From NCBI GenBank assembly GCA_944388935.1, contig CALXKK010000001.1, forward strand, positions 62,344-126,343: a stretch of 64,000 nt of DNA. Direction: 5' to 3'. How positions within the stretch are numbered: the first letter of the stretch is position 1; every line of letters begins with the position of its first letter. This document shows positions 1 to 64,000 of the stretch, piece by piece. Made by a program: the position numbers and the translations under genes. The notes beneath the pieces were generated by a model. That model saw nothing but the letters and a program-made list of their open reading frames with translations. It searched no databases and was not told the origin of the DNA. This DNA is from an uncultured Clostridia bacterium (lineage in GTDB: Bacteria; Bacillota; Clostridia; TANB77; CAG-508).

Positions 1-960
1 AAATGGTGTTGGCGTACTGTAATTATAATTTAATACATAGTTAAATAAACTTTTTATTCTATTTTTAGTATCATTATTACAAGAAAGTTTGTCTACTTTA
101 TCCAAATAAATTTTGTTAAAATATTTGCTTCTATTACTCATTTTATCTTTATTTTTACTTGCTAAATAATTTACCAATTGATGTATAACATCAATTTTTT
201 CAACTTCCATTAAATAAACATAATATGCAGCCAATTTATATATAAATATATATCCTTCATCTTTAGGATTTTCTATATTCTTCGCAAAATCTTTTACATC
301 TAGTTCTAATTCATTATCATATTCACCAGAATAATATGCATATAATTTATTTATGTAATATGTATAGTTCTCTAATCTAGTTAAGTTTAGAATGTTAAAC
401 TTTGCTACATTAGTTTCCTTATTAAAATCTTTTAATTCTATGAATTGATTATCCAAAATCATATGTACAAACATTAATGTTACTGTATCTATATTAGAAA
501 AATTAATTTTTTTATCTCCATATGTTTTATTTTCTTTTTCATCTAAAAATACATTTATAAACTTTACCAAACTAATCATAGTGTTATCTCTTTTTTGAAT
601 TAATGCAATTTGATATAAAAGATTTCTAACTAAATATTTTATACAATATTTTAATTTGCAACTTTGGCATTTTATTTTATCTTGATTAACTTTATCTACA
701 AATACACTTCTTGCAGTATTTAGGTCTATTCTATAATTACAATTCATTAAAAATTCTAAATAATTATAATCTGACGGAATACAGCTTTTTATAACTGCAT
801 ACCTAATTTGATTGTTTTTAGCTTCTTCTTCTGTTTGTTTATATGTTTCTATTAAATTATGTTTTACATACATTAAAATAATTTTTAATGTAGCCTTATC
901 TAAATATCTATATATAGCAAATTCTTTACTATTTGCTATTTGTTTCATATATTCATCCAT
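1..960 (-). CDS. Hypothetical protein; C-terminus truncated by window start, N-terminus MDEYMKQIANSKEF
   Basis: Hand-translated reverse frame is open from 960 down to base 1 with no stop. ATG at 958-960 is preceded by a GC-rich SD-like stretch (GCGGGGGCGAAGAT). Protein is Y/N/K-rich and contains CQSCKLKYC. Not in the ORF track because it has no in-window stop. Confidence 0.5.
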   Translation of the reverse strand, partial: MDEYMKQIANSKEFAIYRYLDKATLKIILMYVKHNLIETYKQTEEEAKNNQIRYAVIKSCIPSDYNYLEFLMNCNYRIDLNTARSVFVDKVNQDKIKCQSCKLKYCIKYLVRNLLYQIALIQKRDNTMISLVKFINVFLDEKENKTYGDKKINFSNIDTVTLMFVHMILDNQFIELKDFNKETNVAKFNILNLTRLENYTYYINKLYAYYSGEYDNELELDVKDFAKNIENPKDEGYIFIYKLAAYYVYLMEVEKIDVIHQLVNYLASKNKDKMSNRSKYFNKIYLDKVDKLSCNNDTKNRIKSLFNYVLNYNYSTPTPF

Positions 961-1120
961 ATCTTCGCCCCCGCTTTTAAGATATATTTAACATTTATTA
1001 TTGTCAATATTTTTTTAATTTTTTTTAGTTTTGTATAGACTTTTTTCTCGTTTTTGTGTATGATTATAGCATATAAAATAGATAATAAAGATAAGGGACA
1101 TTTTAGGAGGGTTAAAACAT

Positions 1121-1411
1121 ATGATGAAAAAATTTTTAATAATAATGCCATTAATAGTTTTAAGTTTGTTTTTTGTAAATATTGTACCTGCATTTGCAGC
1201 TGATGATATAGATATGAACCTAACATCAAATCAAGCATCAACTACTACTTCTGCAAGTACTTATCAAACAAGTACACCTACAACTTATTCTTCTACATCA
1301 TCTTCTAGTAGTGGACTAGATATATCTAATATTTTAAATATATTGTTAATTGTAATCGGAATATTGCTTATATTATTAAGCATTGCCATATTAATTAGAT
1401 TAAAACATTAA
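1121..1411 (+). CDS. Small secreted, membrane-anchored Ser/Thr-rich protein (signal peptide plus C-terminal TM helix)
   Basis: AGGAGGG lies 9 nt upstream of the ATG. N-terminal signal peptide ends AFA/AD; the middle is S/T-rich low complexity; the C-terminus is a hydrophobic helix followed by RLKH. Confidence 0.5.
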   Translation: MMKKFLIIMPLIVLSLFFVNIVPAFAADDIDMNLTSNQASTTTSASTYQTSTPTTYSSTSSSSSGLDISNILNILLIVIGILLILLSIAILIRLKH

Positions 1412-1418
1412 TTTTTTT

Positions 1419-1451
1419 ACCAATCTTTAACTAGATTGGTTTATTTTTTTT
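1419..1451 (+). terminator. Rho-independent terminator
   Basis: ACCAATCT-ttaact-AGATTGGT hairpin followed by TTATTTTTTTTG. Confidence 0.55.
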
Positions 1452-1525
1452 GCATATTTTTTGACAAATTTCTAAAAATAATATTGAGGTTTTTTTAACC
1501 TCAATTGTTTAGCAGGAGGTAAATT

Positions 1526-1960
1526 ATGGCTAATATAGCTAAAAAGATTTCTTTTATTATATTTTCTGCTGTAATCGTAATTTTTATAACTGGTAATTCT
1601 TTTGCTAATAATGATATGCTTCAAAAGGCTGCAGAATCTACCAGAAATGGTGTTGGACATACAGAAAATGCCATGCAAGATGCATCAGGTGCTGTCCAAA
1701 ACACTTCTAACACAATAAAAGATATGTCTAGTAATGTTGTTACAAAAACAAAAGAACAGACGAAAGATTTCGCAAATGGTGTTGGCGATGTTGCCACAGA
1801 CGTAAAAGATGGTGCATATAATGCAACTAGAACTGCCACAACTGCTGCTACATCTGCATTTTCCAATGGTACCGTTTGGTCTTGGATAATTGTTGTAGCT
1901 GTTGTTATGGGAATTGCATTCCTTATATGGTATTTAGTTAAAAGAAATCGTAACGAATAA
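1526..1960 (+). CDS. Small membrane or surface protein of unknown function, with internal NGVG(H/D) repeats
   Basis: AGGAGG lies 6 nt upstream. N-terminal signal/TM segment, C-terminal TM helix, repeated NGVGxxxN motif. Confidence 0.5.
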   Translation: MANIAKKISFIIFSAVIVIFITGNSFANNDMLQKAAESTRNGVGHTENAMQDASGAVQNTSNTIKDMSSNVVTKTKEQTKDFANGVGDVATDVKDGAYNATRTATTAATSAFSNGTVWSWIIVVAVVMGIAFLIWYLVKRNRNE

Positions 1961-2063
1961 TTTCATACTAAATTTAAGCTGTTACTTTTTGTGACAGCTT
2001 AATCTTTACTTTTCTTATATTCATGTTATAATATTGCAAAGACGTAGCAAAGCTAAGGAAGGA

Positions 2064-2531
2064 ATGAAATTATTTATGAATACTAAATTAATAGCTAAAA
2101 ATCCTACAGCAAGACATAATTATGAAATATTGGATACTTATGAAACCGGAATTGTTCTTTCTGGTACAGAGATTAAATCTATAAGACTTGGAAAAGTCAA
2201 TCTAAAAGATAGCTATGCTAGTATTTCTAATGGTGAATGCTATGTATATAATTTGCACATAAGTCCATATGAACATGGAAATATATATAATAAAGATCCT
2301 TTAAGACCAAAGAAATTATTATTACATAAAAAAGAAATTCAAAAACTCTATGGTCTATTAAAGCAAAAAGGATATACTTTAGTTCCTTTAAACATATATT
2401 TTAAAGGCAGTTTTGTAAAACTCGAACTTGGCGTTGGCAAAGGAAAAAAACTATATGATAAGAGAGAAGATTTAAAGAAAAAAGATGCAAATAAGCAAAT
2501 AGCGAAAAACTTAAGGGAAAAGAACTTGTAA
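2064..2531 (+). CDS. smpB: SsrA-binding protein SmpB
   Basis: [39 protein letters not shown]...LLLHKKEI is typical SmpB. AAGGAAGG SD precedes the ATG at 2064. The ORF-track start at 2034 lacks an SD. Confidence 0.9.
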
Positions 2532-2573
2532 CTTACGATTTTGCTAAAAATTAAATTAAAGCATAAACAAAAT

Positions 2574-2609
2574 AGACATTACCTAGAGATTTTTGGTAAT
2601 GTCTTTTTG
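2574..2609 (+). terminator. Rho-independent terminator of smpB
   Basis: AGACATTACC...GGTAATGTCT stem followed by TTTTT. No tmRNA-like sequence follows. Confidence 0.6.
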
Positions 2610-2625
2610 CTTTAACATTGTACAA

Positions 2626-2787
2626 TTAATTTTTCTTATAGCTTACACACATAGTTTCCTTTGCATTTCCAGTATGAATATTTTCATTTGGCATAACATT
2701 TATTGCCTTTAACTTGCATTCTTGTGTTGTTATATCATTATATTTACAACTACCTACAGAACAATGTATCTTTTGATTAATTTCCAT
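2626..2787 (-). CDS. DUF1540-family small Cys-rich protein (53 aa); not in the ORF track
   Basis: Reverse translation gives MEINQKIHCSVGSCKYNDITTQECKLKAINVMPNENIHTGNAKETMCVSYKKN. The I-x-CSV-x-SC-x-Y and TxCxS(F/Y) motifs are characteristic of DUF1540. A strong AGGGAGG SD lies 6 nt upstream. Confidence 0.55.
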   Translation of the reverse strand: MEINQKIHCSVGSCKYNDITTQECKLKAINVMPNENIHTGNAKETMCVSYKKN

Positions 2788-2904
2788 AATAATCAACCTC
2801 CCTATTATTTTTATTATTAACTTTTTTATATTTTTTATTCTTTAACCAATTTTGAATTTGTTGCATATACTAAATTAATAATATAAAAAAAGGAGTATAT
2901 TGTT

Positions 2905-3591
2905 ATGGATTATGAAATAATGATGAATAATAATTTAAAAATTGGTATGGAAGCTCCAGATTTTGAAGGTATTTCTACAACAGGAGAAATTTCTCTTTCT
3001 AATTATAAAGGTAAATGGATAGTGTTTTTCTCTCATCCTGGTGATTTCACCCCAGTTTGCACTACAGAAATAATTGCTTTCGCCAAAGCAGATACATATT
3101 TTAAAAAAATAAATACCGAACTTATTGGTTTAAGTGTTGATAGTATAAACTCTCATCTTGCTTGGCTATATGATATTTATATAAAAACTGGACTTATAGT
3201 AAATTTCCCTATAATTGCAGATTTAAATGGTGTTATTGCACGAAAATATGGAATGATTACAAATGATGTTAGTTCTACTGAAACTGTTAGAAATGTATTT
3301 ATTATTGATAACAAAGGTATTATTAGAGCTATTTTTGTCTATCCAATGAATGTTGGAAGATATATTCCGGAGATATTAAGAACAGTAACCGCTTTACAAT
3401 ATGCTGACAAAAATAAATCTATGACTCCAGCTAACTGGGTACCAGGAAACCCAATGCTCGTTCCTCCTCCTAAAACTTTCAATGAATTATGTGAAAGAAA
3501 CAAAAGTATTGCTAAAAATAGAAATGGTATGTCTTGGTATTTGAGTTTTAAGAACGTAGATAATACACCTAAACTTGATAAAGGAAATTAA
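2905..3591 (+). CDS. Peroxiredoxin, 1-Cys Prx / AhpC-TSA family
   Basis: HPGDFTPVCTTE peroxidatic-Cys motif, ~228 aa as in Prx6-type enzymes. AAAGGAG SD. Confidence 0.85.
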   Translation: MDYEIMMNNNLKIGMEAPDFEGISTTGEISLSNYKGKWIVFFSHPGDFTPVCTTEIIAFAKADTYFKKINTELIGLSVDSINSHLAWLYDIYIKTGLIVNFPIIADLNGVIARKYGMITNDVSSTETVRNVFIIDNKGIIRAIFVYPMNVGRYIPEILRTVTALQYADKNKSMTPANWVPGNPMLVPPPKTFNELCERNKSIAKNRNGMSWYLSFKNVDNTPKLDKGN

Positions 3592-3595
3592 TTTT

Positions 3596-3630
3596 AAAGC
3601 GAAATCAGTAGGTTTCGCTTTTACTTTTTT
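3596..3630. terminator. Bidirectional terminator between the peroxiredoxin and phosphatase genes
   Basis: AAAGCGAAA-tcagtagg-TTTCGCTTT hairpin flanked by A-run and T-run. Confidence 0.55.
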
Positions 3631-4162
3631 ACAAATCATATTCCCATCCTGGTTGCCAAGATTTTGTTTTTCTCCAATCATTTTTAATAGCTTCTTGCCA
3701 TGATATTTCTTTAGCCAAAACTTCAAAAGCTAATTGTGGTGCTCTATGTGCCACTATTCCAATTGATTTTCCTTGGTAATTTTCTTTTAAATATTCTATA
3801 AAACTTTTAATTCTTTTTTCTACATCTTTTAATGATTCCCCATTTGGAAATGGTTTATCTATATGTTCTTCATAAACTACTAACGACTTATCTTGTCCAT
3901 CTAAATCTCCATAATTACATTCTCTTAATCTGTCATCTTGAATATGCTTAACGTTTGGGAAGGCTAAATTAGCTGAATCTATTGCTCTTACTAAATCCGA
4001 AGTAAATATAACATCAAAATGTGTATCTTTTCTTGTTTCGCCAAGTTTTGTTGCTCTTTCTTTACCTAATTCTGTTAACTCCACCTGTTTCCATCCACTG
4101 CACTTTCCATTTACATTATCATATGTCGTTCCATGTACAAAATATATAACTTTCATTTCCAT
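3629..4162 (-). CDS. Histidine phosphatase (phosphoglycerate-mutase-like) family protein
   Basis: N-terminal VHGTT motif (Val replaces the usual Arg), TSDLVRAIDSA and IVAHRA second-His motifs. Short 177-aa form. Confidence 0.55.
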   Translation of the reverse strand: MEMKVIYFVHGTTYDNVNGKCSGWKQVELTELGKERATKLGETRKDTHFDVIFTSDLVRAIDSANLAFPNVKHIQDDRLRECNYGDLDGQDKSLVVYEEHIDKPFPNGESLKDVEKRIKSFIEYLKENYQGKSIGIVAHRAPQLAFEVLAKEISWQEAIKNDWRKTKSWQPGWEYDL

Positions 4163-4280
4163 TATCTTTCTCCTACTTTTTTCTAATTTTATAATTTATT
4201 TTGCACATATGTCAATTATAAAACCAGAAAAAAGCATCCAAAGTTATTTTTCACCTTGAATGCTTTTGAACAAATATATA

Positions 4281-5210
4281 TTAAGCTTTGTTGCTAGAAC
4301 CAAATACATCTCTTATTTTATGAGCAACTGTTTCTTCTATATAATCTCTTCCTTTACCCATATATTTTCTTGGGTCAAATATACTTGGATCTTGTACAAA
4401 TGTTTCTCTTATTCCTGCTGTCATAGCTAATCTTAAGTCTGTATCTACATTTATCTTTGAAACACCAGATACACTTGCTTCGTGTAATATTTCATCTGGT
4501 ACACCTTTTGCTCCTGGTAAATTTGCTCCATATTTGTTACAGATTTCTACAAATTCTGGTACAACTGTTGAAGCACCATGTAATACTATTGGAGTATTAG
4601 GTATTTTTTCTTTTATTTTTGCTAATATATCAAATCTTAATTTTGCTTCACCTTTAAATTTATATGCTCCATGGCTTGTTCCTATAGCTATTGCTAAAGA
4701 ATCGCATCCTGTTCTTTCTACGAATTCTTTTGCTTCGTCTGGATCTGTATACATTGCATCTTCTGCAGCAACATTAACGTCATCTTCAATTCCTGCTAAT
4801 TTTCCAAGTTCAGCTTCTACAACTACTCCATGAGCATGTGCATAATCAACAACTTCTTTTGTTAATTTTATATTTGTTTCGAAATCATATTTTGAACCAT
4901 CAAACATAACTGATGTATATCCGCTATCTACACATAATTTACAAGTATCAAAATCTGGGCCATGGTCTAAATGTAATACTACTGGAATATCATGTTCTTC
5001 TAAACCAGCTTCTATCATTTTCTTTAAATATGGTATTCTAGCATATTTTATTGCACTAGCTGAAGTTTGTAAAATAACTGGTGAATTTTCTTTTGCTGCA
5101 GCATCCATTATTGCTTGTACAAACTCCATATTATTAATATTAAAAGCTCCTATAGCAAATTTCTCCTTCATAGATTTTTCAAACATGTCCTTTGTTGTTA
5201 CAAATGGCAT
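4281..5210 (-). CDS. fba: Fructose-1,6-bisphosphate aldolase, class II
   Basis: MPFVTTKDMFEKSMKEKFAIGAFNINNMEF...HLDHG...GASTV motifs. GGAAGGTG SD. The ORF-track start is a GTG three codons upstream. Confidence 0.9.
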   Translation of the reverse strand: MPFVTTKDMFEKSMKEKFAIGAFNINNMEFVQAIMDAAAKENSPVILQTSASAIKYARIPYLKKMIEAGLEEHDIPVVLHLDHGPDFDTCKLCVDSGYTSVMFDGSKYDFETNIKLTKEVVDYAHAHGVVVEAELGKLAGIEDDVNVAAEDAMYTDPDEAKEFVERTGCDSLAIAIGTSHGAYKFKGEAKLRFDILAKIKEKIPNTPIVLHGASTVVPEFVEICNKYGANLPGAKGVPDEILHEASVSGVSKINVDTDLRLAMTAGIRETFVQDPSIFDPRKYMGKGRDYIEETVAHKIRDVFGSSNKA

Positions 5211-5248
5211 AAAAATCACCTTCCTTATAAAATTCTATTTTACCCTAT

Positions 5249-5277
5249 TATTTTATTTCTTATTCTTATGAATGTCA
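5249..5277 (-). promoter_or_regulatory. Putative sigma-A promoter of fba (TTGACA-N17-TAAAAT)
   Basis: Reverse strand reads TTGACATTCATAAGAATAAGAAATAAAAT about 35 nt upstream of the start codon. Confidence 0.4.
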
Positions 5278-5360
5278 ATAAAAGTTTGAAATTCATTTTA
5301 CTTGATTATTTTTCATTTTTCAAAAATTCTCTTCAATCATTTTTATTTAATAAACCTAAA

Positions 5361-5384
5361 AATGCTATTCCTAAGAATAGCATT
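5361..5384 (-). terminator. Terminator hairpin immediately after the spo0E-like stop codon
   Basis: Perfect palindrome AATGCTATTC-ctaa-GAATAGCATT followed on the minus strand by a T-rich run. Confidence 0.45.
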
Positions 5385-5385
5385 T

Positions 5386-5541
5386 TTAGTTCTTTTTGCG
5401 TTCTGCCATTTCTTTCATAGCGATATTTATGTATTCGTCTAACTTTTGGCTTTGTTTAAGTATTTTTTCATAGTCTTCGTTATCCAAAATCATTTGCTCA
5501 AGTTTCGCTCTGTGTTTCTTTATTGCAAAAGTAACATCCAT
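5386..5541 (-). CDS. Spo0E-like sporulation regulatory protein (aspartyl-phosphate phosphatase family), 51 aa; not in the ORF track
   Basis: Reverse translation gives MDVTFAIKKHRAKLEQMILDNEDYEKILKQSQKLDEYINIAMKEMAERKKN. The helical I..R..L / SQ-LD-xI pattern matches the Spo0E family. AGGAGGG SD lies 7 nt upstream of the ATG. Confidence 0.6.
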   Translation of the reverse strand: MDVTFAIKKHRAKLEQMILDNEDYEKILKQSQKLDEYINIAMKEMAERKKN

Positions 5542-5577
5542 ATCGCATCCCTCCTATGATAAAATTATAGCACATCT

Positions 5578-5607
5578 TGTCGAGATTTTTTGTCGAAACT
5601 TGTCGAC
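5578..5607 (+). promoter_or_regulatory. Three tandem Spo0A-box-like heptamers (TGTCGAG, TGTCGAA, TGTCGAC) in the spo0E-like promoter region
   Basis: Heptamers sit at 5578-5584, 5591-5597 and 5601-5607 (spaced 13 and 10 bp), 37-66 bp upstream of the spo0E-like start. A TATAAT -10 lies on the minus strand (complement of 5565-5570) with a poor -35. Confidence 0.45.
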
Positions 5608-5633
5608 AAATTAAATTTTTTTTATTTTTTTTG

Positions 5634-7109
5634 TTATTTTTTTTCAAATAAGGATATGATAAAGGTATCACCACTAAATGGATGATAATATTCTTCTTTT
5701 TCTTTTAGAACAGTAGTGCCTTCCATATCATTTATGTAATCATACATATTTGTATCTCCAGCATCTATTACCCAAATCCTTCCAGTATAATTTTCTATTT
5801 CATCTAAATTGTTTACAACTTTCATTTGTGGTGCAAAAGCTCCATATGCTTTTTCTACAGTCCAATTATCTTTATTATAGAAATATTGCTTATTGTTACT
5901 AAAATCTATTGCCACAGAACTACTTGGTCCAATAGTAGTATAAACAAATATATCATTTGGTTGTACTTCTGATTGTATTGCTTCTATTGGCTTTTCGTTA
6001 TCTTCAGAATAAGATTTGTTCCAAAGAGTAACTCCATTCCAAATTGTAAGTACTAATAAACCACCAACAACTACTATTTTTATTATTCGACTTTTTTCGA
6101 CAGATAATACATATGCTAAAGCAAATATAAATAAACCTAGCATTGGTAACATATATCTTGGAATAAATACTGCTCTTTTAAAAGATATTAATAGTGTTAC
6201 AAGTATAACTATTCCGCAAACTGTAAGAGCTATTGTAACTGGTCTTATTTTTTTCTTATCTTCTAAATATAATTTATGTACTCTTAAAATCATATAAATT
6301 AATATGAACAAACCAAAAATAGAAGGTAAACCAGAATTAATACTATCCAAGAAGAAGAATTCTATAATTTGTGTTATTATATCTGGATAATTTACACTAA
6401 TCCAAAATCCATTTGCAACTCTAGTAGATTGCATAATAAATATTACTGTACCTGGTATATAGCATACAATTTGTATAGCTCCATATATAAACCATCTTTT
6501 TAATAGCTCTTTCTTTTCTCTTAAAATATAGAATAATAAAACAATATTTATTATTCCTATAGTAAATAAGGCAAAATAATGTGTATATGCACTACATATG
6601 CTTGATATTGCAAATATTACCCAATCTTTCTTTTTATTATTTTTATATGCTAAATATGCATAAACTGCAGTAATTGTAACAAATAACATTGCTAAACTAT
6701 ACATTCTTATTTGTGAGCCATAATGCATTGTAACTGGCAAAAGTAATAATATTAGGTTAAAATAAAAACTTACTTTATCTCCAAATTCTTTTCTTATTTT
6801 AACAAAAGAAAAGATTGCAAGCAAAACAATTGGAATTACAGAAAATATTCTTAATGCTATAACACTAGTTCCAAAAATTAAAGAATATATTTTTAATAAT
6901 ACATAATATAAAACTGGGTGAACATCATTAATTGTTGATACAAATAAATTAACCAATGGCTGTCTTGCAATTCCTACAGAATATGCTTCATCAAACCATA
7001 AACTGCTATTAAAACATAGCAAAAGAGGGGCTATTGTTATCAAAACAATAAGCCCTATATTTATTTTATTTAAATGCTTTTCTAAAAAGTTTTTCATTTT
7101 CTTCTCCAT
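5634..7109 (-). CDS. Polytopic membrane glycosyltransferase, GT-C fold (GT39/ArnT/PMT_2-like)
   Basis: WFDEAYSV (DE motif in the first extracytoplasmic loop), HPVLYY, ~11 predicted TM helices plus a C-terminal soluble domain. Confidence 0.55.
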   Translation of the reverse strand: MEKKMKNFLEKHLNKINIGLIVLITIAPLLLCFNSSLWFDEAYSVGIARQPLVNLFVSTINDVHPVLYYVLLKIYSLIFGTSVIALRIFSVIPIVLLAIFSFVKIRKEFGDKVSFYFNLILLLLPVTMHYGSQIRMYSLAMLFVTITAVYAYLAYKNNKKKDWVIFAISSICSAYTHYFALFTIGIINIVLLFYILREKKELLKRWFIYGAIQIVCYIPGTVIFIMQSTRVANGFWISVNYPDIITQIIEFFFLDSINSGLPSIFGLFILIYMILRVHKLYLEDKKKIRPVTIALTVCGIVILVTLLISFKRAVFIPRYMLPMLGLFIFALAYVLSVEKSRIIKIVVVGGLLVLTIWNGVTLWNKSYSEDNEKPIEAIQSEVQPNDIFVYTTIGPSSSVAIDFSNNKQYFYNKDNWTVEKAYGAFAPQMKVVNNLDEIENYTGRIWVIDAGDTNMYDYINDMEGTTVLKEKEEYYHPFSGDTFIISLFEKK

Positions 7110-7110
7110 T

Positions 7111-8121
7111 CTACTTTACATTAGTTTCAACTTGTATATTGCTTCCATCACTTATTACAAGTATATTACCGTCTTCATCTGTTCTATATACCTTTGTACC
7201 TACAGCTTGTAACTTATCTATAGTTTCTTGATTTGGTAAATTATATGAATTATCTTTTCCAACTTGTATTATTGCATATGCTGGCATTATTTGATTTACG
7301 AAAGTTTGAGATGATGAAGTTTTAGAACCATGATGTCCAACCTTTAAAACATCTGTTGGTTGCCAGCTTCTAGAAGCTTCTACTTCCTCTTCTGCATCAC
7401 CCATAAATAAGAAACTATTTCCACCATATGTCATTCTAATTACTATAGAAGATAAGTTTAAATTATCTTCTGTATCATTTGTATCTACCGCCATAATTGT
7501 ACAATTTGCATTTGTTAATTTAAATGTATCTCCAACTGCAGGTGTTGTTACTTGTAAACTCTTATTTGCTATGGCATCTAATACATCTTCATATGTTTTT
7601 GTTGTTGTTTGCATCTTTGGCATATAAATTGTACCAATTTCAAAATTATTTATTACATCATCTAGTCCACCAATATGGTCTTCATGTGGATGTGTTCCAA
7701 CCAAATAATCTATTCTAGTAATTCCTTTTTCTTTTAAGAAATTTACAACTGTATTTCCTGCTTCATTAGTTCCAGCATCGATTAGCATCGTTTTATCCTT
7801 GTCAATAACTAGAATACTATCAGCTTGGCCAACATCTAGATAATAAACTCGTAAATCTCCGTCAACCTCTGCTTGTGTCTCAACTGTATTTGTTATATCT
7901 TCGGTTATTACATTTTCAGTAATCACATTATTACCAATGGAATTTTGCAACATGCTATTAAAATCATGTGTTTCCCAATATGATTTTCCTAATATTAATA
8001 AAACAATTAATATTATAAGTGATGCCAGTCTACTAAGCCATTTACGTCTCTTATAGTATTTAGTCTTTTTGCCTTGTTTTACTTTATCCCATAAATTAGG
8101 TTCATTATTCTTTTGTCCCAT
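7111..8121 (-). CDS. ComEC/Rec2-related MBL-fold metallo-hydrolase with N-terminal TM anchor
   Basis: YYLDVGQADSILV, LIDAGT, HPHEDHIGG and KVGHHGSKTSS motifs of the ComEC C-terminal lactamase_B domain. One N-terminal TM helix. Confidence 0.7.
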   Translation of the reverse strand: MGQKNNEPNLWDKVKQGKKTKYYKRRKWLSRLASLIILIVLLILGKSYWETHDFNSMLQNSIGNNVITENVITEDITNTVETQAEVDGDLRVYYLDVGQADSILVIDKDKTMLIDAGTNEAGNTVVNFLKEKGITRIDYLVGTHPHEDHIGGLDDVINNFEIGTIYMPKMQTTTKTYEDVLDAIANKSLQVTTPAVGDTFKLTNANCTIMAVDTNDTEDNLNLSSIVIRMTYGGNSFLFMGDAEEEVEASRSWQPTDVLKVGHHGSKTSSSQTFVNQIMPAYAIIQVGKDNSYNLPNQETIDKLQAVGTKVYRTDEDGNILVISDGSNIQVETNVK

Positions 8122-8142
8122 AATATTTTACCCCACTTATTA

Positions 8143-8457
8143 TTATTTCCATAATTTATTCATTTTGTCTTTTATTCTATTTTCGACTTCTTTTTGCTCT
8201 TCGACATCTATTTCATATTTATTGTTATTAAGCCTTAATATTGACCCCTCTTTTGCATCTTGAGGTAAATCATTTTTGTTTATATTAATCATTTCTCCAG
8301 TATCTCTATTTTCTAATACTGCAATATCTCCTTCAAATCTATCTACTGTAAATTTGTTTTCCATTTCTTCTAATTTATTTGTTAGCTCCCTCTGAAATTG
8401 ATTAACATCAATTTCGTTTTGCCCCCTATTTATATCATTCAATAGGTTTAATTCCAA
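8143..8457 (-). CDS. DUF3006-family small protein; start uncertain (TTG at 8457 with a good SD, or ATG at 8364 giving 73 aa)
   Basis: C-terminal 73 aa MENKFTVDRFEGDIAVLENRDTGEMININKNDLPQDAKEGSILRL match the DUF3006 pattern (DRFEG-AVlE...lP...KEGd). This family is commonly paired with ComEC-like MBL genes. Confidence 0.5.
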   Translation of the reverse strand: MELNLLNDINRGQNEIDVNQFQRELTNKLEEMENKFTVDRFEGDIAVLENRDTGEMININKNDLPQDAKEGSILRLNNNKYEIDVEEQKEVENRIKDKMNKLWK

Positions 8458-8474
8458 ATAAATTTTCCTCCTTT

Positions 8475-10061
<1,587 letters not shown>

Positions 10062-10086
10062 TTACATCATCTTCCTTTTATTTATT

Positions 10087-11454
10087 TTAATCACTTAATC
10101 TTTGCTCAATTAATTCTGCAATAGATTTAGCTTTTTCTGATATGTACTCTTGGTCTGCTCCTTCTATCATTACTCTAACTAATGGCTCTGTTCCAGATGC
10201 TCTTATTAATACTCTTCCGTTTCCTTCGAACTCTTTTTCTACTTGTTCTATTGTATTTCTAATAACTGCATCTTTATCAAAATCATATTTTTTGCTATTA
10301 GAAACTTTAGCGTTAACTAATACTTGAGGATATATTTTTATTATTTTCTCTAAATCACTTGCTTTTCCGCCTTTTTCCAATAGTATAGAAATAAACATTA
10401 AAGATGTTAAAATTCCATCTCCTGTTGGATTGTAATCTAAGAATATAATATGTCCAGATTGCTCTCCACCTAAGTTGTATCCCTCTTTTTTCATTTCTTC
10501 TAGTACATATCTATCTCCAACTTTAGTTCTAACAAGTTTTAAATCATTATCCTTTGCATACATATCTAATCCTAAATTACTCATAACTGTTGCAACTAAA
10601 GTATCTTTTTTAAGAGTTCCTTTTTCTTTCATATGATTAGATACTATTGCTAAAATTTTGTCTCCGTCTATTACTTCTCCTTTTTCGTCAACTAATAGAC
10701 ATCTGTCTCCATCACCATCATATGCAACACCTAAATCGTATCCATTTTCTACTACATATTTTTGTAGCATTTCTAAGTGTGTTGAACCACAATCTTTATT
10801 TATGTTAATACCATTAGGTGTGTTATTTATTATCTTATGATTAATTTTTAATTTTGAAAATACTTTTTCTGCTACTTGATATGTTGCTCCGTTTGCTGTA
10901 TCTATTACAACCTTAAAATCATCTCTATTGTATTTTTCTATAATTTCTTCAAAATTCTTTCTAAAGAAATATAAATATTCGTCTACTAAATCTCTTGCAT
11001 CTTCTGCAATTCCTATTTTATCATTGCAAGCTGTTAATTCTTCTAATTTTCCAGAGTCCATAACTTCTTCTATTTCTTCTTCTATATCATCTGGAATTTT
11101 TGTTCCTGCATTACTAAAATATTTTACCCCATTAAATTCATAAGTATTATGAGATGCAGAAATTACAACACTTGCATCTGCTTTTAATTTCCTTGTTAAG
11201 TATGCTACTGCTGGTGTTGGTAATACACCTAATTGTTTTACATTTGCTCCATAACTTAAAAATCCAGCTGTCATTGCACTTTCTATTAATGTTCCAGAAA
11301 TTCTAGTATCTCTACCAATTAAAATTGTTGGACTATGGTCAGAATGTTTAGCTAAAACATAAGCACCTGCCTTTGCAACTCTATATACCAATTCTGGTGT
11401 TAATTCTGTATTGGCAATTCTTCTAATTCCATCTGTTCCAAAATATTTTCTCAT
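10087..11454 (-). CDS. glmM: Phosphoglucosamine mutase
   Basis: MRKYFGTDGIRR, SASHN active-site Ser loop, DGDGDR and GGEQSGH motifs. Collinear with B. subtilis GlmM. Confidence 0.85.
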   Translation of the reverse strand: MRKYFGTDGIRRIANTELTPELVYRVAKAGAYVLAKHSDHSPTILIGRDTRISGTLIESAMTAGFLSYGANVKQLGVLPTPAVAYLTRKLKADASVVISASHNTYEFNGVKYFSNAGTKIPDDIEEEIEEVMDSGKLEELTACNDKIGIAEDARDLVDEYLYFFRKNFEEIIEKYNRDDFKVVIDTANGATYQVAEKVFSKLKINHKIINNTPNGININKDCGSTHLEMLQKYVVENGYDLGVAYDGDGDRCLLVDEKGEVIDGDKILAIVSNHMKEKGTLKKDTLVATVMSNLGLDMYAKDNDLKLVRTKVGDRYVLEEMKKEGYNLGGEQSGHIIFLDYNPTGDGILTSLMFISILLEKGGKASDLEKIIKIYPQVLVNAKVSNSKKYDFDKDAVIRNTIEQVEKEFEGNGRVLIRASGTEPLVRVMIEGADQEYISEKAKSIAELIEQRLSD

Positions 11455-11483
11455 TTTTCATCTTTCCTTTCTTTTTTATGAAC

Positions 11484-13199
11484 CTACATTCTATCTGGCA
11501 TTTCCATACCAAGTAGGCCTGCACCTATTTTTAAAACATTTCCAACCATATATGTTAAGCATAATCTTGTGTTCTTAATGTTTTCATCTTCAACAATTAT
11601 TTTATTGTCATTATAAAAACTGCTATATAATTTTGCAATTTCTATTAAATAACGTGAAATAATTGAAGGTTCGTTTTTATCAACTGCTTGACTAACTATA
11701 TCGTTAAACATATATATTTGTTTAACTAATTCTAATCCATGTTCTTCTAATTCTGAAATATCTACTAAATTTTTATTCATTGTATAATTCTCTTTATCTA
11801 ATATACTCTTAGTTCTAACGTACATATATTGAATATATGGTCCTGTTTCTCCTTGGAAATTAAGCATAATATCCCAGTCAAAAACTTCGTCTTTTATCAT
11901 ATTATTAGATAAATCGTTAAATATGACAGCACCAATACCAACTTTTTTAGCTACTTCTTCTCTATTCTCTAAATTAGGATTCTTTTGTTCTATTATTTCT
12001 TTTGCTCTAGATATTGATTCATTTAATAAATCTTCTAGCTTTATTACTGTTCCTTCCCTAGTTGACATTTTTCCTGTTCTTAATCTTACCATTCCAAATG
12101 GTACATGTATTAAACCATTTGTGTATTTTTCGTCCAAGTCTAAGTATTTTGCTACTTCAAAGACTTGTTTAAAATGTAAATTTTGCTCATATGCTACTAC
12201 ATAAATACATTTATCAAAATCAAATGTTCTTGCTCTATACAATATTGCTGCTAAATCACGAGCAGCATATGATGTTGAACCATTAGACTTAACCACCATT
12301 AAAGGTGGCATTCCTTTATCCTCCAAATCTACAATTTCTGCTCCTTGTGATTCTACCAATTTATTATTTTTTCTTAAGATATCAACTACTTCCGGAATCT
12401 TATCTGTATAAAAGGATTCTCCTAAATTGTAATCAAACTTTATATTAAGTATATCGTATACTCTTTGAAATTCTTTTAAACTTAAGTCTTTAAATTTTTG
12501 CCATATTTCTACACAGTATGGGTCTCCATCTTCTAGCTTTTTAAAATTGTTTCTACAATCCTCTAATACTGTTTCATCTTCTTTGCATAGTTCATTTATT
12601 CTTACATAAATTTCTGTAAGTTTATCTATTGGATTTTCTTCTAAATCATATTCACTTCCGAATCTTTTATATCCTTCTATTAGTTTTCCAAATTGCGTTC
12701 CCCAATCACCCAAGTGATTTATACTTATAGTATTATATCCAAGAAATTTATACATATTGTATAAAGCTCTTCCTATTATTGTTGTTCTTAAATGACCAAT
12801 ATGAAATTGTTTTGCTATATTTGGTGATGAATAATCTATAACTATATTTTTTCCATTACCAACTTTTGATGAACCATAGTTTTCTTTTTGTTCATCCATT
12901 TCGTTTAATAGGTCTTTTATTAATAAATCATTATTTACAAATATGTTTAAAAAACCGTTTACAACTTCTATTTTAGAAATGTATTCATTTGGCATTTCTA
13001 TTTTTTCTTTTATTTCATTTGCAATCATTACTGGTGATTTTTTCATTTGTTTTGCAAGTTTAAAACATGGAAGTGCATAATCTCCCATCTTTGTATCTTT
13101 TGGTATCTCTATATAGCTTTTTAACTCATCCTTTGGTAACTCCAATACCTTATTTATTTCTTCCGCTATTTTGTCTTTAAAATCTATCATTCTTTTCAC
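11484..13199 (-). CDS. argS: Arginyl-tRNA synthetase
   Basis: Class I HIGH (FHIGHLR), KMSTR variant of KMSK, DALR anticodon-binding domain and the typical C-terminal ...MPDRM. Confidence 0.95.
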   Translation of the reverse strand: MKRMIDFKDKIAEEINKVLELPKDELKSYIEIPKDTKMGDYALPCFKLAKQMKKSPVMIANEIKEKIEMPNEYISKIEVVNGFLNIFVNNDLLIKDLLNEMDEQKENYGSSKVGNGKNIVIDYSSPNIAKQFHIGHLRTTIIGRALYNMYKFLGYNTISINHLGDWGTQFGKLIEGYKRFGSEYDLEENPIDKLTEIYVRINELCKEDETVLEDCRNNFKKLEDGDPYCVEIWQKFKDLSLKEFQRVYDILNIKFDYNLGESFYTDKIPEVVDILRKNNKLVESQGAEIVDLEDKGMPPLMVVKSNGSTSYAARDLAAILYRARTFDFDKCIYVVAYEQNLHFKQVFEVAKYLDLDEKYTNGLIHVPFGMVRLRTGKMSTREGTVIKLEDLLNESISRAKEIIEQKNPNLENREEVAKKVGIGAVIFNDLSNNMIKDEVFDWDIMLNFQGETGPYIQYMYVRTKSILDKENYTMNKNLVDISELEEHGLELVKQIYMFNDIVSQAVDKNEPSIISRYLIEIAKLYSSFYNDNKIIVEDENIKNTRLCLTYMVGNVLKIGAGLLGMEMPDRM

Positions 13200-13225
13200 C
13201 CTATTCTATCCTATTTTCCGTGCTT

Positions 13226-13254
13226 ATTATATAATAAATGGAAATAGATTGCAA
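13226..13254 (-). promoter_or_regulatory. Putative sigma-A promoter of argS (TTGCAA-N17-TATAAT)
   Basis: Minus strand reads TTGCAATCTATTTCCATTTATTATATAAT about 25 nt upstream of the argS ATG. The leader is too short for a T-box. Confidence 0.5.
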
Positions 13255-13285
13255 TAAAAAAAAATACGTTTTCATAAACAACACC

Positions 13286-13315
13286 AAGGCGGTGGGATTA
13301 TCTTTCCCACCGCCT
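13286..13315 (-). terminator. GC-rich hairpin terminator downstream of the 13350-13835 ORF
   Basis: AAGGCGGTGGGA-ttatcttt-TCCCACCGCCT stem. On the minus strand it is followed by TTGGTGTTGTTTATG. Confidence 0.5.
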
Positions 13316-13349
13316 AAATGCTAAAGATCTTATCTGATCTCTATATTCA

Positions 13350-13835
13350 TCAATAATAGCTTAACATTTTAAGCCAATCATCTATGGAAGTATCACTTCC
13401 CGCAAGCTTCTCTGGTGTAGCTAGCACAATTAATCTGTAAAAATCTTCGTCAAACCACTCATAAGGCATATCACTTCTTGATTGATTATAGGAAGTTATT
13501 GTAACATGGCCTTTTTCATAAATACCCTCGTCAATTATCCCCCAAATCCCTGCGAGCTTATTTAGGTTCAGCCTGAAGAATTCAGCCTTTTGGGGTTCTT
13601 TAGGGTTGTTCACGATTTTTACATCTGTGGCAACAAACTTACACCTGTTTCCATTTATACAACCATATAAAACCTTTTCTACACGACCATCCTCGTTACG
13701 CATAACGCCTCTAATTTCGTCATTGTCCTTATTTACATAGAACAGAATCTTGTACGTGATTTGTTCGCCATCGCATACGAATTCGATGGTCGCTTTGCGG
13801 ATAAAAGATTCAAGATGCAAATAACACATAAACAC
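13350..13835 (-). CDS. Hypothetical protein in a compositionally foreign (high-GC) insert
   Basis: 161-aa ORF with GGAG SD. Local GC is ~43-47 % (counted on 60-nt samples) against ~27 % in the flanks. No recognisable motif, signal peptide or TM segment. Confidence 0.5.
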   Translation of the reverse strand: MFMCYLHLESFIRKATIEFVCDGEQITYKILFYVNKDNDEIRGVMRNEDGRVEKVLYGCINGNRCKFVATDVKIVNNPKEPQKAEFFRLNLNKLAGIWGIIDEGIYEKGHVTITSYNQSRSDMPYEWFDEDFYRLIVLATPEKLAGSDTSIDDWLKMLSYY

Positions 13836-13947
13836 TCCTAAGGTCGATTGTTTTTATTGCTAAGTATTAACTTACAATACCTCCTTATATTGATGAATTT
13901 ATACAAATACACCAATTAATTATATAGATTTTTATGTAAATTGTCAA

Positions 13948-14634
13948 TTAAATAATCTCTGCCTTTTCACTTACTTCTTCTGCTTTTTCTAAAACCGCTT
14001 TCATTCTATAATATGCTTCTTGTTTTAAGCTCTCTATTCTTTCTAATTTATTTTCTATACTCAAGTCTGGATATATTGGTTCTAATACTACTTGAGTTAT
14101 TAAAGGTTTAGTTTTTATATATTTATATATTCCCTCTCTTTCTCTTGTTACTAGTACGCTAGGAACAATTGGCACATTGTTTTCTACTGACATTGCAAAT
14201 GCACCTTTTTTAAATTCTAATAAACTTTGGTCATATAATCTCATTACACCTTCTGGGTAAATATGTACAGTTTCTCCATTTTTTAATAACTCAGAAATAT
14301 TATCATAAAAATGTTTTTTCTCCTCTATCTTTGTTGGAATTGGAATACCTCTTAAAAGCCTAACTAAAGCTCCAACTACTGGTATCTCACAATTTGATTC
14401 TAATGTTATAAAATATGAGTAATCTGGTAAATTTACAATTCCATTCATTGTACAATCTAGATAATGTATATGATTTGAGATTGTTATTTTACCACCTGGA
14501 ACTTTTTTTATATTTTCTTTTCCAATTATTTTATAATTAAAAAATAATTTATCTAAAGCAAATACTATTGGTACAGCAATAGTATAATAAAACACATTCG
14601 CAACAAAATTAAATACTTTGTTCTTTAATTTCAT
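13948..14634 (-). CDS. Lysophospholipid (1-acyl-sn-glycerol-3-phosphate) acyltransferase family protein
   Basis: N-terminal TM helix, HX4D motif (ISNHIHYLDC), later PEG motif (IYPEGV). Confidence 0.65.
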   Translation of the reverse strand: MKLKNKVFNFVANVFYYTIAVPIVFALDKLFFNYKIIGKENIKKVPGGKITISNHIHYLDCTMNGIVNLPDYSYFITLESNCEIPVVGALVRLLRGIPIPTKIEEKKHFYDNISELLKNGETVHIYPEGVMRLYDQSLLEFKKGAFAMSVENNVPIVPSVLVTREREGIYKYIKTKPLITQVVLEPIYPDLSIENKLERIESLKQEAYYRMKAVLEKAEEVSEKAEII

Positions 14635-14798
14635 CTCCTGGCATCTCCTCTATTTTCTACAAAAATTCTTATACTCCATAATTATGTTAATTTTATCATA
14701 TGTTAGTTCATAAGTAAACGTTAATTTTGCTGGTAATTTTTTATACTCCCTTATATAAATTATTCTTTTCTATATAAAAATAAACCTTTTTTCTCCGT

Positions 14799-15599
14799 CT
14801 ATACTCCTACTATTGCTAAAATTAGAGCTAAAATAAAATAAATTAATAATACTTTATTATATAAAACAATTATTGCCAGATATTCGTTTATAAAAGCTTC
14901 CGGGAAATAGTACCAAAGTGTTTTTGAGCCTTCTCCTTTTGCTTTTATTTTATTTTTAGAAGCATATATTTTGCCTCTTAATATATGAAAATTACTACTT
15001 ACAAAAGCTATGTCATTATGTATATTTAGTTTTTCTAATTTTTTCCTAGAAAACTTAAAATTTTCTAAAGTGTTCTTAGATTTATCTTCCATTATTATAT
15101 CATTTGAAGGTATATTATTTTCTATTAGGTATTTTGCCATAGCTTCAGCTTCTGTAATTGTTTCCTGTCTTACTTGTCCACCTGAAACAATAATTTTTGG
15201 CTTAATTTTTTGTTTACTATATATTTTAATTGCTAAATTTAATCTTTTTCTTAAAGCTCTAGTTAACTGATTCCCATTAAGTAAATATCCACCAAGTATA
15301 ATTATCGCTTTATATTCATACTTTTTTATTCTTAAATTAACTAGTATACTTGCCACGCAAAATACTATGAATACCGCTGAAAAATATATAGCCATCAACC
15401 TAATAAAATTCATTATTTTGTTTTCAAATAAACGTGGAAAAATAGAAAGAAGAATAACTATTATTCCTAACGCAAATATCAAATATTTTCGTTTATATAT
15501 ACTCCTCTTTCTATATATATCTGTTAACATTCCAGATATCCCACTATATATTAATAAAATTCCTATAAATAGAAAAATGTTCAAAAATATATTTTCCAT
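14799..15599 (-). CDS. DUF218 (YdcF/SanA/ElyC-like) domain membrane protein
   Basis: Three N-terminal TM helices followed by IIILGGY...RL...A..IY...IIVSGGQ, which matches DUF218. Confidence 0.55.
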   Translation of the reverse strand: MENIFLNIFLFIGILLIYSGISGMLTDIYRKRSIYKRKYLIFALGIIVILLSIFPRLFENKIMNFIRLMAIYFSAVFIVFCVASILVNLRIKKYEYKAIIILGGYLLNGNQLTRALRKRLNLAIKIYSKQKIKPKIIVSGGQVRQETITEAEAMAKYLIENNIPSNDIIMEDKSKNTLENFKFSRKKLEKLNIHNDIAFVSSNFHILRGKIYASKNKIKAKGEGSKTLWYYFPEAFINEYLAIIVLYNKVLLIYFILALILAIVGV

Positions 15600-15610
15600 T
15601 CTTTCTCCTG

Positions 15611-17950
15611 TTATTCACTTGCTTTTTCTAAGTCTTTGCTTAAATTATTTATTAAATATTTAAGTCCTGTAACCACAATATATGCCAAAATCAAAATAGC
15701 AACTAAAATAACTATTGCATCTCCATCTATTGGTGTTAAGTGTAATAAGTTTCTAAACAAAATTACCGCACAGAAAAATCCTACTGCTGTAGTTGTACAC
15801 AAGAACGTACTTATTCTATTAAATGGTTTACATGCATCAATAACTGCAAATATACTTACTCCACCAATAACTAGATACATTAGTGTTTCTGATTCTTCCA
15901 CACTTAATCCTAAACCTGCTCTTGAGAATGTTAGAATTATTATACCAATAATTATTGTTAACGCATATGGCATCGCATTTCTTAAAACCGTCCTTAGGAA
16001 ACGTCCTCTTATTGGTTTTGAGTTCTCTAAGAATGATAAGAAGAATGATGTGTATCCTTCTATTACTAAATCTATTAAAGTAATTTGTATTGGTATAAAT
16101 GGGAATGCTGTGTTTGTAACAATATTAAATAATGATAATAACATTGAATATATTGTTTTTATAAAGAATATTCTTGCCACATTTGTTATATTGTTTACAA
16201 CTCTTCTACCTTCCATTAATACATCTTTTAGTACGCTAAAATCTGAATTTAATAATACAATTTGTGATACTTGTCTTGCTATATCAGATGCTTCTGGTAA
16301 AGTTATACTACAATCAGCTTGTTTTAAAGCTATAACGTCGTTTACTCCATCACCAGTCATTGCAACAGAATGACCTTTTGCTTGCAAAGCTTTTACTATT
16401 ATACTTTTTTGATGTGGTAAAACTCTAGCAAAAACACTATATTTATCTACTAATGCTGGAATTTCGTCATCTGAATTTAATGTAGATAAATCTATGTATG
16501 AATCATATGATTCCAAACCTGCTTTTTTGGCAATACTTGAAACTGTTAAAGGATTGTCTCCTGAAATTATTTTTATATCTACTTTTTGTGTCTTAAAGAA
16601 TCCTAACATTTCCTTAGCATTTTTTCTTAATGGGTCATCTAAAGTAATTGCTGCAACTATTTCAAGCTTTGGTAGTTTTTCATCGCTTACAACTTCTTTT
16701 GTAAAGGCAATAAATAACATTCTTTTACCATCTTTTTGTGCTTTTACTATTTCCTCTGGCATTTCCATATCACTTTTTTCTACAAGTCTTTCTGGCGCTC
16801 CTAAAACAATTGAACCAATATCTTTAAAACTTATAGAGCTCCATTTTCTTTCTGATGAAAACGCCATATTGTCTGCAACTTCAAAACTATCATCCCCCTT
16901 AAAATAATCTTTAAGAGCCATAAAAGTTGCATTGTTGTCCGTCATTTCGTTTACAAATGCTGTCATTAAAGTATTTAAAGGTTTTGGCAAACAATTTTCG
17001 TTATATATTTCTATATTGTCTACCTTCATTTTTCCTTCTGTAATTGTTCCGGTTTTATCTAGGCATAATGTGTCTATGTGTGCCAATGTTTCTACACTAT
17101 ATAAATCTTGAACTAAAACGCTTTTCTTAGCAAGTTTTATAACACCTGTTGCTAGCGAAATTGTTATAAGTAGCATTAAACCCTTAGGTAACATACCTAA
17201 TAAAGCTGCTGCTGTAGAAACAACAGAATTTGTTATATCTATGTTTCTAAAAATATAAGATTGAACAAATAAAATTATACCAACAGGAATAATTACAAAA
17301 CTAGTAAATCTAGTTACTCTTCTCATTGAATTTACAAGTTCAGACTCAGCTCTTTTATATTTCTTTGTTTCACTTGTAATTTGCGCTGCAAAATTATCTT
17401 TACCTACTTTTTCTACCTTAGAGTAACATTTTCCACTAATTACATAACTTCCAGATAATAATTTATCTCCTTTTTGTTTTAAAATTGTATCAGATTCACC
17501 AGTAAGTAATGACTCGTTTACTTCTACTTCTCCCTCTAATACTACAGAATCTGCACAAATTTGCTTTCCTGAGTCCAATATTATTACATCATCTAATACA
17601 ATATCATCTATATTTAATTCTTTCTCTTTTCCATTTCTAACAACTGTAGCTTTAGAAACCTTTAATACAGATAATTTTTGTACTAAATTTCTTGCGTGTA
17701 TTTCTTGCACTATTCCAATTACTATATTTACTATAATTATTAGCATATAAGCTAAATTTGTATATGCTTTTACTGCAATTAATGCTATCGCAATTAATAA
17801 GTTAAATAAATTAAACAATGTACAAACATTATCCCTTATTATCTCCCAGTTGGTCCTTGTTTTGTCATCATCTACTTTATTTACTTGTCCTGATTTTTTT
17901 CTTTCTTCAACTTGCTCTTCTGTTAAGCCATTTAATTCTTCCTTGTCCAA
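15611..17950 (-). CDS. Cation-transporting P-type ATPase (Ca2+-type, P2A-like)
   Basis: CLDKTGTITEG phosphorylation motif, MTGDGVNDVIALKQAD hinge, TGES actuator motif, 8-10 TM helices. Confidence 0.85.
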   Translation of the reverse strand: MDKEELNGLTEEQVEERKKSGQVNKVDDDKTRTNWEIIRDNVCTLFNLFNLLIAIALIAVKAYTNLAYMLIIIVNIVIGIVQEIHARNLVQKLSVLKVSKATVVRNGKEKELNIDDIVLDDVIILDSGKQICADSVVLEGEVEVNESLLTGESDTILKQKGDKLLSGSYVISGKCYSKVEKVGKDNFAAQITSETKKYKRAESELVNSMRRVTRFTSFVIIPVGIILFVQSYIFRNIDITNSVVSTAAALLGMLPKGLMLLITISLATGVIKLAKKSVLVQDLYSVETLAHIDTLCLDKTGTITEGKMKVDNIEIYNENCLPKPLNTLMTAFVNEMTDNNATFMALKDYFKGDDSFEVADNMAFSSERKWSSISFKDIGSIVLGAPERLVEKSDMEMPEEIVKAQKDGKRMLFIAFTKEVVSDEKLPKLEIVAAITLDDPLRKNAKEMLGFFKTQKVDIKIISGDNPLTVSSIAKKAGLESYDSYIDLSTLNSDDEIPALVDKYSVFARVLPHQKSIIVKALQAKGHSVAMTGDGVNDVIALKQADCSITLPEASDIARQVSQIVLLNSDFSVLKDVLMEGRRVVNNITNVARIFFIKTIYSMLLSLFNIVTNTAFPFIPIQITLIDLVIEGYTSFFLSFLENSKPIRGRFLRTVLRNAMPYALTIIIGIIILTFSRAGLGLSVEESETLMYLVIGGVSIFAVIDACKPFNRISTFLCTTTAVGFFCAVILFRNLLHLTPIDGDAIVILVAILILAYIVVTGLKYLINNLSKDLEKASE

Positions 17951-18089
17951 ATTTTACACTCCTTCTCTTTCGCATTTTTTTGTATTCTATCATACACTAC
18001 AATATATTACTATATAATTGCAAAAAAAACAACTTAAAAAGTAATAAGAATTTTTATTTTGTAATTTCATAATTTGTACACGCAAAACG

Positions 18090-18118
18090 AGCTATCAAAA
18101 ATCTATTTTGATAGCTCT
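18090..18118. terminator. Hairpin terminator between the alarmone-synthetase and ATPase genes
   Basis: GAGCTATCAAAA-atctat-TTTGATAGCTC perfect stem. Confidence 0.5.
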
Positions 18119-18144
18119 ATATATAAATATAATAAAAGGGGAAT

Positions 18145-18750
18145 TTAACGTGTTTCATTTGCCAATACTGACATTTCGTAATCTAATTTTTTAATTATTT
18201 TAGCAGCTTTTATTAATTTCTTAGAAGTCTGCTTTGTAACATTATTATTTTTATATTTTAATTCATGTTCTAAACTAGCCCAAAAATCCATTGCCATTGT
18301 TCTTATCTGTATTTCAGCTTTTACATACACTTTGCCCATATCTGTTTCTACAGGTACTTCTACAATTAAATGTAGACTAGAGTATCCACTCTTTTTAGGC
18401 TTATTTATATAATCCTTTTCATTTAAAACTTTTATTTTTGGATTTTGCATTATTAGTTCTCTTACAATATACACATTTTCTTGAAAAGGACAAATAATTC
18501 TTATTCCAGCAATATCATTTACTTTTTCTATCAACTCATTATAATTTAAATCGTAATGTTTCTTTTTCATCTTATTTATTATACTTTTTGGGCTTTTTAT
18601 TCTATATTTAACATGATCTATAAGATTTATATCTTGGTACTTCACCTCCATATCTTCTATAATTTTTTTAAGTTCTTCTATGCTAAGTGAATATATTGTC
18701 ATTAATTTTTCAAAAACATCGCTTTTTACTGTTAATTTTTCGTTTTGCAA
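18145..18750 (-). CDS. Small alarmone synthetase (RelA/SpoT-domain GTP pyrophosphokinase, RelQ/RelP-like); probable TTG start
   Basis: DIAGIRIICPF, GYSSLHLIV, EIQIRTMAMDFWASLEH. Collinear with RelQ over ~200 aa. Confidence 0.7.
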   Translation of the reverse strand: MQNEKLTVKSDVFEKLMTIYSLSIEELKKIIEDMEVKYQDINLIDHVKYRIKSPKSIINKMKKKHYDLNYNELIEKVNDIAGIRIICPFQENVYIVRELIMQNPKIKVLNEKDYINKPKKSGYSSLHLIVEVPVETDMGKVYVKAEIQIRTMAMDFWASLEHELKYKNNNVTKQTSKKLIKAAKIIKKLDYEMSVLANETR

Positions 18751-18889
18751 AATTTCCTTTTTGGTATTAACCAGCTCACTTTCTATTTTGCATCAACTCC
18801 TTTCTTTCTTAATATGCATTTATTTTACATATAAATTATTTCCAAATTATTCCCGAATTGTGTTTTTCTTGTAAATATTTTTAAGGTCA

Positions 18890-18915
18890 AAAAAAGCCCC
18901 AGAACTGGGGCTTTA
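18890..18915. terminator. Bidirectional hairpin terminator
   Basis: AAAAAAGCCCCAG-aa-CTGGGGCTTT flanked by A-run and T-run. Confidence 0.55.
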
Positions 18916-18919
18916 ACGT

Positions 18920-19483
18920 TTAAAATTGTTTTAACTTTTTCATAAAACATATACTTTCTATAATATCTATTATTGCGTATGCAATCATTAATGCACCAAT
19001 TAAAGCTACAATTGCACCACTGTTAAATAGTATATACAAACCAAGTATAATCATTATAATTGCTAGCATTAAACTAAATATCCAAATTGATGAATCAAAC
19101 TCTTTTAGCTTTAGAGATAAATATATTCTTGTTATTCCACTATATATAATCCAAGCAGCTACTATAATTCTTATTATTGCACCTATTGCATCTGAATAAA
19201 CAATTACAAATAATCCAATAAATGTTGCCAATAGTCCAGATAACAAGGTAAAATTATAAATTTCTCCTCTGCCTCTTCCTTGAATATAAGTAACTATTCT
19301 AGCTACTCCTATCAATAAAAATAATAAGCCTATTAAACATGAAATTGCTCTTACTGCTCCTTCATGAAAAACACATAATATTACTCCAAAAAGTCCAAAA
19401 ATAATTGATACCAAAATATTAGACTTCCCCGATTTTTTTAACAAATCTTTTATTGGATCCATAATATTATTCCTCCGTATCAT
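18920..19483 (-). CDS. Small polytopic membrane protein (possibly DUF308/HdeD-like), co-transcribed with asp23
   Basis: 187 aa, 5-6 hydrophobic helices with GxxxG-like repeats. Overlaps the Asp23 stop. Confidence 0.4.
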   Translation of the reverse strand: MIRRNNIMDPIKDLLKKSGKSNILVSIIFGLFGVILCVFHEGAVRAISCLIGLLFLLIGVARIVTYIQGRGRGEIYNFTLLSGLLATFIGLFVIVYSDAIGAIIRIIVAAWIIYSGITRIYLSLKLKEFDSSIWIFSLMLAIIMIILGLYILFNSGAIVALIGALMIAYAIIDIIESICFMKKLKQF

Positions 19484-19859
19484 CTGTAGTATCTACTTTC
19501 TCATCATCATTATCGTCTACTTTTACTCCTTGTACATTTACAACGACTCTTTCTACCTTGTTTCCTGTCATATTTTCTACTTCTTCTTTAACTATATCTT
19601 GAATATTCTTTCCTACTTCTCTTATATTTACGCCATATTTTACTATGATATTTATTTCTATTTTTACATTATCTCCATCTGATTCTACTTTAATTCCTCT
19701 TGACATTTGTTTCTTTCCGCTAATAGCTTTTAATCCTTCTGTAAATCCTCCTGCCATTTTTGCAACTCCGTCTACTTTAGCAACTGCCATACCAGCTATT
19801 GTTGCAACAACGTCATTTGCTACATTAATTTCTTGATTTAAATCTTTTTCTTCATCCAT
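19467..19859 (-). CDS. Asp23/Gls24-family envelope stress protein
   Basis: VANDVVATIAGMAVAKVDGV...VKVESDGDNVKIEINIIVKYGVNIREVG is the typical Asp23 (DUF322) pattern. Acidic tail. Confidence 0.8.
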   Translation of the reverse strand: MDEEKDLNQEINVANDVVATIAGMAVAKVDGVAKMAGGFTEGLKAISGKKQMSRGIKVESDGDNVKIEINIIVKYGVNIREVGKNIQDIVKEEVENMTGNKVERVVVNVQGVKVDDNDDEKVDTTDDTEE

Positions 19860-20032
19860 AAGAATTACCTCCTAAAATATATATTTAATTCCTTAAGATT
19901 ATATCAATTATGTATATTACTATAATATATTAATTAAGATTTTTTGTCAACTCAGAAAAGTGTCCTTAAAGTCTTAATTCTCTAGGTTTTAATAGCATTT
20001 TTCAAACCTTTTAATATCCGTTCCTAATGTAT

Positions 20033-20060
20033 AAAAAAGAGGAAAAGCAGACATTTCCTC
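20033..20060 (-). terminator. Terminator downstream of the ABC exporter operon
   Basis: GAGGAAA...TTTCCTC stem followed on the minus strand by TTTTTTAT. Confidence 0.45.
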
Positions 20061-20068
20061 TCTTCCTC

Positions 20069-21961
20069 TTATTCTATTTCTATTGCGCCTGTGTATAGAC
20101 CATAGTACATACCTTTCTTCTTCAATAATTCTTCGTGATTTCCTCTTTCTATAATGTTTCCATGGTCTAATACCATTATTAAGTCTGAGTTCTTAATTGT
20201 AGAAAGTCTATGTGCTATAACAAATACTGTTCTTCCTTTCATAAGCTTATCCATACCATCTTGAACTATTTTTTCTGTTCTAGTATCTATACTTGAAGTT
20301 GCTTCATCTAGTATTAATACTGGTGGATTATATAGCGCTGCTCTTGCTATTGCAAGCAATTGTCTTTGTCCTTGAGATAATCCTTCTCCATCACCAGAAA
20401 TCATAGTTTCATAAGCATGTGGTAAATGTCTTATAAATCTATCTGCATTTGCAAGTTTTGCTGCGGCAACAACTTCCTCGTCTGTTGCGTTCATATTACC
20501 ATATTTAATGTTATCTTTTATTGTTCCTGTAAATAGATGTGTATCTTGTAAAACCATTCCTAATGATTTTCTTAAATCATCTTTTTTCATCTTCTTAATG
20601 TTAATTCCATCATATCTAATTTTACCTTCTTGAATATCATAGAAACGATTTATTAAGTTTGTAATTGTAGTCTTTCCAGCTCCTGTTGGACCAACGAAAG
20701 AAACCTTTTGTCCTTCTTTTGCAACTAGGCTTATATCATGTAAAACTACTTTCTTTGGTACATATCCAAATGTAACATTTTCAAATTCTACATTTCCACA
20801 TAATTTAGTATATGTAACTATTCCATTGCTATGTGGATGTTTCCAAGCCCAAAGTCCTGTTCTTTCTTTAGATTCTACTAATTTTCCATTTTCTTCTTTA
20901 GCATTTACTAATGTTACATATCCATTGTCTTCTTCTACTGGTTCATCTATTAATTTAAATATTCTTTCTGCACCAGCTAAAGCCATTGTCACAAAGTTTA
21001 ATTGTTGTGAAACTTGAGCAAGTGGGTTTGTAAATGCTTTTATATATTGTAAGAATGCTGCAATGCTACCTATTGTTAATATTCCATTAACAGCAAATAT
21101 ACCACCTACAACTGCAACTAATACATATCCTAAATTACCTATATTCATAATACAAGGCATTAATGTGTTTGCATAAGAATTGGCCTTTGTAGTACTCTCG
21201 AATAATTCTTCATTTAATTTGTCAAATCTTTCTTTAGATCTTTCTTCGTAGCAGAATACTTTAACAACTTTTTGACCATTCATTATTTCTTCTATGTATC
21301 CGTCAACTTTACCAATGTTCTCTTGTTGTCCTATAAAGTATTTTGAACTGTTTTTAGCAAAGAATCTTGAAACTATAGTCATAATAACTACCATTATTAG
21401 TACAATTCCAGTTAAATAAAGATTTGTTGTAACCATTCCTACAAATACAGCAACCATAGAAACTATTGCAGAAAATACTTGTGGAATACTTTGGCTTAAT
21501 GCCTGTCTTAATGTATCAACATCGTTTGTATAAGTACTCATTGTTTCACCATGGCTATGGCTATCAAAGTACCCTATTGGTAATTTTTGCATATGTTCGA
21601 ACATTTCTTTTCTAATTTTTCTTAATGTTCCATGAGTTATATTAATCATTAACCTATTATATACATATGTACCAATAATACCAATAATGTAAATCAATCC
21701 CATCGTTAATATTGCTTGTAATAAAGATGCATAATTTGGATTTTGATTTCCAATTAATGGTGTAATATATTCATCTATTAATGTTTGGATAAATTGTATT
21801 CCAACAACACTAGCTGCTGCGCTTATTATAATACTAATTAATACAACTACAAATTGACCTTTATAGTCGCTTAATGCGTATTTTATTAATCTCATTAATG
21901 TATGTGCTTTTTTAGTCTTGTTTTTCATCGTCAGTATCATCTCCTCCCATTTGAGATTCAT
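20069..21961 (-). CDS. ABC exporter permease/ATPase half-transporter with consensus NBD; start may be ATG at 21928
   Basis: 6 TM helices plus NBD. Walker A GPTGAGKTT, signature LSQGQRQ, Walker B LILDEATSSID, H-loop AHRLST. A ~40-aa insertion sits between the TMD and NBD. Confidence 0.8.
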   Translation of the reverse strand: MNLKWEEMILTMKNKTKKAHTLMRLIKYALSDYKGQFVVVLISIIISAAASVVGIQFIQTLIDEYITPLIGNQNPNYASLLQAILTMGLIYIIGIIGTYVYNRLMINITHGTLRKIRKEMFEHMQKLPIGYFDSHSHGETMSTYTNDVDTLRQALSQSIPQVFSAIVSMVAVFVGMVTTNLYLTGIVLIMVVIMTIVSRFFAKNSSKYFIGQQENIGKVDGYIEEIMNGQKVVKVFCYEERSKERFDKLNEELFESTTKANSYANTLMPCIMNIGNLGYVLVAVVGGIFAVNGILTIGSIAAFLQYIKAFTNPLAQVSQQLNFVTMALAGAERIFKLIDEPVEEDNGYVTLVNAKEENGKLVESKERTGLWAWKHPHSNGIVTYTKLCGNVEFENVTFGYVPKKVVLHDISLVAKEGQKVSFVGPTGAGKTTITNLINRFYDIQEGKIRYDGINIKKMKKDDLRKSLGMVLQDTHLFTGTIKDNIKYGNMNATDEEVVAAAKLANADRFIRHLPHAYETMISGDGEGLSQGQRQLLAIARAALYNPPVLILDEATSSIDTRTEKIVQDGMDKLMKGRTVFVIAHRLSTIKNSDLIMVLDHGNIIERGNHEELLKKKGMYYGLYTGAIEIE

Positions 21962-23693
21962 ATACTTCTTGGTATATCTTGTTTGTTTTTAATAATTCAT
22001 CTGATGTTCCTATTCCATCTATTCTACCATTATCCATTACAATTATTTTATCTGCATCAATAATAGAACTAATTCTTTGTGCAATTATTATTTTTGTAGT
22101 ATCTGGTATGTCTTCTCTAAATGCTTTTCTTATAAGTGCATCTGTTTTAGTATCTACAGCACTTGTAGAATCATCTAGAATTAATATTTTAGGTTTTTTA
22201 AGCAATGCTCTTGCTATACAAATTCTTTGTTTTTGACCACCTGATACGTTAGTTCCACCTTGGTCTAATACTGTTTGATATTTATCTGGTAATTCTTGTA
22301 TAAAACTATCTGCTTGAGCTAATTTACATGCTTCTACTAACTCTTCATCTGTAGCTTTTTCATTACCCCATCTTAAGTTTTCTGCTATAGTTCCAGAGAA
22401 TAATACATTTTTTTGTAAAACCATAGCAACTCCATTTCTTAAAGTCTCTAAGTCATAGTCTCTAACATCTACTCCTCCAACTTTTACGAAACCAGATTTT
22501 ACATCATATAATCTTGGAATTAAATTAACTAAAGATGTTTTTGAACTACCTGTTCCACCAATAATTCCTATTACTTCACCTGCATTAATTTTTAAATTAA
22601 TATCTTCAAGTGGAAGCATCTCATTTGCTTTTGCATCATCATATTGGAAGTCTACATCTATAAATTCTATACTTCCATCTTTTATCTCTTTAATTGTTTT
22701 CTCTTTATTTTTGATAGTTGGTTCTTCTGTTAAAACTTCAACTATTCTTTCTGCTGATGATTCTGAAATAATTATCATAACTAATACCATAGAAAGCATC
22801 ATTAAACTTGATAATATTTGCCATGCATATGTAATTAAGCTTGATAATTGTCCTGTTTGCATTCCTCCAGTTACAATTGCCTTTGCTCCAAGCCATGACA
22901 ATAATAAAATACAACCATATATTGCAATTTGCATAAGTGGACTATTGAATATTACTATTTTTTCAGCTTTTTTAAATAATCTATATACTAAAGAATTAAC
23001 GTCCCCAAATTTTTTCTCTTCGAAATCTTCTGTTGCAAAAGATTTAACAACTCTTATTGCATTTAAATTTTCTCCAACAACTCTGTTTAATTCATCATAT
23101 TTTTTAAATACTTTTTCAAAATATGGATGTGCTTTTATAGAAATAAAAGCTAATAATATTGCAAGTGGTACCATAGTTACTACATATACTATTGATAGTT
23201 CCTTATTGATAGAAAATGCCATAACTAATGCAAATACTATCATTACAGGTCCTCTTACCAATGCTCTTATTATCATTTGAAAAGCCATTTGAACATTTGT
23301 AACATCAGTTGTTAATCTTGTTACTAAACTTGATGTAGAAAATTTGTCTATGTTTGAAAAAGAATAATTTTGAATGTTATAGAACATTCCTTGTCTTAAA
23401 TTTTTAGCAAATCCTGAAGAAGCAATAGATGCAAATCTTCCTGAAAGTACACCAAAAATTAAAGACATAATTGCAGAAATTACTAACATGATTCCGATTC
23501 TAACAATATAATCTAAATCACTATTTTGAATTCCCACATCAATTATTCTTGCCATAAGATAAGGTATTACAACCTCCATTACAATCTCTAAAACAACCAT
23601 AAAAGGTGTTAGAATTGCATATTTTTTGTACTGCTTGATGTATTTTGCTAGTTCTTTAATCATCTCTTCTATTTCTCCTTTCTTTTTTAGCAC
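21912..23693 (-). CDS. ABC exporter permease/ATPase half-transporter with degenerate NBD; partner of the downstream subunit
   Basis: Walker A GGTGSSKTS, signature VSGGQKQ, Walker B LILDDSTSAVD (Asp replaces the catalytic Glu), H-loop position IAQRIS (Gln replaces His). This is the asymmetric LmrCD/BmrCD-type heterodimer arrangement. Confidence 0.8.
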   Translation of the reverse strand: MLKKKGEIEEMIKELAKYIKQYKKYAILTPFMVVLEIVMEVVIPYLMARIIDVGIQNSDLDYIVRIGIMLVISAIMSLIFGVLSGRFASIASSGFAKNLRQGMFYNIQNYSFSNIDKFSTSSLVTRLTTDVTNVQMAFQMIIRALVRGPVMIVFALVMAFSINKELSIVYVVTMVPLAILLAFISIKAHPYFEKVFKKYDELNRVVGENLNAIRVVKSFATEDFEEKKFGDVNSLVYRLFKKAEKIVIFNSPLMQIAIYGCILLLSWLGAKAIVTGGMQTGQLSSLITYAWQILSSLMMLSMVLVMIIISESSAERIVEVLTEEPTIKNKEKTIKEIKDGSIEFIDVDFQYDDAKANEMLPLEDINLKINAGEVIGIIGGTGSSKTSLVNLIPRLYDVKSGFVKVGGVDVRDYDLETLRNGVAMVLQKNVLFSGTIAENLRWGNEKATDEELVEACKLAQADSFIQELPDKYQTVLDQGGTNVSGGQKQRICIARALLKKPKILILDDSTSAVDTKTDALIRKAFREDIPDTTKIIIAQRISSIIDADKIIVMDNGRIDGIGTSDELLKTNKIYQEVYESQMGGDDTDDEKQD

Positions 23694-23748
23694 ATGGGTT
23701 ATTGTATCATAAAAAATTTTTTATTGCCATACCTTTTTTTATTTTTTT

Positions 23749-23777
23749 GAACTCGAGGGACGGAGGTTAAAAGTTCA
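23749..23777 (+). repeat. REP-like hairpin repeat, copy A1 (variant GAACTCGAGGGACGGAGGTTAAAAGTTCA)
   Basis: Member of a 7-copy family in this window. Forms an inverted pair with A2, 17 bp away. Confidence 0.6.
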
Positions 23778-23794
23778 AAGGTTCACATAAAAAA

Positions 23795-23823
23795 TGAACT
23801 TTAAGGTCCGTCCCTAAAGTTCA
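23795..23823 (-). repeat. REP-like hairpin repeat, copy A2 (inverted); overlaps the stop codon of the VanY-like gene
   Basis: TGAACTTTAAGGTCCGTCCCTAAAGTTCA is the reverse complement of the family consensus. Confidence 0.6.
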
Positions 23824-24618
23824 ATTATTTTTTAAATATTCTACATATTCTTCTAAGCATAATCCTAAGTCTTTCATTTCTTTGGCATATTCTGGGCCTA
23901 CATATCTCCAATGCCATGGTTCATATTTTATTTGTGTTATGTCTTCTTTGTCTTTCGGATATCTTAGTATGAATCCATAATTTGCTGCATTTTCTACAAG
24001 CCATGGAAAAGCTGGCTCATCTTCGAATTCATTATCAACATTGTTAAAGTCCACCGCTAATCCTAAATTATGTTCGCTCCTGTATGGCTCTTCTATTCCT
24101 CTTAATGTAAGACTTCTTGCTTCTTCTTCTGTCTTTCCTTGTTCTAAATATTCTTGTATACTTTCTTCTATTAAACGTTTTTGTTTTTCTGGGCTCCTAT
24201 ATGTAGATTGTGCCCATATATTTTTTATTCCTGCTGCTTTCATATCTAGTATCATTTGCGTTAGGCTATCTATAGCTCTTGCATCGAATTGTCTTTCGTT
24301 ATCTATGTTTGCAAGTGGTGGAATATAATCTTCTGACATTTTATTTTCATAATTTACTAAAATTAATTTCCAATCATTTAATTTTCGCAAACTTTCTTCT
24401 GAAGTAACCTGTTCTACAATAGTATTATTATTGTCAATAATATTAGTTTCATTTGAAATGTTATTTGCCATAGCACCAACTTCCTTACTGTTTCCTAAAT
24501 TGTTTAATATATATACTAATATTATACTAACAATCATTATAATTGATACCACAATTCTATATATAAATATAATTTTATTACCTTGCTGTTTAACTTCCTT
24601 TTCTTCCACCATTCTCAC
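23821..24618 (-). CDS. D-alanyl-D-alanine carboxypeptidase, VanY/peptidase M15B family, membrane-anchored
   Basis: N-terminal TM helix, SEHNLGLAVDF (SxHxxGxAxD), EPWHWRYVG. Confidence 0.8.
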   Translation of the reverse strand: MRMVEEKEVKQQGNKIIFIYRIVVSIIMIVSIILVYILNNLGNSKEVGAMANNISNETNIIDNNNTIVEQVTSEESLRKLNDWKLILVNYENKMSEDYIPPLANIDNERQFDARAIDSLTQMILDMKAAGIKNIWAQSTYRSPEKQKRLIEESIQEYLEQGKTEEEARSLTLRGIEEPYRSEHNLGLAVDFNNVDNEFEDEPAFPWLVENAANYGFILRYPKDKEDITQIKYEPWHWRYVGPEYAKEMKDLGLCLEEYVEYLKNN

Positions 24619-24636
24619 CTAACTAAATAATTTTTC

Positions 24637-25641
24637 TTAACTGTTTTTAACTATATAATTCCATGAATCTTTACACATTTGCTTTAGGTCTTTTTCTGCA
24701 ACCCATCCTAATTCATTTTTTGCCTTTGTAGGATCAGAATAACATTTATCTATATCTCCTGCTCTTCTTGGAGCTATTTTATATGGTACTTTTTTACCTG
24801 TTACTTCTTCAAATGTTTTTACAAGGTCTAGAACACTATATCCTTTACCTGTTCCTAAATTGTAAATAAATAAACCTTGTCCTTCTTTTTCTAGTTTTTC
24901 TAATGCATTAATGTGTCCTTTTGCTAAATCCACAACATGAATATAATCTCTTACACCTGTTCCGTCCGGCGTATCATAGTCATTTCCAAAAACAGATAAT
25001 TCTTTTAATGTACCATTTGCAACCCTTACAATATATGGCATTAAATTATTTGGTATACCTTGAGGCTCTTCTCCAATTAATCCACTTTCGTGTGCTCCAA
25101 TTGGGTTAAAATATCTTAAAATAACTATATCCCAAGTATTATCAGATTTATATACATCTTTTAAAATTTGTTCTATAAATAATTTACTAGTTCCATAAGG
25201 ATTTGTTGTTCCTCCTGTTTTGCACTCTTCTGTAATAGGAACAACCTCTGGGTTTCCATACACTGTAGCAGATGAACTAAATACAAATTTCTTAACATTA
25301 TTTTTTCTCATAACATCTAATAATGTTAATGTTCCAGAAATATTATTTGTATAATATTCTATTGGCTTTTGTACAGACTCTCCTACTGCTTTAAATCCTG
25401 CAAAATTTAATACAGCTTCAATATCATTCTCTTTAAATACCTTGTCTAATTTTTCTCTATCCAAATAATTGATTTCGTAAAATTTAAAATCTTTATTTGT
25501 TATTTTTCTAATTGCATCTAATACCTCTGGTTTACTATTAGAGAAGTCATCTATAACAACAACATCCCTATTTGCATTTAATAATTCTATAACAGTATGA
25601 CTACCAATGTAGCCTGCTCCTCCAGTAACTAAAATTGACAT
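24637..25641 (-). CDS. galE: UDP-glucose 4-epimerase
   Basis: MSILVTGGAGYIGSH Rossmann motif, YxxxK (YGTSK) and C-terminal epimerase motifs. GGGAGG SD lies 8 nt upstream of the ATG at 25641. The ORF-track start (25698) lacks an SD. Confidence 0.85.
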   Translation of the reverse strand: MSILVTGGAGYIGSHTVIELLNANRDVVVIDDFSNSKPEVLDAIRKITNKDFKFYEINYLDREKLDKVFKENDIEAVLNFAGFKAVGESVQKPIEYYTNNISGTLTLLDVMRKNNVKKFVFSSSATVYGNPEVVPITEECKTGGTTNPYGTSKLFIEQILKDVYKSDNTWDIVILRYFNPIGAHESGLIGEEPQGIPNNLMPYIVRVANGTLKELSVFGNDYDTPDGTGVRDYIHVVDLAKGHINALEKLEKEGQGLFIYNLGTGKGYSVLDLVKTFEEVTGKKVPYKIAPRRAGDIDKCYSDPTKAKNELGWVAEKDLKQMCKDSWNYIVKNS

Positions 25642-25716
25642 AATTATTACCTCCCATTTATTACAATTATCTATATTATAACTCTTGCGAAAAGACAAAG
25701 TTCAAGAGTTTTGTTT

Positions 25717-26286
25717 TTATTGTTTCTGATATATCTTCTTATATATTTCGTAATCTCTTAAAATTTTTCTTACATAGTTATTAGTTTCTCTAAATGGAAT
25801 ATTCTCTATATCCGAACCATCAGCCGAAATAGTTTCTTCTTGTATCCATTTATCTACATTCCCACTTCCTGCATTATATGCAGTTAATGCTATTGGAACG
25901 CTTTTATATGATTCATATAATGTAGAAAAATATTTAGTTCCTAATTTGATATTTGTTTCTGGATCTTTTAATTCATCTTTTTCGTATTCCATACCTAATT
26001 TTTTTGCTGTATCTTCTGCTGTTGTATCCATAAGTTGCATTAGTCCAACTGCATTACTCTTAGAGACTACATCTGGTTCAAAATTACTTTCAGCTTTAAT
26101 TATTGCATATACCAATAAAGAGTCCACGCCATATTCGTTAGAATATGCTTCTACGTACTCTGAATATTTTTGAGGATAGATTTGTCTTATTATTATTTTA
26201 TGTACTTCAAAGACACCAAAAACTAAATATATTATAGCACATATAAATAGTAATATAACTATTATCTTTAGTAATTTTTTTGTCAT
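25717..26286 (-). CDS. Lytic transglycosylase (SLT domain), membrane-anchored
   Basis: N-terminal TM helix, ...AIIKAESNFEPDVVSKSNAVGLMQLM catalytic Glu/SLT motif, AYNAG. Confidence 0.8.
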   Translation of the reverse strand: MTKKLLKIIVILLFICAIIYLVFGVFEVHKIIIRQIYPQKYSEYVEAYSNEYGVDSLLVYAIIKAESNFEPDVVSKSNAVGLMQLMDTTAEDTAKKLGMEYEKDELKDPETNIKLGTKYFSTLYESYKSVPIALTAYNAGSGNVDKWIQEETISADGSDIENIPFRETNNYVRKILRDYEIYKKIYQKQ

Positions 26287-26406
26287 AATTACCCATATGA
26301 TATATAGAAATATACCATACTCTCCTTTCTTCTAGATTTATTCGTATATACACTTTATAAAGCTTTAAGTAACAATTTTTTCTTTTTATAATTGCAATCT
26401 TATATA

Positions 26407-29112
26407 TTATTTTAAATCATACCAATTATATGCTTCAGAAACATCTGCTCTTAATGGTACTTTTAGTTTTGCTGCATTTTCCATTGATGTCTTTAATAAT
26501 TCTTTAACCTCTTCTTTTTCTTCTTCTTTAGTTTCAATTAAAAGTTCATCGTGTATTTGCAAAATTAGTTTAGATTGCAAATGTCTCTCTTTTAATTTAT
26601 TAAAAACATCTATCATTGCAATTTTCATTATGTCTGCTGCTGTTCCCTGTATTGGAGTGTTCATAGCAGCCCTAGATCCAAATTGTCTTATATTGTAGTT
26701 TTTAGATTTAAGCTCTGGTATATACCTCCTCCTCTTAAATAATGTTTCTACATACCCCTTTTCTTTAGCCTCTTCTACGATGTCTGACATATATTGCTTT
26801 ATTCCACTGTATTTTTGTAAATATTGTTCTATATATTCTTTTGCTTGTTTTCTAGATACTCCAATTTGTTCTGCTAATCCGAAATCACTTATTCCATACA
26901 CAATTCCGAAATTAACTGCCTTAGCATGGCTTCTTTGTTCCTTTGTTACCTCATCTATTGGAACATTAAATACACTTGCAGCTGCTTGTTTATGTATGTC
27001 CTCATTATTCTTAAAAGCCTGTATCATATGTTCATCATTAGACATATGTGCAAGTACTCTTAGCTCTATTTGCGAATAATCTGCATCTATAAATAAATAT
27101 CCTTCTTTTGGCTTAAACGCTTTTCTTAACTGTTTTCCAAGTTCTATTCTAGTTGGAATATTTTGAAGATTTGGTTCTGTTGAACTTATTCTTCCTGTTG
27201 CAGTTATTGTTTGATGAAAATATGAGTGAATTCTTCCAGTTACCGGATTTATATATGGTTTTAAGCCTTCTACATAGGTTGAATTCAATTTAGTTAAACT
27301 TCTATATTCCAATATTTTTTCTACTACTGGATGTATCTTTTTTAGTTTTTCTAAGACATCAACATCTGTTGAATATCCTGTTTTTGTCTTCTTAATTACT
27401 GGTAACTTAAGTTTCTCGAACAAAACCTCTCCTAATTGTTTTGTAGAATTTATATTAAATTCTGTTCCACTTAATTCATATATCTCTTGCGTTAACTTTG
27501 CAATATTTTCTTTTAATTTTACTCCAAATTCTTCTAATTCATCCTTATCTATTTGTATTCCTGCATATTGCATTTCTGAAAGGACTTCCACTAAAGGCAT
27601 TTCTATATTTTTAAATAGCTCTGTTTCTTCTAGTTCTGCCAATTTTTTTGTAGTTGTCTCGTATAATTTATATATTAAATAAGAATATAAAGTATTTAGA
27701 TATTTTTCATACTCAGTATTATCAGCATTTTGCTCAAATAAATTCATTTGCTCTTGCTTCTTTATTCCCAATGAATTTAAGTATTCATCCATATCAAAAT
27801 CTAAATACTGATATGCTACATCCTGCATTTTATATTTCATATTTGTTGGGTCTAAATCGTATACTGCAATTTCTGCATCATAACTAATGTCTTTAGGTGC
27901 TATTCCCATCTGTTTTAATAAAATATAATCTTCCGAAATTTTATATCCATATTTTTTAATTTCTTCGTTTTCAAATATTTCTTTTAGATATTCTACATCT
28001 TCATTTTTTATTTGTGAAAAATATGCTTTGTTTTCCTTACTATCATAAAAAGAAAAAGTAACTATTTCTTTTTTTATGATATATGCTGGATTGTCTGCTT
28101 CTTTTGTAAAAAAATGATAAAATAATTCTTTGTTTTTTAGAATAATCTCTTTAGCTTTCTTTAAGTCAATTTCTTCTATTTCATATTTTTCTGTAGCTTC
28201 TTCCTGCTTTAAATCTTCTTCTGATGCTAAATTAAATCTTTCTATATATCTATTAAAGTTTAATTCTTTAAACAATTTTAAAACTTCTTGCTTATCCCAT
28301 TCTTCTACTTTAAAATCGTCTAAGTTTTCATCTATAGGAGAATTTACATTTATAGTTCCAAGTTCTCTAGAAAGTATTGCTAAATCCTTATTTTCTAATA
28401 TTTTTTCTCTTGTTTTTCCTTTAACATCCTCAGCTTTTCCTTCTTCTAAAAGCTTATACAAATTATCTATGCTTTTATATTCTTGTATTAATTTTATAGC
28501 TGTCTTTTCTCCTACTCCTGGAACTCCTGGAATATTATCAGAAGTATCTCCTTGTAGACCTTTAACTTCTATTAATTGCTTTGGCTCTAGATTATATATT
28601 TCTCTTACTTTATCTGCATTATAATCGTCTTCTTCAGTTTTACCTGCTTTTGTATGCGGAATTCTTATTGTAACTTTGTCGGTTGCAAGTTGGAATGTAT
28701 CCCTATCTCCAGATAAAATTGTTACATCCAAGCCCTGCTTTTCTCCATATACAGATAATGTACCTAAGATGTCATCACCTTCGTAACCTTCTTTTTCTAC
28801 AATATCTATATTCATTGCTCTTAAAACATTTTTAATAATAGGCATTTGGCAAGCTAATTCATCTGGCATTCCTTTTCTGTTAGCTTTGTAGCCATCATAC
28901 ATTTCGTGTCTTTTAGTTGGACCTTTCATATCAAAAGCAACAACTAAATATTCTGGTTTAATATCATCCAATATTTTAAACATAATAGCCAAAAAGCCAT
29001 ATACAGCATTTGTGGGTGTTCCATCTTTAGTTGCAAGCATTCTACTACCCATAATGCCATAAAACGCTCTATTTAAAATACTATTACCATCAATTAATAC
29101 TAATTTACTCAA
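26407..29112 (-). CDS. polA: DNA polymerase I
   Basis: 5'-3' exonuclease N-terminus, RRxAKxxNFGxxYG and QIHDELL palm motifs. 901 aa. Confidence 0.95.
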   Translation of the reverse strand: MSKLVLIDGNSILNRAFYGIMGSRMLATKDGTPTNAVYGFLAIMFKILDDIKPEYLVVAFDMKGPTKRHEMYDGYKANRKGMPDELACQMPIIKNVLRAMNIDIVEKEGYEGDDILGTLSVYGEKQGLDVTILSGDRDTFQLATDKVTIRIPHTKAGKTEEDDYNADKVREIYNLEPKQLIEVKGLQGDTSDNIPGVPGVGEKTAIKLIQEYKSIDNLYKLLEEGKAEDVKGKTREKILENKDLAILSRELGTINVNSPIDENLDDFKVEEWDKQEVLKLFKELNFNRYIERFNLASEEDLKQEEATEKYEIEEIDLKKAKEIILKNKELFYHFFTKEADNPAYIIKKEIVTFSFYDSKENKAYFSQIKNEDVEYLKEIFENEEIKKYGYKISEDYILLKQMGIAPKDISYDAEIAVYDLDPTNMKYKMQDVAYQYLDFDMDEYLNSLGIKKQEQMNLFEQNADNTEYEKYLNTLYSYLIYKLYETTTKKLAELEETELFKNIEMPLVEVLSEMQYAGIQIDKDELEEFGVKLKENIAKLTQEIYELSGTEFNINSTKQLGEVLFEKLKLPVIKKTKTGYSTDVDVLEKLKKIHPVVEKILEYRSLTKLNSTYVEGLKPYINPVTGRIHSYFHQTITATGRISSTEPNLQNIPTRIELGKQLRKAFKPKEGYLFIDADYSQIELRVLAHMSNDEHMIQAFKNNEDIHKQAAASVFNVPIDEVTKEQRSHAKAVNFGIVYGISDFGLAEQIGVSRKQAKEYIEQYLQKYSGIKQYMSDIVEEAKEKGYVETLFKRRRYIPELKSKNYNIRQFGSRAAMNTPIQGTAADIMKIAMIDVFNKLKERHLQSKLILQIHDELLIETKEEEKEEVKELLKTSMENAAKLKVPLRADVSEAYNWYDLK

Positions 29113-29134
29113 AGGTTCTTCCTCCTATTTAAAA

Positions 29135-30271
29135 CTACATCAAATATTTTTTTGCTATTTCGTAAAAAAGCTGTGTTCCAATTAATATTGTTTTTTCTCC
29201 AACTGTAAAGTTTTCATTATGTTGAGGATAATATACATCTCCACCACAACCAACGAAAATCATACATCCAGGTACTTTTTCTAGATAATATGAAAAGTCC
29301 TCTGAAGTAGTTGTTTGATAATCTGTTACTACATTTTCTGCATCTACAACTTTTTTGGCTAATTTCTGTACTGTTTCTGCTTCTTCTTTAAAATTTACTG
29401 TTACTGGATATTGAACTAAGAATTTTACTTCTGCTCTTCCACCCATTTCTTTTGCAATATTTTCTACAGTACTTACTAATTTTTCTTTCATTTCTTTTCT
29501 TACTTCATTATTATTGGTTCTGCAAATACCTTTCATAAATACTTCGTCTGGAATAACATTATTTGTTTTTCCACCACTTATAGCTGTAACTCCCATAATT
29601 GCTTTTTCATCTATATCTACATCTAGCCTAGCCATTTCTTTTAAAGCAATTCCTATTTTATTGGCTATATAAATAGTATCGACACATTTTTCTGGCATTG
29701 CAGCATGTCCACCTTTACCATATACATAAATATCATATGGGTCTGATGACGCCATTACAGTTCCTGATTTTATTCCAATAGAGCCTTCTTTTAGTTCACT
29801 CCAAACATGTATTGCAAAAGCTTTGTCTACTTTTGGATTTTCCAAAGCTCCATTTTCTACCATTTTGCTAGCTCCTGCGTCTCCTTCTTCGTCTGGTTGG
29901 AATAGTAATTTTACAGTTCCTTTTAATTTGTCTTTGTTGTCCATTAATATTTTAGCAAGAGAAAGTAATATTGTCATATGAGCATCATGACCGCAAGTAT
30001 GCTTGGTTCTGCCTGTTTCGTCCATTATAACAGCATCCATATCACTTCTGAATAATATGCATGGTCCGTCTTCTTTTCCTTTTAATGTTGCAACAATTCC
30101 TGTTGCATAAATATTTTGATTTATATCTGTATAACCCATTTCTTCCAATCTTTGTTTAATATATGCTGATGTTTTAAACTCGCATAAACCTTTTTCTGGA
30201 TGATTCCAAAGATATTCCTTATCCTTTTTCATCTGTGGTTTTAAATCTGTTACTATTTTTTCAATATTCAC
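29135..30271 (-). CDS. M20D-family amidohydrolase (N-acyl-L-amino-acid amidohydrolase / hippurate-hydrolase-like)
   Basis: CGHDAHMTILL metal-binding motif, 378 aa, dimerisation-domain pattern. Confidence 0.75.
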   Translation of the reverse strand: MNIEKIVTDLKPQMKKDKEYLWNHPEKGLCEFKTSAYIKQRLEEMGYTDINQNIYATGIVATLKGKEDGPCILFRSDMDAVIMDETGRTKHTCGHDAHMTILLSLAKILMDNKDKLKGTVKLLFQPDEEGDAGASKMVENGALENPKVDKAFAIHVWSELKEGSIGIKSGTVMASSDPYDIYVYGKGGHAAMPEKCVDTIYIANKIGIALKEMARLDVDIDEKAIMGVTAISGGKTNNVIPDEVFMKGICRTNNNEVRKEMKEKLVSTVENIAKEMGGRAEVKFLVQYPVTVNFKEEAETVQKLAKKVVDAENVVTDYQTTTSEDFSYYLEKVPGCMIFVGCGGDVYYPQHNENFTVGEKTILIGTQLFYEIAKKYLM

Positions 30272-30333
30272 ATTATTACCTTCTTACTTAATTTTTTATT
30301 AAGAGTTTTTAATTAATAAGCCTTCTTATTATT

Positions 30334-31536
30334 TTACTTAAACAATTTTATAATTCTATCTACTGCTTCTTTAGTGTCTTCTTTGCTAGAAAATGCTGTT
30401 AATCTAAAATAACCTTCTCCACATTCTCCAAAACCGACACCCGGTGTACCAACAACTGCTGCTTCATTCAATAATTTGTCGAAGAAGTCCCAAGACTTCA
30501 TTCCATTTGGAGTTTTTAGCCAAATATATGGTGAACTAACTCCTCCATATACGGTAAATCCAACTTTTTCTAACTCTTCTTTTATGTATTTTGCATTTTC
30601 TTTATAGTATTTTATATTTTCTCTAATTTGCTTTTGACCTAAATCTGTATATACTGCTTCTGCAGCTCTTTGAGTTATATATGCAGCTGCACCAAATTTT
30701 GTGCTTTGTCTTCTTCTCCATAAAGAATTTAATTCTATTTTTTCTCCGTTTTTTCTATATGCTTTTAATTCTTTAGGAACTACTGCAAAAGAACATCTAA
30801 CACCAGTAAAACCTGCAAGTTTTGAATAGCTTCTAAATTCTACTGCAACTTCTTTTGCGCCTTCTATTTCGTAAATACTATGTGGTATATTTTCGTCATC
30901 AATAAATATTTCATAAACTGAATCGTAAAAAATTACAGCATTATTTTCTTTTGCATATTGCACCCATTCTTCTAATTGTTTTCTAGTTAAAACTGTTCCT
31001 GTTGGATTATTTGGTGAACATAGATAAATAATATCAACATGCTCTTTTGGAATACTAGGTGTAAAATTATTCTCCTCTGTTGCTTTTAAATATACTAGAT
31101 TGTTTCTTCCAAGCATTATATTTGTATCTCTATATGCTGGGTAAACCGGGTCCATTAAGGCAACAACATTATCTTCTGAAAATAATTCTGCAATTCCTGC
31201 TAAATCTCCCTTACTTCCAGCTGCAATAAAAACTTCATCTTTATCTAGGTTTACTCCTCTTTTTTTATATTCAACATCTAGAATTCTTTCTATTAAGAAG
31301 TCATATCCTTGAACAATTCCATAACCTCTAAATGTTTCTTTTTTAGACATTTCATCAACTGCTTTATGCATTGCTTCTATTACTACTGGTGCAAGTGGCA
31401 AAGACACATCTCCAATTCCTAAGCTTATAACTTTTTTATCAGGATTATTTTTTTCGTATTCATTTCTTTTGTCTGTTACCTTAGAAAACAAATAATCATT
31501 TTTTAAATTCAAAAAATTTTCATTTACATTTGCCAT
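30334..31536 (-). CDS. dapL: LL-diaminopimelate aminotransferase
   Basis: MANVNENFLNLKNDYLFSKV...ISLGIGDVSLPLAPVVIEAMHKAVDEM matches DapL N-terminal conservation. PLP Lys in SYSKLAGFTGVRCSF. AAGGAAG SD precedes the ATG at 31536. The ORF-track start is 13 codons upstream without an SD. Confidence 0.8.
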   Translation of the reverse strand: MANVNENFLNLKNDYLFSKVTDKRNEYEKNNPDKKVISLGIGDVSLPLAPVVIEAMHKAVDEMSKKETFRGYGIVQGYDFLIERILDVEYKKRGVNLDKDEVFIAAGSKGDLAGIAELFSEDNVVALMDPVYPAYRDTNIMLGRNNLVYLKATEENNFTPSIPKEHVDIIYLCSPNNPTGTVLTRKQLEEWVQYAKENNAVIFYDSVYEIFIDDENIPHSIYEIEGAKEVAVEFRSYSKLAGFTGVRCSFAVVPKELKAYRKNGEKIELNSLWRRRQSTKFGAAAYITQRAAEAVYTDLGQKQIRENIKYYKENAKYIKEELEKVGFTVYGGVSSPYIWLKTPNGMKSWDFFDKLLNEAAVVGTPGVGFGECGEGYFRLTAFSSKEDTKEAVDRIIKLFK

Positions 31537-31559
31537 AGTTTTTACTTCCTTAATTAAAT

Positions 31560-33059
31560 TTAATACATGTAACATTCTATTACCAATGTATTATTTACAA
31601 TTCCATAACCATTTTCATTTTCTTGCAAAACATATTCCCTTAACATATTTGTAGTTAAATCTACCTTTTGTAAATTTCTATCTGTGTAAAAATTAATAAC
31701 TCCATCTGCTGCCCAGTCACATCTAACAGCATTATATGTTACTACAGATTTACGCAAAATGTTTTCAAAATATGTTTTATCACTTTGACCTTTTACCGTA
31801 TATATCGCTATGTTTTCAACTTTTTCATTATTAGTTTGCTCATATTCTTCTATATATTTTTCTATATTTTGCACTTCTTGTTTTTCATATTCATTAACTA
31901 ATTTGTGTTCGTATGTAACTATTATACAATTATATACACTAACAATGCTATAAATTATTAAAATAAAATTAAATATTTTTGTAAAAACTTCGTCATCGTT
32001 TTCCATTATTAGACAAATTAAGACAAATCCTACAATACATCCAACGCAATAATGCAATCTACCAGTATAAAAACTAGACAAAGTTCCTAAAGAAACTAAA
32101 AATGCACATATTACACTTAAAACTATTATGCATATAGATTTTATTGTTAAAAATTTTTCGCTTTTAGTTTTTATATCATAAGCCAAAGTGCAAATTAATA
32201 ATAAACCTAGGAATATATATAATAAATTTGTTGGGAACAGTCCTATATTATCTTTTAAAATACTAGAAAAATTTCTAATAATATATTGCAGATTACTAAA
32301 TATAGAAGATATACCGCCAACTCTTGTTTGAACTTGACCTGTTACACTTCCGATTATATTAACTATTAGCATATTTACACCAACTGCAATAAGTGCAAAA
32401 AATGCTGATATAACAGTGTCTATACAAATTTGTTTTAGATTTTTCTTTATATCTTCCTTTTTACCTTTAAGCTCAACTCTATTTTTTAATAAACTTATGA
32501 AAAATGTAAGTATTATAACAAATCCAGCGGTTCCCTGATATGATATAACTCCAAGTATCGTTAAAACTAAAGCTATAATTTTATTGCCTATGCTCTTGGT
32601 ATTTACTATTAAATCTGCAGAGTATGTAAATAACAATAAACTTAATGCCATTACAATTGATTCTACAAAATACATATCTTCTATGTACATAAAATTAAAT
32701 ATCGTAAAAAATACCGCAATTGTAACTATAATTTCTTTTTTTAGGCTAGTTTTACTATCTACTAAAATAATATTTTTTAATTTTATTACACAAGCACAAG
32801 ATATTAGTATTGCTATTAATAATGTACCTATTACAAATACTTCAATTGGAAAATTAAGTTTTGCAAAAATCATAGTAATTAAATACATTATTAATCTTCC
32901 ATCTTTTAAAGACCAATTAGTAGCATATGTCTCATATCCCACATTCATTATATTATATGTGTCAGCGGAATAATGCATCGTAATCCAACTGATATACATT
33001 ATTACAGCCAATATAAATATTCCAAAAAAGATTAAATAATCTTTTTTTATTTTCTTCAT
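31560..33059 (-). CDS. Polytopic membrane protein (~11 TM plus C-terminal soluble domain); tandem paralogue of 33075-34583
   Basis: Shares the N-terminal motif MHYSADTYNIMNVGY and the C-terminal W(A/S)A(D/I)G(V/T)INFYT(D/G)RN with its neighbour. Family not recognised; possibly a GT-C-like or polymerase-like envelope protein. Confidence 0.4.
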   Translation of the reverse strand: MKKIKKDYLIFFGIFILAVIMYISWITMHYSADTYNIMNVGYETYATNWSLKDGRLIMYLITMIFAKLNFPIEVFVIGTLLIAILISCACVIKLKNIILVDSKTSLKKEIIVTIAVFFTIFNFMYIEDMYFVESIVMALSLLLFTYSADLIVNTKSIGNKIIALVLTILGVISYQGTAGFVIILTFFISLLKNRVELKGKKEDIKKNLKQICIDTVISAFFALIAVGVNMLIVNIIGSVTGQVQTRVGGISSIFSNLQYIIRNFSSILKDNIGLFPTNLLYIFLGLLLICTLAYDIKTKSEKFLTIKSICIIVLSVICAFLVSLGTLSSFYTGRLHYCVGCIVGFVLICLIMENDDEVFTKIFNFILIIYSIVSVYNCIIVTYEHKLVNEYEKQEVQNIEKYIEEYEQTNNEKVENIAIYTVKGQSDKTYFENILRKSVVTYNAVRCDWAADGVINFYTDRNLQKVDLTTNMLREYVLQENENGYGIVNNTLVIECYMY

Positions 33060-33074
33060 ATTATCACCTAAATT

Positions 33075-34583
33075 TTAAATATATGCTAAGAAATATAGAA
33101 TGTTATCCATTATTACGAAATTTCCTTCATATCCTAATTTTCTTTTAGCAGCATACGCATAAAATAAATTTCTGTTAGGATATGCTTCTAAAAAATTATC
33201 CTCAAAATTTCTACCAGTATAGAAATTTATCGTTCCAATAGCAGACCACGTACAAGCAACTCCATCATAAGTTAAAACAGATTGATTCGATATTTCGTTA
33301 AAGTATCCATATTTTTTCATATCTGATAATTTAAAATATCTTGCCTCTGTAATTTTTACATCGTTTTCTTTCTCATAACTTTCGATATATGTTTCCAAGC
33401 CTTCACATTGTTCCTTCTCTAGCTTATTTACTTGTTTGTGCTGATATAATAAATAAATTGTATTTACAATAGTTATAATGTTGTAAGCAATTAAAGTTGC
33501 TATTAACAAATATTTAATAATTGTTTCATCTTCAAATATACTTGTACTACTAAACAAATAAATAAATATTACACCAATTAAAGCTCCTACTGGCACGTGG
33601 ATTCTGCCTGTATCATAACTTGTAATACTAACAATACACATTGCAAATGTTATAAGTACTGTAACAAAACAAATAAAAGCTATATTGAATACTAAGCCAT
33701 ATTTTTTTGCTTTTATTCCATAAATTCCTGCCATTAAAGTAATAATTAATATAATTGAAATCATTAAATAACTTGGGAATAATCCACAATTACTTACCAA
33801 AATAGTATCAAATACCATTTTTTTGAAATTAATTAGTATCCTTAAGAAATAGGTTACTAAATTTTCTATACCATTTAATCTTTCTTGAGTTGTTCCTGCT
33901 ATTGCAGTCGCAACATTTATTTGTATTAAATTTGCAACAAAAGATACTAATGTAATACCTATAATTACCCCAAAATCCTTAAGTATCTCTTTTATCTCTT
34001 TACCATTTTTTGCTATAGAAAAAGCTACACCATACAACGCAAATAAGCCGATTGTACCCTGATAACAAAATGTTGCTAATATAGCTAACAATGTAGCTTT
34101 TATAATATAAAAATCACTTCTCTTTATAATTTGATTAACTGCTAGTATATAGAATAATATACTAAATGCCATTACTGCAGATTCTACAAAGTATAAATTT
34201 TCTACATACATAAAATTAAATATTGTACAATATGATATTAAAATTGCAATAAACTCTTGTAATTTCGTTTTCTTTGTAGAGAATTTCATAATTATATTTT
34301 TTAATACAATAACAGCAATGCATGATACAACTAAAGCAATAACAGTTAAAGTTATTACATAAACATTAATAGGAATGTTTATTGTATTTGCAAGCATCCC
34401 TATTAAAAACATAAATATTCTTCCATCACTTAAAGAATTATTTATTGCATATGTTCTATATCCTATATTCATTATATTATATGTATCTGTTGCATAATGC
34501 ATAGATACGTAATTCCAAAAAACAGCCCCAGTTATTACAAATAAAATAAAAAATAGTATTATGTTTTTTGTTCTCTGTTTCAT
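33075..34583 (-). CDS. Polytopic membrane protein, paralogue of 31560-33059
   Basis: MHYATDTYNIMNIGYRTYAINNSLSDGRI..., same architecture as its neighbour. Confidence 0.4.
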   Translation of the reverse strand: MKQRTKNIILFFILFVITGAVFWNYVSMHYATDTYNIMNIGYRTYAINNSLSDGRIFMFLIGMLANTINIPINVYVITLTVIALVVSCIAVIVLKNIIMKFSTKKTKLQEFIAILISYCTIFNFMYVENLYFVESAVMAFSILFYILAVNQIIKRSDFYIIKATLLAILATFCYQGTIGLFALYGVAFSIAKNGKEIKEILKDFGVIIGITLVSFVANLIQINVATAIAGTTQERLNGIENLVTYFLRILINFKKMVFDTILVSNCGLFPSYLMISIILIITLMAGIYGIKAKKYGLVFNIAFICFVTVLITFAMCIVSITSYDTGRIHVPVGALIGVIFIYLFSSTSIFEDETIIKYLLIATLIAYNIITIVNTIYLLYQHKQVNKLEKEQCEGLETYIESYEKENDVKITEARYFKLSDMKKYGYFNEISNQSVLTYDGVACTWSAIGTINFYTGRNFEDNFLEAYPNRNLFYAYAAKRKLGYEGNFVIMDNILYFLAYI

Positions 34584-34665
34584 ATTTTCTCCTATTCTTT
34601 TGTAATTGTGATTAATTATTTTTTTCTATACAATCATATAATTTTTTCTATAAATATTCAAGGTC

Positions 34666-36222
34666 TCATCTAATTTTCTTTATGCACAAATCTTCTATAT
34701 TTACAACTTTCGTTGCTAAATCTTTATAAAAGCTCGCTTCGTGTGATACTAAAATAACTGTACCTTTAAATTCTGTTAACGCCTTTTGTAATTCTTCCTT
34801 TGTATCTGCATCTAGATGGTTTGTTGGTTCATCGAGAATTAGTAAATTACATGGTTTTAATATTATTTTGCATAATTTTACTTTTGCCTGTTCTCCTCCA
34901 CTTAAAGTAGCTATTGGTTGCATAACATGTTCTTTCTTAATTCCACAATCTGCTAGATGCTTCCTAACTTGTTTTTGTGTTAGTTGTGGGAATTCTCTAG
35001 AAATAATATTAAGTGGTATGTCTTCTGGATTTTCCCATCTTAAGTCTTGCTCATAATACCCAATACTCTTTATAGTTTCCGAAAATTTAAATGTTCCAGA
35101 AATAGGTTTTATTTCTCCTAAAATAGTTTTTAATAAAGTGGACTTACCAATACCATTAAAACCTGTTATTACAAGCTTTTCTTCATTTTGCACATCAAAT
35201 TTCATCTTAGGAAGTAAAGGATAATAGTATCCAACTTCCAAACCATTTACCTCCAATATCACTTGAGCTGTAGATGGAATACAATTAAAACGAAAATGAG
35301 GTTTACTTGTAAATGTAGGTTTTTCTATTTTCTCCATTTTCTCTAACTTTTTCTCTCTACTTTTTGCCATTTGAGCAGTGGATGCTCTTACCTTATTTTT
35401 GGCAATATAGTCTTCTAATCTTTTTATTTCTTTTTGTTGTGAATTATATTGTCTTATATAATCTTCTCTTAATAACTCCTTTTGCTTTAAAAAGCTAGAA
35501 TATGTACCTTTATATTTCTTTATTTTGTTAAATTCTATATCACAAATACAAGTTGTAACTTTTTCTAGAAAATCAAAATCATGTGATACTATTATAAATG
35601 CTCCTTTAAAACTAGTTAAGTATTCAGATAGCCATTCTACATGTTCTTTATCTAGGAAGTTTGTAGGCTCGTCCAACACCAAAACTTCAGGATTTTGCAA
35701 AAGTAATTTAGCCAGAATTACTTTTGCTCTTTGACCTCCACTTAAATTTTTCAAAGAAGTATCTAGCCCCAATGCTGTTATTCCTAAACCGCTTGCAACT
35801 TTTTGTATTGTACTATCTATTGCATAAAAATTTTTTTCTTCTAGCAATTCTTGATATCTAGATACTTTGTTTAATATATTTTCATTATAATTTTCTGCCA
35901 TTTTTTCGTATAATTTGTTTAAATCATCATTTATTTTGTATAAATCTTTAAAAGCTGTTCTTAAATAATCAAAAATTGTTTGGTCTTCATCAACAATTGC
36001 ATACTGGTCTAACTTACCAATTGTAATACCATTCTGCCATTTTACAGTTCCTTTATCTGGCAAAATTTCTCCTAATAAAATTTTAATTAGAGTACTTTTA
36101 CCAGCTCCATTTTGACCTACAATCCCCATGTGTTCGCCTTTATATAGTTCGAAAGAAGAATCTTTATACAATAATTTTTCTCCAAATGAATGCGATAAAT
36201 GTTCTACCTCTAATAGTGCCAT
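34666..36222 (-). CDS. ABC-F family ATPase (two tandem NBDs, no TMD)
   Basis: Two Walker A motifs (GQNGAGKST, GFNGIGKST), two signature motifs (LSGGQ..., LSGGEQ), and an inter-domain linker with a Lys/Glu-rich helix. Confidence 0.8.
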   Translation of the reverse strand: MALLEVEHLSHSFGEKLLYKDSSFELYKGEHMGIVGQNGAGKSTLIKILLGEILPDKGTVKWQNGITIGKLDQYAIVDEDQTIFDYLRTAFKDLYKINDDLNKLYEKMAENYNENILNKVSRYQELLEEKNFYAIDSTIQKVASGLGITALGLDTSLKNLSGGQRAKVILAKLLLQNPEVLVLDEPTNFLDKEHVEWLSEYLTSFKGAFIIVSHDFDFLEKVTTCICDIEFNKIKKYKGTYSSFLKQKELLREDYIRQYNSQQKEIKRLEDYIAKNKVRASTAQMAKSREKKLEKMEKIEKPTFTSKPHFRFNCIPSTAQVILEVNGLEVGYYYPLLPKMKFDVQNEEKLVITGFNGIGKSTLLKTILGEIKPISGTFKFSETIKSIGYYEQDLRWENPEDIPLNIISREFPQLTQKQVRKHLADCGIKKEHVMQPIATLSGGEQAKVKLCKIILKPCNLLILDEPTNHLDADTKEELQKALTEFKGTVILVSHEASFYKDLATKVVNIEDLCIKKIR

Positions 36223-36231
36223 TGTCTCCTC

Positions 36232-37266
36232 CTACTCTGATTGTCCTCTCGTATATTTTAATTTTACTAAATCAACTAAATTAACGCATTTTTTCCATGC
36301 CAATAAAAATTTACCTTTAAATTTAACATATAATATCGCAACTAATAATGAAGCCAAAAATATAGCAATTTGTATTGTATTATCTAATATTTTGTTACTA
36401 GCAGTTACAAATTTATTAAATATATTTATAAACATTAAATGCAATATATAAATATATGTTGAATATTTTTTTCCAATAACTGCTAACACATTTTCATCAC
36501 TTACTTGCTTTGCTTGAACTACAAATAAAAATACTGCTACAGCAAAAAATGTTGTGCTAATATAAAGATCTCCTATTGCATCTTTACGAGCAGCATTTAA
36601 GAATTGTTCTTCTAATACAGTGGTTAATGCAAACACAGGTATTAAAATTGCTAATTTTCTTAGCGGAAATTTTTCTACTAACTTTTCTTTGTTTTCATAT
36701 AATAAATTTCCAATTAAGAAATATGGCAAACCTATAAATAAGAAATTCCTCATATAAATAGGAGCATAATCTTTATTAAATAATACTATTGAATACTCTC
36801 CAAATATAATATTCGTTACTAATAATACTGGAATTAAAAAATACAAATATTTTCGTTTATTAAATTTATCAGCAATATACGCAATAATTAGAACATATAA
36901 AAGTGCATTTAAATACCATAAATGGAAGGCAAAAGGCGAGCTATTAAATAAAAGTCCGTTAATTATGTCTTCTTTATTTGGTACTTCTGCCTTGCCATTC
37001 ATAATTATTCCTAAAACAAAATATAAAAAATTAGCCAATATTATTAGGACTAAAACCTTTTTCATTTGCTTTAGTGGTGCTTTTGAAGTTTTATGATAAA
37101 AATATCCTGTTATCATAAAAAATATTGGAACAGCAATCCTACATAGAGGTGTTATTATGTCACCAAGTTTATCTTTATAGGAAATATGAATGCATATAAC
37201 TAAAAATGCACATATTGCTTTTACTACATCTAAATTATTTTGTCTTTTGGCTTCTACTTTTTCCAT
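36232..37266 (-). CDS. Acyltransferase family 3 (membrane-bound O-acyltransferase)
   Basis: N-terminal ...LDVVKAICAFLVICIHIS and ~10 TM helices, typical of Acyl_transf_3. Confidence 0.65.
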   Translation of the reverse strand: MEKVEAKRQNNLDVVKAICAFLVICIHISYKDKLGDIITPLCRIAVPIFFMITGYFYHKTSKAPLKQMKKVLVLIILANFLYFVLGIIMNGKAEVPNKEDIINGLLFNSSPFAFHLWYLNALLYVLIIAYIADKFNKRKYLYFLIPVLLVTNIIFGEYSIVLFNKDYAPIYMRNFLFIGLPYFLIGNLLYENKEKLVEKFPLRKLAILIPVFALTTVLEEQFLNAARKDAIGDLYISTTFFAVAVFLFVVQAKQVSDENVLAVIGKKYSTYIYILHLMFINIFNKFVTASNKILDNTIQIAIFLASLLVAILYVKFKGKFLLAWKKCVNLVDLVKLKYTRGQSE

Positions 37267-37351
37267 TTTTATCCCTCGTTTTTTATCTTTTAGCTACTAT
37301 ACTATACCATTTTTTTTATATTCTTTCAACACATATTGACCTCTTATCCAA

Positions 37352-38314
37352 TTAAACTTCCTTCCAATCAATTAACTTTATCTGATTAGAAATAAAGTTT
37401 TCATTATTATCTATTTCTTTAAATAAATCTGTTGATAAATATTTTTTATTATCATCTGCAAACACTGTAACTACCGGCTTATCTATGCTTTCACTTAATA
37501 AAACACTTCCCAAAAAATTCGCTCCAGAAGAAATTCCAACACCTAATCCTAAATCTTTAGATAACTTTCTAGACATATTTATAGAATCATCATCATTTAC
37601 TAATATAATTTCATCTATTGCCTTTCTATCTATTAAATCTGGAACAAATTCATCTCCAATTCCTTCTATTTTATGTTCTCCTAATATTACTCCTTTAGAA
37701 ATAATGGGCATTTTATCCGGCTCTATAGCAACTATTTTCAAGTCGTTAAATTGTTCTTTCAATCTCTTTCCTGTTCCCATTAAAGTTCCACCTGTTCCTA
37801 CTCCCGAAACAAACCCATAAACTTTTTCTGGAACTTGATTTATAATTTCATTTCCGGTTGTCTCATAATGTGCTAAAAAATTATCTTTATTAGAAAATTG
37901 ATTTGATAAAAATCCATTTACTTCCTTTGCCAATTTCTTAGCCTCTTCTATGCATCTTACAAAACCGCCATCTTCTTTTGAATACAGAATTACTTTAGCC
38001 CCATAATTTTCCATTAATTTTATTCTTTCTTTGCTAACCCAATCCGGCATAAAAATATATACTTTGTGATTATAAAGCTCACCAATAGCGGATAATGCAA
38101 TTCCTGTATTTCCACTTGTTGCTTCAATTATTGGCATTCCTTCTTTTAACTCTCCTCTTTTTTTAGCATTATTTATCATATAAAGTGCAACTCTATCTTT
38201 TATGCTTCCTGTTAAATTATAATATTCCAATTTTGTATAAATATATTTTTTCTTACCCATATATTCATAATCTATTCTTATCATTGGTGTGTTACCAATT
38301 GTTTTTTTCACCAA
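37352..38314 (-). CDS. Cysteine synthase / PLP-dependent fold-type II family protein
   Basis: IGNTPMIR, SIKDR (PLP lysine), TSGNTG and GxGTGGT motifs. Confidence 0.75.
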   Translation of the reverse strand: MVKKTIGNTPMIRIDYEYMGKKKYIYTKLEYYNLTGSIKDRVALYMINNAKKRGELKEGMPIIEATSGNTGIALSAIGELYNHKVYIFMPDWVSKERIKLMENYGAKVILYSKEDGGFVRCIEEAKKLAKEVNGFLSNQFSNKDNFLAHYETTGNEIINQVPEKVYGFVSGVGTGGTLMGTGKRLKEQFNDLKIVAIEPDKMPIISKGVILGEHKIEGIGDEFVPDLIDRKAIDEIILVNDDDSINMSRKLSKDLGLGVGISSGANFLGSVLLSESIDKPVVTVFADDNKKYLSTDLFKEIDNNENFISNQIKLIDWKEV

Positions 38315-38337
38315 TTCTACATTCCCCCCTATACAAC

Positions 38338-38377
38338 AAAAAAACTATATACTTTTATTGTAGTATATAGTTTTTTT
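38338..38377. terminator. Bidirectional hairpin terminator downstream of the 1115-aa gene
   Basis: AAAAAAACTATATACT-tttattgt-AGTATATAGTTTTTTT. Confidence 0.5.
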
Positions 38378-38407
38378 ATTATAATATGTTTCATGTGTTT
38401 TTTACGT

Positions 38408-38420
38408 GAACTTTAGGGAC
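38408..38420 (+). repeat. Partial REP-like repeat, copy B (GAACTTTAGGGAC followed by local palindrome TAGGGAcaaTCCCTA)
   Basis: 5' half of the family consensus only. Confidence 0.4.
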
Positions 38421-38425
38421 AATCC

Positions 38426-41400
38426 CTATCTTTCATCTCTTTCATCACTTTCTTTTCTTATTTCCTCCATAACAGATTTCACCATCTGTCGTTTTTCTAC
38501 ACTTAATGATGACATATCTACTTGTGCATCTTGTGCTCCTATTTGTTTTAATGCTTTCTTCACTTGATAACGTATATGATTTTCCGCTTTTTGCTTTTGC
38601 TCCTCGGTTAACCCCTCTCTTAATGGTGAAGATAAAACATTTCCGATTTTTATTTTTTCATCATCTTGACTATAAATAATAGCCATTCTTGCAGTAGCCA
38701 ATACCCTCGTAGTATTTGGGTCAAGCCCATATTCTTCCGCTACAGTATTCATAAGTCTTTCAGATTTTTTAAGTTGTTCATCATCACCTGTTTCATTAAA
38801 ATATACTGTATTATTGTTTTCAGATTCTCGGTCCATTCTTCTTAATGTTAATAGCACTCTATCTGTCATATTTGTACTATCATACAAAGGAATATCATCT
38901 TGATGAACATATAAGTTTTCTTGCTTAGATTCTACAATTCCATCCCTTTCTGCAATTGTATATTGAATTTTTGCATCAGTATATGGATTTGGTAATCTTC
39001 TTGTAGATTTCACACCTACTGTATCACTTTCTTGATGTATAGTTTTATCCGATTTTATTGCACTCGCAATATCATTATATCCTAAGCCAATTGTTACTTT
39101 GCCTAATACTAATGAATCATATTGTTCTTGCGTAATATCTCCTTTTTTTAACAATTCTTGATATACTCTTTTGTCTTCTTCCATTAAATCTTGTGCTGCT
39201 TTTTTATAGACGCCTAAAACCTCTGCTGCTAAGCCTTTTCTTCCTTTATCAGGATGTTCTGTTTCATATAACCTAAAAATCCTATTGGGTATTTCTATAT
39301 TATCAAAACAGCCTGTGTATTGATTTCTCCAAAACCAACTTTGTGCAACCAATCTTCCTTCTTCATCTTTTACACAAAAAACTCTACCATCAGGGGATAC
39401 AACGCTATGCTCCATACTTGTTTGGCCAGCTCCATGTATTTCTTGGCAACAATCTGTAAGTGTTCCAATTGTTAATGCTAGTGGGTCATCACATCTAAGC
39501 ATTTCGTATGTATACCCATTAGTTTTTCCTTGTATTCTGGGAATACTAGAAAAATCCCTAGTTTCACCTTCATTAAATAGTTTTTGTATAGCTTCAAAAT
39601 CTTCTTGAGAATATCCAGCTATTTTGGCTTGTTCGGCAACTCCCTCATTACCAATATCAATATTAGAATACACTATACTTCTTATATATGCTTGTGCTAC
39701 GTCCCAAGTTAATTTCCTACCAGCATTTGTTCTAACAATATCCTTAAATTGTCTTTGCATTGTAGCAATATCTTTACTATATTCAGGATTTGACAATATT
39801 TCGTCACAATTTTCTACAAAAAATTTAACAAAGTCCGGATTATATTCCATTTTAAAAGAATCAAATATCTGATGAGCTTTAATTGGAGTTAAGATTCTGG
39901 GAAAATCTGCTTCCTCTAATATTCCTCTAACTGTCTTTGTTCTATTCTTGTCACTTTGTGCATTAAATGATAAATTATACTTTCCATCTTTTCCTATTTT
40001 ATATGCTTGTTCTAAAATTGTTTGTAGCTCTTTATTATTTCTATTATAGCTAATTGATTGCATTACTTGTTCATATTCTTCGGCAGATAAATCCTTTGGA
40101 AGTCCTGCAAATAATTCCATTGTCCTATTAAATCCTTCATTATCACCTTGGAATACTCCCATGCTATACGCTGCTTTTAAAAGTGCTGCTTTACCATCGT
40201 TATTACGATTATAAAAATCTATGGTCATTAATTTAGACCATTTTTTCCCATTTGCCAAGAAACTATCAATTTCTTCTTCTGGGAAATTTATCATAACAAC
40301 AAAATTAGGTAAAAATCTTCCACCTGTTGCTTTATACCAACTTTCCAAAGTGCTAACTCTATGGTAACTTACCATTTTATCAATAGTTACTGGATCTCTT
40401 GCTCCTAATTTCATTAATGTATCACTATCAAATTTTCTAAACAATTCGTCATAATTTGGCATAAATGCTAGCCTTATATCTTTTCCTTGTAAAAATTCTT
40501 TCCATTCCGGATATCTCTTTATTAATTCGAAATTTAATTTGATACTAACGTTAGTATCATGTAATTTATTATTATAATACAATGTTTTTAATAATTCTGG
40601 TGCCTCATTATCCAAAAACATCTCCGGACGTCTTTTCTTAAAAAAGTCAGGAATTGTTTCGATAAAAGGAGATTTTCTAGTTAAAATATTCTCCTCTATA
40701 TTTTGCTGTATTGCTCTTTCTTTATCTTGCTTACTTTGACCTTCCACAAAAATTCCAGCGTTAACACCTTCCAAAAATTCTCCGTACTTTTCTGCAAAAT
40801 ATATTATCTCTTGCTCTGTAAGTTTTTCCCACATTGGTCTTACTTCTCTTTGTCTTTGACCATATCTTAGTGGTTTGCATTTTGTATTTCCAAATCCTAC
40901 ACCAATATCTTTTGACAATAATATCTCCCTTAATTGTGGGTTCTGCCTTACATCTTCAAAAGTTAAATCTCCTGAATAAAACTTATTTCTTAATTTTTCA
41001 TCAACCTCTTCTGGAAGAAATAAGTCTGGATGCTTTTCTTTAAAACTTGATGGTAATTCTTCAAAATATACCATTCCCTTATCTTTTATTTCTCCATATA
41101 TAGCATCTTCAATTTTTTCTCTAATACTTTCAAGTGTAAAATCTCTTGAAATGGACAATGATATACTATCTAAGCATTTTCCATAGTCAGCACAAATCCT
41201 TAAGAACTCCTCTTGACCTATTTTTTCTATAACATATTTAGCCATATTTACCTTTTTTCCTTGTAATATTTGTATAAGTTCTGGATTTTGTCTGATATCC
41301 TCAGCACTCATATGTCCTCTATAAAATTTATTTTTTATTGAAACATTAACACCATCTATAAATATATCAGGATGCTCATCTCTAAAACTTCCTGTTATAA

Positions 41401-41773
41401 AATCATAATCAGCGAAAACTCCTGTTTCTATACCTTGCCCTTTTTCTCTTGCATGAAGCAGAATTTCATACATTCTATTTTTAAAATCATCATAGCTTAA
41501 TTCTCCAGAATTAATATCTTTTGAATTTTCTTCATTGCCTGCATATGTATTTGAATCAGAAATAGCAAACACTGTAAGATATATATCATTCCCCCATAAT
41601 GTATGAGAAAACATCCCATTAGTTTCTTCATCCAACCTAATTATATTATCTATTCCATATTTTGTTATAAATCTTCTTTTACTCTCCGAATGTGGTCCCA
41701 TACTGATAGAATCAATAGGAATTTTTTCTATTTCCAGTAATTCTTTAATTCGGTGTAAATCTAATACTTCCAT
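38426..41773 (-). CDS. Large (1115 aa) repeat-containing intracellular protein of unknown function
   Basis: No signal peptide or TM segment. Three ~45-aa internal repeats (xHPD[IL]F...NKFY.G.[LM][ST].ED[IV]RQNP.L..IL). Central Cys/His-rich block LRCDDPLALTIGTLTDCCQEIHGAG...RVFCVKDEEGR. Acidic coiled-coil tail. AAGGAG SD. Confidence 0.5.
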   Translation of the reverse strand: MEVLDLHRIKELLEIEKIPIDSISMGPHSESKRRFITKYGIDNIIRLDEETNGMFSHTLWGNDIYLTVFAISDSNTYAGNEENSKDINSGELSYDDFKNRMYEILLHAREKGQGIETGVFADYDFITGSFRDEHPDIFIDGVNVSIKNKFYRGHMSAEDIRQNPELIQILQGKKVNMAKYVIEKIGQEEFLRICADYGKCLDSISLSISRDFTLESIREKIEDAIYGEIKDKGMVYFEELPSSFKEKHPDLFLPEEVDEKLRNKFYSGDLTFEDVRQNPQLREILLSKDIGVGFGNTKCKPLRYGQRQREVRPMWEKLTEQEIIYFAEKYGEFLEGVNAGIFVEGQSKQDKERAIQQNIEENILTRKSPFIETIPDFFKKRRPEMFLDNEAPELLKTLYYNNKLHDTNVSIKLNFELIKRYPEWKEFLQGKDIRLAFMPNYDELFRKFDSDTLMKLGARDPVTIDKMVSYHRVSTLESWYKATGGRFLPNFVVMINFPEEEIDSFLANGKKWSKLMTIDFYNRNNDGKAALLKAAYSMGVFQGDNEGFNRTMELFAGLPKDLSAEEYEQVMQSISYNRNNKELQTILEQAYKIGKDGKYNLSFNAQSDKNRTKTVRGILEEADFPRILTPIKAHQIFDSFKMEYNPDFVKFFVENCDEILSNPEYSKDIATMQRQFKDIVRTNAGRKLTWDVAQAYIRSIVYSNIDIGNEGVAEQAKIAGYSQEDFEAIQKLFNEGETRDFSSIPRIQGKTNGYTYEMLRCDDPLALTIGTLTDCCQEIHGAGQTSMEHSVVSPDGRVFCVKDEEGRLVAQSWFWRNQYTGCFDNIEIPNRIFRLYETEHPDKGRKGLAAEVLGVYKKAAQDLMEEDKRVYQELLKKGDITQEQYDSLVLGKVTIGLGYNDIASAIKSDKTIHQESDTVGVKSTRRLPNPYTDAKIQYTIAERDGIVESKQENLYVHQDDIPLYDSTNMTDRVLLTLRRMDRESENNNTVYFNETGDDEQLKKSERLMNTVAEEYGLDPNTTRVLATARMAIIYSQDDEKIKIGNVLSSPLREGLTEEQKQKAENHIRYQVKKALKQIGAQDAQVDMSSLSVEKRQMVKSVMEEIRKESDERDER

Positions 41774-41830
41774 ACACTACTCCTTCTTGTGAATTTTAGA
41801 GGCTGTTGGAAACTCTAATTTAGTTCCTTC

Positions 41831-42811
41831 TTATAACAAATTTGGATATAGCATTTTCTTTTTTCTTAAAAGCAAATCTATATCTATATTTACAACATCT
41901 TTTATTAACGGACTGCTATTTACAGAAATTGTATCTGTTTTTACTTCTCTTAAAAATTTTGATGCATTTTGTTTGTCTTCTGTGAATATGCTACTGCTAT
42001 ATCCTGATGTATTATAGTTTATTTGTGCTATAGCTTCGTCTATATCCTCTACTTCTATAAAATCCTCATCATCTTCTAAAGGTAGTTTTAAACCACTTTT
42101 TACATATACATCTATATTTCTATTTTCTTTTAATATCTTTTCTATAAACTCTAAATGAGTTATATCTTCTATATACAAATCAAATTTATTGTAGCCTTTA
42201 ACAATTACCTCTATATTTGAGATTCTTTTTATCTTGTTTTGAAAGTCCCTATTTCCAACTGCTATTACTTTGTTTATACTTATATTGTTAGAAAGTAATT
42301 CTTCTAAATTGCTTGTATAAATTATTTGTACCAAGTTTTTATCAACTTTATATGCTTCTAAAACTCTTTGAACCAATATTAATATCAATTCATTCGTAGC
42401 TTTCATATAATCTGACTCACTTGCTATTATTAATGCATTATGAGTTAATATTGCTTTTAAAACTAGTTCTAATAAGCAATATGTATTTCCATCATATACT
42501 AAGCAAACTGTTCCTAGATTATCTGTTTGCTCGCCTTCTATGTAATTATTTTCGTTTTTATGCATATAAATAACTTTTCTATATGAATCTTCTATATCTG
42601 CCAATTTATCTTTTAGGATATTTATAATTTCGAAATCTAAAGCAAAACCATTATTATTTTTTACATCTATCTCGTTTGCTTTTTTTATACTTTCTGCATC
42701 TTCTTGTATTAAGTCAAAAATGCTGCTTACAATCTTCTTTGCATCAACATTCATATCCATATTAGTGTAAGACATAGTAGCATTTCCCAATATTTCTCTA
42801 ATATTATCCAT
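41831..42811 (-). CDS. Degenerate gamma-glutamyl-phosphate-reductase (ProA)-like / ALDH-fold protein, probably non-catalytic
   Basis: GTVCLVYDGNTYCLLELVLKAILTHNALII and SSIFTEDKQNASKFLREVKTDTISVNSSP resemble ProA segments, but the catalytic-Cys region is absent. Start moved to the ATG at 42811 (AGAGGTG SD). The track start is GTG. Confidence 0.4.
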   Translation of the reverse strand: MDNIREILGNATMSYTNMDMNVDAKKIVSSIFDLIQEDAESIKKANEIDVKNNNGFALDFEIINILKDKLADIEDSYRKVIYMHKNENNYIEGEQTDNLGTVCLVYDGNTYCLLELVLKAILTHNALIIASESDYMKATNELILILVQRVLEAYKVDKNLVQIIYTSNLEELLSNNISINKVIAVGNRDFQNKIKRISNIEVIVKGYNKFDLYIEDITHLEFIEKILKENRNIDVYVKSGLKLPLEDDEDFIEVEDIDEAIAQINYNTSGYSSSIFTEDKQNASKFLREVKTDTISVNSSPLIKDVVNIDIDLLLRKKKMLYPNLL

Positions 42812-42835
42812 ACTATCTTGCACCTCTTTCTTTCT

Positions 42836-42857
42836 GAACTTTAGGAACGAATCTTAG
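42836..42857 (+). repeat. Degenerate REP-like repeat, copy C (GAACTTTAGGAACGAATCTTAG), abutting the RBS of the ProA-like gene
   Basis: Matches the consensus at ~17 of 22 positions. Confidence 0.35.
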
Positions 42858-42932
42858 CTATGCATATAGCCCACTCTAACGAAATTAAAAATTTCTAGAG
42901 TGGCTTAAAAGGTTCGGATTTTATGTTAATCT

Positions 42933-43892
42933 TTAAAAGTCTCTATCAAAACCTTCATCATTAATTTCTTGAGAAACCTTCTTGCCCCTAGAAAAAATGC
43001 CTCTTAAACTTGATTGAAGTCGTGTTAAATTTCCAGTACTTCTTCCAAACGCAATTTTTTGTACTTCTCCTCCTCCAAAACCGCTAGGAGAATTTGCTGT
43101 TGCTCTTACACTTCTAGTTTTACCTTCATCTAAAAATCTTGACTTCTCTTGAACCATATCTATAAACTCTTCAAAAGTATAGACCTTAGAAGCATCCAAC
43201 CTAGATTCTTGCATCCATTTTTGTACTCTAGCTTTATTCTCCGGTGATGTAAAAATGCCAAATAACTGCTCGGGATTTCTTTTTAGGTTTACTGAGCCCA
43301 TTGCGTCCATTATTTTAAGCTTTTCATCTTGCTTACCTTTTGGTAGAAGAGCAAAAACACATCCGCAAGGCAATGAACGTTCATATGCAGTTAAATCTGT
43401 ATAGAATGCTACTGTTCTATTCATAGATCTCACTGTTGTAGCCGAAATTTCTCCCTTAGGATTTGTAGATTTTACAAATCCATTATACCTATCTGCAGAA
43501 GAAGAAATATTTCCACTTCTAATAATTTGCTCCGCATAATAAATTGGAGTACCATGAAATCTTAAATCCAATTTATCTGAAATAACAGCATTAAGTCTTG
43601 CTGAAAATGTTCTAAACTGATAAATTCTATAATTCATATCTTCAGCATTATTAGGTCTAATAAATTTAGCAGTAAGTTTTACTTCTTCGATATTATATTT
43701 CCATTTTTCAACTTCCATATATGCTTCCATATACTCTACAGATCTTCTACCATACCTTCTTCTAGTTACATTTAAATCTTGCATAGCATCTGCTAAGCTT
43801 TTATTATATCTATTAAATTTAGAATTTAGGATTTCTCTATCCTTCTCATATAATTTTTGTGGATCTGTTTCTCTCCTTATTCCATTCTTCAT
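42933..43892 (-). CDS. Hypothetical protein (~320 aa); N-terminus of the ORF-track model is REP-derived
   Basis: The track ORF begins MLDNINIIFELLRSVPKVQSS, which is the in-frame translation of REP copy D. The likely true start is ATG 43892 (MKNGIRRETD) or 43910. No family recognised. Weak R/S-T-N/E-Q pattern only. Confidence 0.4.
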   Translation of the reverse strand: MKNGIRRETDPQKLYEKDREILNSKFNRYNKSLADAMQDLNVTRRRYGRRSVEYMEAYMEVEKWKYNIEEVKLTAKFIRPNNAEDMNYRIYQFRTFSARLNAVISDKLDLRFHGTPIYYAEQIIRSGNISSSADRYNGFVKSTNPKGEISATTVRSMNRTVAFYTDLTAYERSLPCGCVFALLPKGKQDEKLKIMDAMGSVNLKRNPEQLFGIFTSPENKARVQKWMQESRLDASKVYTFEEFIDMVQEKSRFLDEGKTRSVRATANSPSGFGGGEVQKIAFGRSTGNLTRLQSSLRGIFSRGKKVSQEINDEGFDRDF

Positions 43893-43917
43893 TTTATCTT
43901 TACACCTCATCTGTTTT

Positions 43918-43953
43918 GAACTTTGAACTTTGGGGACGGACCTTAAAAGTTCA
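43918..43953 (+). repeat. REP-like repeat, copy D (extended form TTGAACTTTGAACTTTGGGGACGGACCTTAAAAGTTCAAATATTATGTT)
   Basis: Near-identical over ~50 nt to copy E. Confidence 0.6.
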
Positions 43954-43989
43954 AATATTATGTTAATATTATCTAACATCTATTTTTAT

Positions 43990-44289
43990 CTACTTTAATC
44001 CGTTCTCATTCCAATGTTCCTTAAGTTCTTCTTTTTCATCATCTGTCGCAATATAGCTATAATAAATTAATGCTAATAAATCCTTGGCTGTTTCAGAAAT
44101 ATTTTGTTCACTTAAATCCTTATTAAAATCTAATTTTACTATGATAGTAGCTTTACTTGCCAAATCTTTTAATTTTAATATAAAATTTTCAGGAATTTTC
44201 ATAGTAATTTCTGGATCTAAATATTCTAAAATACATAATACTTCTTGGGCAGCATTATAAATTTCCGTTTGTTCCATCTTTAGCTTCAC
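43990..44289 (-). CDS. Hypothetical small protein (99 aa)
   Basis: ORF with SD. Acidic, helical. No motif recognised. Confidence 0.4.
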   Translation of the reverse strand: MKLKMEQTEIYNAAQEVLCILEYLDPEITMKIPENFILKLKDLASKATIIVKLDFNKDLSEQNISETAKDLLALIYYSYIATDDEKEELKEHWNENGLK

Positions 44290-44312
44290 TCCTTTTAGAT
44301 AAATCTAAAATT

Positions 44313-45365
44313 TTATTTCTTTTCCATATTTTTTGTTTCTAAAAGTAATTTATCAAAATCTGATGTTATTTTTTGATGTTTGTTAAATTCGTTATATTCC
44401 TTTTCTGCCTTTTCCTCAGCCATTCTTCTAGAAATTTTTCCATTATCCTTTAATATATCATATTTTCTAAATTCCAAGAATTCATTAACACTTTTTGCAA
44501 ATTCCTCCATTGTGAATGTGTTTTCTCTTTCTACTAAATCTTCTATATAATCAAAATAACCAGATATCGCTCTTTCTAGTCTTTTTATTTGTTTTTCTTC
44601 TAAATAGTTTTTTGCTATCATTACATCTGATTTTAAAATTCTTCCATCTGGTGAGTTCTTCCATGTTGTTAATCCCATATTTTCTTTAGTATGATCTGCT
44701 TTTTGATATATGATTTCTGCTGCTGTATTTCCTGTTATTGCATAATGAAATTTATTTTGTATCATAGCATAAAATTTCTTTGTAATCTCTGAATCTTTAT
44801 CATAATCAATACTGCATTCTGCAAATATATCTGTTATCTGTTGCCAAATTCTTCGTTCGCTTGTTCTAATTGAACGAATTCTTTCTAAAAGTTCTTTAAA
44901 ATAATCTTTTCCAAATTTAGGTCCATTTTTTAATAATTCATCATTTAACACAAAACCTTTTTTTATGTATTCTTTTAATGTATTAGTTGCCCAAATTCTA
45001 AAGTCAGTAGCTTCTTTTGAATTAACTCTATAACCCACTGCAATAATAGCATCTAAACTATAAAAAGTTAATTCTCTTGAAACACTTCTATTTCCTTCTT
45101 TTTGAACTGTTCGAATTTTTCGAATAGTTCGATTTTCCTCTAATTCATGAGTTTCAAAAATCTCTTTTAAATGATAATTTATAGTATTTACTTCAACATT
45201 AAATAATTTTGACATCGATTTTTGAGTTAACCAAAAATCTTCATTGTCGTATAATACTTCTACAGATATACTTTCATTGTTTTTACTTTGATATATAATT
45301 AAATCTCTTAAATATTCTAATTTGCTCACCATTTCACACTCCTTTTTTTGTGTTTTGTCATTCAA
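44313..45365 (-). CDS. RhuM-family (virulence protein RhuM-like) protein
   Basis: FWLTQKSMSKLFNV...IRKIRTVQKEGNRSVSRELTFYSLDAIIAVGYRVNSKEATDFRIWATNTLKEYIKKGFVLNDELLK is a close match to the RhuM-family core. Confidence 0.75.
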   Translation of the reverse strand: MNDKTQKKECEMVSKLEYLRDLIIYQSKNNESISVEVLYDNEDFWLTQKSMSKLFNVEVNTINYHLKEIFETHELEENRTIRKIRTVQKEGNRSVSRELTFYSLDAIIAVGYRVNSKEATDFRIWATNTLKEYIKKGFVLNDELLKNGPKFGKDYFKELLERIRSIRTSERRIWQQITDIFAECSIDYDKDSEITKKFYAMIQNKFHYAITGNTAAEIIYQKADHTKENMGLTTWKNSPDGRILKSDVMIAKNYLEEKQIKRLERAISGYFDYIEDLVERENTFTMEEFAKSVNEFLEFRKYDILKDNGKISRRMAEEKAEKEYNEFNKHQKITSDFDKLLLETKNMEKK

Positions 45366-45375
45366 ATTTTCCCTC

Positions 45376-46416
45376 CTATTTTTTTATTAAATCTTTTGAA
45401 TAATAATACATATCAACACATTGCATATTTCCATCCCATAATTCTTCATTATAATTATCTATAAAGAAATTTTTTATTGTCTTTTCATATTTATCAAATC
45501 CTTGTTTAACATAGAATGGTATGTTATTTTCTGTTGTTCCTACAATCATATTTTTATATCTTGGCTTATAGTTATCTGCCAAATATTTTATCATTTTTTT
45601 GCCATATCCTTTGCCTCTGTAGTTTTCTTTAGTTGCTATGTTTTTTAACTCTACAGTATCATTATCAACCTTTGTTACCACAGAAACGCAAACAGGTTCA
45701 TCTTTATATGTTAATACAAACAAGTCCCCATCAGCTAAGTACTTTCTAACTATCTCTTCGCTTGGATCTGCCTCAAGAAGTAACTCTAAATATTGCTCCT
45801 TATTTTCTCTTTCTTTTCTTATATTAATAGAAGGGTTCACAGGTAAGAACTCAAAACCTTCTGGTAATTTTGGTGGTTGGAAATCCTCACCTAAATATCT
45901 ACCTCTCTCGGAAAAGATGCAACCACAATACTTTTGAATATACAAGCCTAATTCTCTGGCTTTTGCTTGTCCAACTTTAAATCCAACTCTAAAATCTCTA
46001 TACAAAAAGTCTAAACCATATTTTTTCGCAATCACTTCACCTAATTTTTTTATAACGTCATGTTTTTGATATGGACTTACTAAAAGTGTTGTAGTAATTG
46101 TATCAAATCCATGCTCCTTCGCATACTTTGCTGTTTGCTCCAAACGAACTGGATAACAATAATCTTGGCATCTTGTTTCCAAAGAATCTACTACATTTTT
46201 GCAAAACTTATCTAAGCCATAATCATCTTCGAAAATGGCTTCCACATTTATGCTCTTAGTATATTCTTTTAAGCAATCTCTTCTTGCCTTATACTCTGTA
46301 TATGGATGAATATTAGGGTTAAACCAATAAACTGTTGGCTCTATTCCTTCATCTCTTAGTGAATCTATGCAATATACACTACAAGGTGCACAGCACGTAT
46401 GCATTAATAATTTCAT
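45376..46416 (-). CDS. Fusion protein: epoxyqueuosine reductase QueH (DUF208) N-terminus plus GNAT acetyltransferase C-terminus
   Basis: MKLLMHTCCAPCSVYC is the hallmark QueH Cys cluster, with further Cys (CQDYC, CGC). The C-terminus ...ELKNIATKENYRGKGYGKKMI is a GNAT acetyl-CoA-binding motif. GGAGGAG SD lies 4 nt upstream of the ATG at 46416. The track ORF's first 39 aa are REP-derived. Confidence 0.65.
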   Translation of the reverse strand: MKLLMHTCCAPCSVYCIDSLRDEGIEPTVYWFNPNIHPYTEYKARRDCLKEYTKSINVEAIFEDDYGLDKFCKNVVDSLETRCQDYCYPVRLEQTAKYAKEHGFDTITTTLLVSPYQKHDVIKKLGEVIAKKYGLDFLYRDFRVGFKVGQAKARELGLYIQKYCGCIFSERGRYLGEDFQPPKLPEGFEFLPVNPSINIRKERENKEQYLELLLEADPSEEIVRKYLADGDLFVLTYKDEPVCVSVVTKVDNDTVELKNIATKENYRGKGYGKKMIKYLADNYKPRYKNMIVGTTENNIPFYVKQGFDKYEKTIKNFFIDNYNEELWDGNMQCVDMYYYSKDLIKK

Positions 46417-46429
46417 TTTTCTCCTCCTT

Positions 46430-46465
46430 GAACTTTGAACTTTAGGGACGGACCTTAAAAGTTCA
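46430..46465 (+). repeat. REP-like repeat, copy E (extended form), 3' flank of the RAYT gene
   Basis: GAACTTTGAACTTTAGGGACGGACCTTAAAAGTTCA followed by a partial second copy (GTGAACTTTTAAA). Confidence 0.6.
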
Positions 46466-46587
46466 AATATTATGTGAACTTTTAAATCAGTACCATTCCA
46501 ATCATTCCTATTTACCAATATTATTCCTTGCATGAATTCAGGTTATATCAGTAATTCATATACCTGCTCTTGACTTGTTCATCAACA

Positions 46588-47355
46588 TTATTCGTGTATC
46601 AATCTATGTATTTTTAATCTATTAACACCTATAATCTCTGCTATTTCCTTCTGTGTGAATCTGTATTTTTTATTCATAATTATAGATATTTCCTTTAAAT
46701 ATTTATTATCATATTTTAAAACGCTAATATTAATAATATTCTTTTTTCGTAAGAATTCATCTAGCACTTGTAATTTCAAATTATTTTTATCTTTTAAGTC
46801 TTCGTCATCCATAAAATTATAGTCAGTTGAATCTTTTATCAATATTGTATTTAAATCAATATTATATGTACTCAAAATTTTTAACACTTTATTTTTGTTT
46901 ATCAAATATTCTTTATTCTTAAATTCCTTATAACTTGAGAATTTGTATTCTGATTGATTGTTGCATATTTTCGCTTTTACCGGATTATTATGAATATAAT
47001 GTATACAATTTATCAAATATTTCCTAGATATAATTTCCTCAGACTTAAATCTATCTCTAAACACATATCCACATCTATCGTGATTTTTATTATAGTAGAT
47101 GGCATAACTTGTATTAACCTTTTTCATTAATTTAGAAACCAAATTTATATCTTGAGAATATACTAAAAAATGAGCATGATTATTCATAATACAGTATGTA
47201 ACTATGTATACATCAAAACTCTTTAGTTTTTCCTTTATAATTTTTAAATATACTTCGACATCTTTTTCTTTATTGAATATATATTCTCTATTTATCCCTT
47301 GTATCATAATGTGTATAAATTTAGAATTTATTTCTTTTCTTGCTCTTCGTGGCAC
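46588..47355 (-). mobile_element. REP-associated tyrosine transposase (RAYT; IS200/IS605-like Y1 HUH transposase, COG1943-type) with C-terminal HTH extension
   Basis: MPRRARKEINSKFIHIMIQGINREYIF N-terminus, HUH motif NHAHFLV, catalytic-Tyr helix IHYIHNNPVKA, C-terminal HTH FTQKEIAEIIGVNRLKIHRL. Flanked by inverted REP copies E and F. Confidence 0.7.
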
Positions 47356-47580
47356 GCAAAAACCTCCTTTAAAATATTAATTTTTGCCCCCACTTTTAAC
47401 TTAAAATTAATTTAAATTGACATTAATCTTATAAGTTTTTTCTTATGTGATGTATTATACCAAATTTATCATCTTATGTAAACATTAACCAGTTTATTAA
47501 CCATAATATTCCATTCTCTTGTTATTCAACAATTTTACCATTCTATTACCACATCATCATTATTTTTTATGTAACCCGAT

Positions 47581-47609
47581 GAACTTTTAAGGTCCGTCCC
47601 TAAAGTTCA
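47581..47609 (-). repeat. REP-like repeat, copy F (inverted), 5' flank of the RAYT gene; overlaps the last codons and stop of the membrane-protein gene
   Basis: GAACTTTTAAGGTCCGTCCCTAAAGTTCA is the reverse complement of the consensus. Confidence 0.6.
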
Positions 47610-49087
47610 TAAATGTCGAAAAAGTTTACTGTTCCTATCTTTTCTAAGTTTTCCCTTACGTATTTTATTACTTCCGTTGGTGTTTGCCAATTTAACGCAA
47701 TTTTATTATTTTTTATTAGTATTACAGCATTCTTCATATTTTTTATTCTTTCAATTTGTCCTTCTTCGCTGTTTTCTCCTAAATTTCCTTTTAAAAACAT
47801 GTCAAAGTCTTTATTGTATCTGTCTAGTGGTATCATATATACCGCAGCTTCTGAGTCTAAAATGTATACATCTTTATTTTCCTCTTGTATATATGCATCT
47901 ACTTCTATAATTCTATCCTGTAAAGAGGAAGTTATTGGAATGTTAGAAAAATGTTTTAATACTGATTTATCCGATGATGCATATAAATATATATCGTTTA
48001 TTGATTCTAATATTAATAATCCTATAAATGATATTGTTATTATGTTCATAAAATGTTCTATAAATATCGATACTTTTATGTTTTTTATTTCTTGAATACT
48101 TTTGCAAATATAATACAAAACCACCATAACTGTTGGTAGTGCAGCTATTCTAAAGTGTATATCATCTGATATTGGATATACCATAATAAACTGAGCTAAT
48201 GAAAATACAAATAGTATTAAATATTGAATATTATTATGTATTTTTCTTTGCTTCATATTTACTAAATTTGCAATTAACAACACAATTAAAGTAATTGGTA
48301 CTATTAACGCTACAAAAGCCATAAAATCCTTGCCACGTATAAGTTTTAAATATGATATTTTGTTTTGGAATGTTCCTATTCCTAAAACACAATAATCTAT
48401 AAAGCTTGACATTGAATTTGTTAAAAGTAAATATATAACAAAAATCACACATGGAATAAAAACTCCCACAACTCTGTATAAAACTGCTTTTGCGGTTTCT
48501 TTATCTTTTTTTTCTAGCAATAAATATAAAACAGTTATAGCAGAAATAATTATTCCTGTACTTTGCTTAAACAAAATAGTTATCCCAGCAAGTAAACCTA
48601 TTAAAATATTATATTTTGCACCAAAATTTCTATATTTAAGTTCAAAATAAATAAGTAATAATGTAACAAATAAAATTGCATAATTATAATCTATATAAAA
48701 ACTATCTTTTATAAATAAAAACAATAAAGCTGATGAAAATACTGACCATTTAGTATTTAATTTTAGTTCTTTCAAAATTTTATACGCTACAAAAATTATT
48801 CCAGCTCCTAAAAATGTAGAAACAATTCGCATAACAAATAATTCTTGGCCAAATAATTTTAAAATTCCACCAAGAATAAATGATAATAATGGTGTTTGCA
48901 ACATATTAAAATCTTTATATGGTAATAATCCATTTGATATATTTCTTGCGAAATTAAAATTCCATATTTCATCAAGATTTTCTAAATTTCTAGGCAATAC
49001 TGTAGCTGCAAATAATATTATTGTTATAATTATAAAAGATATATCTATTAATCTAGCTTTTAACTTTGCTTTAGTTTCCTCTTTCAC
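47600..49087 (-). CDS. Polytopic membrane protein, possible GT-C-like glycosyltransferase
   Basis: ~12 TM helices. N-terminal loop has NLENLDEIWNFNFARN and LPYKDFNMLQTPL, reminiscent of GT-C DE / HPPL-type motifs. Confidence 0.4.
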   Translation of the reverse strand: MKEETKAKLKARLIDISFIIITIILFAATVLPRNLENLDEIWNFNFARNISNGLLPYKDFNMLQTPLLSFILGGILKLFGQELFVMRIVSTFLGAGIIFVAYKILKELKLNTKWSVFSSALLFLFIKDSFYIDYNYAILFVTLLLIYFELKYRNFGAKYNILIGLLAGITILFKQSTGIIISAITVLYLLLEKKDKETAKAVLYRVVGVFIPCVIFVIYLLLTNSMSSFIDYCVLGIGTFQNKISYLKLIRGKDFMAFVALIVPITLIVLLIANLVNMKQRKIHNNIQYLILFVFSLAQFIMVYPISDDIHFRIAALPTVMVVLYYICKSIQEIKNIKVSIFIEHFMNIITISFIGLLILESINDIYLYASSDKSVLKHFSNIPITSSLQDRIIEVDAYIQEENKDVYILDSEAAVYMIPLDRYNKDFDMFLKGNLGENSEEGQIERIKNMKNAVILIKNNKIALNWQTPTEVIKYVRENLEKIGTVNFFDIYEL

Positions 49088-49106
49088 TTTTTCTCCAATC
49101 TACAAA

Positions 49107-50111
49107 TTATTTATTGTATTCTATATTTAAATGTTCATATGCAGCAGGAAGCGCAATTCTTCCCCTTGGAGTACGAGATATAAAACCTATTTGCATTAAA
49201 AATGGTTCATACACATCTTCTATAGTCTCTATTTCCTCTCCTGTTGTGGCAGCTAAAGCTTCTATTCCAACAGGACCTCCTGCATATTTATTTATAATTG
49301 TAAGCAATATATTTCTATCTGTTTGGTCTAGTCCTAAATCATCTATTTCTAGCTTATTTAGAGCAATTTTAGCCATTTCTAGATCTACATCACCATTTCC
49401 TAAAACTGATGCATAATCCCTTACTCTTTTTAAAATTCTATTTGCAATTCTTGGCGTTCCTCTAGACCTTTTTGCAATTTCCATACTTGCTTTATCGTCT
49501 ATATTTACATTTAAAATTCCAGCAGATCTTTTTACAATTTTTTGTAAATCTTCTGGTTCATACAATTCCAATCTCTCAACAATTCCAAATCTGTCCCTTA
49601 AAGGAGTGGTTAAAGAACCCGCTTTTGTCGTTGCACCTATTAATGTAAATTTAGGCAAGTCCAATCTTATTGACCTAGCACTTGGTCCTTTTCCTATAAT
49701 TATATCTAAAGTATAATCTTCCAATGCTGGATATAATATTTCTTCTACACTCTTATTTAATCTATGAATTTCATCTATAAATAGGACATCAAATTCTGAT
49801 AAATTAGTAAGTAATGCTGCTAAATCTCCTGGCTTTTCTATTGCTGGTCCTGATGTAATTTTTATATTTGAATTCATTTCATTAGAAATAATATTTGATA
49901 ATGTAGTTTTACCAAGTCCTGGAGGTCCATATAAAAGTACATGGTCTAAAGGCTCCCCTCTTTTTTTGGCAGCTTCTATATATACTCTCATATTTTCTTT
50001 AACCTTAGTTTGTCCAATATATTCATCAAGTGTTTTAGGTCTTAATGAATTTTCTAATCTATTTTCTTCATCATTTATTAATTCCGGATTAATTAAATTT
50101 TCTTCGTCCAT
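49107..50111 (-). CDS. ruvB: Holliday junction branch-migration helicase RuvB
   Basis: [13 protein letters not shown] Walker A, FIDEIHRL Walker B, sensor motifs, winged-helix C-terminus. Confidence 0.95.
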
Positions 50112-50302
50112 AAAAACATTCCTTTCTCGCTTTGCTTAAAGGCTCTAATAGGATTGTTTTAGTCATTCAACAATTTCCCTATTATATCAAATTTTCTCTT
50201 TAAGATAATATCATTTATAAGCAAAAAGTACAAGTGTTTGCGCTTAAAATGAGGATACTTTTTGACAGCAAAAAAGAGGATACATTAAGTACCCCCATAT
50301 AT

Positions 50303-51187
50303 TTAAACCCTAATCCACTCTTCTACCCATTCATCAGGTATCTTTAAATTTCCTTTTCCACAACCCATGTCTATATTAGGTTTATTTTTTCCGTGGTAAT
50401 CACTTCCACCACTTTTATAATATTTTCTTTCATTACATAAATTTACAAGATATTGAATCTGCTCTTCGAAAAATGTACTATGCATACATTCAATTCCATC
50501 AATATCGTATTTATCTAAGATATCATCTATTAATTGATACTTATCTTTTGCCCATTTATAGATAAATAAATGAGGTAAAAATACTAATCCTCCACACTCC
50601 TTGATAATCTTAACAGCTTCTTCTGTGCTAGGATAATCAGGCGTTTTATCTATATATAATGGATAATTTTGGTCTCCACAATATTTTTTAGAGAAAGCAT
50701 CAAATTCAGCCCAAAAATCTGCTGGAACCTTGGCCTGATTTTCTGGATGTTTTTTTATTTCGTTATAAATAGCTACACTTCCCCAACCATTTTTTGCATC
50801 CCAGTCGATTTTTTCTTTTGGATCCATTACAAGCCCCATTTGTACAGCCTTTTCATATTGAATGTTAAAATATTTTGTCTGTAACTTTTCTCTAGATTTA
50901 TCTTTATAATATTCAACTGTCCATTGTTTCATTTTCTTTGGGTCAAATTGATATCCTAATACCTCAATCAAATTTTTTCCATAACTACATTTTATCTCTA
51001 TTCCCGGAATTATTTTCCCTTTAAAATATTTATGTACATCTATTTTTTCTAGTTCTTCATATCCATTACAATTATCATGATCTGTAATAGAAATATAATT
51101 TAAATTTTTTTCTTGGGCCTTTTTTAATAATTCTATTATAGAATCTGACCCATCTGAATTTGTAGAATGCATATGTAAATCAATCAT
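50303..51187 (-). CDS. PHP-domain phosphoesterase (histidinol-phosphatase-like)
   Basis: MIDLHMHSTNSDGS and ISITDHD metal-binding His motifs of the PHP superfamily. Confidence 0.7.
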   Translation of the reverse strand: MIDLHMHSTNSDGSDSIIELLKKAQEKNLNYISITDHDNCNGYEELEKIDVHKYFKGKIIPGIEIKCSYGKNLIEVLGYQFDPKKMKQWTVEYYKDKSREKLQTKYFNIQYEKAVQMGLVMDPKEKIDWDAKNGWGSVAIYNEIKKHPENQAKVPADFWAEFDAFSKKYCGDQNYPLYIDKTPDYPSTEEAVKIIKECGGLVFLPHLFIYKWAKDKYQLIDDILDKYDIDGIECMHSTFFEEQIQYLVNLCNERKYYKSGGSDYHGKNKPNIDMGCGKGNLKIPDEWVEEWIRV

Positions 51188-52097
51188 TTCTTTCCTCTCC
51201 CACTATTGTATTTACTTTCACTTTTCTATCAGTAGTATTATCTTTATTTTCTAATTCATATAATGTATTTAATTCCTCAACATAGGGCATTAATGTAGGC
51301 GCAGATTCCGAAAAAACTGAATGTATCATTTCATACTGCATAGGAAATTTTCGCATAAAATCTCTTTTAAATGTTCTTCTGCCATATATAACAGCTTCGC
51401 TTGGACTTTTAAACTCTTGCCCTTCTGTAGTATAAAAAGCATTAGGTCTATTTTCTCCTCTTTTATATACAGTTGCATGGTCAAATAATCCTTGCTCTTC
51501 GAATTGCTTCAAAGTTATTATAAAATTATCATAAGAAGCATCATGTACACTTTTAGGAACCCATCTTGGTTCAGTATCACTTACTAATTGCATAGCATAC
51601 CTTAAAAAGGTAGAAGTATAACTTTCCAGTTTTGGAACAGCCATTAATTCTAAATCTATTTCGTAACCTGCTTCTTTATATTCTTTTGCCATTTTTACGA
51701 AACCTGATGTTGCTCTCATGGTCCCTTCATATATAATACTTAACTTATTATCTCTACAATAATCTCTAATTTCTTGACTTGCTCTATCTGCATCTGGTAA
51801 TAAGGCTAAGTGAATGTTTTCTCTATCCTGTTTATCTGCTACTTCAAAATTTGGATGCATTGATCTAACAACATCATAATCCGTAATTACTGCATTATAA
51901 TTTAATTGTTCATTTACAACTGGAGTCAATTTAGATTTTCCAGCTCCTGATTGTCCTGCTACAAAAACTAATCTTGGTTTTTTTTCTGGTTTCTTGCCTG
52001 TTGTAAAAAATAAATTAACTGAATGATAATATTGTTGATATTCTTCTTCTGTAAGTTTATATTTTGCTTGTAATACTTCTAATTCATCTTGTTCCAT
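51180..52097 (-). CDS. Zeta-toxin family kinase (UDP-GlcNAc kinase-type toxin)
   Basis: Walker A GQSGAGKS, SMHPNFEV (cf. QQHPNFDE), MAVPKLESYTSTFLRY (cf. MAVPKINSYLGTIERY), GLFDHATVYKRGE (cf. GLFSDIRLYNREG). Collinear with streptococcal zeta/PezT. Confidence 0.8.
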   Translation of the reverse strand: MEQDELEVLQAKYKLTEEEYQQYYHSVNLFFTTGKKPEKKPRLVFVAGQSGAGKSKLTPVVNEQLNYNAVITDYDVVRSMHPNFEVADKQDRENIHLALLPDADRASQEIRDYCRDNKLSIIYEGTMRATSGFVKMAKEYKEAGYEIDLELMAVPKLESYTSTFLRYAMQLVSDTEPRWVPKSVHDASYDNFIITLKQFEEQGLFDHATVYKRGENRPNAFYTTEGQEFKSPSEAVIYGRRTFKRDFMRKFPMQYEMIHSVFSESAPTLMPYVEELNTLYELENKDNTTDRKVKVNTIVGEERND

Positions 52098-52297
52098 TTC
52101 TTGCTATCTCCTACATATTTTTTTATAACTTCCATATTTTCTTTATTTATTTCATCTCTATCCAAAATTAGTATCTGTAATTCTTTTTTTATTTTTGGAT
52201 CCTGAGTTTTTTCATATTCTATGGATAGTTTTCCAACTTCTCGTGCAATCTTTTCTCGTGCAATCTCTAATCCAAATTCATTTAATAATAAATCCAT
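52079..52297 (-). CDS. Candidate epsilon-type antitoxin (72 aa helical protein) overlapping the zeta toxin start
   Basis: MDLLLNEFGLEIAREKIAREVGKLSIEYEK... GGAG SD lies 8 nt upstream of ATG 52297. Its 3' end overlaps the toxin start by 19 nt. The track start (TTG 52327) is less likely. Confidence 0.45.
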   Translation of the reverse strand: MDLLLNEFGLEIAREKIAREVGKLSIEYEKTQDPKIKKELQILILDRDEINKENMEVIKKYVGDSKKWNKMN

Positions 52298-52448
52298 TTT
52301 TTTACTCCATTTCTTACTTTTCGACAATAATTATAGCATTAAATTTAGTTTATTACAATTGTTTTGTTAAAAATACATTTTCCACTAATGTCATATTTTA
52401 TATATAAAATGCTACTCTATTTTTTCGATATATACTTTTACAATAATA

Positions 52449-52486
52449 TACAAAAAAATAAGAGGATACTTTTATGTACCCTCATA
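52449..52486 (-). terminator. Terminator downstream of the GT2 gene
   Basis: GAGGGTAC-ataaaa-GTATCCTC followed on the minus strand by TTATTTTTTT. A similar GAGGATAC-containing hairpin lies at ~50258-50292. Confidence 0.45.
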
Positions 52487-52489
52487 ATT

Positions 52490-53500
52490 TTAAAACAACA
52501 ATGGTTTAATTTGTTTCTCTATTAACTTTTTATATATTTTTACAAATATCTGTTGGAATCCATATTTATATGCAATATGCGCAACCCAATAACTTTTGTT
52601 AGGCACGTTTTTGAATTTAAAGCAAGGATTTTTTCTCCATTCGAAAAAGTTTATATCTAAATAATTCATTGTTTCTCTAACTAGGCTCTTTAAATCACTA
52701 CCAGTTTCGAAAGATAATTCTATTAAAGATCGTAAGCCTATTTTTGAGAATGCTATAAATGATAATATATTTTTCATTCTTTCATACTTTCCAGCATCTT
52801 TAAAAATCTTCTTTCCTTCTACTAAACCAGCTTTTAAATCCTTTATTTGAACAGCATTTTTTAAACTTTGAATAGAATTATCTTCATATTTAAAGAATAA
52901 TTCTTCATTAATAAAAGATACTGTATTTGCTTTAGCATAACAACTTATAACAAAAATTTCATCTTGACATCCATCATAATTTTGGAATTTTATATCCTTT
53001 ATTGTTTCTTTTTTTATTAATTTATTACCTGCATCTAAATTTAAATATGCGAAATTTAGATTATTTCCATCTAAGCTTTCTTTTTCTTTAAATTTGTTTT
53101 CCAATCCTGTAACTCTTAATTCATTAGAATTAATGTCAATTATATTATAACCGCAAATTGCAATGTCTGTATTGTTATTTTCTGCAGCATTATACATCTT
53201 TTCTATAGCTGTTTTTTCTAAACACATATTTCCGTTCATAACTAAAATATATTTGCCATCAGCCTCTTCTAATGCCTCATTTTTAGCCAAAACATCTTGT
53301 GCCTTTGTTTTATATATAATTTTTATATTTTTATGTTTTTCTTGTGTTTCTTTTACAAAGTCATCAATCTGTGTGTTTTCTTCTTTATAAATACAAATAA
53401 TTTCTATATTCTCTAATGTTTGATTTACTAAACTATTTAAACATTCTTTTACTTTTTTATGTCTCTTCTTTAAAATTGTAATAACTGATACATTATGCAT
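52490..53500 (-). CDS. Glycosyltransferase family 2-like (GT-A) protein
   Basis: N-terminal VSVITILKKRHKKVKECLNSLVNQTLENIEIICI matches the GT2 Rossmann-like start. Central acidic motifs are degenerate. Confidence 0.5.
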   Translation of the reverse strand: MHNVSVITILKKRHKKVKECLNSLVNQTLENIEIICIYKEENTQIDDFVKETQEKHKNIKIIYKTKAQDVLAKNEALEEADGKYILVMNGNMCLEKTAIEKMYNAAENNNTDIAICGYNIIDINSNELRVTGLENKFKEKESLDGNNLNFAYLNLDAGNKLIKKETIKDIKFQNYDGCQDEIFVISCYAKANTVSFINEELFFKYEDNSIQSLKNAVQIKDLKAGLVEGKKIFKDAGKYERMKNILSFIAFSKIGLRSLIELSFETGSDLKSLVRETMNYLDINFFEWRKNPCFKFKNVPNKSYWVAHIAYKYGFQQIFVKIYKKLIEKQIKPLLF

Positions 53501-53563
53501 TGCAATTCCCCCTAATTATCTTTAAATACTCCGCCTTTTTGTATATTTTCAAAACTTACTATT

Positions 53564-54517
53564 TTATTCTTCATTATCGCTTTCGTCAATATTAAATGTT
53601 CTTTCTACTATATATTGTGGTCTTCTCTTAGTTTCATCATAGATTCTTCCTATATATTCTCCTATCATCCATAAAGATATAAGTATCATTCCACTTAAGA
53701 AAGTCATAGTTACCATTAAAGATGTCCACCCAGCAGTTAAATTGTTCCAATTAAATATATATGATAAAATTGCATATATTAGAATTACTATTGATATAGC
53801 CAAAGAAATAATTCCCATTGTTCCTACAATTTTTAGTGGTTTTGTAGAAAAACTAAAAATTCCATCTTTTGCAAGTTTAAGCATTTTCTTTAATGGATAT
53901 TTAGTCTTTCCTGCAAATCTTTCTTTTCTTTCATATTCAAAAGGTGTTTGCTTAAAGCCTACCCAACTAAACAAACCTCTTAAAAATTTATTATGTTCTG
54001 GTAAAGAATTTACTACATCTACAACTTTTCTATCTACTAGCCTAAAATCCCCTGTATCTTTAGGTATTTCCACATCTGATAATGCATTTAATGTTTTATA
54101 GAACATTGAAGCAGTTAGTAATTTAAATTTAGATTCTCCTTCTCTAGACTTTCTTTTTCCATAGATTACTTCATTTCCAGCTTTCCATAGTTTAAGCATT
54201 TCCGGTATAAGTTCTGGTGGATCCTGCAAATCTGCATCTATAATTACTATTGCATCACCAGTAACATATTTAAGTCCTGCTGTTACTGCACATTGATGCC
54301 CAAAGTTTCTAGAAAAAGAAATTACTTTAACTTTTTTATTTTCGTTAGCTATATTTACTAATATACTTAAGGTCTTATCTTTGCTTCCATCATTTATAAA
54401 TATAATTTCATAATCATATCCATTTAAATTTTCTAATACCTTTTTCAATCTTTTATAGCATTCTTCTGCTACTTCTTCTTCATAATACATAGGTACTACA
54501 ACTGAAACTTTTTTCAT
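53564..54517 (-). CDS. Bactoprenol-phosphate glycosyltransferase (GT2, GtrB/CsbB/DPM1-like) with two C-terminal TM helices
   Basis: VSVVVPMYYEEE...IIFINDGSKDKT...IDADLQDPPE. 317 aa with a C-terminal membrane hairpin. Confidence 0.8.
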   Translation of the reverse strand: MKKVSVVVPMYYEEEVAEECYKRLKKVLENLNGYDYEIIFINDGSKDKTLSILVNIANENKKVKVISFSRNFGHQCAVTAGLKYVTGDAIVIIDADLQDPPELIPEMLKLWKAGNEVIYGKRKSREGESKFKLLTASMFYKTLNALSDVEIPKDTGDFRLVDRKVVDVVNSLPEHNKFLRGLFSWVGFKQTPFEYERKERFAGKTKYPLKKMLKLAKDGIFSFSTKPLKIVGTMGIISLAISIVILIYAILSYIFNWNNLTAGWTSLMVTMTFLSGMILISLWMIGEYIGRIYDETKRRPQYIVERTFNIDESDNEE

Positions 54518-54526
54518 ACTAATGCT

Positions 54527-55477
54527 CTATCTCCTTTTTAAAATTTCCCCTAAAGGTCTTTTTTCATTTAATCTTTTAATTGTTTCTGCAAATAAAGGTG
54601 CTATAGAAACAACTTTAATTTGTGGTATTTGTTTTTCTTTTAATAACGGAATTGTATTAGTTATAACTAATTCCTTTATTGGTGAATTTTGAATTCTTTC
54701 TATTGCTGGACCAGAAAGTACTCCATGTGTACACCCTGCATATATTGCTTCTGCTCCAAATTCTTTTAAAACTCTTACTGTTTCCATCATAGAACCCGCT
54801 GTATCTATCTCGTCATCAAATATAATGGCATTTTTCCCCTTTACATCTCCTATAATGGTTGTCCCAATTGCTCTATCATTATTTCCATCTCTTCTTTTAT
54901 CTAGCATTGCTATTGGACAATTAAAAAATTTAGAATATTTATATGCTTTTTTGGAACTTCCAGCGTCTGTTGCTACAATAACCATATCCTTTAAATTTTT
55001 ACTTGCAAAATAATCCTCTAATATATTTTCAGCAGAAATTCTATCACAATTTATATTATTAAAGTATGCTTCTATTGCTGGGTTATGTAGGTCACATGTG
55101 ATAACTCTCGTTGTCCCAGCTGCTTCTAATAATTCTGCTATTAATTTTGCTGTTATAGGTACTCGTGGTTGATCTTTTTTATCTGAACGAGAATAAAAAT
55201 AATATGGCAAAACAACATTAATTTTACCTGCAGAAGCTCTTTTTACCGCATCTATTGTTATTAATAGTTCCATTATTCTTTCATTTACTGGCGGTACATT
55301 ACTTTGTACTAAATATACATCATTTTCTCTCACAGTTTCAAGTATTTGCACAAAATTATTGTCATTTGCAAACTTCATTGAATTCATTTTTCCCATTGGT
55401 AGACTAAGATAATCACAAATTTCCTTTGTAAAAGGTTCTGCATATTTACTACAAGCAAAAATTTTGATATTTTCCAT
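54527..55477 (-). CDS. prs: Ribose-phosphate pyrophosphokinase
   Basis: PRPP-synthetase fold: ...CDLHNPAIEAYF, GKNAIIFDDEIDTAGSMMETV PRPP-binding loop. GGAGG SD lies 7 nt upstream of ATG 55477. Confidence 0.75.
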   Translation of the reverse strand: MENIKIFACSKYAEPFTKEICDYLSLPMGKMNSMKFANDNNFVQILETVRENDVYLVQSNVPPVNERIMELLITIDAVKRASAGKINVVLPYYFYSRSDKKDQPRVPITAKLIAELLEAAGTTRVITCDLHNPAIEAYFNNINCDRISAENILEDYFASKNLKDMVIVATDAGSSKKAYKYSKFFNCPIAMLDKRRDGNNDRAIGTTIIGDVKGKNAIIFDDEIDTAGSMMETVRVLKEFGAEAIYAGCTHGVLSGPAIERIQNSPIKELVITNTIPLLKEKQIPQIKVVSIAPLFAETIKRLNEKRPLGEILKRR

Positions 55478-55623
55478 AAATATTCCTCCGTTTATTATAA
55501 GAAATTTATACAAGCTATGTCTATAAAGATTTTAATTCGATTTTTTTATAAAATAAAGCCTGAAATCATAATATAAAATTTAACAACATTAGTTAGCATA
55601 TATTATTTTAGATATAATATTTT

Positions 55624-58206
55624 TTACTCTTTTATTTTGCTCTCATTATTTTTCGACTTCTCTTTATATTTTTTTACTTTTACTACAACAATAAAAACTA
55701 TAATTGAAATTACTGTAATAATTGCTCCTTCTTTTAGACCTTTTGGTACATAAGAAAGTTTGATTTTTTGTTCTCCTTTATCTAAATTAAATGTTACAAA
55801 TCCATTTGAATTTTCTACATTAGATTTTTTTCCATTTACCTCTAAAGTCCATCCCTCATCATAAGGAATTGTTGTAAAAACATAATGGCCTTCATCTGAA
55901 ACATTAACATTTGCTTCCAAATTATTATTTTTAAATTCTACATTTTGTATTTGATTCTTTTCTACTTTTTGATATGCTTTTTCAAAATTTGTTAAATTTA
56001 ATTCTTTTAACATAAATTCTTTTAATTCAATAGTATCATTTGTATTAAATTCCAATTTCAGTTTTAAGGTATCTGTATCTCCTACATTTTTAATCTTGAA
56101 AACTCCATTTTTATTTGCACCCAAATAATCTTTATAGTACTCATCATTTACATATACTTTAAATGCAGAGTCTTCTAAGTTATAAGATGTAGTAATCCAA
56201 AAATATAATTCTTCTTTTATATTACTAGTATCAAATGTAAGTTCTATATAAGATTTTTCTTTTTCCCCTGTATAATAATCTCCTTCCTTTGTAACATTTA
56301 CCATTTCGATATTTTCCACTGGAATATTGCTAAAATATTCATAGTCACAATTTGTTATTTGATTCCATAAATCTGTTTGTATTTCAAAAGGATTTTGTTT
56401 CATATCTATTTCTTCTACTTTTTGGTTAGTAATATAACCAATAGTTAAAGGATATTTATTTTGATATAATTCTTCTCCATCTTCTAAATCTTTCACTGAT
56501 TCAAAATATCTTACTGGATCTTTAGATATTTTATAACGAATTCCAAACATGCTATCAGTTATCAATGTGTTCCCATATCCATATGAAGGGAAAAACATAT
56601 ACCAATTATATCCAATTTCTTTCATGAAGTCTACCTGGCTTTGTTCAAATGTTGAGCTTGAATGTCCCACGCCATTATAATTAAACAATAACGAATCATT
56701 TAAATAAAAATTTTTCTCTTTTTCCATTCTGTAAAAGTCTGAATCATATTCCTTTGCTTTCGTTATAATTTTATCATAATACTTTAAATTATTCATATAT
56801 TTGTTTCTTTCTATATGTCCTATTTGATTAAATGAAGCTATAGCGTTTATTAATAATTCCACTACACAAATAACACAAAGCAAAACAGAATAAATCATTT
56901 TTTTAAATTTTATTTGTAATGATAGTATTATTCCATAGACTATCATAAGAAAAATTGATAGATAAATTAAGTTTTCTTGTAAAAATGAATTTTCTTGTTT
57001 TTTTATCAACCAAATAATTCCAATATCTATTAAAACTATGAATGGAACCCATTTCCAATTAATATTTCTTTTTCCTTCTGTTAATGCTTTCGCTGCTATT
57101 ACAACAAGTAAAAAGGATAAAATAAACGAATATCTATATGGAAATCCTATTGGTTCTTTTAATCCATGCCACATTAAGTTAATTATCTTTGTTTGAAAAC
57201 TAATTATCACAACAACCAAGAAAATTAAACTAGAAATTTTCTTTCTAACTGAAATGTTAGGATTAAAGAAATAAAATTGTGCTAATATAAGTGTTATTAA
57301 ACCTGTATAAATGTTAGGTAAACCAGAGCTGAGAAGTTGTTTTTCATTTACTGCTCCAATTAATAATTTCTCACACAAATTTAATAAATCAAAATTTTTT
57401 GAAAATGCAGTGTTCCAATCTATTGTAAATCCTAATCCTTTCCCAGCTTGTAATGTAAAAATAACTGGCAATAAAATAATAGCTGCTATACCAATTCCCA
57501 GTAAACTATATAAAGCAAATTTTAAAAATTGTTTTATTCTTTTTTTCCACTCAATTTTTTGTAATAAATTATCATACAAGAAATATAATCCAGTAAATAT
57601 CGCTGCAGCATAGCCTATGTAAAAGTTAACAATAAAAGATAATGCTAAAGTTATAACATACATTTTAAATTTATTTTGGCTTGTTATTTTTTCTACCCCT
57701 AAGACCATAAGTGGCAATAAAATAAGATTGTCTAACCACATAACATTCATTTGGTAAGAAATATTATATCCACAAAAAGCATAACTTAAGGATAAAATTG
57801 CTAAGATCCATTTGTTTGATACTTTTTCTCTTAAGAAAAAATACATTGTAATAGCACATGATACTATTTTTAAGCCTGTAACTACAACAATTTCCTCTGT
57901 TACCCAATAATTCGAGAATAATAGGAAAATAATATTGTATGGGCTCATAAGATAATAAGCCCATATACCTATCATATTTCCTCCTAACCCTTTGCCAAAT
58001 GAGAAAAGAATAGAATCTCGTCCAAATAAACAATTTTTCATATATTCCCAAAATGGTATATACTGTCCTGCAATATCTCCTGCAATCATTGATTTTTCTC
58101 CGAATGGATATACTTTACATACAATCATTTGTATTAAAAACATAAGAGCTGCTACCAAAACAATATATATTAGACATTTATACTTTTGATATATTTTTTT
58201 TATCAT
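55624..58206 (-). CDS. YfhO-family GT-C membrane glycosyltransferase (paralogue 1)
   Basis: 860 aa. ~13 N-terminal TM helices, large extracytoplasmic C-terminal domain, terminal TM helix. Tandem with a second copy and near the GtrB/CsbB-like GT2. Confidence 0.65.
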   Translation of the reverse strand: MIKKIYQKYKCLIYIVLVAALMFLIQMIVCKVYPFGEKSMIAGDIAGQYIPFWEYMKNCLFGRDSILFSFGKGLGGNMIGIWAYYLMSPYNIIFLLFSNYWVTEEIVVVTGLKIVSCAITMYFFLREKVSNKWILAILSLSYAFCGYNISYQMNVMWLDNLILLPLMVLGVEKITSQNKFKMYVITLALSFIVNFYIGYAAAIFTGLYFLYDNLLQKIEWKKRIKQFLKFALYSLLGIGIAAIILLPVIFTLQAGKGLGFTIDWNTAFSKNFDLLNLCEKLLIGAVNEKQLLSSGLPNIYTGLITLILAQFYFFNPNISVRKKISSLIFLVVVIISFQTKIINLMWHGLKEPIGFPYRYSFILSFLLVVIAAKALTEGKRNINWKWVPFIVLIDIGIIWLIKKQENSFLQENLIYLSIFLMIVYGIILSLQIKFKKMIYSVLLCVICVVELLINAIASFNQIGHIERNKYMNNLKYYDKIITKAKEYDSDFYRMEKEKNFYLNDSLLFNYNGVGHSSSTFEQSQVDFMKEIGYNWYMFFPSYGYGNTLITDSMFGIRYKISKDPVRYFESVKDLEDGEELYQNKYPLTIGYITNQKVEEIDMKQNPFEIQTDLWNQITNCDYEYFSNIPVENIEMVNVTKEGDYYTGEKEKSYIELTFDTSNIKEELYFWITTSYNLEDSAFKVYVNDEYYKDYLGANKNGVFKIKNVGDTDTLKLKLEFNTNDTIELKEFMLKELNLTNFEKAYQKVEKNQIQNVEFKNNNLEANVNVSDEGHYVFTTIPYDEGWTLEVNGKKSNVENSNGFVTFNLDKGEQKIKLSYVPKGLKEGAIITVISIIVFIVVVKVKKYKEKSKNNESKIKE

Positions 58207-60796
58207 CTTTTTTTATTCCTTTCTCAAATATGCATATTCCAATGAACATTAGAATAGAAACTGTTGATAATAATAATCCTAACTTAAATCCTCTTGGAAT
58301 AAAGTATAAATGAATTTCATATTCTCCTGGTTCTAATTCAATACCACAAAAAACATTGCTCATTCCCTTTACTTCTACTTTCTCCCCATTAACAGTTGCT
58401 CTCCAGCCATCATCATAAGAAATTGGTAGTACAAGATATGATTCATTAGTTACTGTTGCTTTTCCATCTAAAGCATTTTTTTCTATTTTCTCTATAGAAA
58501 ATTTATTTTCATCTTGATTTAAGTTTTGAATTTGTTCTTTAATTTTTTCATTATCTGTCGCATAAATATAAATATTATGATTTGGATCATATGTTTCTTT
58601 ATCTACTCCAATTTCAAATTCATAACTTTCTCCTTCATTCAAATGTTTAATTCCTTTAATTCCTGCTTCAGTTGACCATAAATCTGCATATTTCTCAAAT
58701 TGTGGCTCTCCATCTTTATAAAGCTGTAACTCCCAATCACTATACAAATATAAATTAGTATCCTTTTTAGCTGTTACTTTATATTTCCACTTAATTTCTC
58801 CATCATTTTCTTCTTCATCAATTGTACAACTTAATAAATCTTTTGCATCTTGTATAGGTTCCATATATTTTTCTCCACTATTATTTTTTCCCATACTAGA
58901 TAAAATTTCATTTTGCATTTCAAATGGATTTTCAGCCTCTGTTATATTTTCATTTACAAAATATCCAAATGGAATTGTATTTTCATTTTCATATAAATAA
59001 TAACCATCTATTGTGTCAATTAACTTAAATCCATAAATCTCATTTTCTTCTAATGGATGAGCTGTAATATAATATTTTACACCTGCTAAGGTATAATTAA
59101 AATATGTACCACTAAATGAAGTAATCCACAATTGCTCATCTCTTTGAATGTTATAGCCTAACTTATACATATTTTCAATTGTGTCTCTATTTCTGGCAGA
59201 AGTAAAATACCCAATATTACTATAACCATATTTTAAAGACATATTGCTACCAAAATTATCTGGTATAAATACAATACGATCAGTTTCCTTATTATCAACA
59301 TATTTTAATAATTCTTCCATAGGTTTATCATATTTTGTTACATGCTCTTCTGTAAAATATTTATCATTAGAGATAGCACTATGTCTCATACCAATTCCTA
59401 AATCAAAACATACAATTATTACTAAAAGAATAGTCCATAATTGTTTTCTTTTTACAACCAATGTTTGCATAGAAAATATAATCCACATAATTACAAATGT
59501 TACGCAAGATAAAATAATAGAAGAATAACTTATTTCATAATTATCAGATGTTAAATATCCTAATTTTTTTATTATAATCTCAATAGCAGTCAATATAAAA
59601 AATATAATTCCACTTATTATCAAATGTTTCTTTTTTATTACTATTCTATTTTGATATGCTCTAAAAGCCATTAATATTAGCATAAAGCTAAGTGCAAATG
59701 AATAACGATAGTTAAAGCAATTTGGTCTTGCAAATCCATGCCACATTTTATCCATAAATGGTGATATTATTGGCAACAACAAGAATATTACTACAAGTGA
59801 AAAAAATATTTTTTCCTTTTTAGATATTTTAGAATTCATGTAATAAGTTGGAAGTAGTAATAATGTAAGTGTTCCTGAAAACACTAGACAAGATTTTTGC
59901 TCAAATAGGTAATTATAATTATTGAAAATGACATTAAAAAATAATCTAATTTTATCTATGTCAAAATCAAATAATTTTATTGGGTCTTTTATCATGTTTC
60001 CACTTAATTGTATTAAACTAGGTATAAATAAAAACATAATTAAGCCAAAAGAAATCACAATACCAAGCAAAAACTTAAATAGTGATTTTATAAATTTTAG
60101 TATACTTTCTTTTGTAAAAAATTTTCCTTTAATTTCAATAAAATATTTTGCTAAGTAATAAATTCCTGAGAAAAATGCTACCATGAATCCTATATAATAA
60201 CTTGTATATAAAGTGTATGCAAGTGCAAGTATATATGGATATATTTTTTTAGTTTTTATATATTTATCTACAAAAATTAAAACAATTGGTAACATATAAA
60301 CAGCATCAAGCCACATGATATGAAAAGCATAACTCATAACATAAGCAGAAAATGTGTACATAAGCCCAAATAAAACGGTATCTCTCTTTTTGTATTGATA
60401 TGATTTGCTTAAAAATAGCATAAAAAAGTTTCCAATTAAAATTAGTTTAATTAGTGTTATTAATTCCACAAACCAATACATATTTTCTGGTTTAAAAAAT
60501 ACAACCAATAAATTAAGTGGAGAAGCCAGATAATAAGCAAATGTTGTTAAAAAATTATTTCCTAATCCTAAATTCCATGACATTAAGAGACTTTTACCAT
60601 GTAATAAAACTTCTCTAAAATAACAAAAGAAATTCAAATATTGTTGATAAGCATCACTTTTTAAAATCGTTTTATCTCCAAATGGAACTACATTTATTAT
60701 TATAAGATAAATAATATACATAACAATAATTAGTAATGTTAAAATAGTGTATCTACTTTTAAAAAATTTAATAATTTTATCTTTGATTTTTTCCAT
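58178..60796 (-). CDS. YfhO-family GT-C membrane glycosyltransferase (paralogue 2)
   Basis: 872 aa, same architecture. Overlaps the downstream paralogue by 29 nt. Confidence 0.65.
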   Translation of the reverse strand: MEKIKDKIIKFFKSRYTILTLLIIVMYIIYLIIINVVPFGDKTILKSDAYQQYLNFFCYFREVLLHGKSLLMSWNLGLGNNFLTTFAYYLASPLNLLVVFFKPENMYWFVELITLIKLILIGNFFMLFLSKSYQYKKRDTVLFGLMYTFSAYVMSYAFHIMWLDAVYMLPIVLIFVDKYIKTKKIYPYILALAYTLYTSYYIGFMVAFFSGIYYLAKYFIEIKGKFFTKESILKFIKSLFKFLLGIVISFGLIMFLFIPSLIQLSGNMIKDPIKLFDFDIDKIRLFFNVIFNNYNYLFEQKSCLVFSGTLTLLLLPTYYMNSKISKKEKIFFSLVVIFLLLPIISPFMDKMWHGFARPNCFNYRYSFALSFMLILMAFRAYQNRIVIKKKHLIISGIIFFILTAIEIIIKKLGYLTSDNYEISYSSIILSCVTFVIMWIIFSMQTLVVKRKQLWTILLVIIVCFDLGIGMRHSAISNDKYFTEEHVTKYDKPMEELLKYVDNKETDRIVFIPDNFGSNMSLKYGYSNIGYFTSARNRDTIENMYKLGYNIQRDEQLWITSFSGTYFNYTLAGVKYYITAHPLEENEIYGFKLIDTIDGYYLYENENTIPFGYFVNENITEAENPFEMQNEILSSMGKNNSGEKYMEPIQDAKDLLSCTIDEEENDGEIKWKYKVTAKKDTNLYLYSDWELQLYKDGEPQFEKYADLWSTEAGIKGIKHLNEGESYEFEIGVDKETYDPNHNIYIYATDNEKIKEQIQNLNQDENKFSIEKIEKNALDGKATVTNESYLVLPISYDDGWRATVNGEKVEVKGMSNVFCGIELEPGEYEIHLYFIPRGFKLGLLLSTVSILMFIGICIFEKGIKKDDKKNISKV

Positions 60797-60980
60797 TATT
60801 TTCTCCCTTATTTTATATATTAAAATATAATTTCTTTATTCTATAATTATTTTTTTGTTTAATTAATAGTTTTATAATTTATAGTATTTTTCTTAAATCA
60901 GTTCGAGAATATAGTATCATTTTTCGTTTTATTATTCAACTTTTTTTATGGATTTTTTAAGCATTCCCTTTATAACTATA

Positions 60981-61025
60981 AAAAAATGGTAAATTAATTT
61001 TAAAATATTAATTTACCATTTTTAA
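60981..61025. terminator. Bidirectional hairpin terminator
   Basis: AAAAAATGGTAAATTAAT-tttaaaat-ATTAATTTACCATTTTTAAT, a 13-bp perfect stem flanked by A-run and T-run. Confidence 0.55.
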
Positions 61026-61088
61026 TAAATTTATCCAATTATATCTACTCAAGCCAAATTAATATTCGCTTGAAATTTTCTATTCTTA

Positions 61089-64000
61089 TCAAATTATTCT
61101 TAAATAATCTGATGCAACAAAACCTTTTGTTCCATTATCAAAAATTACTAAATCCCACCAATGGTTATCATAATAATAAGAATCCTTTATTATGCGAGTT
61201 CCTGTTGTTCCATTTTTTAGACTTGCCAAAATAGAAGTATTCTTAGTGCTAGGTCCATTTCTCACATTAACCGTTGAACCAGTATTTACAATTACTCTCT
61301 CACTACAATTTGAAGGATCATCTACATATTGCAAATAATTACCTGAACAATATCCAATATTTCCTGTTGATGTAAAAACTTTGTGCCATCCGTTATCATA
61401 TCTTTCCATAGAAATTAGAATTGTTCCATTTTGTAATCTGCCTATATCAGCATATTGTTGGCTAGGTCCATCTCTAAGCACTAATGATCCACTTACTTTT
61501 ACATGCACATACCTTGGTTTAGAATCTGTTAAATTTGGTGCAACAACACTATTTCCTTGACCATTTGGCCTAACTGCTGGTGTGTTTGGCATATTCTCAT
61601 ATACTGGTATAATAAATTTAATTGCATTATCTAAAGTTCCTGTATCTACGTAAGCACTTCTAAATATTCTTGCTTCGCTATATGCAGCTGATAAATTTTG
61701 CATATATTGATGAGTATAGAAGCCTCCGGGACTATTTGGATTTACATCAAATTTATTTAAATACAATGTGTTCTGATTAGCATCCAAATATCCTTTTCTT
61801 ATAAATCTTATTCCTCCTTCAATTCCTTTTTGCATACTATCCCAACCTTCAGCTTTAGCTTTTGCTAAAGCTGTAGCGACATCATTTCCTACTACTGCAC
61901 CTATATTAAATGGATTAAAATATGTTTTACCATCTCCTCCATCCATATATATTGTATCTGCACCATATCGTCCCTGTTCTTGGAATAGTCTAGCAATAAT
62001 ATAATATGGGTTTACATTTTGATGCTTACAAGATATTCTAACATCCTCTGCAAAGTCATGTAAAAAAGTGTCATTTACTTGATACTGAATAGATTCTATT
62101 GTTGCTCCACTGTTTTCAAAATCCGATAAATCTACAAACTGAAAAACATCTATATCATTCAAAAAATTTCTGGTGTCCATAAAATATGCTATTCCATTAT
62201 AAGAAGCAGAAGCCCAATTTCCACTAACATAAGGGTTCGGAGCAATCCAATCTCCTTTATATACATTTGTATCTACTAAATTTGCAGTTCTATTTGCATA
62301 TTCATATTCTCCTTTAACAGCTGTATAAAAATCGATACCCGTATATAATATTTCAAATTGCCAGTTTGGATGAGCATTTGCTAATTTATCAACATTTTCA
62401 GCAATTCCTGGATATTTATTTGAATCTATGCTAACGCCTATACCTGTTTTTATAAAAACAAATCTCTGTTTTATATTTTTTTCATTATAATATATTTGAA
62501 TTTTCGAGCCATTTTCTATTGGGCCATTTATATCCAATGTTAGACTATAGTCATTAAGTGGTATTATTCCCATACTTCCATTACCATTGTCTCTAATAAT
62601 CCATTTTTGGGTATCATTGTCGTTCCATTCATATTGTATTACATCCGTTCCACTTGCCATATTATTATTTTTTACGGTTAAATATTTATCACTATGGCAA
62701 AAAGAAATTCTATAATATCCATTTACATATTGTATATTAAATTTTTGGGCTTTCATATTTAAATTTTCCCAAATTTGTACTCTTCCATTATTTTCTGTAT
62801 TACTAGCAGATGCTTCTATTACTATATTCTTATTTGCCATTGGAGCTATTTGATAGATGCCACTTACTATTGTTCTCTCACTTTTACTTTCTATTTTTTC
62901 TAACTTAAACTCTTGTCCAGCTCCTCCACTTTTTTCATAAACTTGAATATTCGTTCCATTGGCTGAACTAGAATAACGTGCATCTAAATATAGTGAATCT
63001 CTTTTAGATATTATGTTGTAATTTCCAAATTCATTTTTCTTTATTATCCATTTTTGATTATCATTTCCTCCATTATTCTCCCATTGGTCAACATTTGATT
63101 CGTTTCCTCTTCCCACAACATCTATTCTTTTTCCAGAATGTATTGGGACTATTTCATAATAACCATTTCCATCATAAACTAAATTAAATTGTTGTTGAGC
63201 TACATTTGCATAACTCCATATGTGCACATTAACTCCATTCCCTAACTTGCCACCATCTACAGTTAAACTCTGAGTTAGAGCATTTGCTAAGACAATTTTA
63301 TAGGTTCCCTCTTCTACAGTTTTTTCTCCTATTGGCACTTCACTATCTAATATTTTAAATTTCTGATTATCTTGCCCTGTAAAATTTTCTACACACAATA
63401 AGTCACAATTTGCTCCATTTCCTTTTACTGATAGATATAATCCATTAATTTTCGAAATAATATAATAATACCCACCTCCTGCATCTTTAACTATCCATTT
63501 TTGGTTATCGTTTCCTCCATTGTACTCCCATTGGTCTATCAAAGTTCCACTTTCTACTCCTGAACCAACTACATCTAATAATTTTCCAGATTTTATATTT
63601 TTTATTGTATAATATCCTTCTTCATTGTAAATAAATTTAAACCTCTGTTGGTCCACCATTATATAATCCCATAAATTTATATTTGCTCCATTTTCTATTC
63701 TTCCTCCATCTACTCCAACTGCTCTTCCACTTAATTTTGTTATTATCTTATTTGTAGTATCACCCTGAATTGTTTCTGTACCTTTTTCATCTATTCTTTC
63801 TATAAAAAACTCTTGTGTCTTTGCATTAGTCCCAGTTTCTACATTAACATTTTCATTATTTGCTCCTTTTCCATTTTCTAAGTTTAAATATAACCCATTT
63901 AATTTTGACCTTATCTTATATGCCTCTGCCCCTTTTTCTATTACCCATTTTTGATTAGCATGTCCTCCGTTATACTCCCATTGGTTAACATTAGTTCCAC
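61089..64000 (-). CDS. Cell-wall hydrolase: ricin-B lectin (beta-trefoil) repeats, GH73-like N-acetylglucosaminidase, two SH3b domains; 5' end beyond the window
   Basis: Repeated QxW/(D/A)NQKW lectin motifs. Central YYIIARLFQEQGRYGAD and YTHQYMQNLSAAYSEA resemble GH73 catalytic motifs. C-terminal SH3b-like repeats (VLRDGPS...GWHKV; NVRNGPS...HWWDL). Hand translation shows the frame is open upstream of the Met at 63659 through to position 64000. Confidence 0.7.
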   Translation of the reverse strand, partial: GTNVNQWEYNGGHANQKWVIEKGAEAYKIRSKLNGLYLNLENGKGANNENVNVETGTNAKTQEFFIERIDEKGTETIQGDTTNKIITKLSGRAVGVDGGRIENGANINLWDYIMVDQQRFKFIYNEEGYYTIKNIKSGKLLDVVGSGVESGTLIDQWEYNGGNDNQKWIVKDAGGGYYYIISKINGLYLSVKGNGANCDLLCVENFTGQDNQKFKILDSEVPIGEKTVEEGTYKIVLANALTQSLTVDGGKLGNGVNVHIWSYANVAQQQFNLVYDGNGYYEIVPIHSGKRIDVVGRGNESNVDQWENNGGNDNQKWIIKKNEFGNYNIISKRDSLYLDARYSSSANGTNIQVYEKSGGAGQEFKLEKIESKSERTIVSGIYQIAPMANKNIVIEASASNTENNGRVQIWENLNMKAQKFNIQYVNGYYRISFCHSDKYLTVKNNNMASGTDVIQYEWNDNDTQKWIIRDNGNGSMGIIPLNDYSLTLDINGPIENGSKIQIYYNEKNIKQRFVFIKTGIGVSIDSNKYPGIAENVDKLANAHPNWQFEILYTGIDFYTAVKGEYEYANRTANLVDTNVYKGDWIAPNPYVSGNWASASYNGIAYFMDTRNFLNDIDVFQFVDLSDFENSGATIESIQYQVNDTFLHDFAEDVRISCKHQNVNPYYIIARLFQEQGRYGADTIYMDGGDGKTYFNPFNIGAVVGNDVATALAKAKAEGWDSMQKGIEGGIRFIRKGYLDANQNTLYLNKFDVNPNSPGGFYTHQYMQNLSAAYSEARIFRSAYVDTGTLDNAIKFIIPVYENMPNTPAVRPNGQGNSVVAPNLTDSKPRYVHVKVSGSLVLRDGPSQQYADIGRLQNGTILISMERYDNGWHKVFTSTGNIGYCSGNYLQYVDDPSNCSERVIVNTGSTVNVRNGPSTKNTSILASLKNGTTGTRIIKDSYYYDNHWWDLVIFDNGTKGFVASDYLRII

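Follow-up and report, generated by a model that had tools for sequence, protein, structure and literature searches.

The locus considered here raises the question of whether a short open reading frame (ORF) on the minus strand of the window (i.e. the whole 64,000-nt stretch of DNA that was analyzed) encodes an antagonist of Spo0A, and whether Spo0A in turn acts directly on the promoter of that gene. A sequence-only reading had proposed as much, citing a Spo0E-family pattern in the ORF and three heptamers upstream of it, and had seen in the arrangement a suggestion of a Spo0A–Spo0E feedback loop.

The ORF spans 5386..5541 on the minus strand, stop codon included, with its ATG at 5541-5539 in the ORF list. 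These were the coordinates originally claimed, and the product is a 51-aa Spo0E-family protein (MDVTFAIKKHRAKLEQMILDNEDYEKILKQSQKLDEYINIAMKEMAERKKN). In Pfam, the protein was matched by PF09388 (Spo0E-like) with 30.6 bits (cut-off, i.e. gathering score, 23) and E = 3.5e-7; residues 7-43 were aligned with profile positions 5-42 of 42. The SxxxD signature, which defines the Spo0E family (PMC11115286), is represented by S31-Q-K-L-D35 and is placed in helix 2. The block Q30-S-Q-K-L-D35 was invariant across all 33 of the aligned homologs. With this 33-homolog alignment as input, AlphaFold2 returned a model featuring helices at 3-19 and 24-50 (mean pLDDT 94.5), and the predicted two-helix hairpin is that of the Spo0E architecture. 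The comparison of the model to the B. anthracis Spo0E-like protein 2C0S yielded a TMq of 0.79, an rmsd of 1.9 Å, and a Foldseek E of 2.6; because helical hairpins (51 residues here) are generic, the Foldseek E-values are non-significant and the fold match is unspecific. No matching Spo0E model was found for the protein in NCBIfam (only a sub-threshold MtrG match was returned), and a profile search of the PDB sequences gave nothing below E = 0.4.

Fifty-one close homologs of the protein were collected by database search and 382 by profile search (length 45-75 aa). In 14 orthologs of the ORF, the nucleotide differences at codon positions 1, 2, and 3 were distributed 97:26:202, a pattern indicative of a translated sequence under purifying selection. 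An Rfam scan of positions 5000-6000 detected no RNA family. The ORF is called by public gene-calling pipelines, the exact 51-aa protein is present in NCBI, ENA, and Logan sources, and NCBI has named the homologs P0069, P0080, and P0086 [quoted passage not shown]. The ORF at 5541..5386 is a genuine Spo0E-family gene, membership being assigned by sequence, and the family pattern noticed earlier is borne out by a profile score above the cut-off, the invariant SQKLD, the modeled hairpin, and the NCBI names. As a kind, the gene is already known, given that it is publicly called and that its homologs are already named as Spo0E family; the epithet “unannotated” in the earlier reading applied solely to the track that accompanied it.

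The likeness to known members of the family can be followed further. B. subtilis Spo0E, YisI, and YnzD (PF09388) share with the window protein a small hairpin of the helix-loop-helix type and, close to where helix 2 begins, an SxxxD that takes the form SQELD in Bacillus and SQKLD here. The B. subtilis proteins are aspartyl-phosphate phosphatases of Spo0A~P, which is the expected target of the window protein. At 51 aa, the latter falls within the size range of the family (40-100 aa) and has no C-terminal extension, whereas B. subtilis Spo0E comprises 85 aa; it is nearly the same length as the Spo0E of C. difficile (CD630_32710, 53 aa), and the two have SxxxD in common. C. difficile Spo0E has an essential aspartate and represses sporulation by binding to the receiver domain of Spo0A (PMC11115286). 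In the window protein, the SxxxD aspartate would insert into the active site of Spo0A~P, such that the phosphate would be removed or the site blocked.

The window copy of the gene is chromosomal and is part of a conserved housekeeping synteny consisting of MetRS, DUF3006, a Lactamase_B-family gene, a PMT_2-type glycosyltransferase, the spo0E-like gene, and fba. An intrinsic-terminator hairpin with a 15-bp stem and a 4-nt loop (5356..5389, minus strand) overlaps the stop codon. Its calculated stability is -19.5 kcal/mol (z = -6.9 versus shuffles), its U5 run lies partly within the 3' arm, and its tail, GUUUAUU, is weak. Hairpins with compensatory stem changes are found in the same place in L007, L010, L013, L020, and L024 (e.g. 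AUGCUAUUC/GAAUAGCAU versus GCGCUGUUC/GGAUAGCGC in the terminators of relatives), so the palindromic terminator described earlier is both stable and covarying. This hairpin insulates the spo0E-like gene from the downstream fba, for which a promoter-like site is located at 5278-5250, and the spo0E-like gene is monocistronic. The stretch from the PMT_2-type gene to the spo0E-like promoter showed no terminator on the minus strand, and some read-through from upstream is therefore possible.

The signals for expression are likewise legible. A Shine-Dalgarno sequence, AGGAGGG (5549..5555, minus strand), is situated 7 nt 5' of the ATG; it is as strong as had been stated, and the Shine-Dalgarno region (AGGAGGGATGCGATATG) is kept in close relatives of the window gene. 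The extended -10 element TGTGcTATAAT occupies 5564..5574 of the minus strand, with TATAAT at 5569-5564 and TG at 5572-5571. The hexamer located 17 nt upstream of the -10, CAAAAA, matches TTGACA in two of six positions. The promoter had been described as having a good -10 and a poor -35, which is accurate; the TG extension went unmentioned in that description. For comparison, the regions 5' of the start codon were taken from 50 genome loci, resulting in 46 non-redundant promoters. In 42 of these, the TG extension was present 1 nt 5' of the -10 hexamer, and TGnTATAAT was the block of highest information in an alignment of the 26 divergent promoters that remained after de-redundancy. Transcription would start near 5557, leaving a 5' UTR of ~16 nt. 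The PMT_2-type gene upstream ends with a stop codon at 5634, and from there to the heptamers the DNA contains an A/T-rich tract, AAAAAAAATAAAAAAAATTTAA (5611..5632, minus strand). In the promoter alignment, tracts of this kind that include a T run are again seen upstream of the boxes, and the tract may have an UP-element-like role.

The heptamers themselves, TGTCGAG, TGTCGAA, and TGTCGAC on the plus strand, were found 37-66 nt upstream of the ATG, where they had been reported. Read towards the gene, which is on the minus strand, these “boxes” are CTCGACA, TTCGACA, and GTCGACA. The proximal box, CTCGACA (5578..5584, minus strand; ca. -27..-21), lies 8 nt 5' of the -10, within the spacer. The middle box, TTCGACA (5591..5597, minus strand; ca. 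-40..-34), has the perfect consensus and lies 21 nt 5' of the -10. The distal box, GTCGACA (5601..5607, minus strand; ca. -50..-44), is 3 bp from the middle box; these two have the same orientation and are separated by ACT. In the window, the distal box is palindromic (TGTCGACA). A plus-strand, “terminator-like” hairpin at 5589-5610 was considered and rejected as a by-product of this palindrome's being beside the middle box: the strand is the wrong one, and the repeats of relatives are direct, not inverted.

Over both strands of the window, TGTCGA was observed 11 times (5.1 expected), and four of the 11 occurrences were inside these 31 bp. Three same-strand copies within 30 bp were not obtained in any of 300 first-order Markov simulations of the window, and the analytic estimate for the chance occurrence of a three-box cluster in the window was ~3e-6. 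By these statistics, the observation is real, correctly placed, and far beyond chance.

To chart the boxes in relatives, all 46 promoters were anchored on the best -10, and every exact NTCGACA was listed. The boxes fell at three fixed distances, with a single outlier 12 nt from the -10. A box 8 nt from the -10 was present in 18 promoters, all of them from close relatives of the window. The middle position, 20-22 nt from the -10, was the most widely conserved, being occupied by an exact box in 31 of the 46 promoters and in the majority of the phage-borne copies described below; the distal position (30-32 nt) was occupied in 20 of the 46. The boxes at 21 and 31 nt were found in homologs with as little as 46-50% protein identity. 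In promoters lacking an exact box, a one-mismatch version (e.g. TTCAACA or TTTGACA) was found in the same position. Within 100 nt upstream of the spo0E-like genes, there were 14.8 boxes per kb, as against 0.06 per kb per strand in the other 220 kb of the loci, i.e. a ~240-fold enrichment over flanking DNA. The consensus from the 26 divergent promoters was TTCGACA-AAn-TTCGACA-N21-TGnTATAAT, with essentially no conservation between the blocks. A fixed distance of 21 nt without conservation of the intervening DNA argues for selection on geometry relative to the polymerase.

These data bear on the notion that the heptamers bind no regulator at all, and are instead elements of promoter architecture (-35-like TCGACA, phased A-tracts) or repeats that AT-rich DNA produces by chance. 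TCGACA does match TTGACA in five of six positions, and a consensus scan paired the proximal box, as a -35, with TATCAT at a spacing of 16 bp. This alternative promoter (TCGACA-16-TATCAT) was rejected: its transcription start would fall inside the ribosome-binding site, and it is unconserved. The spacings of the boxes to TGnTATAAT are 8, 21, and 31 nt, none of which is in the range of 16-18 bp, and the family as a whole keeps the C and G by which the box differs from TTGACA. Taken with the odds against chance and the enrichment over flanking DNA given above, these considerations render such an explanation very improbable.

If a regulator binds to the boxes, the leading candidate is Spo0A. Spo0A recognizes an operator whose core, TGTCGAA, is contacted specifically at G2, C4, and G5, and the specificity of C. 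difficile Spo0A is the same as that of the B. subtilis protein (PMC3485338). All three of the window boxes retain TGTCGA (positions 1-6), including the contact bases G2, C4, and G5. Footprinted Spo0A sites consist of two boxes 3 bp apart (PMC2731898), and the conserved core TTCGACA-N3-TTCGACA-N21-TATAAT has, as judged by its sequence, the geometry of a Spo0A dimer site. Read in this way, the spo0E-like promoter carries a deeply conserved, Spo0A-type operator, and direct control of the promoter by Spo0A is considered probable.

The lineage provides a more ambiguous context. The G+C content of the window is 27.9%, and the nearest genomes are those of uncultured gut Clostridia (metagenome-assembled genomes, or MAGs), including Clostridium sp. 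CAG:354 and Candidatus Merdicola; in GTDB, the genus CAG-354 is placed in family CAG-508 of order TANB77 (bioRxiv 10.1101/2021.05.11.441322). A motif search and a tblastn search (the latter with the C-terminal domain of B. subtilis Spo0A as the query) found no spo0A in the 64-kb window or in 83 loci. Neither spo0A nor any sporulation-specific Pfam family turned up in ~450 kb of related loci, and no such family was matched by ~45 ORFs of the window, which by Pfam are housekeeping, cell-envelope, toxin-antitoxin, and IS genes. A study that was restricted to spo0A-positive Firmicutes MAGs includes, in its Table S4, CAG-508 MAGs with G+C contents of 26-27% (PMC11536998), and BRZ_ MAG names suggest that the study drew on the same Brazilian project as several of the nearest genomes. 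The annotation behind that list was automated, and RF39 was also included (PMC11536998); for these reasons, the appearance of CAG-508 among the spo0A-positive MAGs is a hint only.

Against this background, the direct repeats could be construed as the operator of some other regulator, e.g. a response regulator that recognizes 10-bp-phased repeats, with the Spo0E-like protein acting on that partner in a lineage from which sporulation has possibly been lost. The failure to find spo0A or sporulation genes in the window accords with this idea, as does the description of TANB77 organisms as genome-reduced, likely symbionts (PMC11332333). Moreover, Spo0E-like proteins are known from bacteria that do not sporulate, and in C. 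difficile, Spo0E has a second binding partner in the RRNPP regulator RstA and controls toxin and motility (PMC11115286); near the window gene, no RRNPP partner could be discerned. However, the boxes match the 0A consensus TGTCGAA down to the three contact bases and the 3-bp gap, and they precede a gene of the one family known to antagonize Spo0A directly. The presence of CAG-508 MAGs in the spo0A-positive list (PMC11536998), hint though it is, and an AbrB-like gene near one spo0E-like homolog (L047) also speak against another regulator, which is accordingly viewed as improbable. We infer that Spo0A is the box-binding protein, and the sign of its effect and the biochemical activity of the 51-aa protein are inferred along with it.

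With direct control by Spo0A as the preferred reading, the sign of that control can be addressed. Useful points of reference are the spoIIE and spoIIG promoters of B. subtilis, which are sigma-A promoters activated by Spo0A~P. At these, a reversed, -35-like 0A box is reportedly located 21-22 bp from the -10 (work attributed to Kenney in 1989, York in 1992, and Baldus in 1994). The spacing is 21 bp in spoIIE and 22 bp in spoIIG, as opposed to the usual 17-18 bp, and a second box is found one helical turn further upstream; Spo0A situated over the -35 region of these promoters contacts sigma-A. The window promoter resembles them in its reversed, -35-like box 21 nt from the -10 and in its second box upstream, and activation is therefore the most likely outcome. 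It differs from them in its perfect extended -10 and in the third, spacer box of its sub-clade, and also in what it drives, namely an antagonist of Spo0A rather than sporulation genes.

The same boxes could, however, serve the opposite purpose. In that case, the extended -10, perhaps aided by the A/T tract, would be constitutively active in growing cells, and Spo0A~P bound from -50 to -21 would occlude RNA polymerase. Spo0A~P would thereby turn off its own antagonist, and the ensuing double-negative (i.e. positive) feedback would lock in the decision to sporulate. Promoters with TGnTATAAT often fire without a -35 element or an activator. The perfect TGnTATAAT of the window is preceded by TGTG, and, as described above, the TG is kept in nearly all of the homologous promoters; an extended -10 may thus need no activator, which is why activation by Spo0A is only the likelier of the two signs. 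Further, the proximal box is in the spacer (-27..-21), where a bound protein should clash with the polymerase. A precedent exists in the early promoter A2c of phages phi29 and Nf, in which two 0A boxes 3 bp apart likewise overlap the upstream core promoter, and at which Spo0A blocks the binding of polymerase, i.e. represses (PMC2731898). Several observations weigh in the other direction. The spacer box is missing from most of the family, whereas the pair at -50..-34, with its fixed distance of 21 nt to the -10, is deeply conserved, and this distance is that of activated promoters. Prophage-borne copies of the gene (see below) that have the same promoter make more sense as an on-demand brake. 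In B. subtilis, a negative feedback loop runs from Spo0A, which inhibits AbrB, to spo0E, which AbrB inhibits, and the expression of spo0E thus rises with Spo0A~P (PMC3269414); by analogy, the logic of this circuit points to activation. Supposing that Spo0A control is direct, we lean somewhat toward activation over repression, and the repressive arrangement as a whole is regarded as unlikely, if far from negligible. Of the earlier claim that the promoter has a Spo0A~P-dependent layout, the geometry of the boxes stands and is backed by their conservation; the word “dependent”, in its sense of “activated”, should be softened to the likelier of two signs.

The favored model, with activation, may be stated as follows. 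Transcription would proceed from a sigma-A-type promoter that has an extended -10 but lacks a -35 at the usual spacing of 17 bp. The two boxes 3 bp apart at -50..-34 would be occupied by a dimer of Spo0A~P, and rising Spo0A~P would switch on its own antagonist, thus constituting a direct negative feedback. Such feedback would set a threshold for, or delay, commitment to sporulation. In the sub-clade that includes the window, the spacer box (-27..-21) may either stabilize the binding or shut the promoter off again at high Spo0A~P. The conjunction of all of these elements (a Spo0E-family gene, a sigma-A-type promoter, activation by Spo0A~P, and direct negative feedback on Spo0A) is given a little under an even chance of being correct. 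The Spo0A–Spo0E feedback loop of the sequence-only reading is supported as far as sequence can take it, no result contradicted it, and the comparative data have strengthened both its gene half and its box half. B. subtilis Spo0E-type proteins are part of a feedback loop on Spo0A, and a loop is likewise predicted for the window gene; in B. subtilis it is indirect, via AbrB (PMC3269414), whereas the window gene has 0A-type boxes in its own promoter. Regarding C. difficile spo0E, no statement on 0A boxes or promoter analysis was found in the pertinent report (PMC11115286).

Relatives of the gene were also encountered in viral sequences. Twenty-one IMG/VR viral contigs carry relatives having 46-56% identity to the window protein, and 17-18 of the 21 feature the same tandem-box promoter. 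In L070, the spo0E-like gene lies between a holin-like and lysin pair on one side and an integrase (phrog_1, E = 2e-63) and CI-like repressor on the other; in L071, it adjoins an endolysin, a Doc-like toxin, and an XRE regulator. On an 814-kb scaffold, a spo0E-like gene directly follows prophage tail, holin, and lysin genes. The phage-borne Spo0E-like proteins had no match among the PHROG families, and a tblastn search of GenBank phage genomes with the window protein and one phage copy returned no match. Phage-borne spo0E genes have reportedly been described in other Firmicutes (“sporulation hijacking”). As in such phage-encoded systems, relatives of the window gene adjoin lysis, integrase, and repressor genes, although the window copy itself is chromosomal; in the phage copies of the present analysis, 0A-type boxes are present and no adjacent quorum-sensing receptor was seen. 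It is conceivable, albeit doubtful, that in uncultured TANB77-type gut Clostridia, the Spo0E gene travels with its 0A-box promoter as a portable cassette, existing as one copy in the core chromosome and as diverged copies that are cargo beside the lysis and integrase modules of temperate phages. Spo0A~P would then trigger a phage-supplied antagonist, and prophages would be able to veto or time sporulation. In a more unusual variant of this idea, the lineage would be without Spo0A, and the boxes and Spo0E-like protein may operate in a different response-regulator circuit.

What the favored model would add is modest, namely a direct loop that dispenses with AbrB, is kept across a family of uncultured gut Clostridia, and is found in their prophages as well. 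Its interest derives from the fact that the setting of the level of active Spo0A is poorly understood in clostridia, because these organisms are without the Bacillus phosphorelay; among the clostridia, Spo0E has been investigated in a single species. If the model is true, a direct and conserved wiring of Spo0A to spo0E would be a simple autoregulatory module that takes the place of the AbrB-mediated loop of Bacillus, and the spo0E-like promoter provides a compact candidate for a Spo0A operator. From the prophage copies, it would seem that phages make use of this switch as well. The model, if true, would also mean that a genome-reduced, uncultured clade of gut Clostridia retains a working Spo0A circuit, which bears on whether the clade sporulates and hence on its transmission and culturing.

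The plus-strand terminator scan returned a hairpin followed by a T-run at 5589-5610. It is made up of the middle and distal Spo0A-type (0A) boxes of the spo0E-like promoter and arises from the palindrome that TGTCGACA forms in this genome. The hairpin was rejected as a terminator, as its strand suits no gene and the inverted repeat is not kept in relatives.

Further 0A-type heptamers were located on the minus strand. A tandem, TGTCGAA-AAA-AGTCGAA, occupies 6086-6102 within the PMT_2-type gene (5634-7109), ca. 550 nt ahead of the point where the spo0E-like ORF starts. Its 3-bp gap is that found between boxes of the spo0E-like promoter, its orientation is opposite to theirs, and it is kept in about 10 close relatives (loci L007, L010, L012, L015, and L017-L022). 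The same nucleotides encode the peptide SVEKSR of the PMT_2-type protein; the tandem could be another site of the Spo0A type, or it could simply reflect conservation of this peptide. At 8182-8206, in the 3' end of the DUF3006 gene and just upstream of the start of the Lactamase_B-family gene (8121), TGTCGAA and AGTCGAA are found 18 nt apart, a separation that differs from the dimer spacing, and this pair may therefore be due to chance. Finally, in the interval 52320-52345, a TGcTATAAT element is followed after 3 nt by a consensus TGTCGAA, a placement like that of a repression site. This box precedes a small ORF (52079-52327) and then a Zeta_toxin-family gene (51180-52097; Pfam E = 1.5e-39), which together look like an epsilon/zeta-type toxin-antitoxin pair.

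Elsewhere in the window, also on the minus strand, a RhuM-family gene (44313-45365), a QueH-GNAT fusion gene (45376-46533), and an IS200-like Y1 transposase gene (46588-47355) are grouped at 44313-47355. This region may represent a short stretch of mobile or accessory DNA, the rest of the window being given to housekeeping and cell-envelope functions. For the 1115-aa ORF at 38426-41773 (minus strand), no Pfam match was obtained at E <= 1e-4, and the precomputed Pfam record of the identical protein was also empty.

Proteins that share 46-56% identity with the 51-aa window protein, and are related to it, are encoded on temperate phages and in prophages. The loci concerned are the IMG/VR viral contigs L063-L083, including L070:3001-3156 and L071:3001-3147, and also L062:10001-10183. 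Their neighbors include lysis genes, an integrase, a CI-like repressor, and a Doc-like toxin, and the same TTCGACA-N3-TTCGACA-N21-TATAAT promoter precedes them in 17-18 of the 21 viral loci. Searches with these phage-borne proteins gave no matches to PHROG families and none among GenBank phages.

In one rumen Clostridiales MAG (locus L047), the spo0E-like gene is followed ca. 1 kb further downstream by an AbrB-like ORF (2326-2538), which showed 51% identity to B. subtilis AbrB over 75 aa (E = 1.6e-16).

Tandem boxes (TGTCGAA-N3-TGTCGAC or AGTCGAA-N3-TGTCGAA) were also present in the loci of two distant relatives (L028:940-1075 and L025:560-680), immediately downstream of promoter-like sites belonging to neighboring genes; the L028 regions are mobile-element-like, with an integrase close by. 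Given these positions, the 0A-type motif seems to be in use at other promoters in the genomes of distant relatives.

Follow-up and report, generated by a model that had tools for sequence, protein, structure and literature searches.

Genomic islets are small lineage-specific insertions of under 10 kb, and the ORFans of AT-rich genomes are usually more AT-rich than their host. For integron cassettes, an own promoter is unusual. Among the single-gene modules described so far is the phage moron, such as gene 15 of HK97, which is a piece of DNA that is extra with respect to related genomes, deviates in GC content, carries its own promoter and terminator, and resides in a phage (PMC3594210).

The locus considered herein was found in a 64-kb stretch of bacterial DNA that was analysed as a whole (the window). 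Like a moron, the insert at this locus is an addition between two conserved syntenic genes, as seen from the empty site in relatives; its GC content is 37.9 %, against 27 % in both flanks; its own predicted promoter and terminator would make it an independent transcription unit; and it encodes one small protein, as morons usually encode one small accessory protein. On the other hand, it sits between bacterial housekeeping genes and has no phage or viral relative in the collections searched. The insert shares three of the four moron features and lacks residence in a phage, and it is not a moron in the strict sense. With ORFans and genomic islets it has in common a restriction to one lineage, a short length, a lack of homologues, an atypical composition, a patchy phyletic pattern and relaxed constraint, although it is GC-richer than its host and has unusually complete predicted expression signals. 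The most fitting category for it is the horizontally acquired ORFan islet, which is a familiar one. Such an insert is an ordinary result of horizontal gene transfer; islets of orphan genes that are specific to a lineage are common, and current understanding is not overturned.

We consider it probable that the insert is a single-gene islet acquired horizontally and built like a phage "moron", but placed in the core chromosome; our confidence is good for its origin and architecture and low for any specific function. As we propose, about 685 nt of foreign DNA would have replaced a spacer of about 100 nt, including the terminator hairpin of the acyltransferase gene; the recipient would have been the ancestor of a single uncultured Clostridia species of the human gut, a relative of "Clostridium sp. 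CAG:354". The incoming DNA would form a complete predicted transcription unit, with a sigma-70 promoter, an AGGAG ribosome-binding site, a 159-aa open reading frame (ORF) and a GC-rich hairpin terminator, and argS keeps its native promoter intact just downstream of the insert. Because the unit is complete, as far as predicted signals can tell, the orphan gene should be expressible on its own and argS should be insulated from it. The insert may represent a clean, well-bounded case of a foreign gene with its full signals settling between essential genes in a reduced, AT-rich gut bacterium. The features are as follows, in the order of transcription.

13948 to 14634, minus strand: acyltransferase gene, PlsC-type, 228 aa (TIGR00530/PF01553), a flanking core gene
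13919 to 13947, minus strand: predicted sigma-70 promoter TTGACA-N17-TATAAT, matching the consensus at 12/12 positions
13830 to 13918, minus strand: 5' untranslated region, AT-rich, 89 nt, read from the sequence
13839 to 13835, minus strand: ribosome-binding site AGGAG, 5 nt before the ATG at 13829
13350 to 13829, minus strand: orphan ORF, 159 aa plus stop codon (13352 to 13350), GC 37.9 %, GC3 38.4 %
13322 to 13343, minus strand: small AT-rich hairpin with an 8-bp stem, just past the ORF stop (RNA fold)
13287 to 13315, minus strand: GC-rich hairpin with a perfect 11-bp stem and a 7-nt loop (inverted repeat and RNA fold)
13263 to 13286, minus strand: tail of the species-specific segment (pairwise alignment with related locus L013)
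13226 to 13254, minus strand: native argS promoter TTGCAA-17-TATAAT, outside the insert and marking its right-hand boundary
11484 to 13190, minus strand: argS, arginyl-tRNA synthetase, 568 aa, a flanking core gene

Both flanking genes had been named correctly in an earlier reading made from the sequence only. The argS product carries the domains PF03485, PF00750 and PF05746, which were detected on a 99.7 %-identical copy, and PF01553 identifies the acyltransferase. The wider neighbourhood of the orphan gene (argS, glmM, metG, the acyltransferase gene, a DUF218 gene and a P-type ATPase) is housekeeping in character. From 13948 to 13199, the minus strand of the window sequence carries exactly one ORF. 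The sequence-only reading had reported a single ORF of 161 aa; the single ORF stands, and the length is corrected to 159 aa from the ATG at 13829, since the GTG start that would give 161 aa overlaps the AGGAG motif and gene callers on all metagenome contigs return 159 aa.

The predicted promoter of the orphan gene begins at the base right after the acyltransferase stop codon (13950 to 13948). A perfect TTGACA-N17-TATAAT occurs once in the 64-kb window, against 0.08 expected, and it belongs to the orphan gene and to no core gene. RNA structure in the leader (13830 to 13918) is not significant (z = -1.55). Promoter and leader together have a GC content of 23 %, and this AT-rich part might be native or reshaped DNA and not imported. 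At the other end, the inverted repeat of the claimed GC-rich terminator after the ORF is borne out, with arms AGGCGGTGGGA...TCCCACCGCCT at 13315 to 13287, followed by the U-rich tail UUGGUGUUGUUUAUG. Its RNA folds with -34.9 kcal/mol (z = -7 against shuffles). The hairpin sequence occurs once in the window; every conspecific locus has it, and no related species does. It is a predicted intrinsic terminator for the orphan gene, and may now serve the acyltransferase gene too. A search of the region with Rfam returned no family at the gathering thresholds, with a sub-threshold 27-bit match (gathering score 60) over the terminator hairpin.

The composition of the segment sets it apart from the rest of the window. 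Exact computation gives a GC content that is not uniform: 27.9 % for the whole window, in agreement with the background of about 27 % that had been stated, 27.2 % for argS, 26.3 % for the acyltransferase gene, 37.9 % for the orphan ORF and 38.6 % for the GC-rich core at 13287 to 13846. The interval 13280 to 13870, for which the sequence-only reading had given 43-47 %, comes to 37.7 %, so that the segment is indeed compositionally distinct and its GC content had been overstated; the maximum is 40 % for windows of 200 nt and 43 % for windows of 100 nt. The region of the orphan ORF is the GC-richest 486-nt stretch of the 64 kb (z = 3.1; reached by 0.17 % of windows). GC1, GC2 and GC3 of the ORF are 0.447, 0.308 and 0.384, against means of 0.396, 0.291 and 0.163 for the 44 long ORFs of the window; GC1 and GC2 are normal, and GC3 is a strong outlier (z = 5.4; other ORFs 0.163 ± 0.041, n = 43). 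The likelihood of its synonymous codons under host usage lies at z = -10 compared with other genes, and host-rare codons, defined as those used by the host for less than 8 % of the respective amino acid, make up 16 % of the ORF, compared with 6 % or less in any other ORF. Foreign GC3 and codon usage together indicate a genuine reading frame, and DNA that evolved outside the host genome.

A GC content of at least 36 % over 486 nt is found elsewhere in the window only at 39161-39657 and 42941-43537. Both stretches were considered as further islets and rejected; they lie inside the core ORFs 38426-41773 and 42933-43979, and since GC3 is normal there (0.17-0.19), the elevation reflects amino-acid composition and not foreign DNA. 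Of the 44 window ORFs, one is an islet of the present kind.

Comparison with relatives supplies the second line of evidence. A scan of genome collections with the acyltransferase yielded 17 related loci from metagenome-assembled genomes of uncultured human-gut Clostridia ("Clostridium sp. CAG:354", "CAG:273" and similar), with 61-84 % identity in the acyltransferase and 78-92 % in ArgS. In 12 of these, which are GTDB species representatives, the spacer between the acyltransferase gene and argS measures 87-305 nt and holds a terminator hairpin and the argS promoter but no ORF. Scanning metagenomes with ArgS brought in another 27 loci with both genes, 26 of which have gaps of 92-208 nt; the 27th has a different cassette in the spacer. 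The argS promoter is conserved in all related species. The closest empty site is that of L013 (acyltransferase 84 % and ArgS 92 % identical), and at these values the flanks of the window locus look vertically inherited, as judged by sequence comparison. Aligned with L013, the species-specific segment runs from 13947 to 13263 (685 nt) and takes the place of about 100 nt, among them the L013 terminator hairpin; homology restarts at about 13262, at the T-run ahead of the argS -35 box. The interval 13280-13870 had thus been located properly, and its limits had been drawn too narrowly. The native terminator hairpin of the acyltransferase gene is conserved in relatives and missing in the window species.

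Within the species, the insert is present in every conspecific contig examined, from about 10 samples, with flanks that are 99-100 % identical. The orphan protein cluster has 6 members with at least 97 % identity, all at exactly this locus, and 8 of 8 contigs that encode an identical acyltransferase carry the orphan ORF. One cluster member of 76 aa was considered as a sign of decay or pseudogene formation and rejected. Its conspecific contig, L054 (ERZ21563605 contig_2850), is an error-ridden long-read contig in which argS is split into 4 ORFs and the acyltransferase gene into 2, and frameshifts in both of these genes indicate that the 76-aa form is a sequencing error. In every conspecific contig with an accurate assembly, the orphan ORF is unbroken.

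Absence in the sister species together with presence in all sampled strains places the insertion after the split from the sister and before the common ancestor of the sampled strains. The latter limit agrees with the polymorphism density, which is 10 per kb in the insert ORF and 2.5-13 per kb in the flanks. The acquisition had been called "recent". This holds in so far as it post-dates the split from a sister with 92 % ArgS identity, but not in the sense of a very young event, because the insert is already in every conspecific contig and has a flank-like polymorphism density. Horizontal acquisition from a higher-GC donor, as had been suggested, is well supported by GC3, by codon usage and by the empty site in all related species examined; orthologues at the locus, which would have spoken against such a transfer, are found in none of the 12 representatives or the 27 metagenome loci.

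The same data bear on the opposite idea, namely that the gene is native to the genus, ancestral, of atypical composition, and repeatedly lost in relatives. Its location in a syntenic core region and its presence in every conspecific contig found would fit this account. However, the ORF is an extreme outlier in GC3 and codon usage among 44 ORFs, its absence in all related species including the sister would need many independent and precise losses, and the spacer of the relatives has a conserved native terminator that is missing here. We regard a native origin as extremely improbable.

As for the route of entry, no integrase, transposase or phage gene is found within about 10 kb on the acyltransferase side and about 5 kb on the argS side. 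The best terminal repeats around the insert, an inverted pair of 21 nt (81 %) and a direct pair of 17 nt (76 %), are by our estimate at chance level for AT-rich DNA. One-off illegitimate or homology-assisted recombination, and not a site-specific element, probably brought the insert.

It is very unlikely that the insert derives instead from a site-specific mobile element, whether as a cassette or as a remnant, with the hairpin as its recombination site; elements of this kind would be integron cassettes, MITE- or IS-derived elements and prophage remnants. A compact single-gene module with a strong inverted repeat at its end, the weak flanking repeats just mentioned, and an unrelated second module in the same spacer, which hints at a preferred site, can be cited for it. 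They are set against the lack of integrase, transposase and phage genes over the distances given above, the chance level of the repeats, the hairpin being unique in the window and found nowhere else among the fetched loci, the lack of common end DNA between the two cassettes, the presence of an own predicted promoter, and the lack of matches in phage, plasmid and viral collections. The insert resembles an integron cassette in having a single ORF followed by an inverted repeat with an imperfect tail, and in that the cargo at one site varies by lineage. On the other hand, the gene calls, which cover about 10 kb upstream and about 5 kb downstream, include no IntI and no other recombinase domain, there is a single module and no array, and the integron attC site is an imperfect palindrome with conserved R/L boxes and extrahelical bases, of an architecture common to different cassettes, whereas the hairpin of the insert has a perfect 11-bp stem with no bulges. 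With its own predicted promoter, and with two cassettes that share no end sequence, the insert is not an integron cassette.

The second foreign cassette measures about 650 nt and lies in the acyltransferase-argS spacer of two further species (L016:3480-4160 and L019:6740-7400, and also L074 and L103-L110). It has a GC content of 42-44 % and a GC3 of 0.42-0.44, and it is ordered as a promoter with an extended -10 element, a leader containing the conserved hairpin ctgcaataaagactttagRttgcag, a 159-aa ORF and a GC-rich hairpin. Its protein is an orphan too, known from three clusters only; the structural model (pLDDT 71) is alpha/beta with a long C-terminal helix, and a comparison of this fold with the PDB gave no match (best E = 0.7). 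A relationship between the two 159-aa proteins was considered and rejected (BLASTP E = 0.02 over 14 aa; hhalign probability 1.5 %). The two cassettes share no DNA, including their ends, and their terminal hairpins differ.

The L019 locus has a mixed ancestry: in ArgS it is 96 % identical to its own clade (L007), whereas in the acyltransferase it is 91 % identical to L016 and only 59 % to L007. This mosaic indicates that the acyltransferase gene and the second cassette crossed species by homologous recombination of their flanks, and the case supports recombination as the vehicle in the genus. The second cassette and the L019 transfer may illustrate how orphan genes spread in the genus without mobile-element machinery.

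Two unrelated orphan modules in three species, both GC-richer than the host and both exactly 159 aa, raise the question of whether the spacer between the acyltransferase gene and argS is a recurrent landing pad for foreign promoter-ORF-terminator modules in the genus. We hold this to be quite doubtful. Across about 15 lineages, sharing of the spacer by coincidence is not negligible, with a rough estimate of the order of tens of percent. If the landing pad were real, it would point to an unrecognised recombinase-independent capture process or to strong selection for small accessory proteins next to argS, and its cargo could include new immunity or anti-phage proteins.

The orphan product itself is a protein of 18.6 kDa with a pI of 5.1 and four cysteines, and no signal peptide, membrane segment or hydrophobic segment is predicted (maximum Kyte-Doolittle 19-residue mean 0.72). 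That it lacks a recognisable motif, as had been noted at the outset, was confirmed by every profile, pairwise and cluster search made. No profile of Pfam, NCBIfam or PADLOC reached E <= 1, and PHROGs gave a single non-significant match (E = 0.038). The best match in a PDB sequence search had an E-value of about 0.9. With tblastn, nothing was found in the INPHARED phages and one match (E = 3) in the PLSDB plasmids, and a scan of the IMG/VR viral contigs gave no match. A word-indexed search of 5.8 billion proteins and clusters returned only the orphan's own cluster, and phmmer over 1.84 billion representatives returned the protein itself and one weak match, P0007 (E = 4e-4). This 4165-aa flavobacterial adhesin-like repeat protein was rejected as a homologue and judged a chance match: the identity is 26-32 % over about 60 aa, the match straddles two repeat domains, its score is summed over five repeats, and the conserved cysteines of the P0007 repeats have no counterpart in the orphan protein. 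No donor sequence was found in the phage, plasmid, viral-contig or protein collections searched, and the orphan protein founds a family without relatives among about 15 billion sequences.

Single-sequence AlphaFold modelling of the orphan protein reached a pLDDT of 35, which is unusable, and offers only hints of beta-strands at residues 13-66 and of a C-terminal helix. The product is predicted to be soluble, acidic, probably beta-rich and cytoplasmic, and with no enzymatic signature it would most likely act by binding and not by catalysis. Since the AlphaFold model is unusable, this picture of a beta-rich binding protein has a weak basis. If functional, the protein would be new in fold or in function, with a possible part in conflicts between bacteria or with phages.

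Polymorphism within the species was surveyed in 7 strain-level contigs. The orphan ORF shows 5 nonsynonymous changes (R11C, K12Q, I98V, E101D, L153F) and 0 synonymous ones, whereas the flanking genes show 4 nonsynonymous and 11 synonymous changes (argS alone 1 and 7), and the two ratios differ (Fisher p = 0.008). The contrast of 5:0 with 4:11 suggests that the orphan protein is without the purifying selection seen on its neighbours. The 5:0 pattern is also compatible with neutrality (P = 0.33, with 80 % of the ORF sites nonsynonymous). Selection on the orphan ORF would accordingly seem relaxed or diversifying, not purifying, a statement resting on five substitutions only.

One account of this pattern is that the insert is a functionless passenger, a foreign fragment with an intact ORF that reached fixation by drift or hitch-hiking, the gut lineage having a small population, and that now drifts neutrally towards decay. 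All five within-species substitutions being nonsynonymous, unlike in the flanks, fits such a passenger, as does the failure of AlphaFold to give a confident fold; that no homologues were found anywhere searched leaves it with no evidence of conserved function. Yet none of the accurately assembled conspecific contigs shows a broken ORF, a 160-codon open frame at this composition would arise by chance with a probability of about 2e-5 (our own estimate, inferred from base frequencies), and the perfect promoter, the ribosome-binding site and the terminator, all of them predicted, have been kept. We consider a passenger without function unlikely, although it deserves more weight than any other alternative discussed here.

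Diversifying selection would suit a different account, in which the orphan product serves in immunity or as an anti-phage or anti-defence protein and has been retained for neutralising a competitor toxin or a phage function by binding. The protein is small, acidic (pI 5.1) and cytoplasmic; it is foreign and limited to one lineage, yet it is in every strain contig found; the predicted consensus promoter suggests constitutive expression; and polymorphism that is nonsynonymous only fits an arms race. However, the 5:0 ratio is equally expected from neutral drift (P = 0.33), and none of PADLOC, Pfam and NCBIfam gives a match, with the E = 0.038 hit in PHROGs as the only signal. The neighbours are housekeeping genes, with no toxin, immunity-gene array, defence island or phage context, and no homologue is found in phage or viral contigs. 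Comparison with the orphan immunity genes of polymorphic-toxin systems leads to a similar balance. The insert is like them in coding for a small, acidic, cytoplasmic and fast-evolving protein of one lineage, and unlike them in that a toxin gene and an immunity-gene array are lacking and that none of the known immunity families is matched (Pfam Imm, SUKH, SMI1 and similar; Pfam and NCBIfam at E <= 1). The defence proteins of PADLOC-DB likewise provide 0 matching profiles at E <= 1. A role in immunity or anti-defence, as had been suggested from the sequence only, is in our judgement rather improbable.

Several other features of the region were observed on the way. Every related species (L004-L020, L103-L109) has a nadD-like gene (about 199 aa, PF01467) between its DUF218 and acyltransferase genes, and many relatives have a glycosyltransferase gene of 366-372 aa in the same interval as well. 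The corresponding gap in the window, 14635-14798, is only 164 nt long, and by tblastn the nadD-like and glycosyltransferase genes are absent from the 64 kb. In one metagenome contig (L080:129-1900), the acyltransferase upstream of argS is cut to a 71-aa C-terminal remnant that follows a 504-aa ORF, which from a reading of its sequence we take to be a glycoside-hydrolase-18 or YaaH-type protein. Finally, the minus strand holds 42 of the 44 long ORFs of the window and the plus-strand GC skew is negative (profiled over 10000-17000); the orientation of the ORFs and the skew fit a leading-strand region of a Firmicute-like chromosome.

Follow-up and report, generated by a model that had tools for sequence, protein, structure and literature searches.

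What are the short hairpins scattered between 23.7 and 47.6 kb of this window (the whole 64-kb stretch of DNA analysed here), and what might have spread them? We consider it highly probable, at roughly 0.85, that they belong to a REP/REPIN-type family of non-autonomous hairpins accompanied by a RAYT-like Y1 (HUH) tyrosine nuclease/transposase of its own, whose gene is probably single-copy, in a REPtron layout. The host belongs to an uncultured gut clostridial lineage, in which such hairpin-transposase systems have hardly been described. A prior sequence-only reading took them for a mobilised family of repetitive extragenic palindromes that is poorly documented in clostridia. The proposal is supported, with the refinement that we are dealing with a variant, distinct from the canonical GTAG-type REP, whose Y1 protein bears an HTH, and the scarcity of documentation agrees with the literature that we searched.

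A dispersed extragenic hairpin repeat

Each repeat is a hairpin of 29-30 nt, represented in the window by the 30-mer TGAACTTTAGGGACGGACCTTAAAAGTTCA, with an A/T-rich stem of 9-10 bp, GGGACGGA at the tip, and a conserved tail containing TTATGTTAA 3' of the hairpin. Relatives most often have a 29-mer, which is one A shorter than the window 30-mer. Arms of 7 nt had been proposed, but the paired arms extend over 9-10 bp, TGAACTTT(A)/(T)AAAGTTCA. The tip carries an invariant GGG(G)AC(G/A)G motif, while the GTAG (GT[AG]G) foot that is canonical for REPs is absent from the hairpin foot. As single-stranded DNA, the repeat folds with z scores of -4.4 to -5.9, including -8.4 kcal/mol (z -4.5) for copy E and -7.5 kcal/mol (z -4.4) for copy F.

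A profile search recovered all seven places listed by the sequence-only reading and nothing further in the 64 kb, giving five intact copies and two remnants, compared to 0 by chance, all within 23.7-47.6 kb. Two strong copies, the variant A1 (23748-23777, + strand) and A2 (23795-23823, - strand), are separated by a 17-nt spacer and form an inverted REPIN-like doublet (23748-23823), which folds into one long hairpin, with energies of -18.4 to -19.6 kcal/mol for DNA and -33.5 kcal/mol (z -7.4) for RNA. A1 had been described as lacking the core, but it keeps GGGACGGA and its sole change is CC to GG. A2, which is followed by TTTTTTATGT, provides the TGA of a VanY gene, and copy F (47580-47609, - strand, exact), located upstream of the RAYT-like gene described below, holds the TAG (47600-47602) of a PMT_2 glycosyltransferase gene, so that both overlap stop codons as had been noted. 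Copy E (46436-46465, + strand, exact; conserved unit 46428-46478), downstream of the same gene, is accompanied by what is left of a partner arm (GAACTTTTAAAT) at 46477-46488, and the noted closeness to a ribosome-binding site holds, with 8 nt between the hairpin foot and the Shine-Dalgarno sequence of a QueH-GNAT gene. Copy D (43924-43953, + strand, one mismatch; unit 43916-43966) lies between orf99 and orf348, its foot 31 nt upstream of the refined orf348 start codon, and the extended identity of about 50 nt claimed for D and E corresponds to a 51-nt unit that is 96% identical. As for the remnants, half-copy C (TGAACTTTAGGGAC, 38407-38420, + strand; nhmmer 12.8 bits) is directly 3' of the stop codon of a 1115-aa ORF, and a decayed copy occupies 42835-42929 (+ strand; nhmmer 11.2 bits). 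The left half of the latter, TGAACTTTAGGAACGAATCTTAG (42835-42857), adjoins the Shine-Dalgarno sequence of gene 41831-42811, and a candidate right arm and tail, CTTAAAAGGTTCGGATTTTATGTTAA (42904-42929), are found ~45 nt further on, beyond a segment that carries an inverted repeat of its own; segment 42879-42929 shares 65% identity with the D/E unit.

When up to three mismatches were allowed, the 29-mer matched the window at 43925-43953 (+, one mismatch), 46437-46465 (+, exact) and 47580-47608 (-, exact); 100 dinucleotide-preserving shuffles gave no match. The G/C-rich core GGGACGGACC has four matches, one of them at 23805-23814 (-), where 0.1 would be expected, a 40-fold excess.

The sequence-only reading had left room for the copies being confined to this locus and absent elsewhere. 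Instead, a scan of a genome collection, of which the window's own genome is not a member, revealed at least 80 stretches with the repeat, on dozens of contigs from 10 related uncultured gut Clostridia MAGs (species). Together, the window, locus L001 and the stretches listed from these 10 MAGs contain at least 122 copies at 69 distinct sites, and at least 40 copies were seen in one relative. The extragenic nature that had been proposed is borne out, since 0/113 copies are inside ORFs, although ORF interiors make up 81% of the DNA examined. Relative to transcription, 42 copies are sense and 47 antisense. In most adjacent pairs (14/19), the two copies form an inverted doublet, tail to tail across a conserved spacer of ~17-18 nt, and many singlets retain remnants of a partner arm. 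At the orthologous sites that we compared, there was no clean presence/absence difference, and configurations vary between doublet, singlet and tandem.

A RAYT-like gene between inverted copies

The absence of a RAYT homologue, also contemplated at the outset, does not hold either, since a RAYT-like Y1/HUH tyrosine-transposase gene (46588-47355, - strand, GTG start) is present between F and E, within the interval of the sequence-only reading, which had overlooked it. The gene encodes a 255-aa protein in which a Y1 nuclease domain at the N-terminus is followed by a C-terminal helix-turn-helix. The protein matches Pfam Y1_Tnp (E 4e-11), and its best NCBIfam family is NF047646, REP-associated tyrosine transposase (E 2e-15), with an alignment that is full length (4-146 of 146), yet a score of 56.8 bits that does not reach the curated cutoff of 80. 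Among 38 homologues, the HUH motif (H60, H62), the tyrosine Y120 in YIHNNPVKA and S140 are invariant, and S141 is nearly so. Also invariant in this set are G96, V98, F99 and R102, which give the guide region a motif other than WQ; when aligned to 4ER8, the GTAG-contact residues W94/Q95/E100/H101/R104 of the E. coli protein correspond to F99/R100/S105/E106 and a variable residue. In an AF2 model (pLDDT 87), the closest PDB fold is 4er8_A, the E. coli RAYT-REP complex (E 1e-5, TM 0.64), which ranks above IS608 TnpA and ISDra2 TnpA. The model places a helical domain at residues ~187-254. HTH models (Sigma70_r4 and others) match 22/38 homologues, with a weak sigma-70 match at residues 133-254 of the window protein.

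Between copy F and the gene, there is a promoter-like site (47454-47482, - strand; TTTACA, 17 nt, TG-n-TATAAT) that agrees with 11/12 positions and has an extended -10 TG, a consensus match only. About 25-30 nt before the start codon, a leader motif AAAAGTGGGGGCAAAAAT (47380-47397, - strand) is found at an equal position in four related loci (L082, L083, L084 and L086) encoding proteins that are 42-58% identical.

Copies F and E bracket the gene as 30-nt inverted repeats that are 100% complementary, with 1114 nt between the arms. This REP(+), gene, REP(-) arrangement is the REPtron layout. It also occurs at the same RuvB-PMT_2-gene-QueH position in L025, L022 and L082 (proteins 56-75% identical by tblastn), and the syntenic site among housekeeping genes is kept down to a relative with 58% identity by BLASTP (56% by tblastn). 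Below ~54% identity, relatives have the gene in other genomic contexts, which requires past movement of the gene. In ~680 kb of REP-containing DNA from relatives, from incomplete genomes, the Y1 gene was found only at the orthologous site. In L025, which has the most repeat copies of any relative, the gene is frameshifted, which may be an assembly error. These findings establish a repeat family with strictly extragenic dispersal and doublets, together with a flanked Y1 gene whose catalytic motifs are intact.

The association extends well beyond close relatives. In a family set of 88 loci encoding relatives of the 255-aa protein (28-100% identity), GGGAC is found upstream of the gene in 64/73 loci (GTCCC in 7), while GTCCC is found downstream in 65/75 (GGGAC in 11). 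The motif lies within hairpins of at least 6 perfect bp in 47/80 upstream and 35/78 downstream flanks, compared to 6.4% of random positions, and it forms the hairpin tip, with stems that vary by lineage. In 16 loci, there are additional same-stem copies more than 600 nt from the gene. Hairpin and Y1 gene are thus linked across the family.

Other explanations for the hairpins

An unlikely alternative is that the gene belongs to an ordinary, still selfish insertion sequence of the IS200 type, from which the dispersed hairpins derive as MITEs or solo ends (PATE-like). The protein is in the same Y1 superfamily, sharing the Y1 HUH fold and catalytic motifs with IS200/IS605 elements (IS608, ISDra2) and MITEs; IS200/IS605 ends likewise show hairpins beside the gene, and the different contexts in relatives below ~54% identity imply earlier gene movement. 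However, the IS200 model NF033573 matches the protein poorly (E 0.004, 17.4 bits, cutoff 55) when compared to the RAYT model, and the flanking hairpins are inverted, whereas left and right ends of IS200/IS605 share one orientation. Moreover, the gene occupies one syntenic position over a considerable range of identity, no second copy was seen in the ~680 kb of REP-rich DNA of relatives, and no tnpB is found with it.

We regard it as very improbable that the hairpins serve host regulation and have no relation to the Y1 gene, for example as intrinsic terminators, mRNA 3'-end stabilisers, translation modulators or regulon operators. This explanation would account for copies at stop codons or a few nucleotides before ribosome-binding sites, and for a stem, TGAAC..GTTCA, that resembles a dimeric operator. 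The two orientations are, however, about equally frequent, which argues against a strand-specific RNA element. While A2 alone scores as terminator-like, a T-run is present in only 1/5 window copies, and no intrinsic terminator-like sites were found in 46300-47700, the stretch with E and F. The repeat does not fit the pattern of an intrinsic terminator (a G+C-rich hairpin with a T-run behind it, at gene 3' ends), since only A2 qualifies among the copies scanned (A2, E and F) and both orientations occur. In addition, the hairpin does not sequester the ribosome-binding site, folds in RNA context are ordinary (z -0.75 and +0.27), there is no Rfam match, and the neighbouring genes have no common function. 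Lineage-matched hairpins around the Y1 gene in dozens of distant lineages would also be left unexplained. Finally, chance or low-complexity resemblance, which a genome of ~28% G+C and A/T-rich arms might invite, is rejected by the shuffles, the core excess and the recurrence of the sequence in 10 other genomes.

Proposed mechanism and relation to known systems

In our reading of a REP/REPIN-type family with its own Y1 protein, the RAYT-like gene is most likely the agent spreading the hairpins. Catalysis, mobilisation and any host function of the system are inferred. The mobile unit is likely an inverted doublet of ~78 nt, consisting of a REP, a 17-18-nt spacer and an inverted REP. Following the example of E. 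coli TnpA-REP and IS608 TnpA, the hairpin, once folded on single-stranded DNA (probably at the replication fork), would be recognised by the protein, which would cut beside it using Tyr120 and the HUH-bound metal; doublets would thereby be excised, copied and reinserted. The GTAG foot of canonical REPs would have its functional counterpart in the GGG(G)AC tip motif, and the C-terminal HTH would contribute extra DNA binding. Copies would survive only in short gaps, from a stop codon to the next ribosome-binding site, and singlets would be doublets after decay. Individual copies may have been secondarily co-opted, for example A2 as a terminator.

Much of this is shared with REPIN-RAYT systems or REPtrons, such as E. 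coli TnpA-REP/YafM with REP/BIME and the REPINs of P. fluorescens. Common features are short dispersed hairpins that are strictly extragenic, with many copies at stop codons; inverted doublets that form a long hairpin and decay into singlets; and one Y1/HUH gene between inverted repeats at a conserved chromosomal site, whose product has 4ER8 as its closest fold. There are also clear differences. The window repeat has its invariant motif at the hairpin tip instead of a GT[AG]G foot, the GTAG-contact residues WQ are replaced by FR, the protein has an additional C-terminal HTH (~110 aa), the curated RAYT model scores below cutoff, and the host is from a low-G+C clostridial lineage, not a proteobacterium. 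The recognition of subterminal DNA hairpins on single strands, as in IS200/IS605 elements, provides the mechanistic model. Short structured extragenic repeats also occur in a Gram-positive genome, that of Streptococcus pneumoniae, as BOX, RUP and SPRITE, with RUP thought to be mobilised by an IS630-type transposase; to our knowledge, none of these elements is linked to a Y1 nuclease, and we know of no sequence likeness to the window repeat.

By its features, the element best fits a little-studied subclass of HTH-bearing Y1 proteins. These are the TIRYT of TIRtrons (Di Nocera et al. 2013, PMC3733652), which have been regarded as equivalent to TnpA-Y1 subclass 2.1 (Quentin et al. 2018, PMC6006769). 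In both cases, the Y1 protein is long and has an HTH at its C-terminal end, the catalytic Tyr is followed by a Ser motif, the guide-recognition region has a different (non-WQ) motif, and the repeat families are of moderate size, in dimers or clusters. Published examples are mostly from Proteobacteria and Acidobacteria (PMC3733652, PMC6006769). The TIRYT repeats were described as terminal inverted repeats that are self-complementary in some cases only (PMC3733652), and REP-like sequences near subclass 2.1 genes were reported to be absent (PMC6006769), whereas the window motif is part of a clear REP-type hairpin, with lineage-specific stems, in a dispersed family. The TIRYT motif GGGGWSAS is recognisable in the flanking inverted repeats, matched at 7/8 positions by GGGACGGA / GGGGACGG in the window and at 8/8 by GGGGACAG in L086.

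Hairpin repeats of the window and the Y1 gene among them

The window has a G+C content of ~28% and carries nearly all of its genes on the - strand. A family of dispersed hairpin repeats had been noticed at seven places in it by the sequence-only reading, and this observation is confirmed. A profile derived from the full set of copies picks up precisely these places and no others in the 64 kb. Five copies are strong, namely A1 (23748-23777, +, a variant), A2 (23795-23823, -), D (43924-43953, +), E (46436-46465, +), and F (47580-47609, -), and two copies from the profile search (38407-38420 and 42835-42857) are remnants. With up to three mismatches, the 29-mer put forward in that reading matches at 43925-43953 (+), 46437-46465 (+), and 47580-47608 (-), and it has no match in 100 dinucleotide-preserving shuffles of the window. 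The G/C-rich core GGGACGGACC, with four occurrences versus 0.1 expected, adds 23805-23814 (-). The extended identity claimed for D and E holds as a 51-nt unit common to both (96% identity). Two details are corrected: the arms, described as 7 nt long, pair over 9-10 bp, and the variant A1, said to have lost the core, retains GGGACGGA. Within the decayed repeat at 42835-42929, ~45 nt (42858-42903) with an inverted repeat of their own (CCACTCTA..TAGAGTGG) seem to separate two parts and are possibly a terminator or a small insertion.

Between F and E lies an ORF of 255 aa (46588-47355, -) that had been overlooked. It matches Pfam Y1_Tnp (E 4e-11), and its best NCBIfam model is the REP-associated tyrosine transposase NF047646 (E 2e-15), with an alignment that covers the whole model and scores 56.8 bits, short of the curated cutoff (80). 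The match to the IS200 model is only at E 0.004. The protein displays an HUH motif (NNHAHFLV) and a catalytic Tyr (in YIHNNPVKA), and among 38 homologues H60, H62, Y120, and S140 are invariant and S141 nearly so. Its GTG start is confirmed because the homologues start with MPRKARK. A PDB search with the single Y1 sequence gave no match and a profile search found 4ER8 at E 0.032, so that a fold comparison was needed. The closest fold to the AlphaFold model (pLDDT 87) is that of the E. coli RAYT in complex with a REP hairpin (4er8_A; E 1e-5, target TM 0.64, rmsd 2.8 Å), followed by IS608 and ISDra2 TnpA. An extra helical domain extends from residue ~187 to 254, and Sigma70_r4 or other HTH models match it in 22 of the 38 homologues. 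Copies F and E, as 30-nt inverted repeats that are 100% complementary, flank the Y1 gene. The original interpretation, a mobilised family of extragenic palindromes, is thus supported, and the presence of a cognate gene within the interval strengthens it.

A strong promoter-like site for the Y1 gene (TTTACA, 17 nt, TGnTATAAT) is found between F and the start codon. The motif (A)GTGGGGGCAAAAAT lies at 47380-47397 (-), ~25-30 nt upstream of the start codon, and is conserved at four related loci (L082, L083, L084, and L086) where the proteins are only 42-58% identical; it may serve autoregulation or act as an element of the leader. An exact-protein look-up with the RAYT of the window returned a 1.1-kb Logan contig as sole match.

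Dispersal and paired repeats in related gut genomes

The genome of the window is absent from the species representatives, where its nearest relatives are syntenic and 77-93% identical in DNA. Scanning this genome collection with TGAACTNNNGGGACGGANNTTAAA returned at least 80 stretches. The matches listed are without exception from uncultured gut MAGs, 10 in number, that carry the label Clostridium or Clostridia (CAG:354, UMGS1570, HGM13682, and several bins). By profile search, the listed loci, the window, and the locus L001 hold at least 122 copies, with at least 3-40 seen per MAG; these numbers are lower bounds. Repeats may also be collapsed in MAG assemblies or interrupt them. Copies across related MAGs are partly orthologous, and after flank clustering, the sole correction for this, at least 69 distinct sites are left. 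Among the matches listed, with genes called by a simple ORF and Shine–Dalgarno (SD) rule, 0/113 copies fall within ORFs versus 81% of the DNA being ORF interior. Relative to transcription, 42 of these are sense copies, which abut or contain the upstream stop codon, and 47 are antisense copies, which lie a few nucleotides 5' of the SD of the next gene. The 5' flanks of the copies display no target motif, only T/A-richness and the host SD at variable spacing; a specific insertion target was rejected, since tight packing between stop codon and RBS explains this geometry without target specificity. A scan of viral contigs for the repeat pattern gave no hits, and a phage origin of the repeat was rejected on this basis. 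In BRZ_HS_bin74, the MAG with the most copies seen (at least 40), the orthologous Y1 gene (2033-2799 of locus L025) is split into two reading frames, which reflects either decay of the gene or a mistake in the assembly.

The commonest form in the relatives is the 29-mer TGAACTTTAGGGACGGA[G/C]CTTAAAGTTCA, with a conserved tail 3' of the hairpin that comes in two versions, ..TTTATGTTAA.. and the reverse complement of this, ..TTAACATAA... The two tail versions are explained by doublets: among the matches listed, 14 of 19 adjacent pairs are inverted, tail-to-tail, and have one 17-18-nt spacer in common. The unit is therefore ~78 nt long and consists of a REP, a spacer, and an inverted REP, which is the arrangement of a REPIN. 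In many singlets a decayed partner arm is still visible past the tail, e.g., at 46477-46488 beside E. Folded as ssDNA, a single hairpin has modest stability (-7.5 to -8.4 kcal/mol, z -4.4 to -5.9), and the doublet of the window (23748-23823) forms a long hairpin in one piece (-18.4 to -19.6 kcal/mol as DNA and -33.5 as RNA, z -7.4). At 36/49 distinct tandem-context sites among the matches listed, the ACATAA version of the spacer is the one in the mRNA sense (Fisher p 0.0017; 55/74 uncollapsed). Since the genes are co-oriented, this strand bias may in fact be one with respect to replication, which single-strand transposition would lead one to expect. Directly 5' of some REP copies in relatives (L035, L075, L076, L071, and L026), there is a second hairpin family, GGGATTTGGGGACGTTCCTTAAATCCC, with a different stem and an identical GGGGACG tip; in these genomes it may go with a second Y1 gene.

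Could these repeats be the MITEs of an ordinary IS200-type insertion sequence? This is disfavoured by 1) the weak match to the IS200 model, 2) the inverted ends, 3) the syntenic position of the Y1 gene, and 4) the absence of extra gene copies among the loci seen. Host regulatory hairpins are likewise disfavoured as primary explanation, since both orientations are equally frequent, the neighbouring genes have heterogeneous functions, T-runs are lacking for the most part, and nothing in this view would account for the family-wide link to the Y1 gene. It is plausible that single copies have been co-opted, such as the terminator-like A2. A general terminator role was rejected, with one window copy (A2) qualifying and none in the scanned stretch that holds E and F, and so was RBS sequestration, since the hairpin folds on its own and z-scores in context are unremarkable. 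Riboswitch and sRNA readings were dropped because an Rfam scan of the whole window at gathering thresholds found no family. Chance resemblance is excluded by the shuffles, the core excess, and the recurrence in relatives.

Y1 genes and their flanking hairpins across the clade

L025, L022, and L082, whose Y1 proteins are 56-75% identical by tblastn, show the REP(+)-gene-REP(-) layout again, in each case at the RuvB-PMT_2-gene-QueH position that it has in the window. More distant relatives, at 42-52% identity, occupy other genomic sites, e.g., adjoining polA. Each of them still has inverted flanking hairpins with a GGG(G)AC tip and a stem of its own: TGAACTTTA-GGGACGTTCCT-TAAAGTTCA in L083, TGAAATTTA-GGGACGCTTGA-AAAATTTCA in L084, and GAACTTTT-GGGGACAGTCTT-AAAAGTTC in L086. 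A metagenome scan added 80 further loci. Where the flank was long enough for an orientation-specific count, GGGAC was found upstream of the Y1 gene at 64/73 loci (GTCCC at 7), and GTCCC downstream at 65/75 (GGGAC at 11). Because the arms were picked by a helix finder, a covariation test would be circular, and we relied on this strand-specific count and on a comparison with random positions. The motif lies within a helix of at least 6 perfect bp, a criterion that undercounts imperfect stems, in 47/80 upstream and 35/78 downstream flanks versus 6.4% of random positions. Stems are varied (ATTGCCA, CTGTTTTT, AAGGAAAAG, GAGTCA, CAGGCAA, and GTGTCAAG), and despite short flanks, 16 loci show more copies with the same stem >600 nt from the gene. 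The protein family is large, with 2,148 clusters at 50% identity (E<=1e-30), mostly of ~250 aa. In some distant lineages (L114, L125, L104-L107, and L130), GGGAC-tipped head-to-tail tandem arrays of 3-6 units of ~13-36 nt, not single hairpins, are found beside the Y1 gene.

Canonical REPs are marked by a 5' GT[AG]G foot and occur as flanks of TnpA-Y1 subclasses 2.2, 2.4, 2.5, 2.7, and 2.8, whereas the long subclass 2.1 proteins with a C-terminal HTH were reported without REPs (PMC6006769). According to Bertels et al., Group 1 RAYTs reach Clostridia with few associated 16-mers, and Groups 1, 4, and 5 are co-opted single-copy genes; in the searchable literature, REPIN-RAYT systems are regarded as belonging mainly to Gammaproteobacteria, plus Neisseria. 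Unlike a canonical REP, the window element lacks GTAG, and the GTAG-contact residues W94/Q95 of the E. coli RAYT align to F99/R100. The Y1 protein shares the HTH and the Ser motif of TIRYT/subclass 2.1, and the repeat has a GGGGWSAS-like motif as in TIRYT (exact in L086). Taken together, these features fit a TIRYT/subclass 2.1 protein with a REPIN-RAYT-like way of working, and we infer membership of subclass 2.1 from them. What sets it apart from that group is the clostridial host and the "TIR", here a genuine REP-type hairpin that exists as a dispersed population.

With a probability we put slightly below one-half (about 0.45), the window would show a single representative of a large REPIN-type system from beyond the Proteobacteria that is essentially undescribed, in which the whole HTH-bearing Y1 clade (the 2,148 clusters, reported to be without REPs) maintains lineage-specific hairpins, recognised by an invariant GGGGAC(G/A)G tip and not by a GTAG foot, and repeat units serve as junctions for capturing and moving accessory genes such as the RhuM/PDC-S05 defence candidate. 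The locus is a compact, sequence-defined case from gut Clostridia in which an HTH-bearing Y1 protein coexists with a true dispersed hairpin population. It offers a simple testable rule (a GGGGAC-tipped hairpin with variable stem on either side of the gene, inverted between the upstream and the downstream flank, which held for ~87% of the flanks examined) and a concrete substrate for the biochemistry of a Y1 subclass without known target. For gut MAGs, it also aids the annotation of intergenic repeats and of many "transposase" genes, and it flags repeats able to break metagenome assemblies. Repeats placed exactly at stop codons or ribosome-binding sites could affect expression.

Proposed mechanism and genes next to the repeats

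By analogy with E. coli TnpA-REP and IS608 TnpA (PMC3479197 and PMC6006769), the Y1 protein would bind the folded hairpin on single-stranded DNA and cleave it via a 5'-phosphotyrosine at Y120, with a metal bound by the HUH motif. Since the GGGGAC(G/A)G tip is invariant clade-wide and the stems are variable, the tip is probably the sequence-specific determinant and the stem structural. More speculatively, the HTH might bind the partly palindromic double-stranded core GGGAC-N-GTCC or, alternatively, the leader motif GTGGGGGCAAAAAT, leading to autoregulation. In a genome that is 90% coding, purifying selection is the simplest explanation for how tightly the copies fit between stop codon and SD, as only insertions sparing both would survive.

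A RhuM-family gene, which matches the PADLOC defence candidate PDC-S05 (E 6e-154), shifts its place around the repeats. In the window (44313-45365, -) it follows QueH, and the 51-nt D/E units enclose the segment QueH-RhuM-orf99. In L025 (2901-4127) its place is between the Y1 gene and QueH, where a 95-nt direct duplication (REP, tail, and SD) brackets it, and in the distant relative L127 (1901-2806) a homologue directly follows the Y1 gene. L082 keeps the synteny with no RhuM, and the examined L022 stretch ends just past the Y1 gene. This placement may reflect repeat-mediated cassette capture. Three ORFs beside repeats, the 1115-aa ORF at 38426-41773 (-) and those at 42933-43892 (-) and 43990-44289 (-), have no match in Pfam, NCBIfam, or PADLOC. 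Elsewhere in the window, direct repeats with a 447-450-nt period (62576-63992), inside the large ORF 61089-63659 and beyond, suggest that it encodes a protein with repeated domains, and two adjacent paralogous GtrII-type glucosyltransferase genes (31560-34583, -) have an 86-nt stretch in common (79% identity).

Follow-up and report, generated by a model that had tools for sequence, protein, structure and literature searches.

Gene content between polA and ruvB

The window analysed here, a DNA stretch of 64,000 nucleotides, stems from an uncultured gut bacterium of the Clostridia with a small genome; the sole complete chromosome representing its lineage comprises 1.55 Mb with ∼28% GC. Two conserved anchors delimit the region of interest, ruvB upstream (49107..50111; NCBIfam RuvB, 523 bits) and polA downstream (26407..29112; Pfam DNA_pol_A, 561 bits), both on the minus strand, as are all genes of the segment from the CysK-like gene to ruvB (37352-50111). 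Every gene that the original prediction had listed from the cysteine-synthase-family gene to ruvB is present. Its statement that ruvA and queA-tgt are absent beside ruvB was borne out for the whole 64 kb, where no ruvA, queA, or tgt is present, and the zeta-toxin gene it had placed at 51.2 kb lies at 51180-52097.

Next to ruvB lies a gene for a GT-C-type membrane glycosyltransferase (47600..49087, minus strand; Pfam PMT_2, 42 bits). Its homologue in the sister species L097 occupies the equivalent place and is 74% identical and split, a counterpart in species L022 was recognised by a weak PMT_2 match, and further homologues were found in three other related loci. Then follow, on the same strand, a gene for a RAYT-like Y1/HUH transposase of 255 aa (46588..47355) and one for a fusion of QueH with GNAT domains (45376..46416; Pfam QueH, 201 bits). 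QueH is fused to GNAT in ∼10 of the ∼44 species in which ruvB is followed by queH. In other strains, a serine-recombinase element is integrated at the QueH/GNAT junction (45907/45909), as determined by mapping the insertion junctions.

Beyond queH, three small modules are encoded on the minus strand. The first is a RhuM-family protein (44313..45365), which matches both Pfam PF13310 (360 bits) and PADLOC PDC-S05 (510 bits, E=6e-154) over its full length. The second consists of unk99, a small helical protein of 99 aa (43990..44289), and its partner unk348 (42933..43892), an N-terminal helical hairpin joined to an alpha/beta domain. The true length of unk348 is 319 aa; the seemingly longer N-terminus of the ORF is translated palindromic repeat (REP) sequence (see below). 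unk348 is a coiled-coil protein, the alpha/beta domain of which possibly adopts an ART/Tpt1-like fold. Homologues of unk99 directly follow those of unk348 in L097 (67% identity) and in L104 (44% identity), and the dN/dS of unk99 is 0.1-0.2; the two form a conserved gene pair of putative function.

The third module is again a pair. A 1115-aa protein (38426..41773) is composed of helical repeats and, toward the C-terminus, a conserved domain with a divergent GNAT fold (about aa 740-900); no Pfam match was obtained for the protein. Its neighbour, an ALDH-fold protein resembling ProA (41831..42823; NCBIfam proA, 65 bits versus a cut-off of 317), is devoid of a central segment, its alignment to solved ProA skipping ProA residues 237-322. 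It is 68-70% identical to genes abutting homologues of the big protein in L095 and L099 (40% in L102), and its dN/dS is 0.13. The ProA-like protein is presumably non-catalytic, and any function of the pair is likewise putative. The remainder of the interval toward polA (29135..38314, minus strand) encodes an M20 peptidase, an aminotransferase, two GtrII proteins, an ABC-F protein, an Acyl_transf_3 protein, and, at 37352-38314, a CysK-like protein of the PALP family, as judged from Pfam matches.

A RAYT-like gene among palindromic repeats

The RAYT-like protein scored 43 bits against Pfam Y1_Tnp, above the cut-off, and 56.8 bits against NCBIfam REP_Tyr_transpos, under the cut-off of 80. It contains the motifs HAHFLV and YIHNNP, followed by a C-terminal HTH extension of ∼120 aa, and belongs to a family of 1474 homologues of ∼255 aa. 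Its gene is bracketed by two inverted copies, 100% complementary to each other, of a REP, which is a 30-nt imperfect palindrome (TGAACTTTAGGGACGGACCTTAAAAGTTCA). The perfect copy upstream of the RAYT gene (47580..47609, minus strand) extends into the final codons of the GT-C gene and is predicted to form an RNA hairpin of -12.7 kcal/mol (z=-2.9). The copy between the RAYT gene and the RBS of queH is part of a 51-nt unit (46429..46478, plus strand; core 46436-46465; -10.8 kcal/mol), which recurs between unk99 and unk348 (43917..43966, plus strand; core 43924-43953; -9.5 kcal/mol, z=-3.2). Two further copies, both on the plus strand, are degenerate: one (42836..42925, 65% identity) is split by an insert of ∼50 nt with a hairpin of its own, the other (38407..38435, -9.4 kcal/mol) overlaps the stop codon of the gene for the 1115-aa protein. 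A REPIN-like doublet of two inverted REPs (23741..23824; -33.5 kcal/mol, z=-6.75) lies 14.6 kb off this cluster. The spacer at 41774-41830 was rejected as a REP (fold z=+0.26).

Three REP copies with 0-1 mismatches were observed versus 0.00 expected by chance, and nine matches to the half-site pattern versus 0.28. The repeat that had been predicted is thus real, but it does not separate each transcription unit: REPs occupy five of the nine gene junctions in 38.3-49.1 kb, two of the copies being degenerate, compared with 1 of 40 outside (Fisher p=3.7e-4). The short junctions (10-23 bp) of unk99/RhuM, RhuM/queH, and GT-C/ruvB are without a REP.

Across species, the presence of REPs follows that of the RAYT, no REP being found in the loci of ∼75 other species, including the RAYT-less sister species. 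Species L022 carries a RAYT homologue (48% identical) at the same site, and both L022 and L024 show the same RAYT/REP layout with a related REP variant. The fact that RAYT and related REPs sit at this site in a species with only 79% RuvB identity argues for the element being resident and vertically inherited, not cargo of an island. The sister variant of the REP is dispersed and extragenic (109 copies, one of them inside an ORF, spread over 29 or more contigs of a single sample). The host species' own variant was seen in seven copies, all in the window and conspecific contigs, concentrated in spacers near the RAYT gene.

Might the palindromes merely punctuate operons, as RNA attenuators or mRNA-stabilising hairpins, and stand beside an IS200-like gene by chance rather than having been mobilised by a RAYT? 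All copies do lie between co-directional genes, two of them immediately 5′ of an RBS, and their hairpins are modest (-9.4 to -12.7 kcal/mol, z -2.6 to -3.2); moreover, the RAYT falls under the NCBIfam equivalog cut-off, and the REPs are without the GTAG tag that marks classical RAYT substrates. However, near-identical copies of 30-51 nt (96% identity) at unrelated junctions indicate copying, not convergence, and neither the perfect inverted copies bracketing the RAYT gene, nor the co-occurrence of REP and RAYT across species, nor the spread of the sister variant over dozens of contigs would be expected from punctuation. In addition, the hairpins have no U-tract behind them, and all three good copies failed to score as intrinsic terminators. 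Punctuation without mobilisation is highly improbable, and a punctuation role would in any case be compatible with mobilisation by the RAYT. The best explanation for the RAYT is a resident, single-copy, domesticated transposase with its own inverted REPs.

Inter-strain identity falls from ∼100% to ∼88% exactly at the REP 46429..46478. This hints, weakly, that REPs might take part in rearrangements, as only this one breakpoint coincides with a REP and another divergent patch does not.

Two variable slots on a conserved backbone

Eighty related loci were fetched using RuvB as the anchor. Synteny comparison revealed ruvB - queH - polA - SLT as a backbone across ∼44 related species: queH lies downstream of ruvB in 44 loci (in 17/44 with a gap of at most 130 bp), and in 13 related species polA comes next, at 0.2-6.7 kb from queH. 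QueH, previously regarded as unusual cargo, is therefore core. What varies between species are the two slots within the backbone. That between ruvB and queH (slot A) ranges from 7 bp to 8 kb, the genes being either adjacent or separated by unrelated ones; that between queH and polA (slot B) ranges from 0.2 to more than 9 kb. Slot B measures 16 kb here, so that the proposed block (38.4-47.6 kb) had been drawn too narrowly on its low side, the species-specific interval (29135-45365) reaching down to polA. In ∼40 related species, the flanks lacked the genes of 29135..38314, but most comparison genomes are MAG contigs, compared over flanks of 10 kb, and missing genes may lie elsewhere in them, so for the metabolic genes "accessory" is inseparable from "relocated".

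Within the species, the picture is different. Gene order was the same in every conspecific contig covering the block (8 loci from at least 6 samples), and the anticipated presence/absence polymorphism among strains was not observed there. The only differences between strains were a large serine-recombinase element at the QueH/GNAT junction and an IS110 element upstream of ruvB. The block is under purifying selection (dN/dS 0.06-0.3). Insertion or rearrangement at this site, as originally proposed, thus holds for a hotspot between species, not for polymorphism between strains. Similarly, the term "accessory segment" fits the two variable slots but neither the core gene queH nor the considerable content common to the sister species (RuvB 95.5%), which also has unk348, unk99, CysK, ABC-F, both GtrII genes, and GT-C; it has no RAYT, REPs, GNAT fusion, RhuM, or ProA-like/1115-aa pair.

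The segment could alternatively be a defence or virulence island that was inserted downstream of ruvB by horizontal transfer, its modules and the nearby zeta toxin guarding against phages and mobile DNA. RhuM, the match of which to PDC-S05 supports the predicted defence-type gene as a candidate, has been proposed as a toxin domain in restriction-modification (R-M) and defence loci (PMC3710099). It recurs downstream of queH in five other species; in one of them (L013) it is 95% identical despite a RuvB identity of only 81%, which argues for horizontal exchange at the site. In L095, the 1115-aa/ProA-like pair is carried by a serine-recombinase integrative element that splits a gene, and in L099 the pair lies 3 kb from a RhuM+Fic gene. 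Furthermore, an epsilon/zeta-PHP triad adjoins the segment, and the QueH/GNAT junction is a serine-recombinase att site. Against an island speak the lack of presence/absence polymorphism in conspecific strains, the absence of a GC deviation in the block, of a tRNA in the window, and of an integrase-type domain in any window protein scanned with Pfam/NCBIfam profiles. PADLOC matched only RhuM among 10 proteins, if a weak zeta/DndF hit (E=0.0014) is left aside. The sister species has half of the block in common (GT-C, unk348, unk99, CysK, ABC-F, GtrII), and the slots of other species hold mainly envelope glycosyltransferase-type genes instead of defence genes. Taken together, an island of this kind is unlikely, and a defence or toxin role of the modules is putative.

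We consider it probable that the segment is part of a species-specific, variable chromosomal neighbourhood on the ruvB - queH - polA - SLT backbone with a resident REP/RAYT. From species to species, gains, losses, and reshuffling of genes would have recurred in both slots, leaving GT-C and a single-copy RAYT between its own inverted REPs in slot A, and in slot B three small modules (RhuM; the coiled-coil/ART-like protein with its ∼100-aa partner; the GNAT-fold repeat protein with the ProA-like protein) next to genes for envelope modification and metabolism. By analogy to known REP/RAYT systems, it was probably the RAYT that spread the REPs, by cleaving and joining single strands at the hairpin, and the copies would have piled up mostly in the intergenic spacers closest to the RAYT gene. 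The arrangement is now fixed in the species and kept by purifying selection. The DNA from ruvB via queH to polA thus appears as a species-specific patchwork, which is interesting, yet for the most part a variable chromosomal region of an ordinary kind.

Comparison with known systems

With the ART-fold enzymes (Tpt1/KptA RNA 2′-phosphotransferase and H-Y-E ARTs), unk348 shares no sequence or Foldseek match, and it bears an N-terminal helical hairpin of 100 aa. GNAT-fold acyltransferases include the GNAT toxins of toxin-antitoxin systems; the GNAT-fold domain of the 1115-aa protein differs from these in having no GNAT match at the sequence level, in ending a repeat protein of 1100-1900 aa, and in being accompanied by a degenerate ProA/ALDH-fold protein instead of a small antitoxin. 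Unlike the RhuM of PMC3710099, the one described here stands alone, without Doc/Fic fusion and outside any R-M operon.

The RAYT locus resembles the REP/REPIN-RAYT systems of Proteobacteria such as E. coli and Pseudomonas (PMC5581495, PMC2817692, PMC3116915): a lone HUH/Tyr Y1 gene sits between inverted palindromes, further copies of this palindrome lie in extragenic spacers, among them an inverted REPIN-like doublet, and in another species the RAYT is syntenic and the repeat sequence has co-diverged. Unlike in those systems, the host is a low-GC (28%) member of the Clostridia, the repeat is AT-rich and without GTAG tag, the RAYT has an HTH extension and falls below the REP_Tyr_transpos cut-off, and the copies seen are concentrated around the RAYT gene. 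Group 1 RAYTs are known from Clostridia, with flanking repeats of low abundance (PMC5581495), and no Firmicutes are listed for GTAG-tagged REP/RAYT systems (PMC3733652).

Chromosomal hypervariable regions and integration hotspots located between core genes, such as surface-polysaccharide or glycosylation loci and defence islands, differ from the present region in that its content is fixed within the species and in large part common to the sister species, and in that this strain shows neither a compositional signature nor an integrase. In architecture, however, the two are alike: conserved genes bracket species-variable slots, in which glycosyltransferases occur together with toxin-like genes and remnants of mobile elements, and queH has a serine-recombinase att site at its edge.

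A conserved ruvB–queH–polA backbone with two variable slots

Nearly all genes of the window lie on the minus strand, at a GC content of ~28% along its entire length, and every gene named in the original prediction was recovered by profile searches. In the direction of transcription, RuvB (49107–50111) is followed by a PMT_2 GT-C membrane glycosyltransferase (47600–49087), a Y1_Tnp/RAYT-like protein (46588–47355), a fusion of QueH and GNAT (45376–46416), RhuM (44313–45365), a 99-aa unknown protein (unk99; 43990–44289), a ~319-aa unknown protein (unk348; 42933–43892, a longer ORF start being translated repeat sequence), a ProA-like protein (41831–42823), a 1115-aa repeat protein without a Pfam match (38426–41773), and a CysK-like PLP enzyme (37352–38314); polA (26407–29112) and an SLT gene (25717–26286) lie further on. 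As predicted, neither queA nor tgt nor ruvA was present anywhere in the 64 kb; tRNAs and Rfam families were likewise not detected in the window. Just upstream of ruvB, genes for an 82-aa epsilon-like protein, a zeta-toxin-domain protein, and a PHP-domain protein form a conserved triad (50303–52327).

For comparison, 80 loci from species representatives were fetched with RuvB. They all represent MAGs of uncultured Clostridia ("Clostridium sp. CAG:567/571/465" and Caccovivens type); one complete chromosome, of 1.55 Mb, is among them. Downstream of ruvB, queH was found in 44 of the 80 loci, at a distance of no more than 130 bp in 17 and of up to 8 kb in others; these loci (L007–L058, L070, and L084) represent ~44 species, with direct adjacency in 17. 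In 13 of them, polA and the SLT gene follow queH after a gap of 0.2–6.7 kb. This conserved order across loci defines a backbone, ruvB–queH–polA–SLT, with two variable slots, slot A between ruvB and queH and slot B between queH and polA, which can serve as a landmark for a poorly known lineage. QueH (PF02677, 201 bits versus a cut-off of 23.5) had been counted among the unusual cargo but, on the evidence of the 44 loci, belongs to the conserved backbone. As the order of ruvB and queH is kept in ~44 species, a queuosine-pathway gene stands beside ruvB in this lineage, at the place where many Firmicutes have queA–tgt. The fusion of QueH to GNAT occurs in ~10 species; no literature on it was found.

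Slot A of the window comprises 2.7 kb, with the GT-C and RAYT genes, and slot B comprises 16.2 kb (29135–45365). The lower boundary of the region originally flagged, at 38408, was thus drawn too narrowly, as slot B extends down to 29135 and additionally contains Acyl_transf_3, ABC-F, two GtrII, aminotransferase, and M20 peptidase genes. The slots of other species are mostly filled with PMT_2- or Polysacc_synt-type proteins, large proteins without Pfam match, and assorted enzymes. Judged from gene content, the neighborhood resembles a variable region for envelope glycosylation more than an island dedicated to defense. For the exact PolA protein of the window, no database record was found.

Envelope glycosylation genes are unusually dense in the window (31560–34583, 5634–7109, and 52490–60796) and comprise two GtrII, two YfhO, two GT2, two PMT_2 GT-C, an Acyl_transf_3, and an epimerase gene, a density which suggests a region of surface-glycan diversification. 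In an 856-aa protein (61089–63659), five ricin-type beta-trefoil lectin repeats are combined with an SH3_3 domain; the direct-repeat families D2, D3, and D5 (62576–63992) are ~447-nt DNA repeats of this protein.

Insertion or rearrangement downstream of ruvB had been proposed, and comparison between species bears this out in so far as the site is a hotspot of gene flux, but not as a strain-variable island. The block is absent from the flanks of ~40 species, yet a sister species (L097 and L098; RuvB 95.5%, PolA 86.5%, and ABC-F 92% identical to those of the window) has roughly half of the block's genes. There, the order is ruvB, a (split) PMT_2 gene, queH, epsilon/zeta, PHP, unk348, an unk99-like gene, CysK, ABC-F, two GtrII, polA, and SLT. 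Relative to the sister species, the window has in addition the RAYT with its REPs, the GNAT fusion, RhuM, the pair of ProA-like and 1115-aa proteins, and an aminotransferase/M20 pair, and its zeta triad lies on the opposite side of ruvB; in the sister species, the triad is located between queH and unk348 (L097, 7940–9961). Several of the "cargo" genes besides QueH are therefore conserved. Within the block, no GC anomaly was observed (0.26–0.32, like the rest of the window), and no integrase-type domain was found among its proteins.

RhuM-family and zeta-toxin genes had been noted as common in defense and virulence islands; here, RhuM stands as a candidate defense gene: among 10 proteins tested with PADLOC, it alone gave a strong match (PDC-S05; 510 bits, E = 6e-154), whereas zeta only weakly matched DndF (E = 0.0014). 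RhuM matches its profile over the full length (PF13310, 360.4 bits versus a cut-off of 33.7); a published proposal regards it as a toxin domain that is often found in fusion with Doc (PMC3710099). It is also encoded just downstream of queH in five other loci (L009, L013, L016, L019, and L041). In L013, it is 95% identical to that of the window while RuvB is only 81% identical, which indicates horizontal exchange at this site. The same locus contains a tandem (7791–13652) of QueH-GNAT, a split RhuM-like gene (51%), a second queH-like gene (53%), and the RhuM gene 95% identical to that of the window, an arrangement suggesting that cassettes have integrated repeatedly downstream of queH. The original observation was largely correct and its interpretation partly so: the site is a hotspot of inter-species flux that includes one candidate defense gene, and one or more of its modules are mobile in other genomes.

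Conspecific strains and selection

The conspecific set was made up of contigs, from six or more samples, on which an identical RuvB or CysK protein is encoded. The presence/absence polymorphism anticipated for the block was not found; gene order was the same on every conspecific contig covering the stretch. Two differences between strains were observed, an IS110 element upstream of ruvB and a large element at 45907/45909. The former is a DEDD_Tnp_IS110 insertion between the PHP gene and ruvB (8674–9612 in L001, L003, L004, and L005) that neither the window nor L002 has. The latter (from ~14204 onward in L001; 1–2405 in L087) encodes ParA/ParB, SpaA-type pilins, and a pair of large serine recombinases, of which one has a DUF4368 domain; 45907/45909 is thus the att site of a serine-recombinase element in other strains. 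It coincides exactly with the boundary between the QueH and GNAT domains (core ~GAG). A GNAT-coding end is provided by the element itself, so that insertion regenerates the QueH-GNAT fusion and leaves the old GNAT part as a 185-aa ORF. In the strain with the element, identity to the window is ~100% between ruvB and the repeat at 46.43 kb but falls to ~88% over queH.

Between strains, dN/dS was 0.13 for the ProA-like gene, 0.09–0.18 for the 1115-aa gene, 0.06–0.13 for unk348, 0.1–0.2 for unk99, and ~0.3 for RhuM; such low values indicate that all five are functional genes. That the ProA-like and 1115-aa genes are decaying remnants of a mobile element was ruled out by their dN/dS of 0.09–0.18. 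In the ProA-like gene, dS between strains (L002, L087, and L089) was 0.13–0.14, ~10-fold that of its neighbors (0.01–0.02), and focused at ~42055–42555; in L089 and L093, the 1115-aa gene is also different at its 5′ end, resulting in a 1146-aa form. This pattern suggests a recombination patch.

Two gene pairs of slot B

The ProA-like protein scored 65 bits against the ProA equivalog TIGR00407, far below the cut-off of 317. It can be aligned to solved ProA enzymes, but ProA residues ~237–322, the segment that we take to hold the catalytic cysteine, have no counterpart. Homologues of the ProA-like gene adjoin genes for homologues of the 1115-aa protein in L095, L099, and L102 (68–70% identical; 40% in L102). 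In L095, a gene of the EPSP-synthase family is split, and the pair lies within it along with a large serine recombinase; the pair is thus carried on a small integrative element. The window protein is a short form, other short forms having 1143–1156 aa; its C-terminal domain has a GNAT fold, and neither the protein nor 10 remote relatives gave a Pfam or NCBIfam match. The family of GNAT-fold repeat proteins comprises 1634 cluster representatives, with the degenerate ProA-like protein as partner. The notion that the ProA-like protein is the detached N-terminus of ~1640-aa homologues of the big protein was dismissed, no similarity being found.

The second pair consists of unk348, representing a candidate ART-like family of ~95 members, and its small partner, unk99. 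For unk348, no match was obtained in PDB, either with Foldseek or with a profile search of its sequences; PHROGs yielded nothing useful. Both gene pairs are in reverse order in the window relative to elsewhere. LRR_5 proteins are encoded in the vicinity of the big/ProA-like pairs of L099 and L102 and of the unk348/unk99 pair of L104; in L099, an unrelated genome, a RhuM+Fic fusion (3943–4890) is located 3 kb upstream of the big/ProA-like pair. The locus brings up two sizeable uncharacterized protein families with structural leads, and the two gene pairs are the part of the locus most worth experiment.

The REP repeat and its RAYT

The REP consensus, TGAACTTTAGGGACGGACCTTAAAAGTTCA, is a 30-nt imperfect palindrome. 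It occurs with zero or one mismatch at 43924, 46436, and 47580 (chance expectation, 0.00), and the half-site pattern gave nine matches versus 0.28 expected. Two 51-nt REP units (43917–43966 and 46429–46478) are 96% identical to each other. Degenerate copies are present at 38407–38435 and at 42836–42925, the latter broken by a ~50-nt insert, and an inverted doublet lies at 23741–23824. In total, the 64 kb contain five good and two degenerate copies of the window variant, each located between genes or at the end of one. Single copies form modest hairpins (−9.4 to −12.7 kcal/mol, z ~ −2.6 to −3.2), and the doublet a long, REPIN-like one (−33.5 kcal/mol, z = −6.75). All three good copies lack a U-tract, and none was scored as an intrinsic terminator. 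The spacer at 41774–41830 was dropped as a REP copy because it does not fold (z = +0.26). A REP between each transcription unit had been predicted; the clustering is real (five of nine junctions inside the flagged region versus one of 40 outside; Fisher p = 3.7e-4), but the remaining junctions inside lack a copy. Nor were REPs adopted as general recombination breakpoints: a REP site falls on one breakpoint, where queH begins, but none falls on the divergent patch of the ProA-like gene.

The RAYT (255 aa) contains, in translation, the HUH motif HAHFLV, the tyrosine motif YIHNNP, and a ~120-aa C-terminal HTH extension. It passes Pfam Y1_Tnp (43.4 bits versus a cut-off of 23), which places it in the Y1/HUH, IS200-like superfamily, and stays below the NCBIfam REP_Tyr_transpos equivalog NF047646 (56.8 bits versus 80). 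Its gene is flanked by inverted 30-nt REP arms (46436–46465 and 47580–47609) that are 100% complementary; inverted flanking repeats are the hallmark layout of RAYT genes. Its 1474 homologues are uniformly ~255 aa long and annotated merely as "transposase", with most clusters on only a few contigs; the 64-kb window holds one copy.

A first census of REPs, which allowed substitutions only, suggested a species-specific repeat, a view abandoned when an indel-tolerant census found variants in L022 and L024. L022, from a species whose RuvB is 79% identical, has the order ruvB, repeats, a PMT_2-like GT-C gene, repeats, RAYT, an inverted repeat, and queH, which matches the layout of the window. The RAYT homologue between its GT-C gene and queH is 48% identical, and its repeat variant, TGAACTTTAGGGACGTTCCTTAAAGTTCA, also present in L024, is related to the window REP. 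No REP copies were found in the loci of ~75 other species, among them the sister species L097, where the site lacks a RAYT. A public metagenome scan with a degenerate REP pattern yielded at least 120 stretches, of which 80 loci were examined. Among the matches listed, these contained 109 exact copies of sister REP variants, only one of them deep inside a long ORF, and none of the window's own variant. At least 29 separate contigs with sister variants stem from one sample and have similar coverage. Copies spread over many contigs and almost all outside ORFs indicate that the REP family is dispersed and extragenic in related organisms.

RAYT and REPs are thus resident and vertically inherited, and the locus is best described as a variable chromosomal neighborhood with a resident REP/RAYT system. 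What we infer beyond this joins the repeats to the gene pairs in a single reading, which we consider improbable as a whole. Both pairs, that is, unk348 (coiled-coil plus putative ART/Tpt1-like domain) with its ~100-aa partner, and the giant protein of repeats and GNAT-fold domain with a non-catalytic ProA-like protein as partner, would be undescribed two-component conflict systems (toxin/immunity or anti-phage). Serine-recombinase elements would have moved them into the queH–polA hotspot, itself shaped by a Clostridial non-GTAG REP/RAYT seeding recombination-prone hairpins.

To our knowledge, almost all REP/RAYT work so far concerns Proteobacteria. The locus provides a checkable REP/RAYT-type example in uncultured low-GC gut Clostridia, with a syntenic RAYT and a repeat that has co-diverged in two species; current understanding is not overturned by any of these results. 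With known REP/RAYT systems, the window shares the Y1/HUH transposase with its HUH and tyrosine motifs and the inverted flanking REPs. Its repeats differ, in contrast, in lacking the GTAG tag: reading the sequences adjoining the REP copies revealed neither GTAG/CTAC nor CGTC/GACG. REPs have been defined by a GTAG (or CGTC) tetranucleotide next to the palindrome, in a survey with no Firmicutes among its entries (PMC3733652). Group 1 RAYTs, however, are known from Clostridia, where they are flanked by low-abundance repeats (PMC5581495), and the RAYT and repeats of the window fit these reports.
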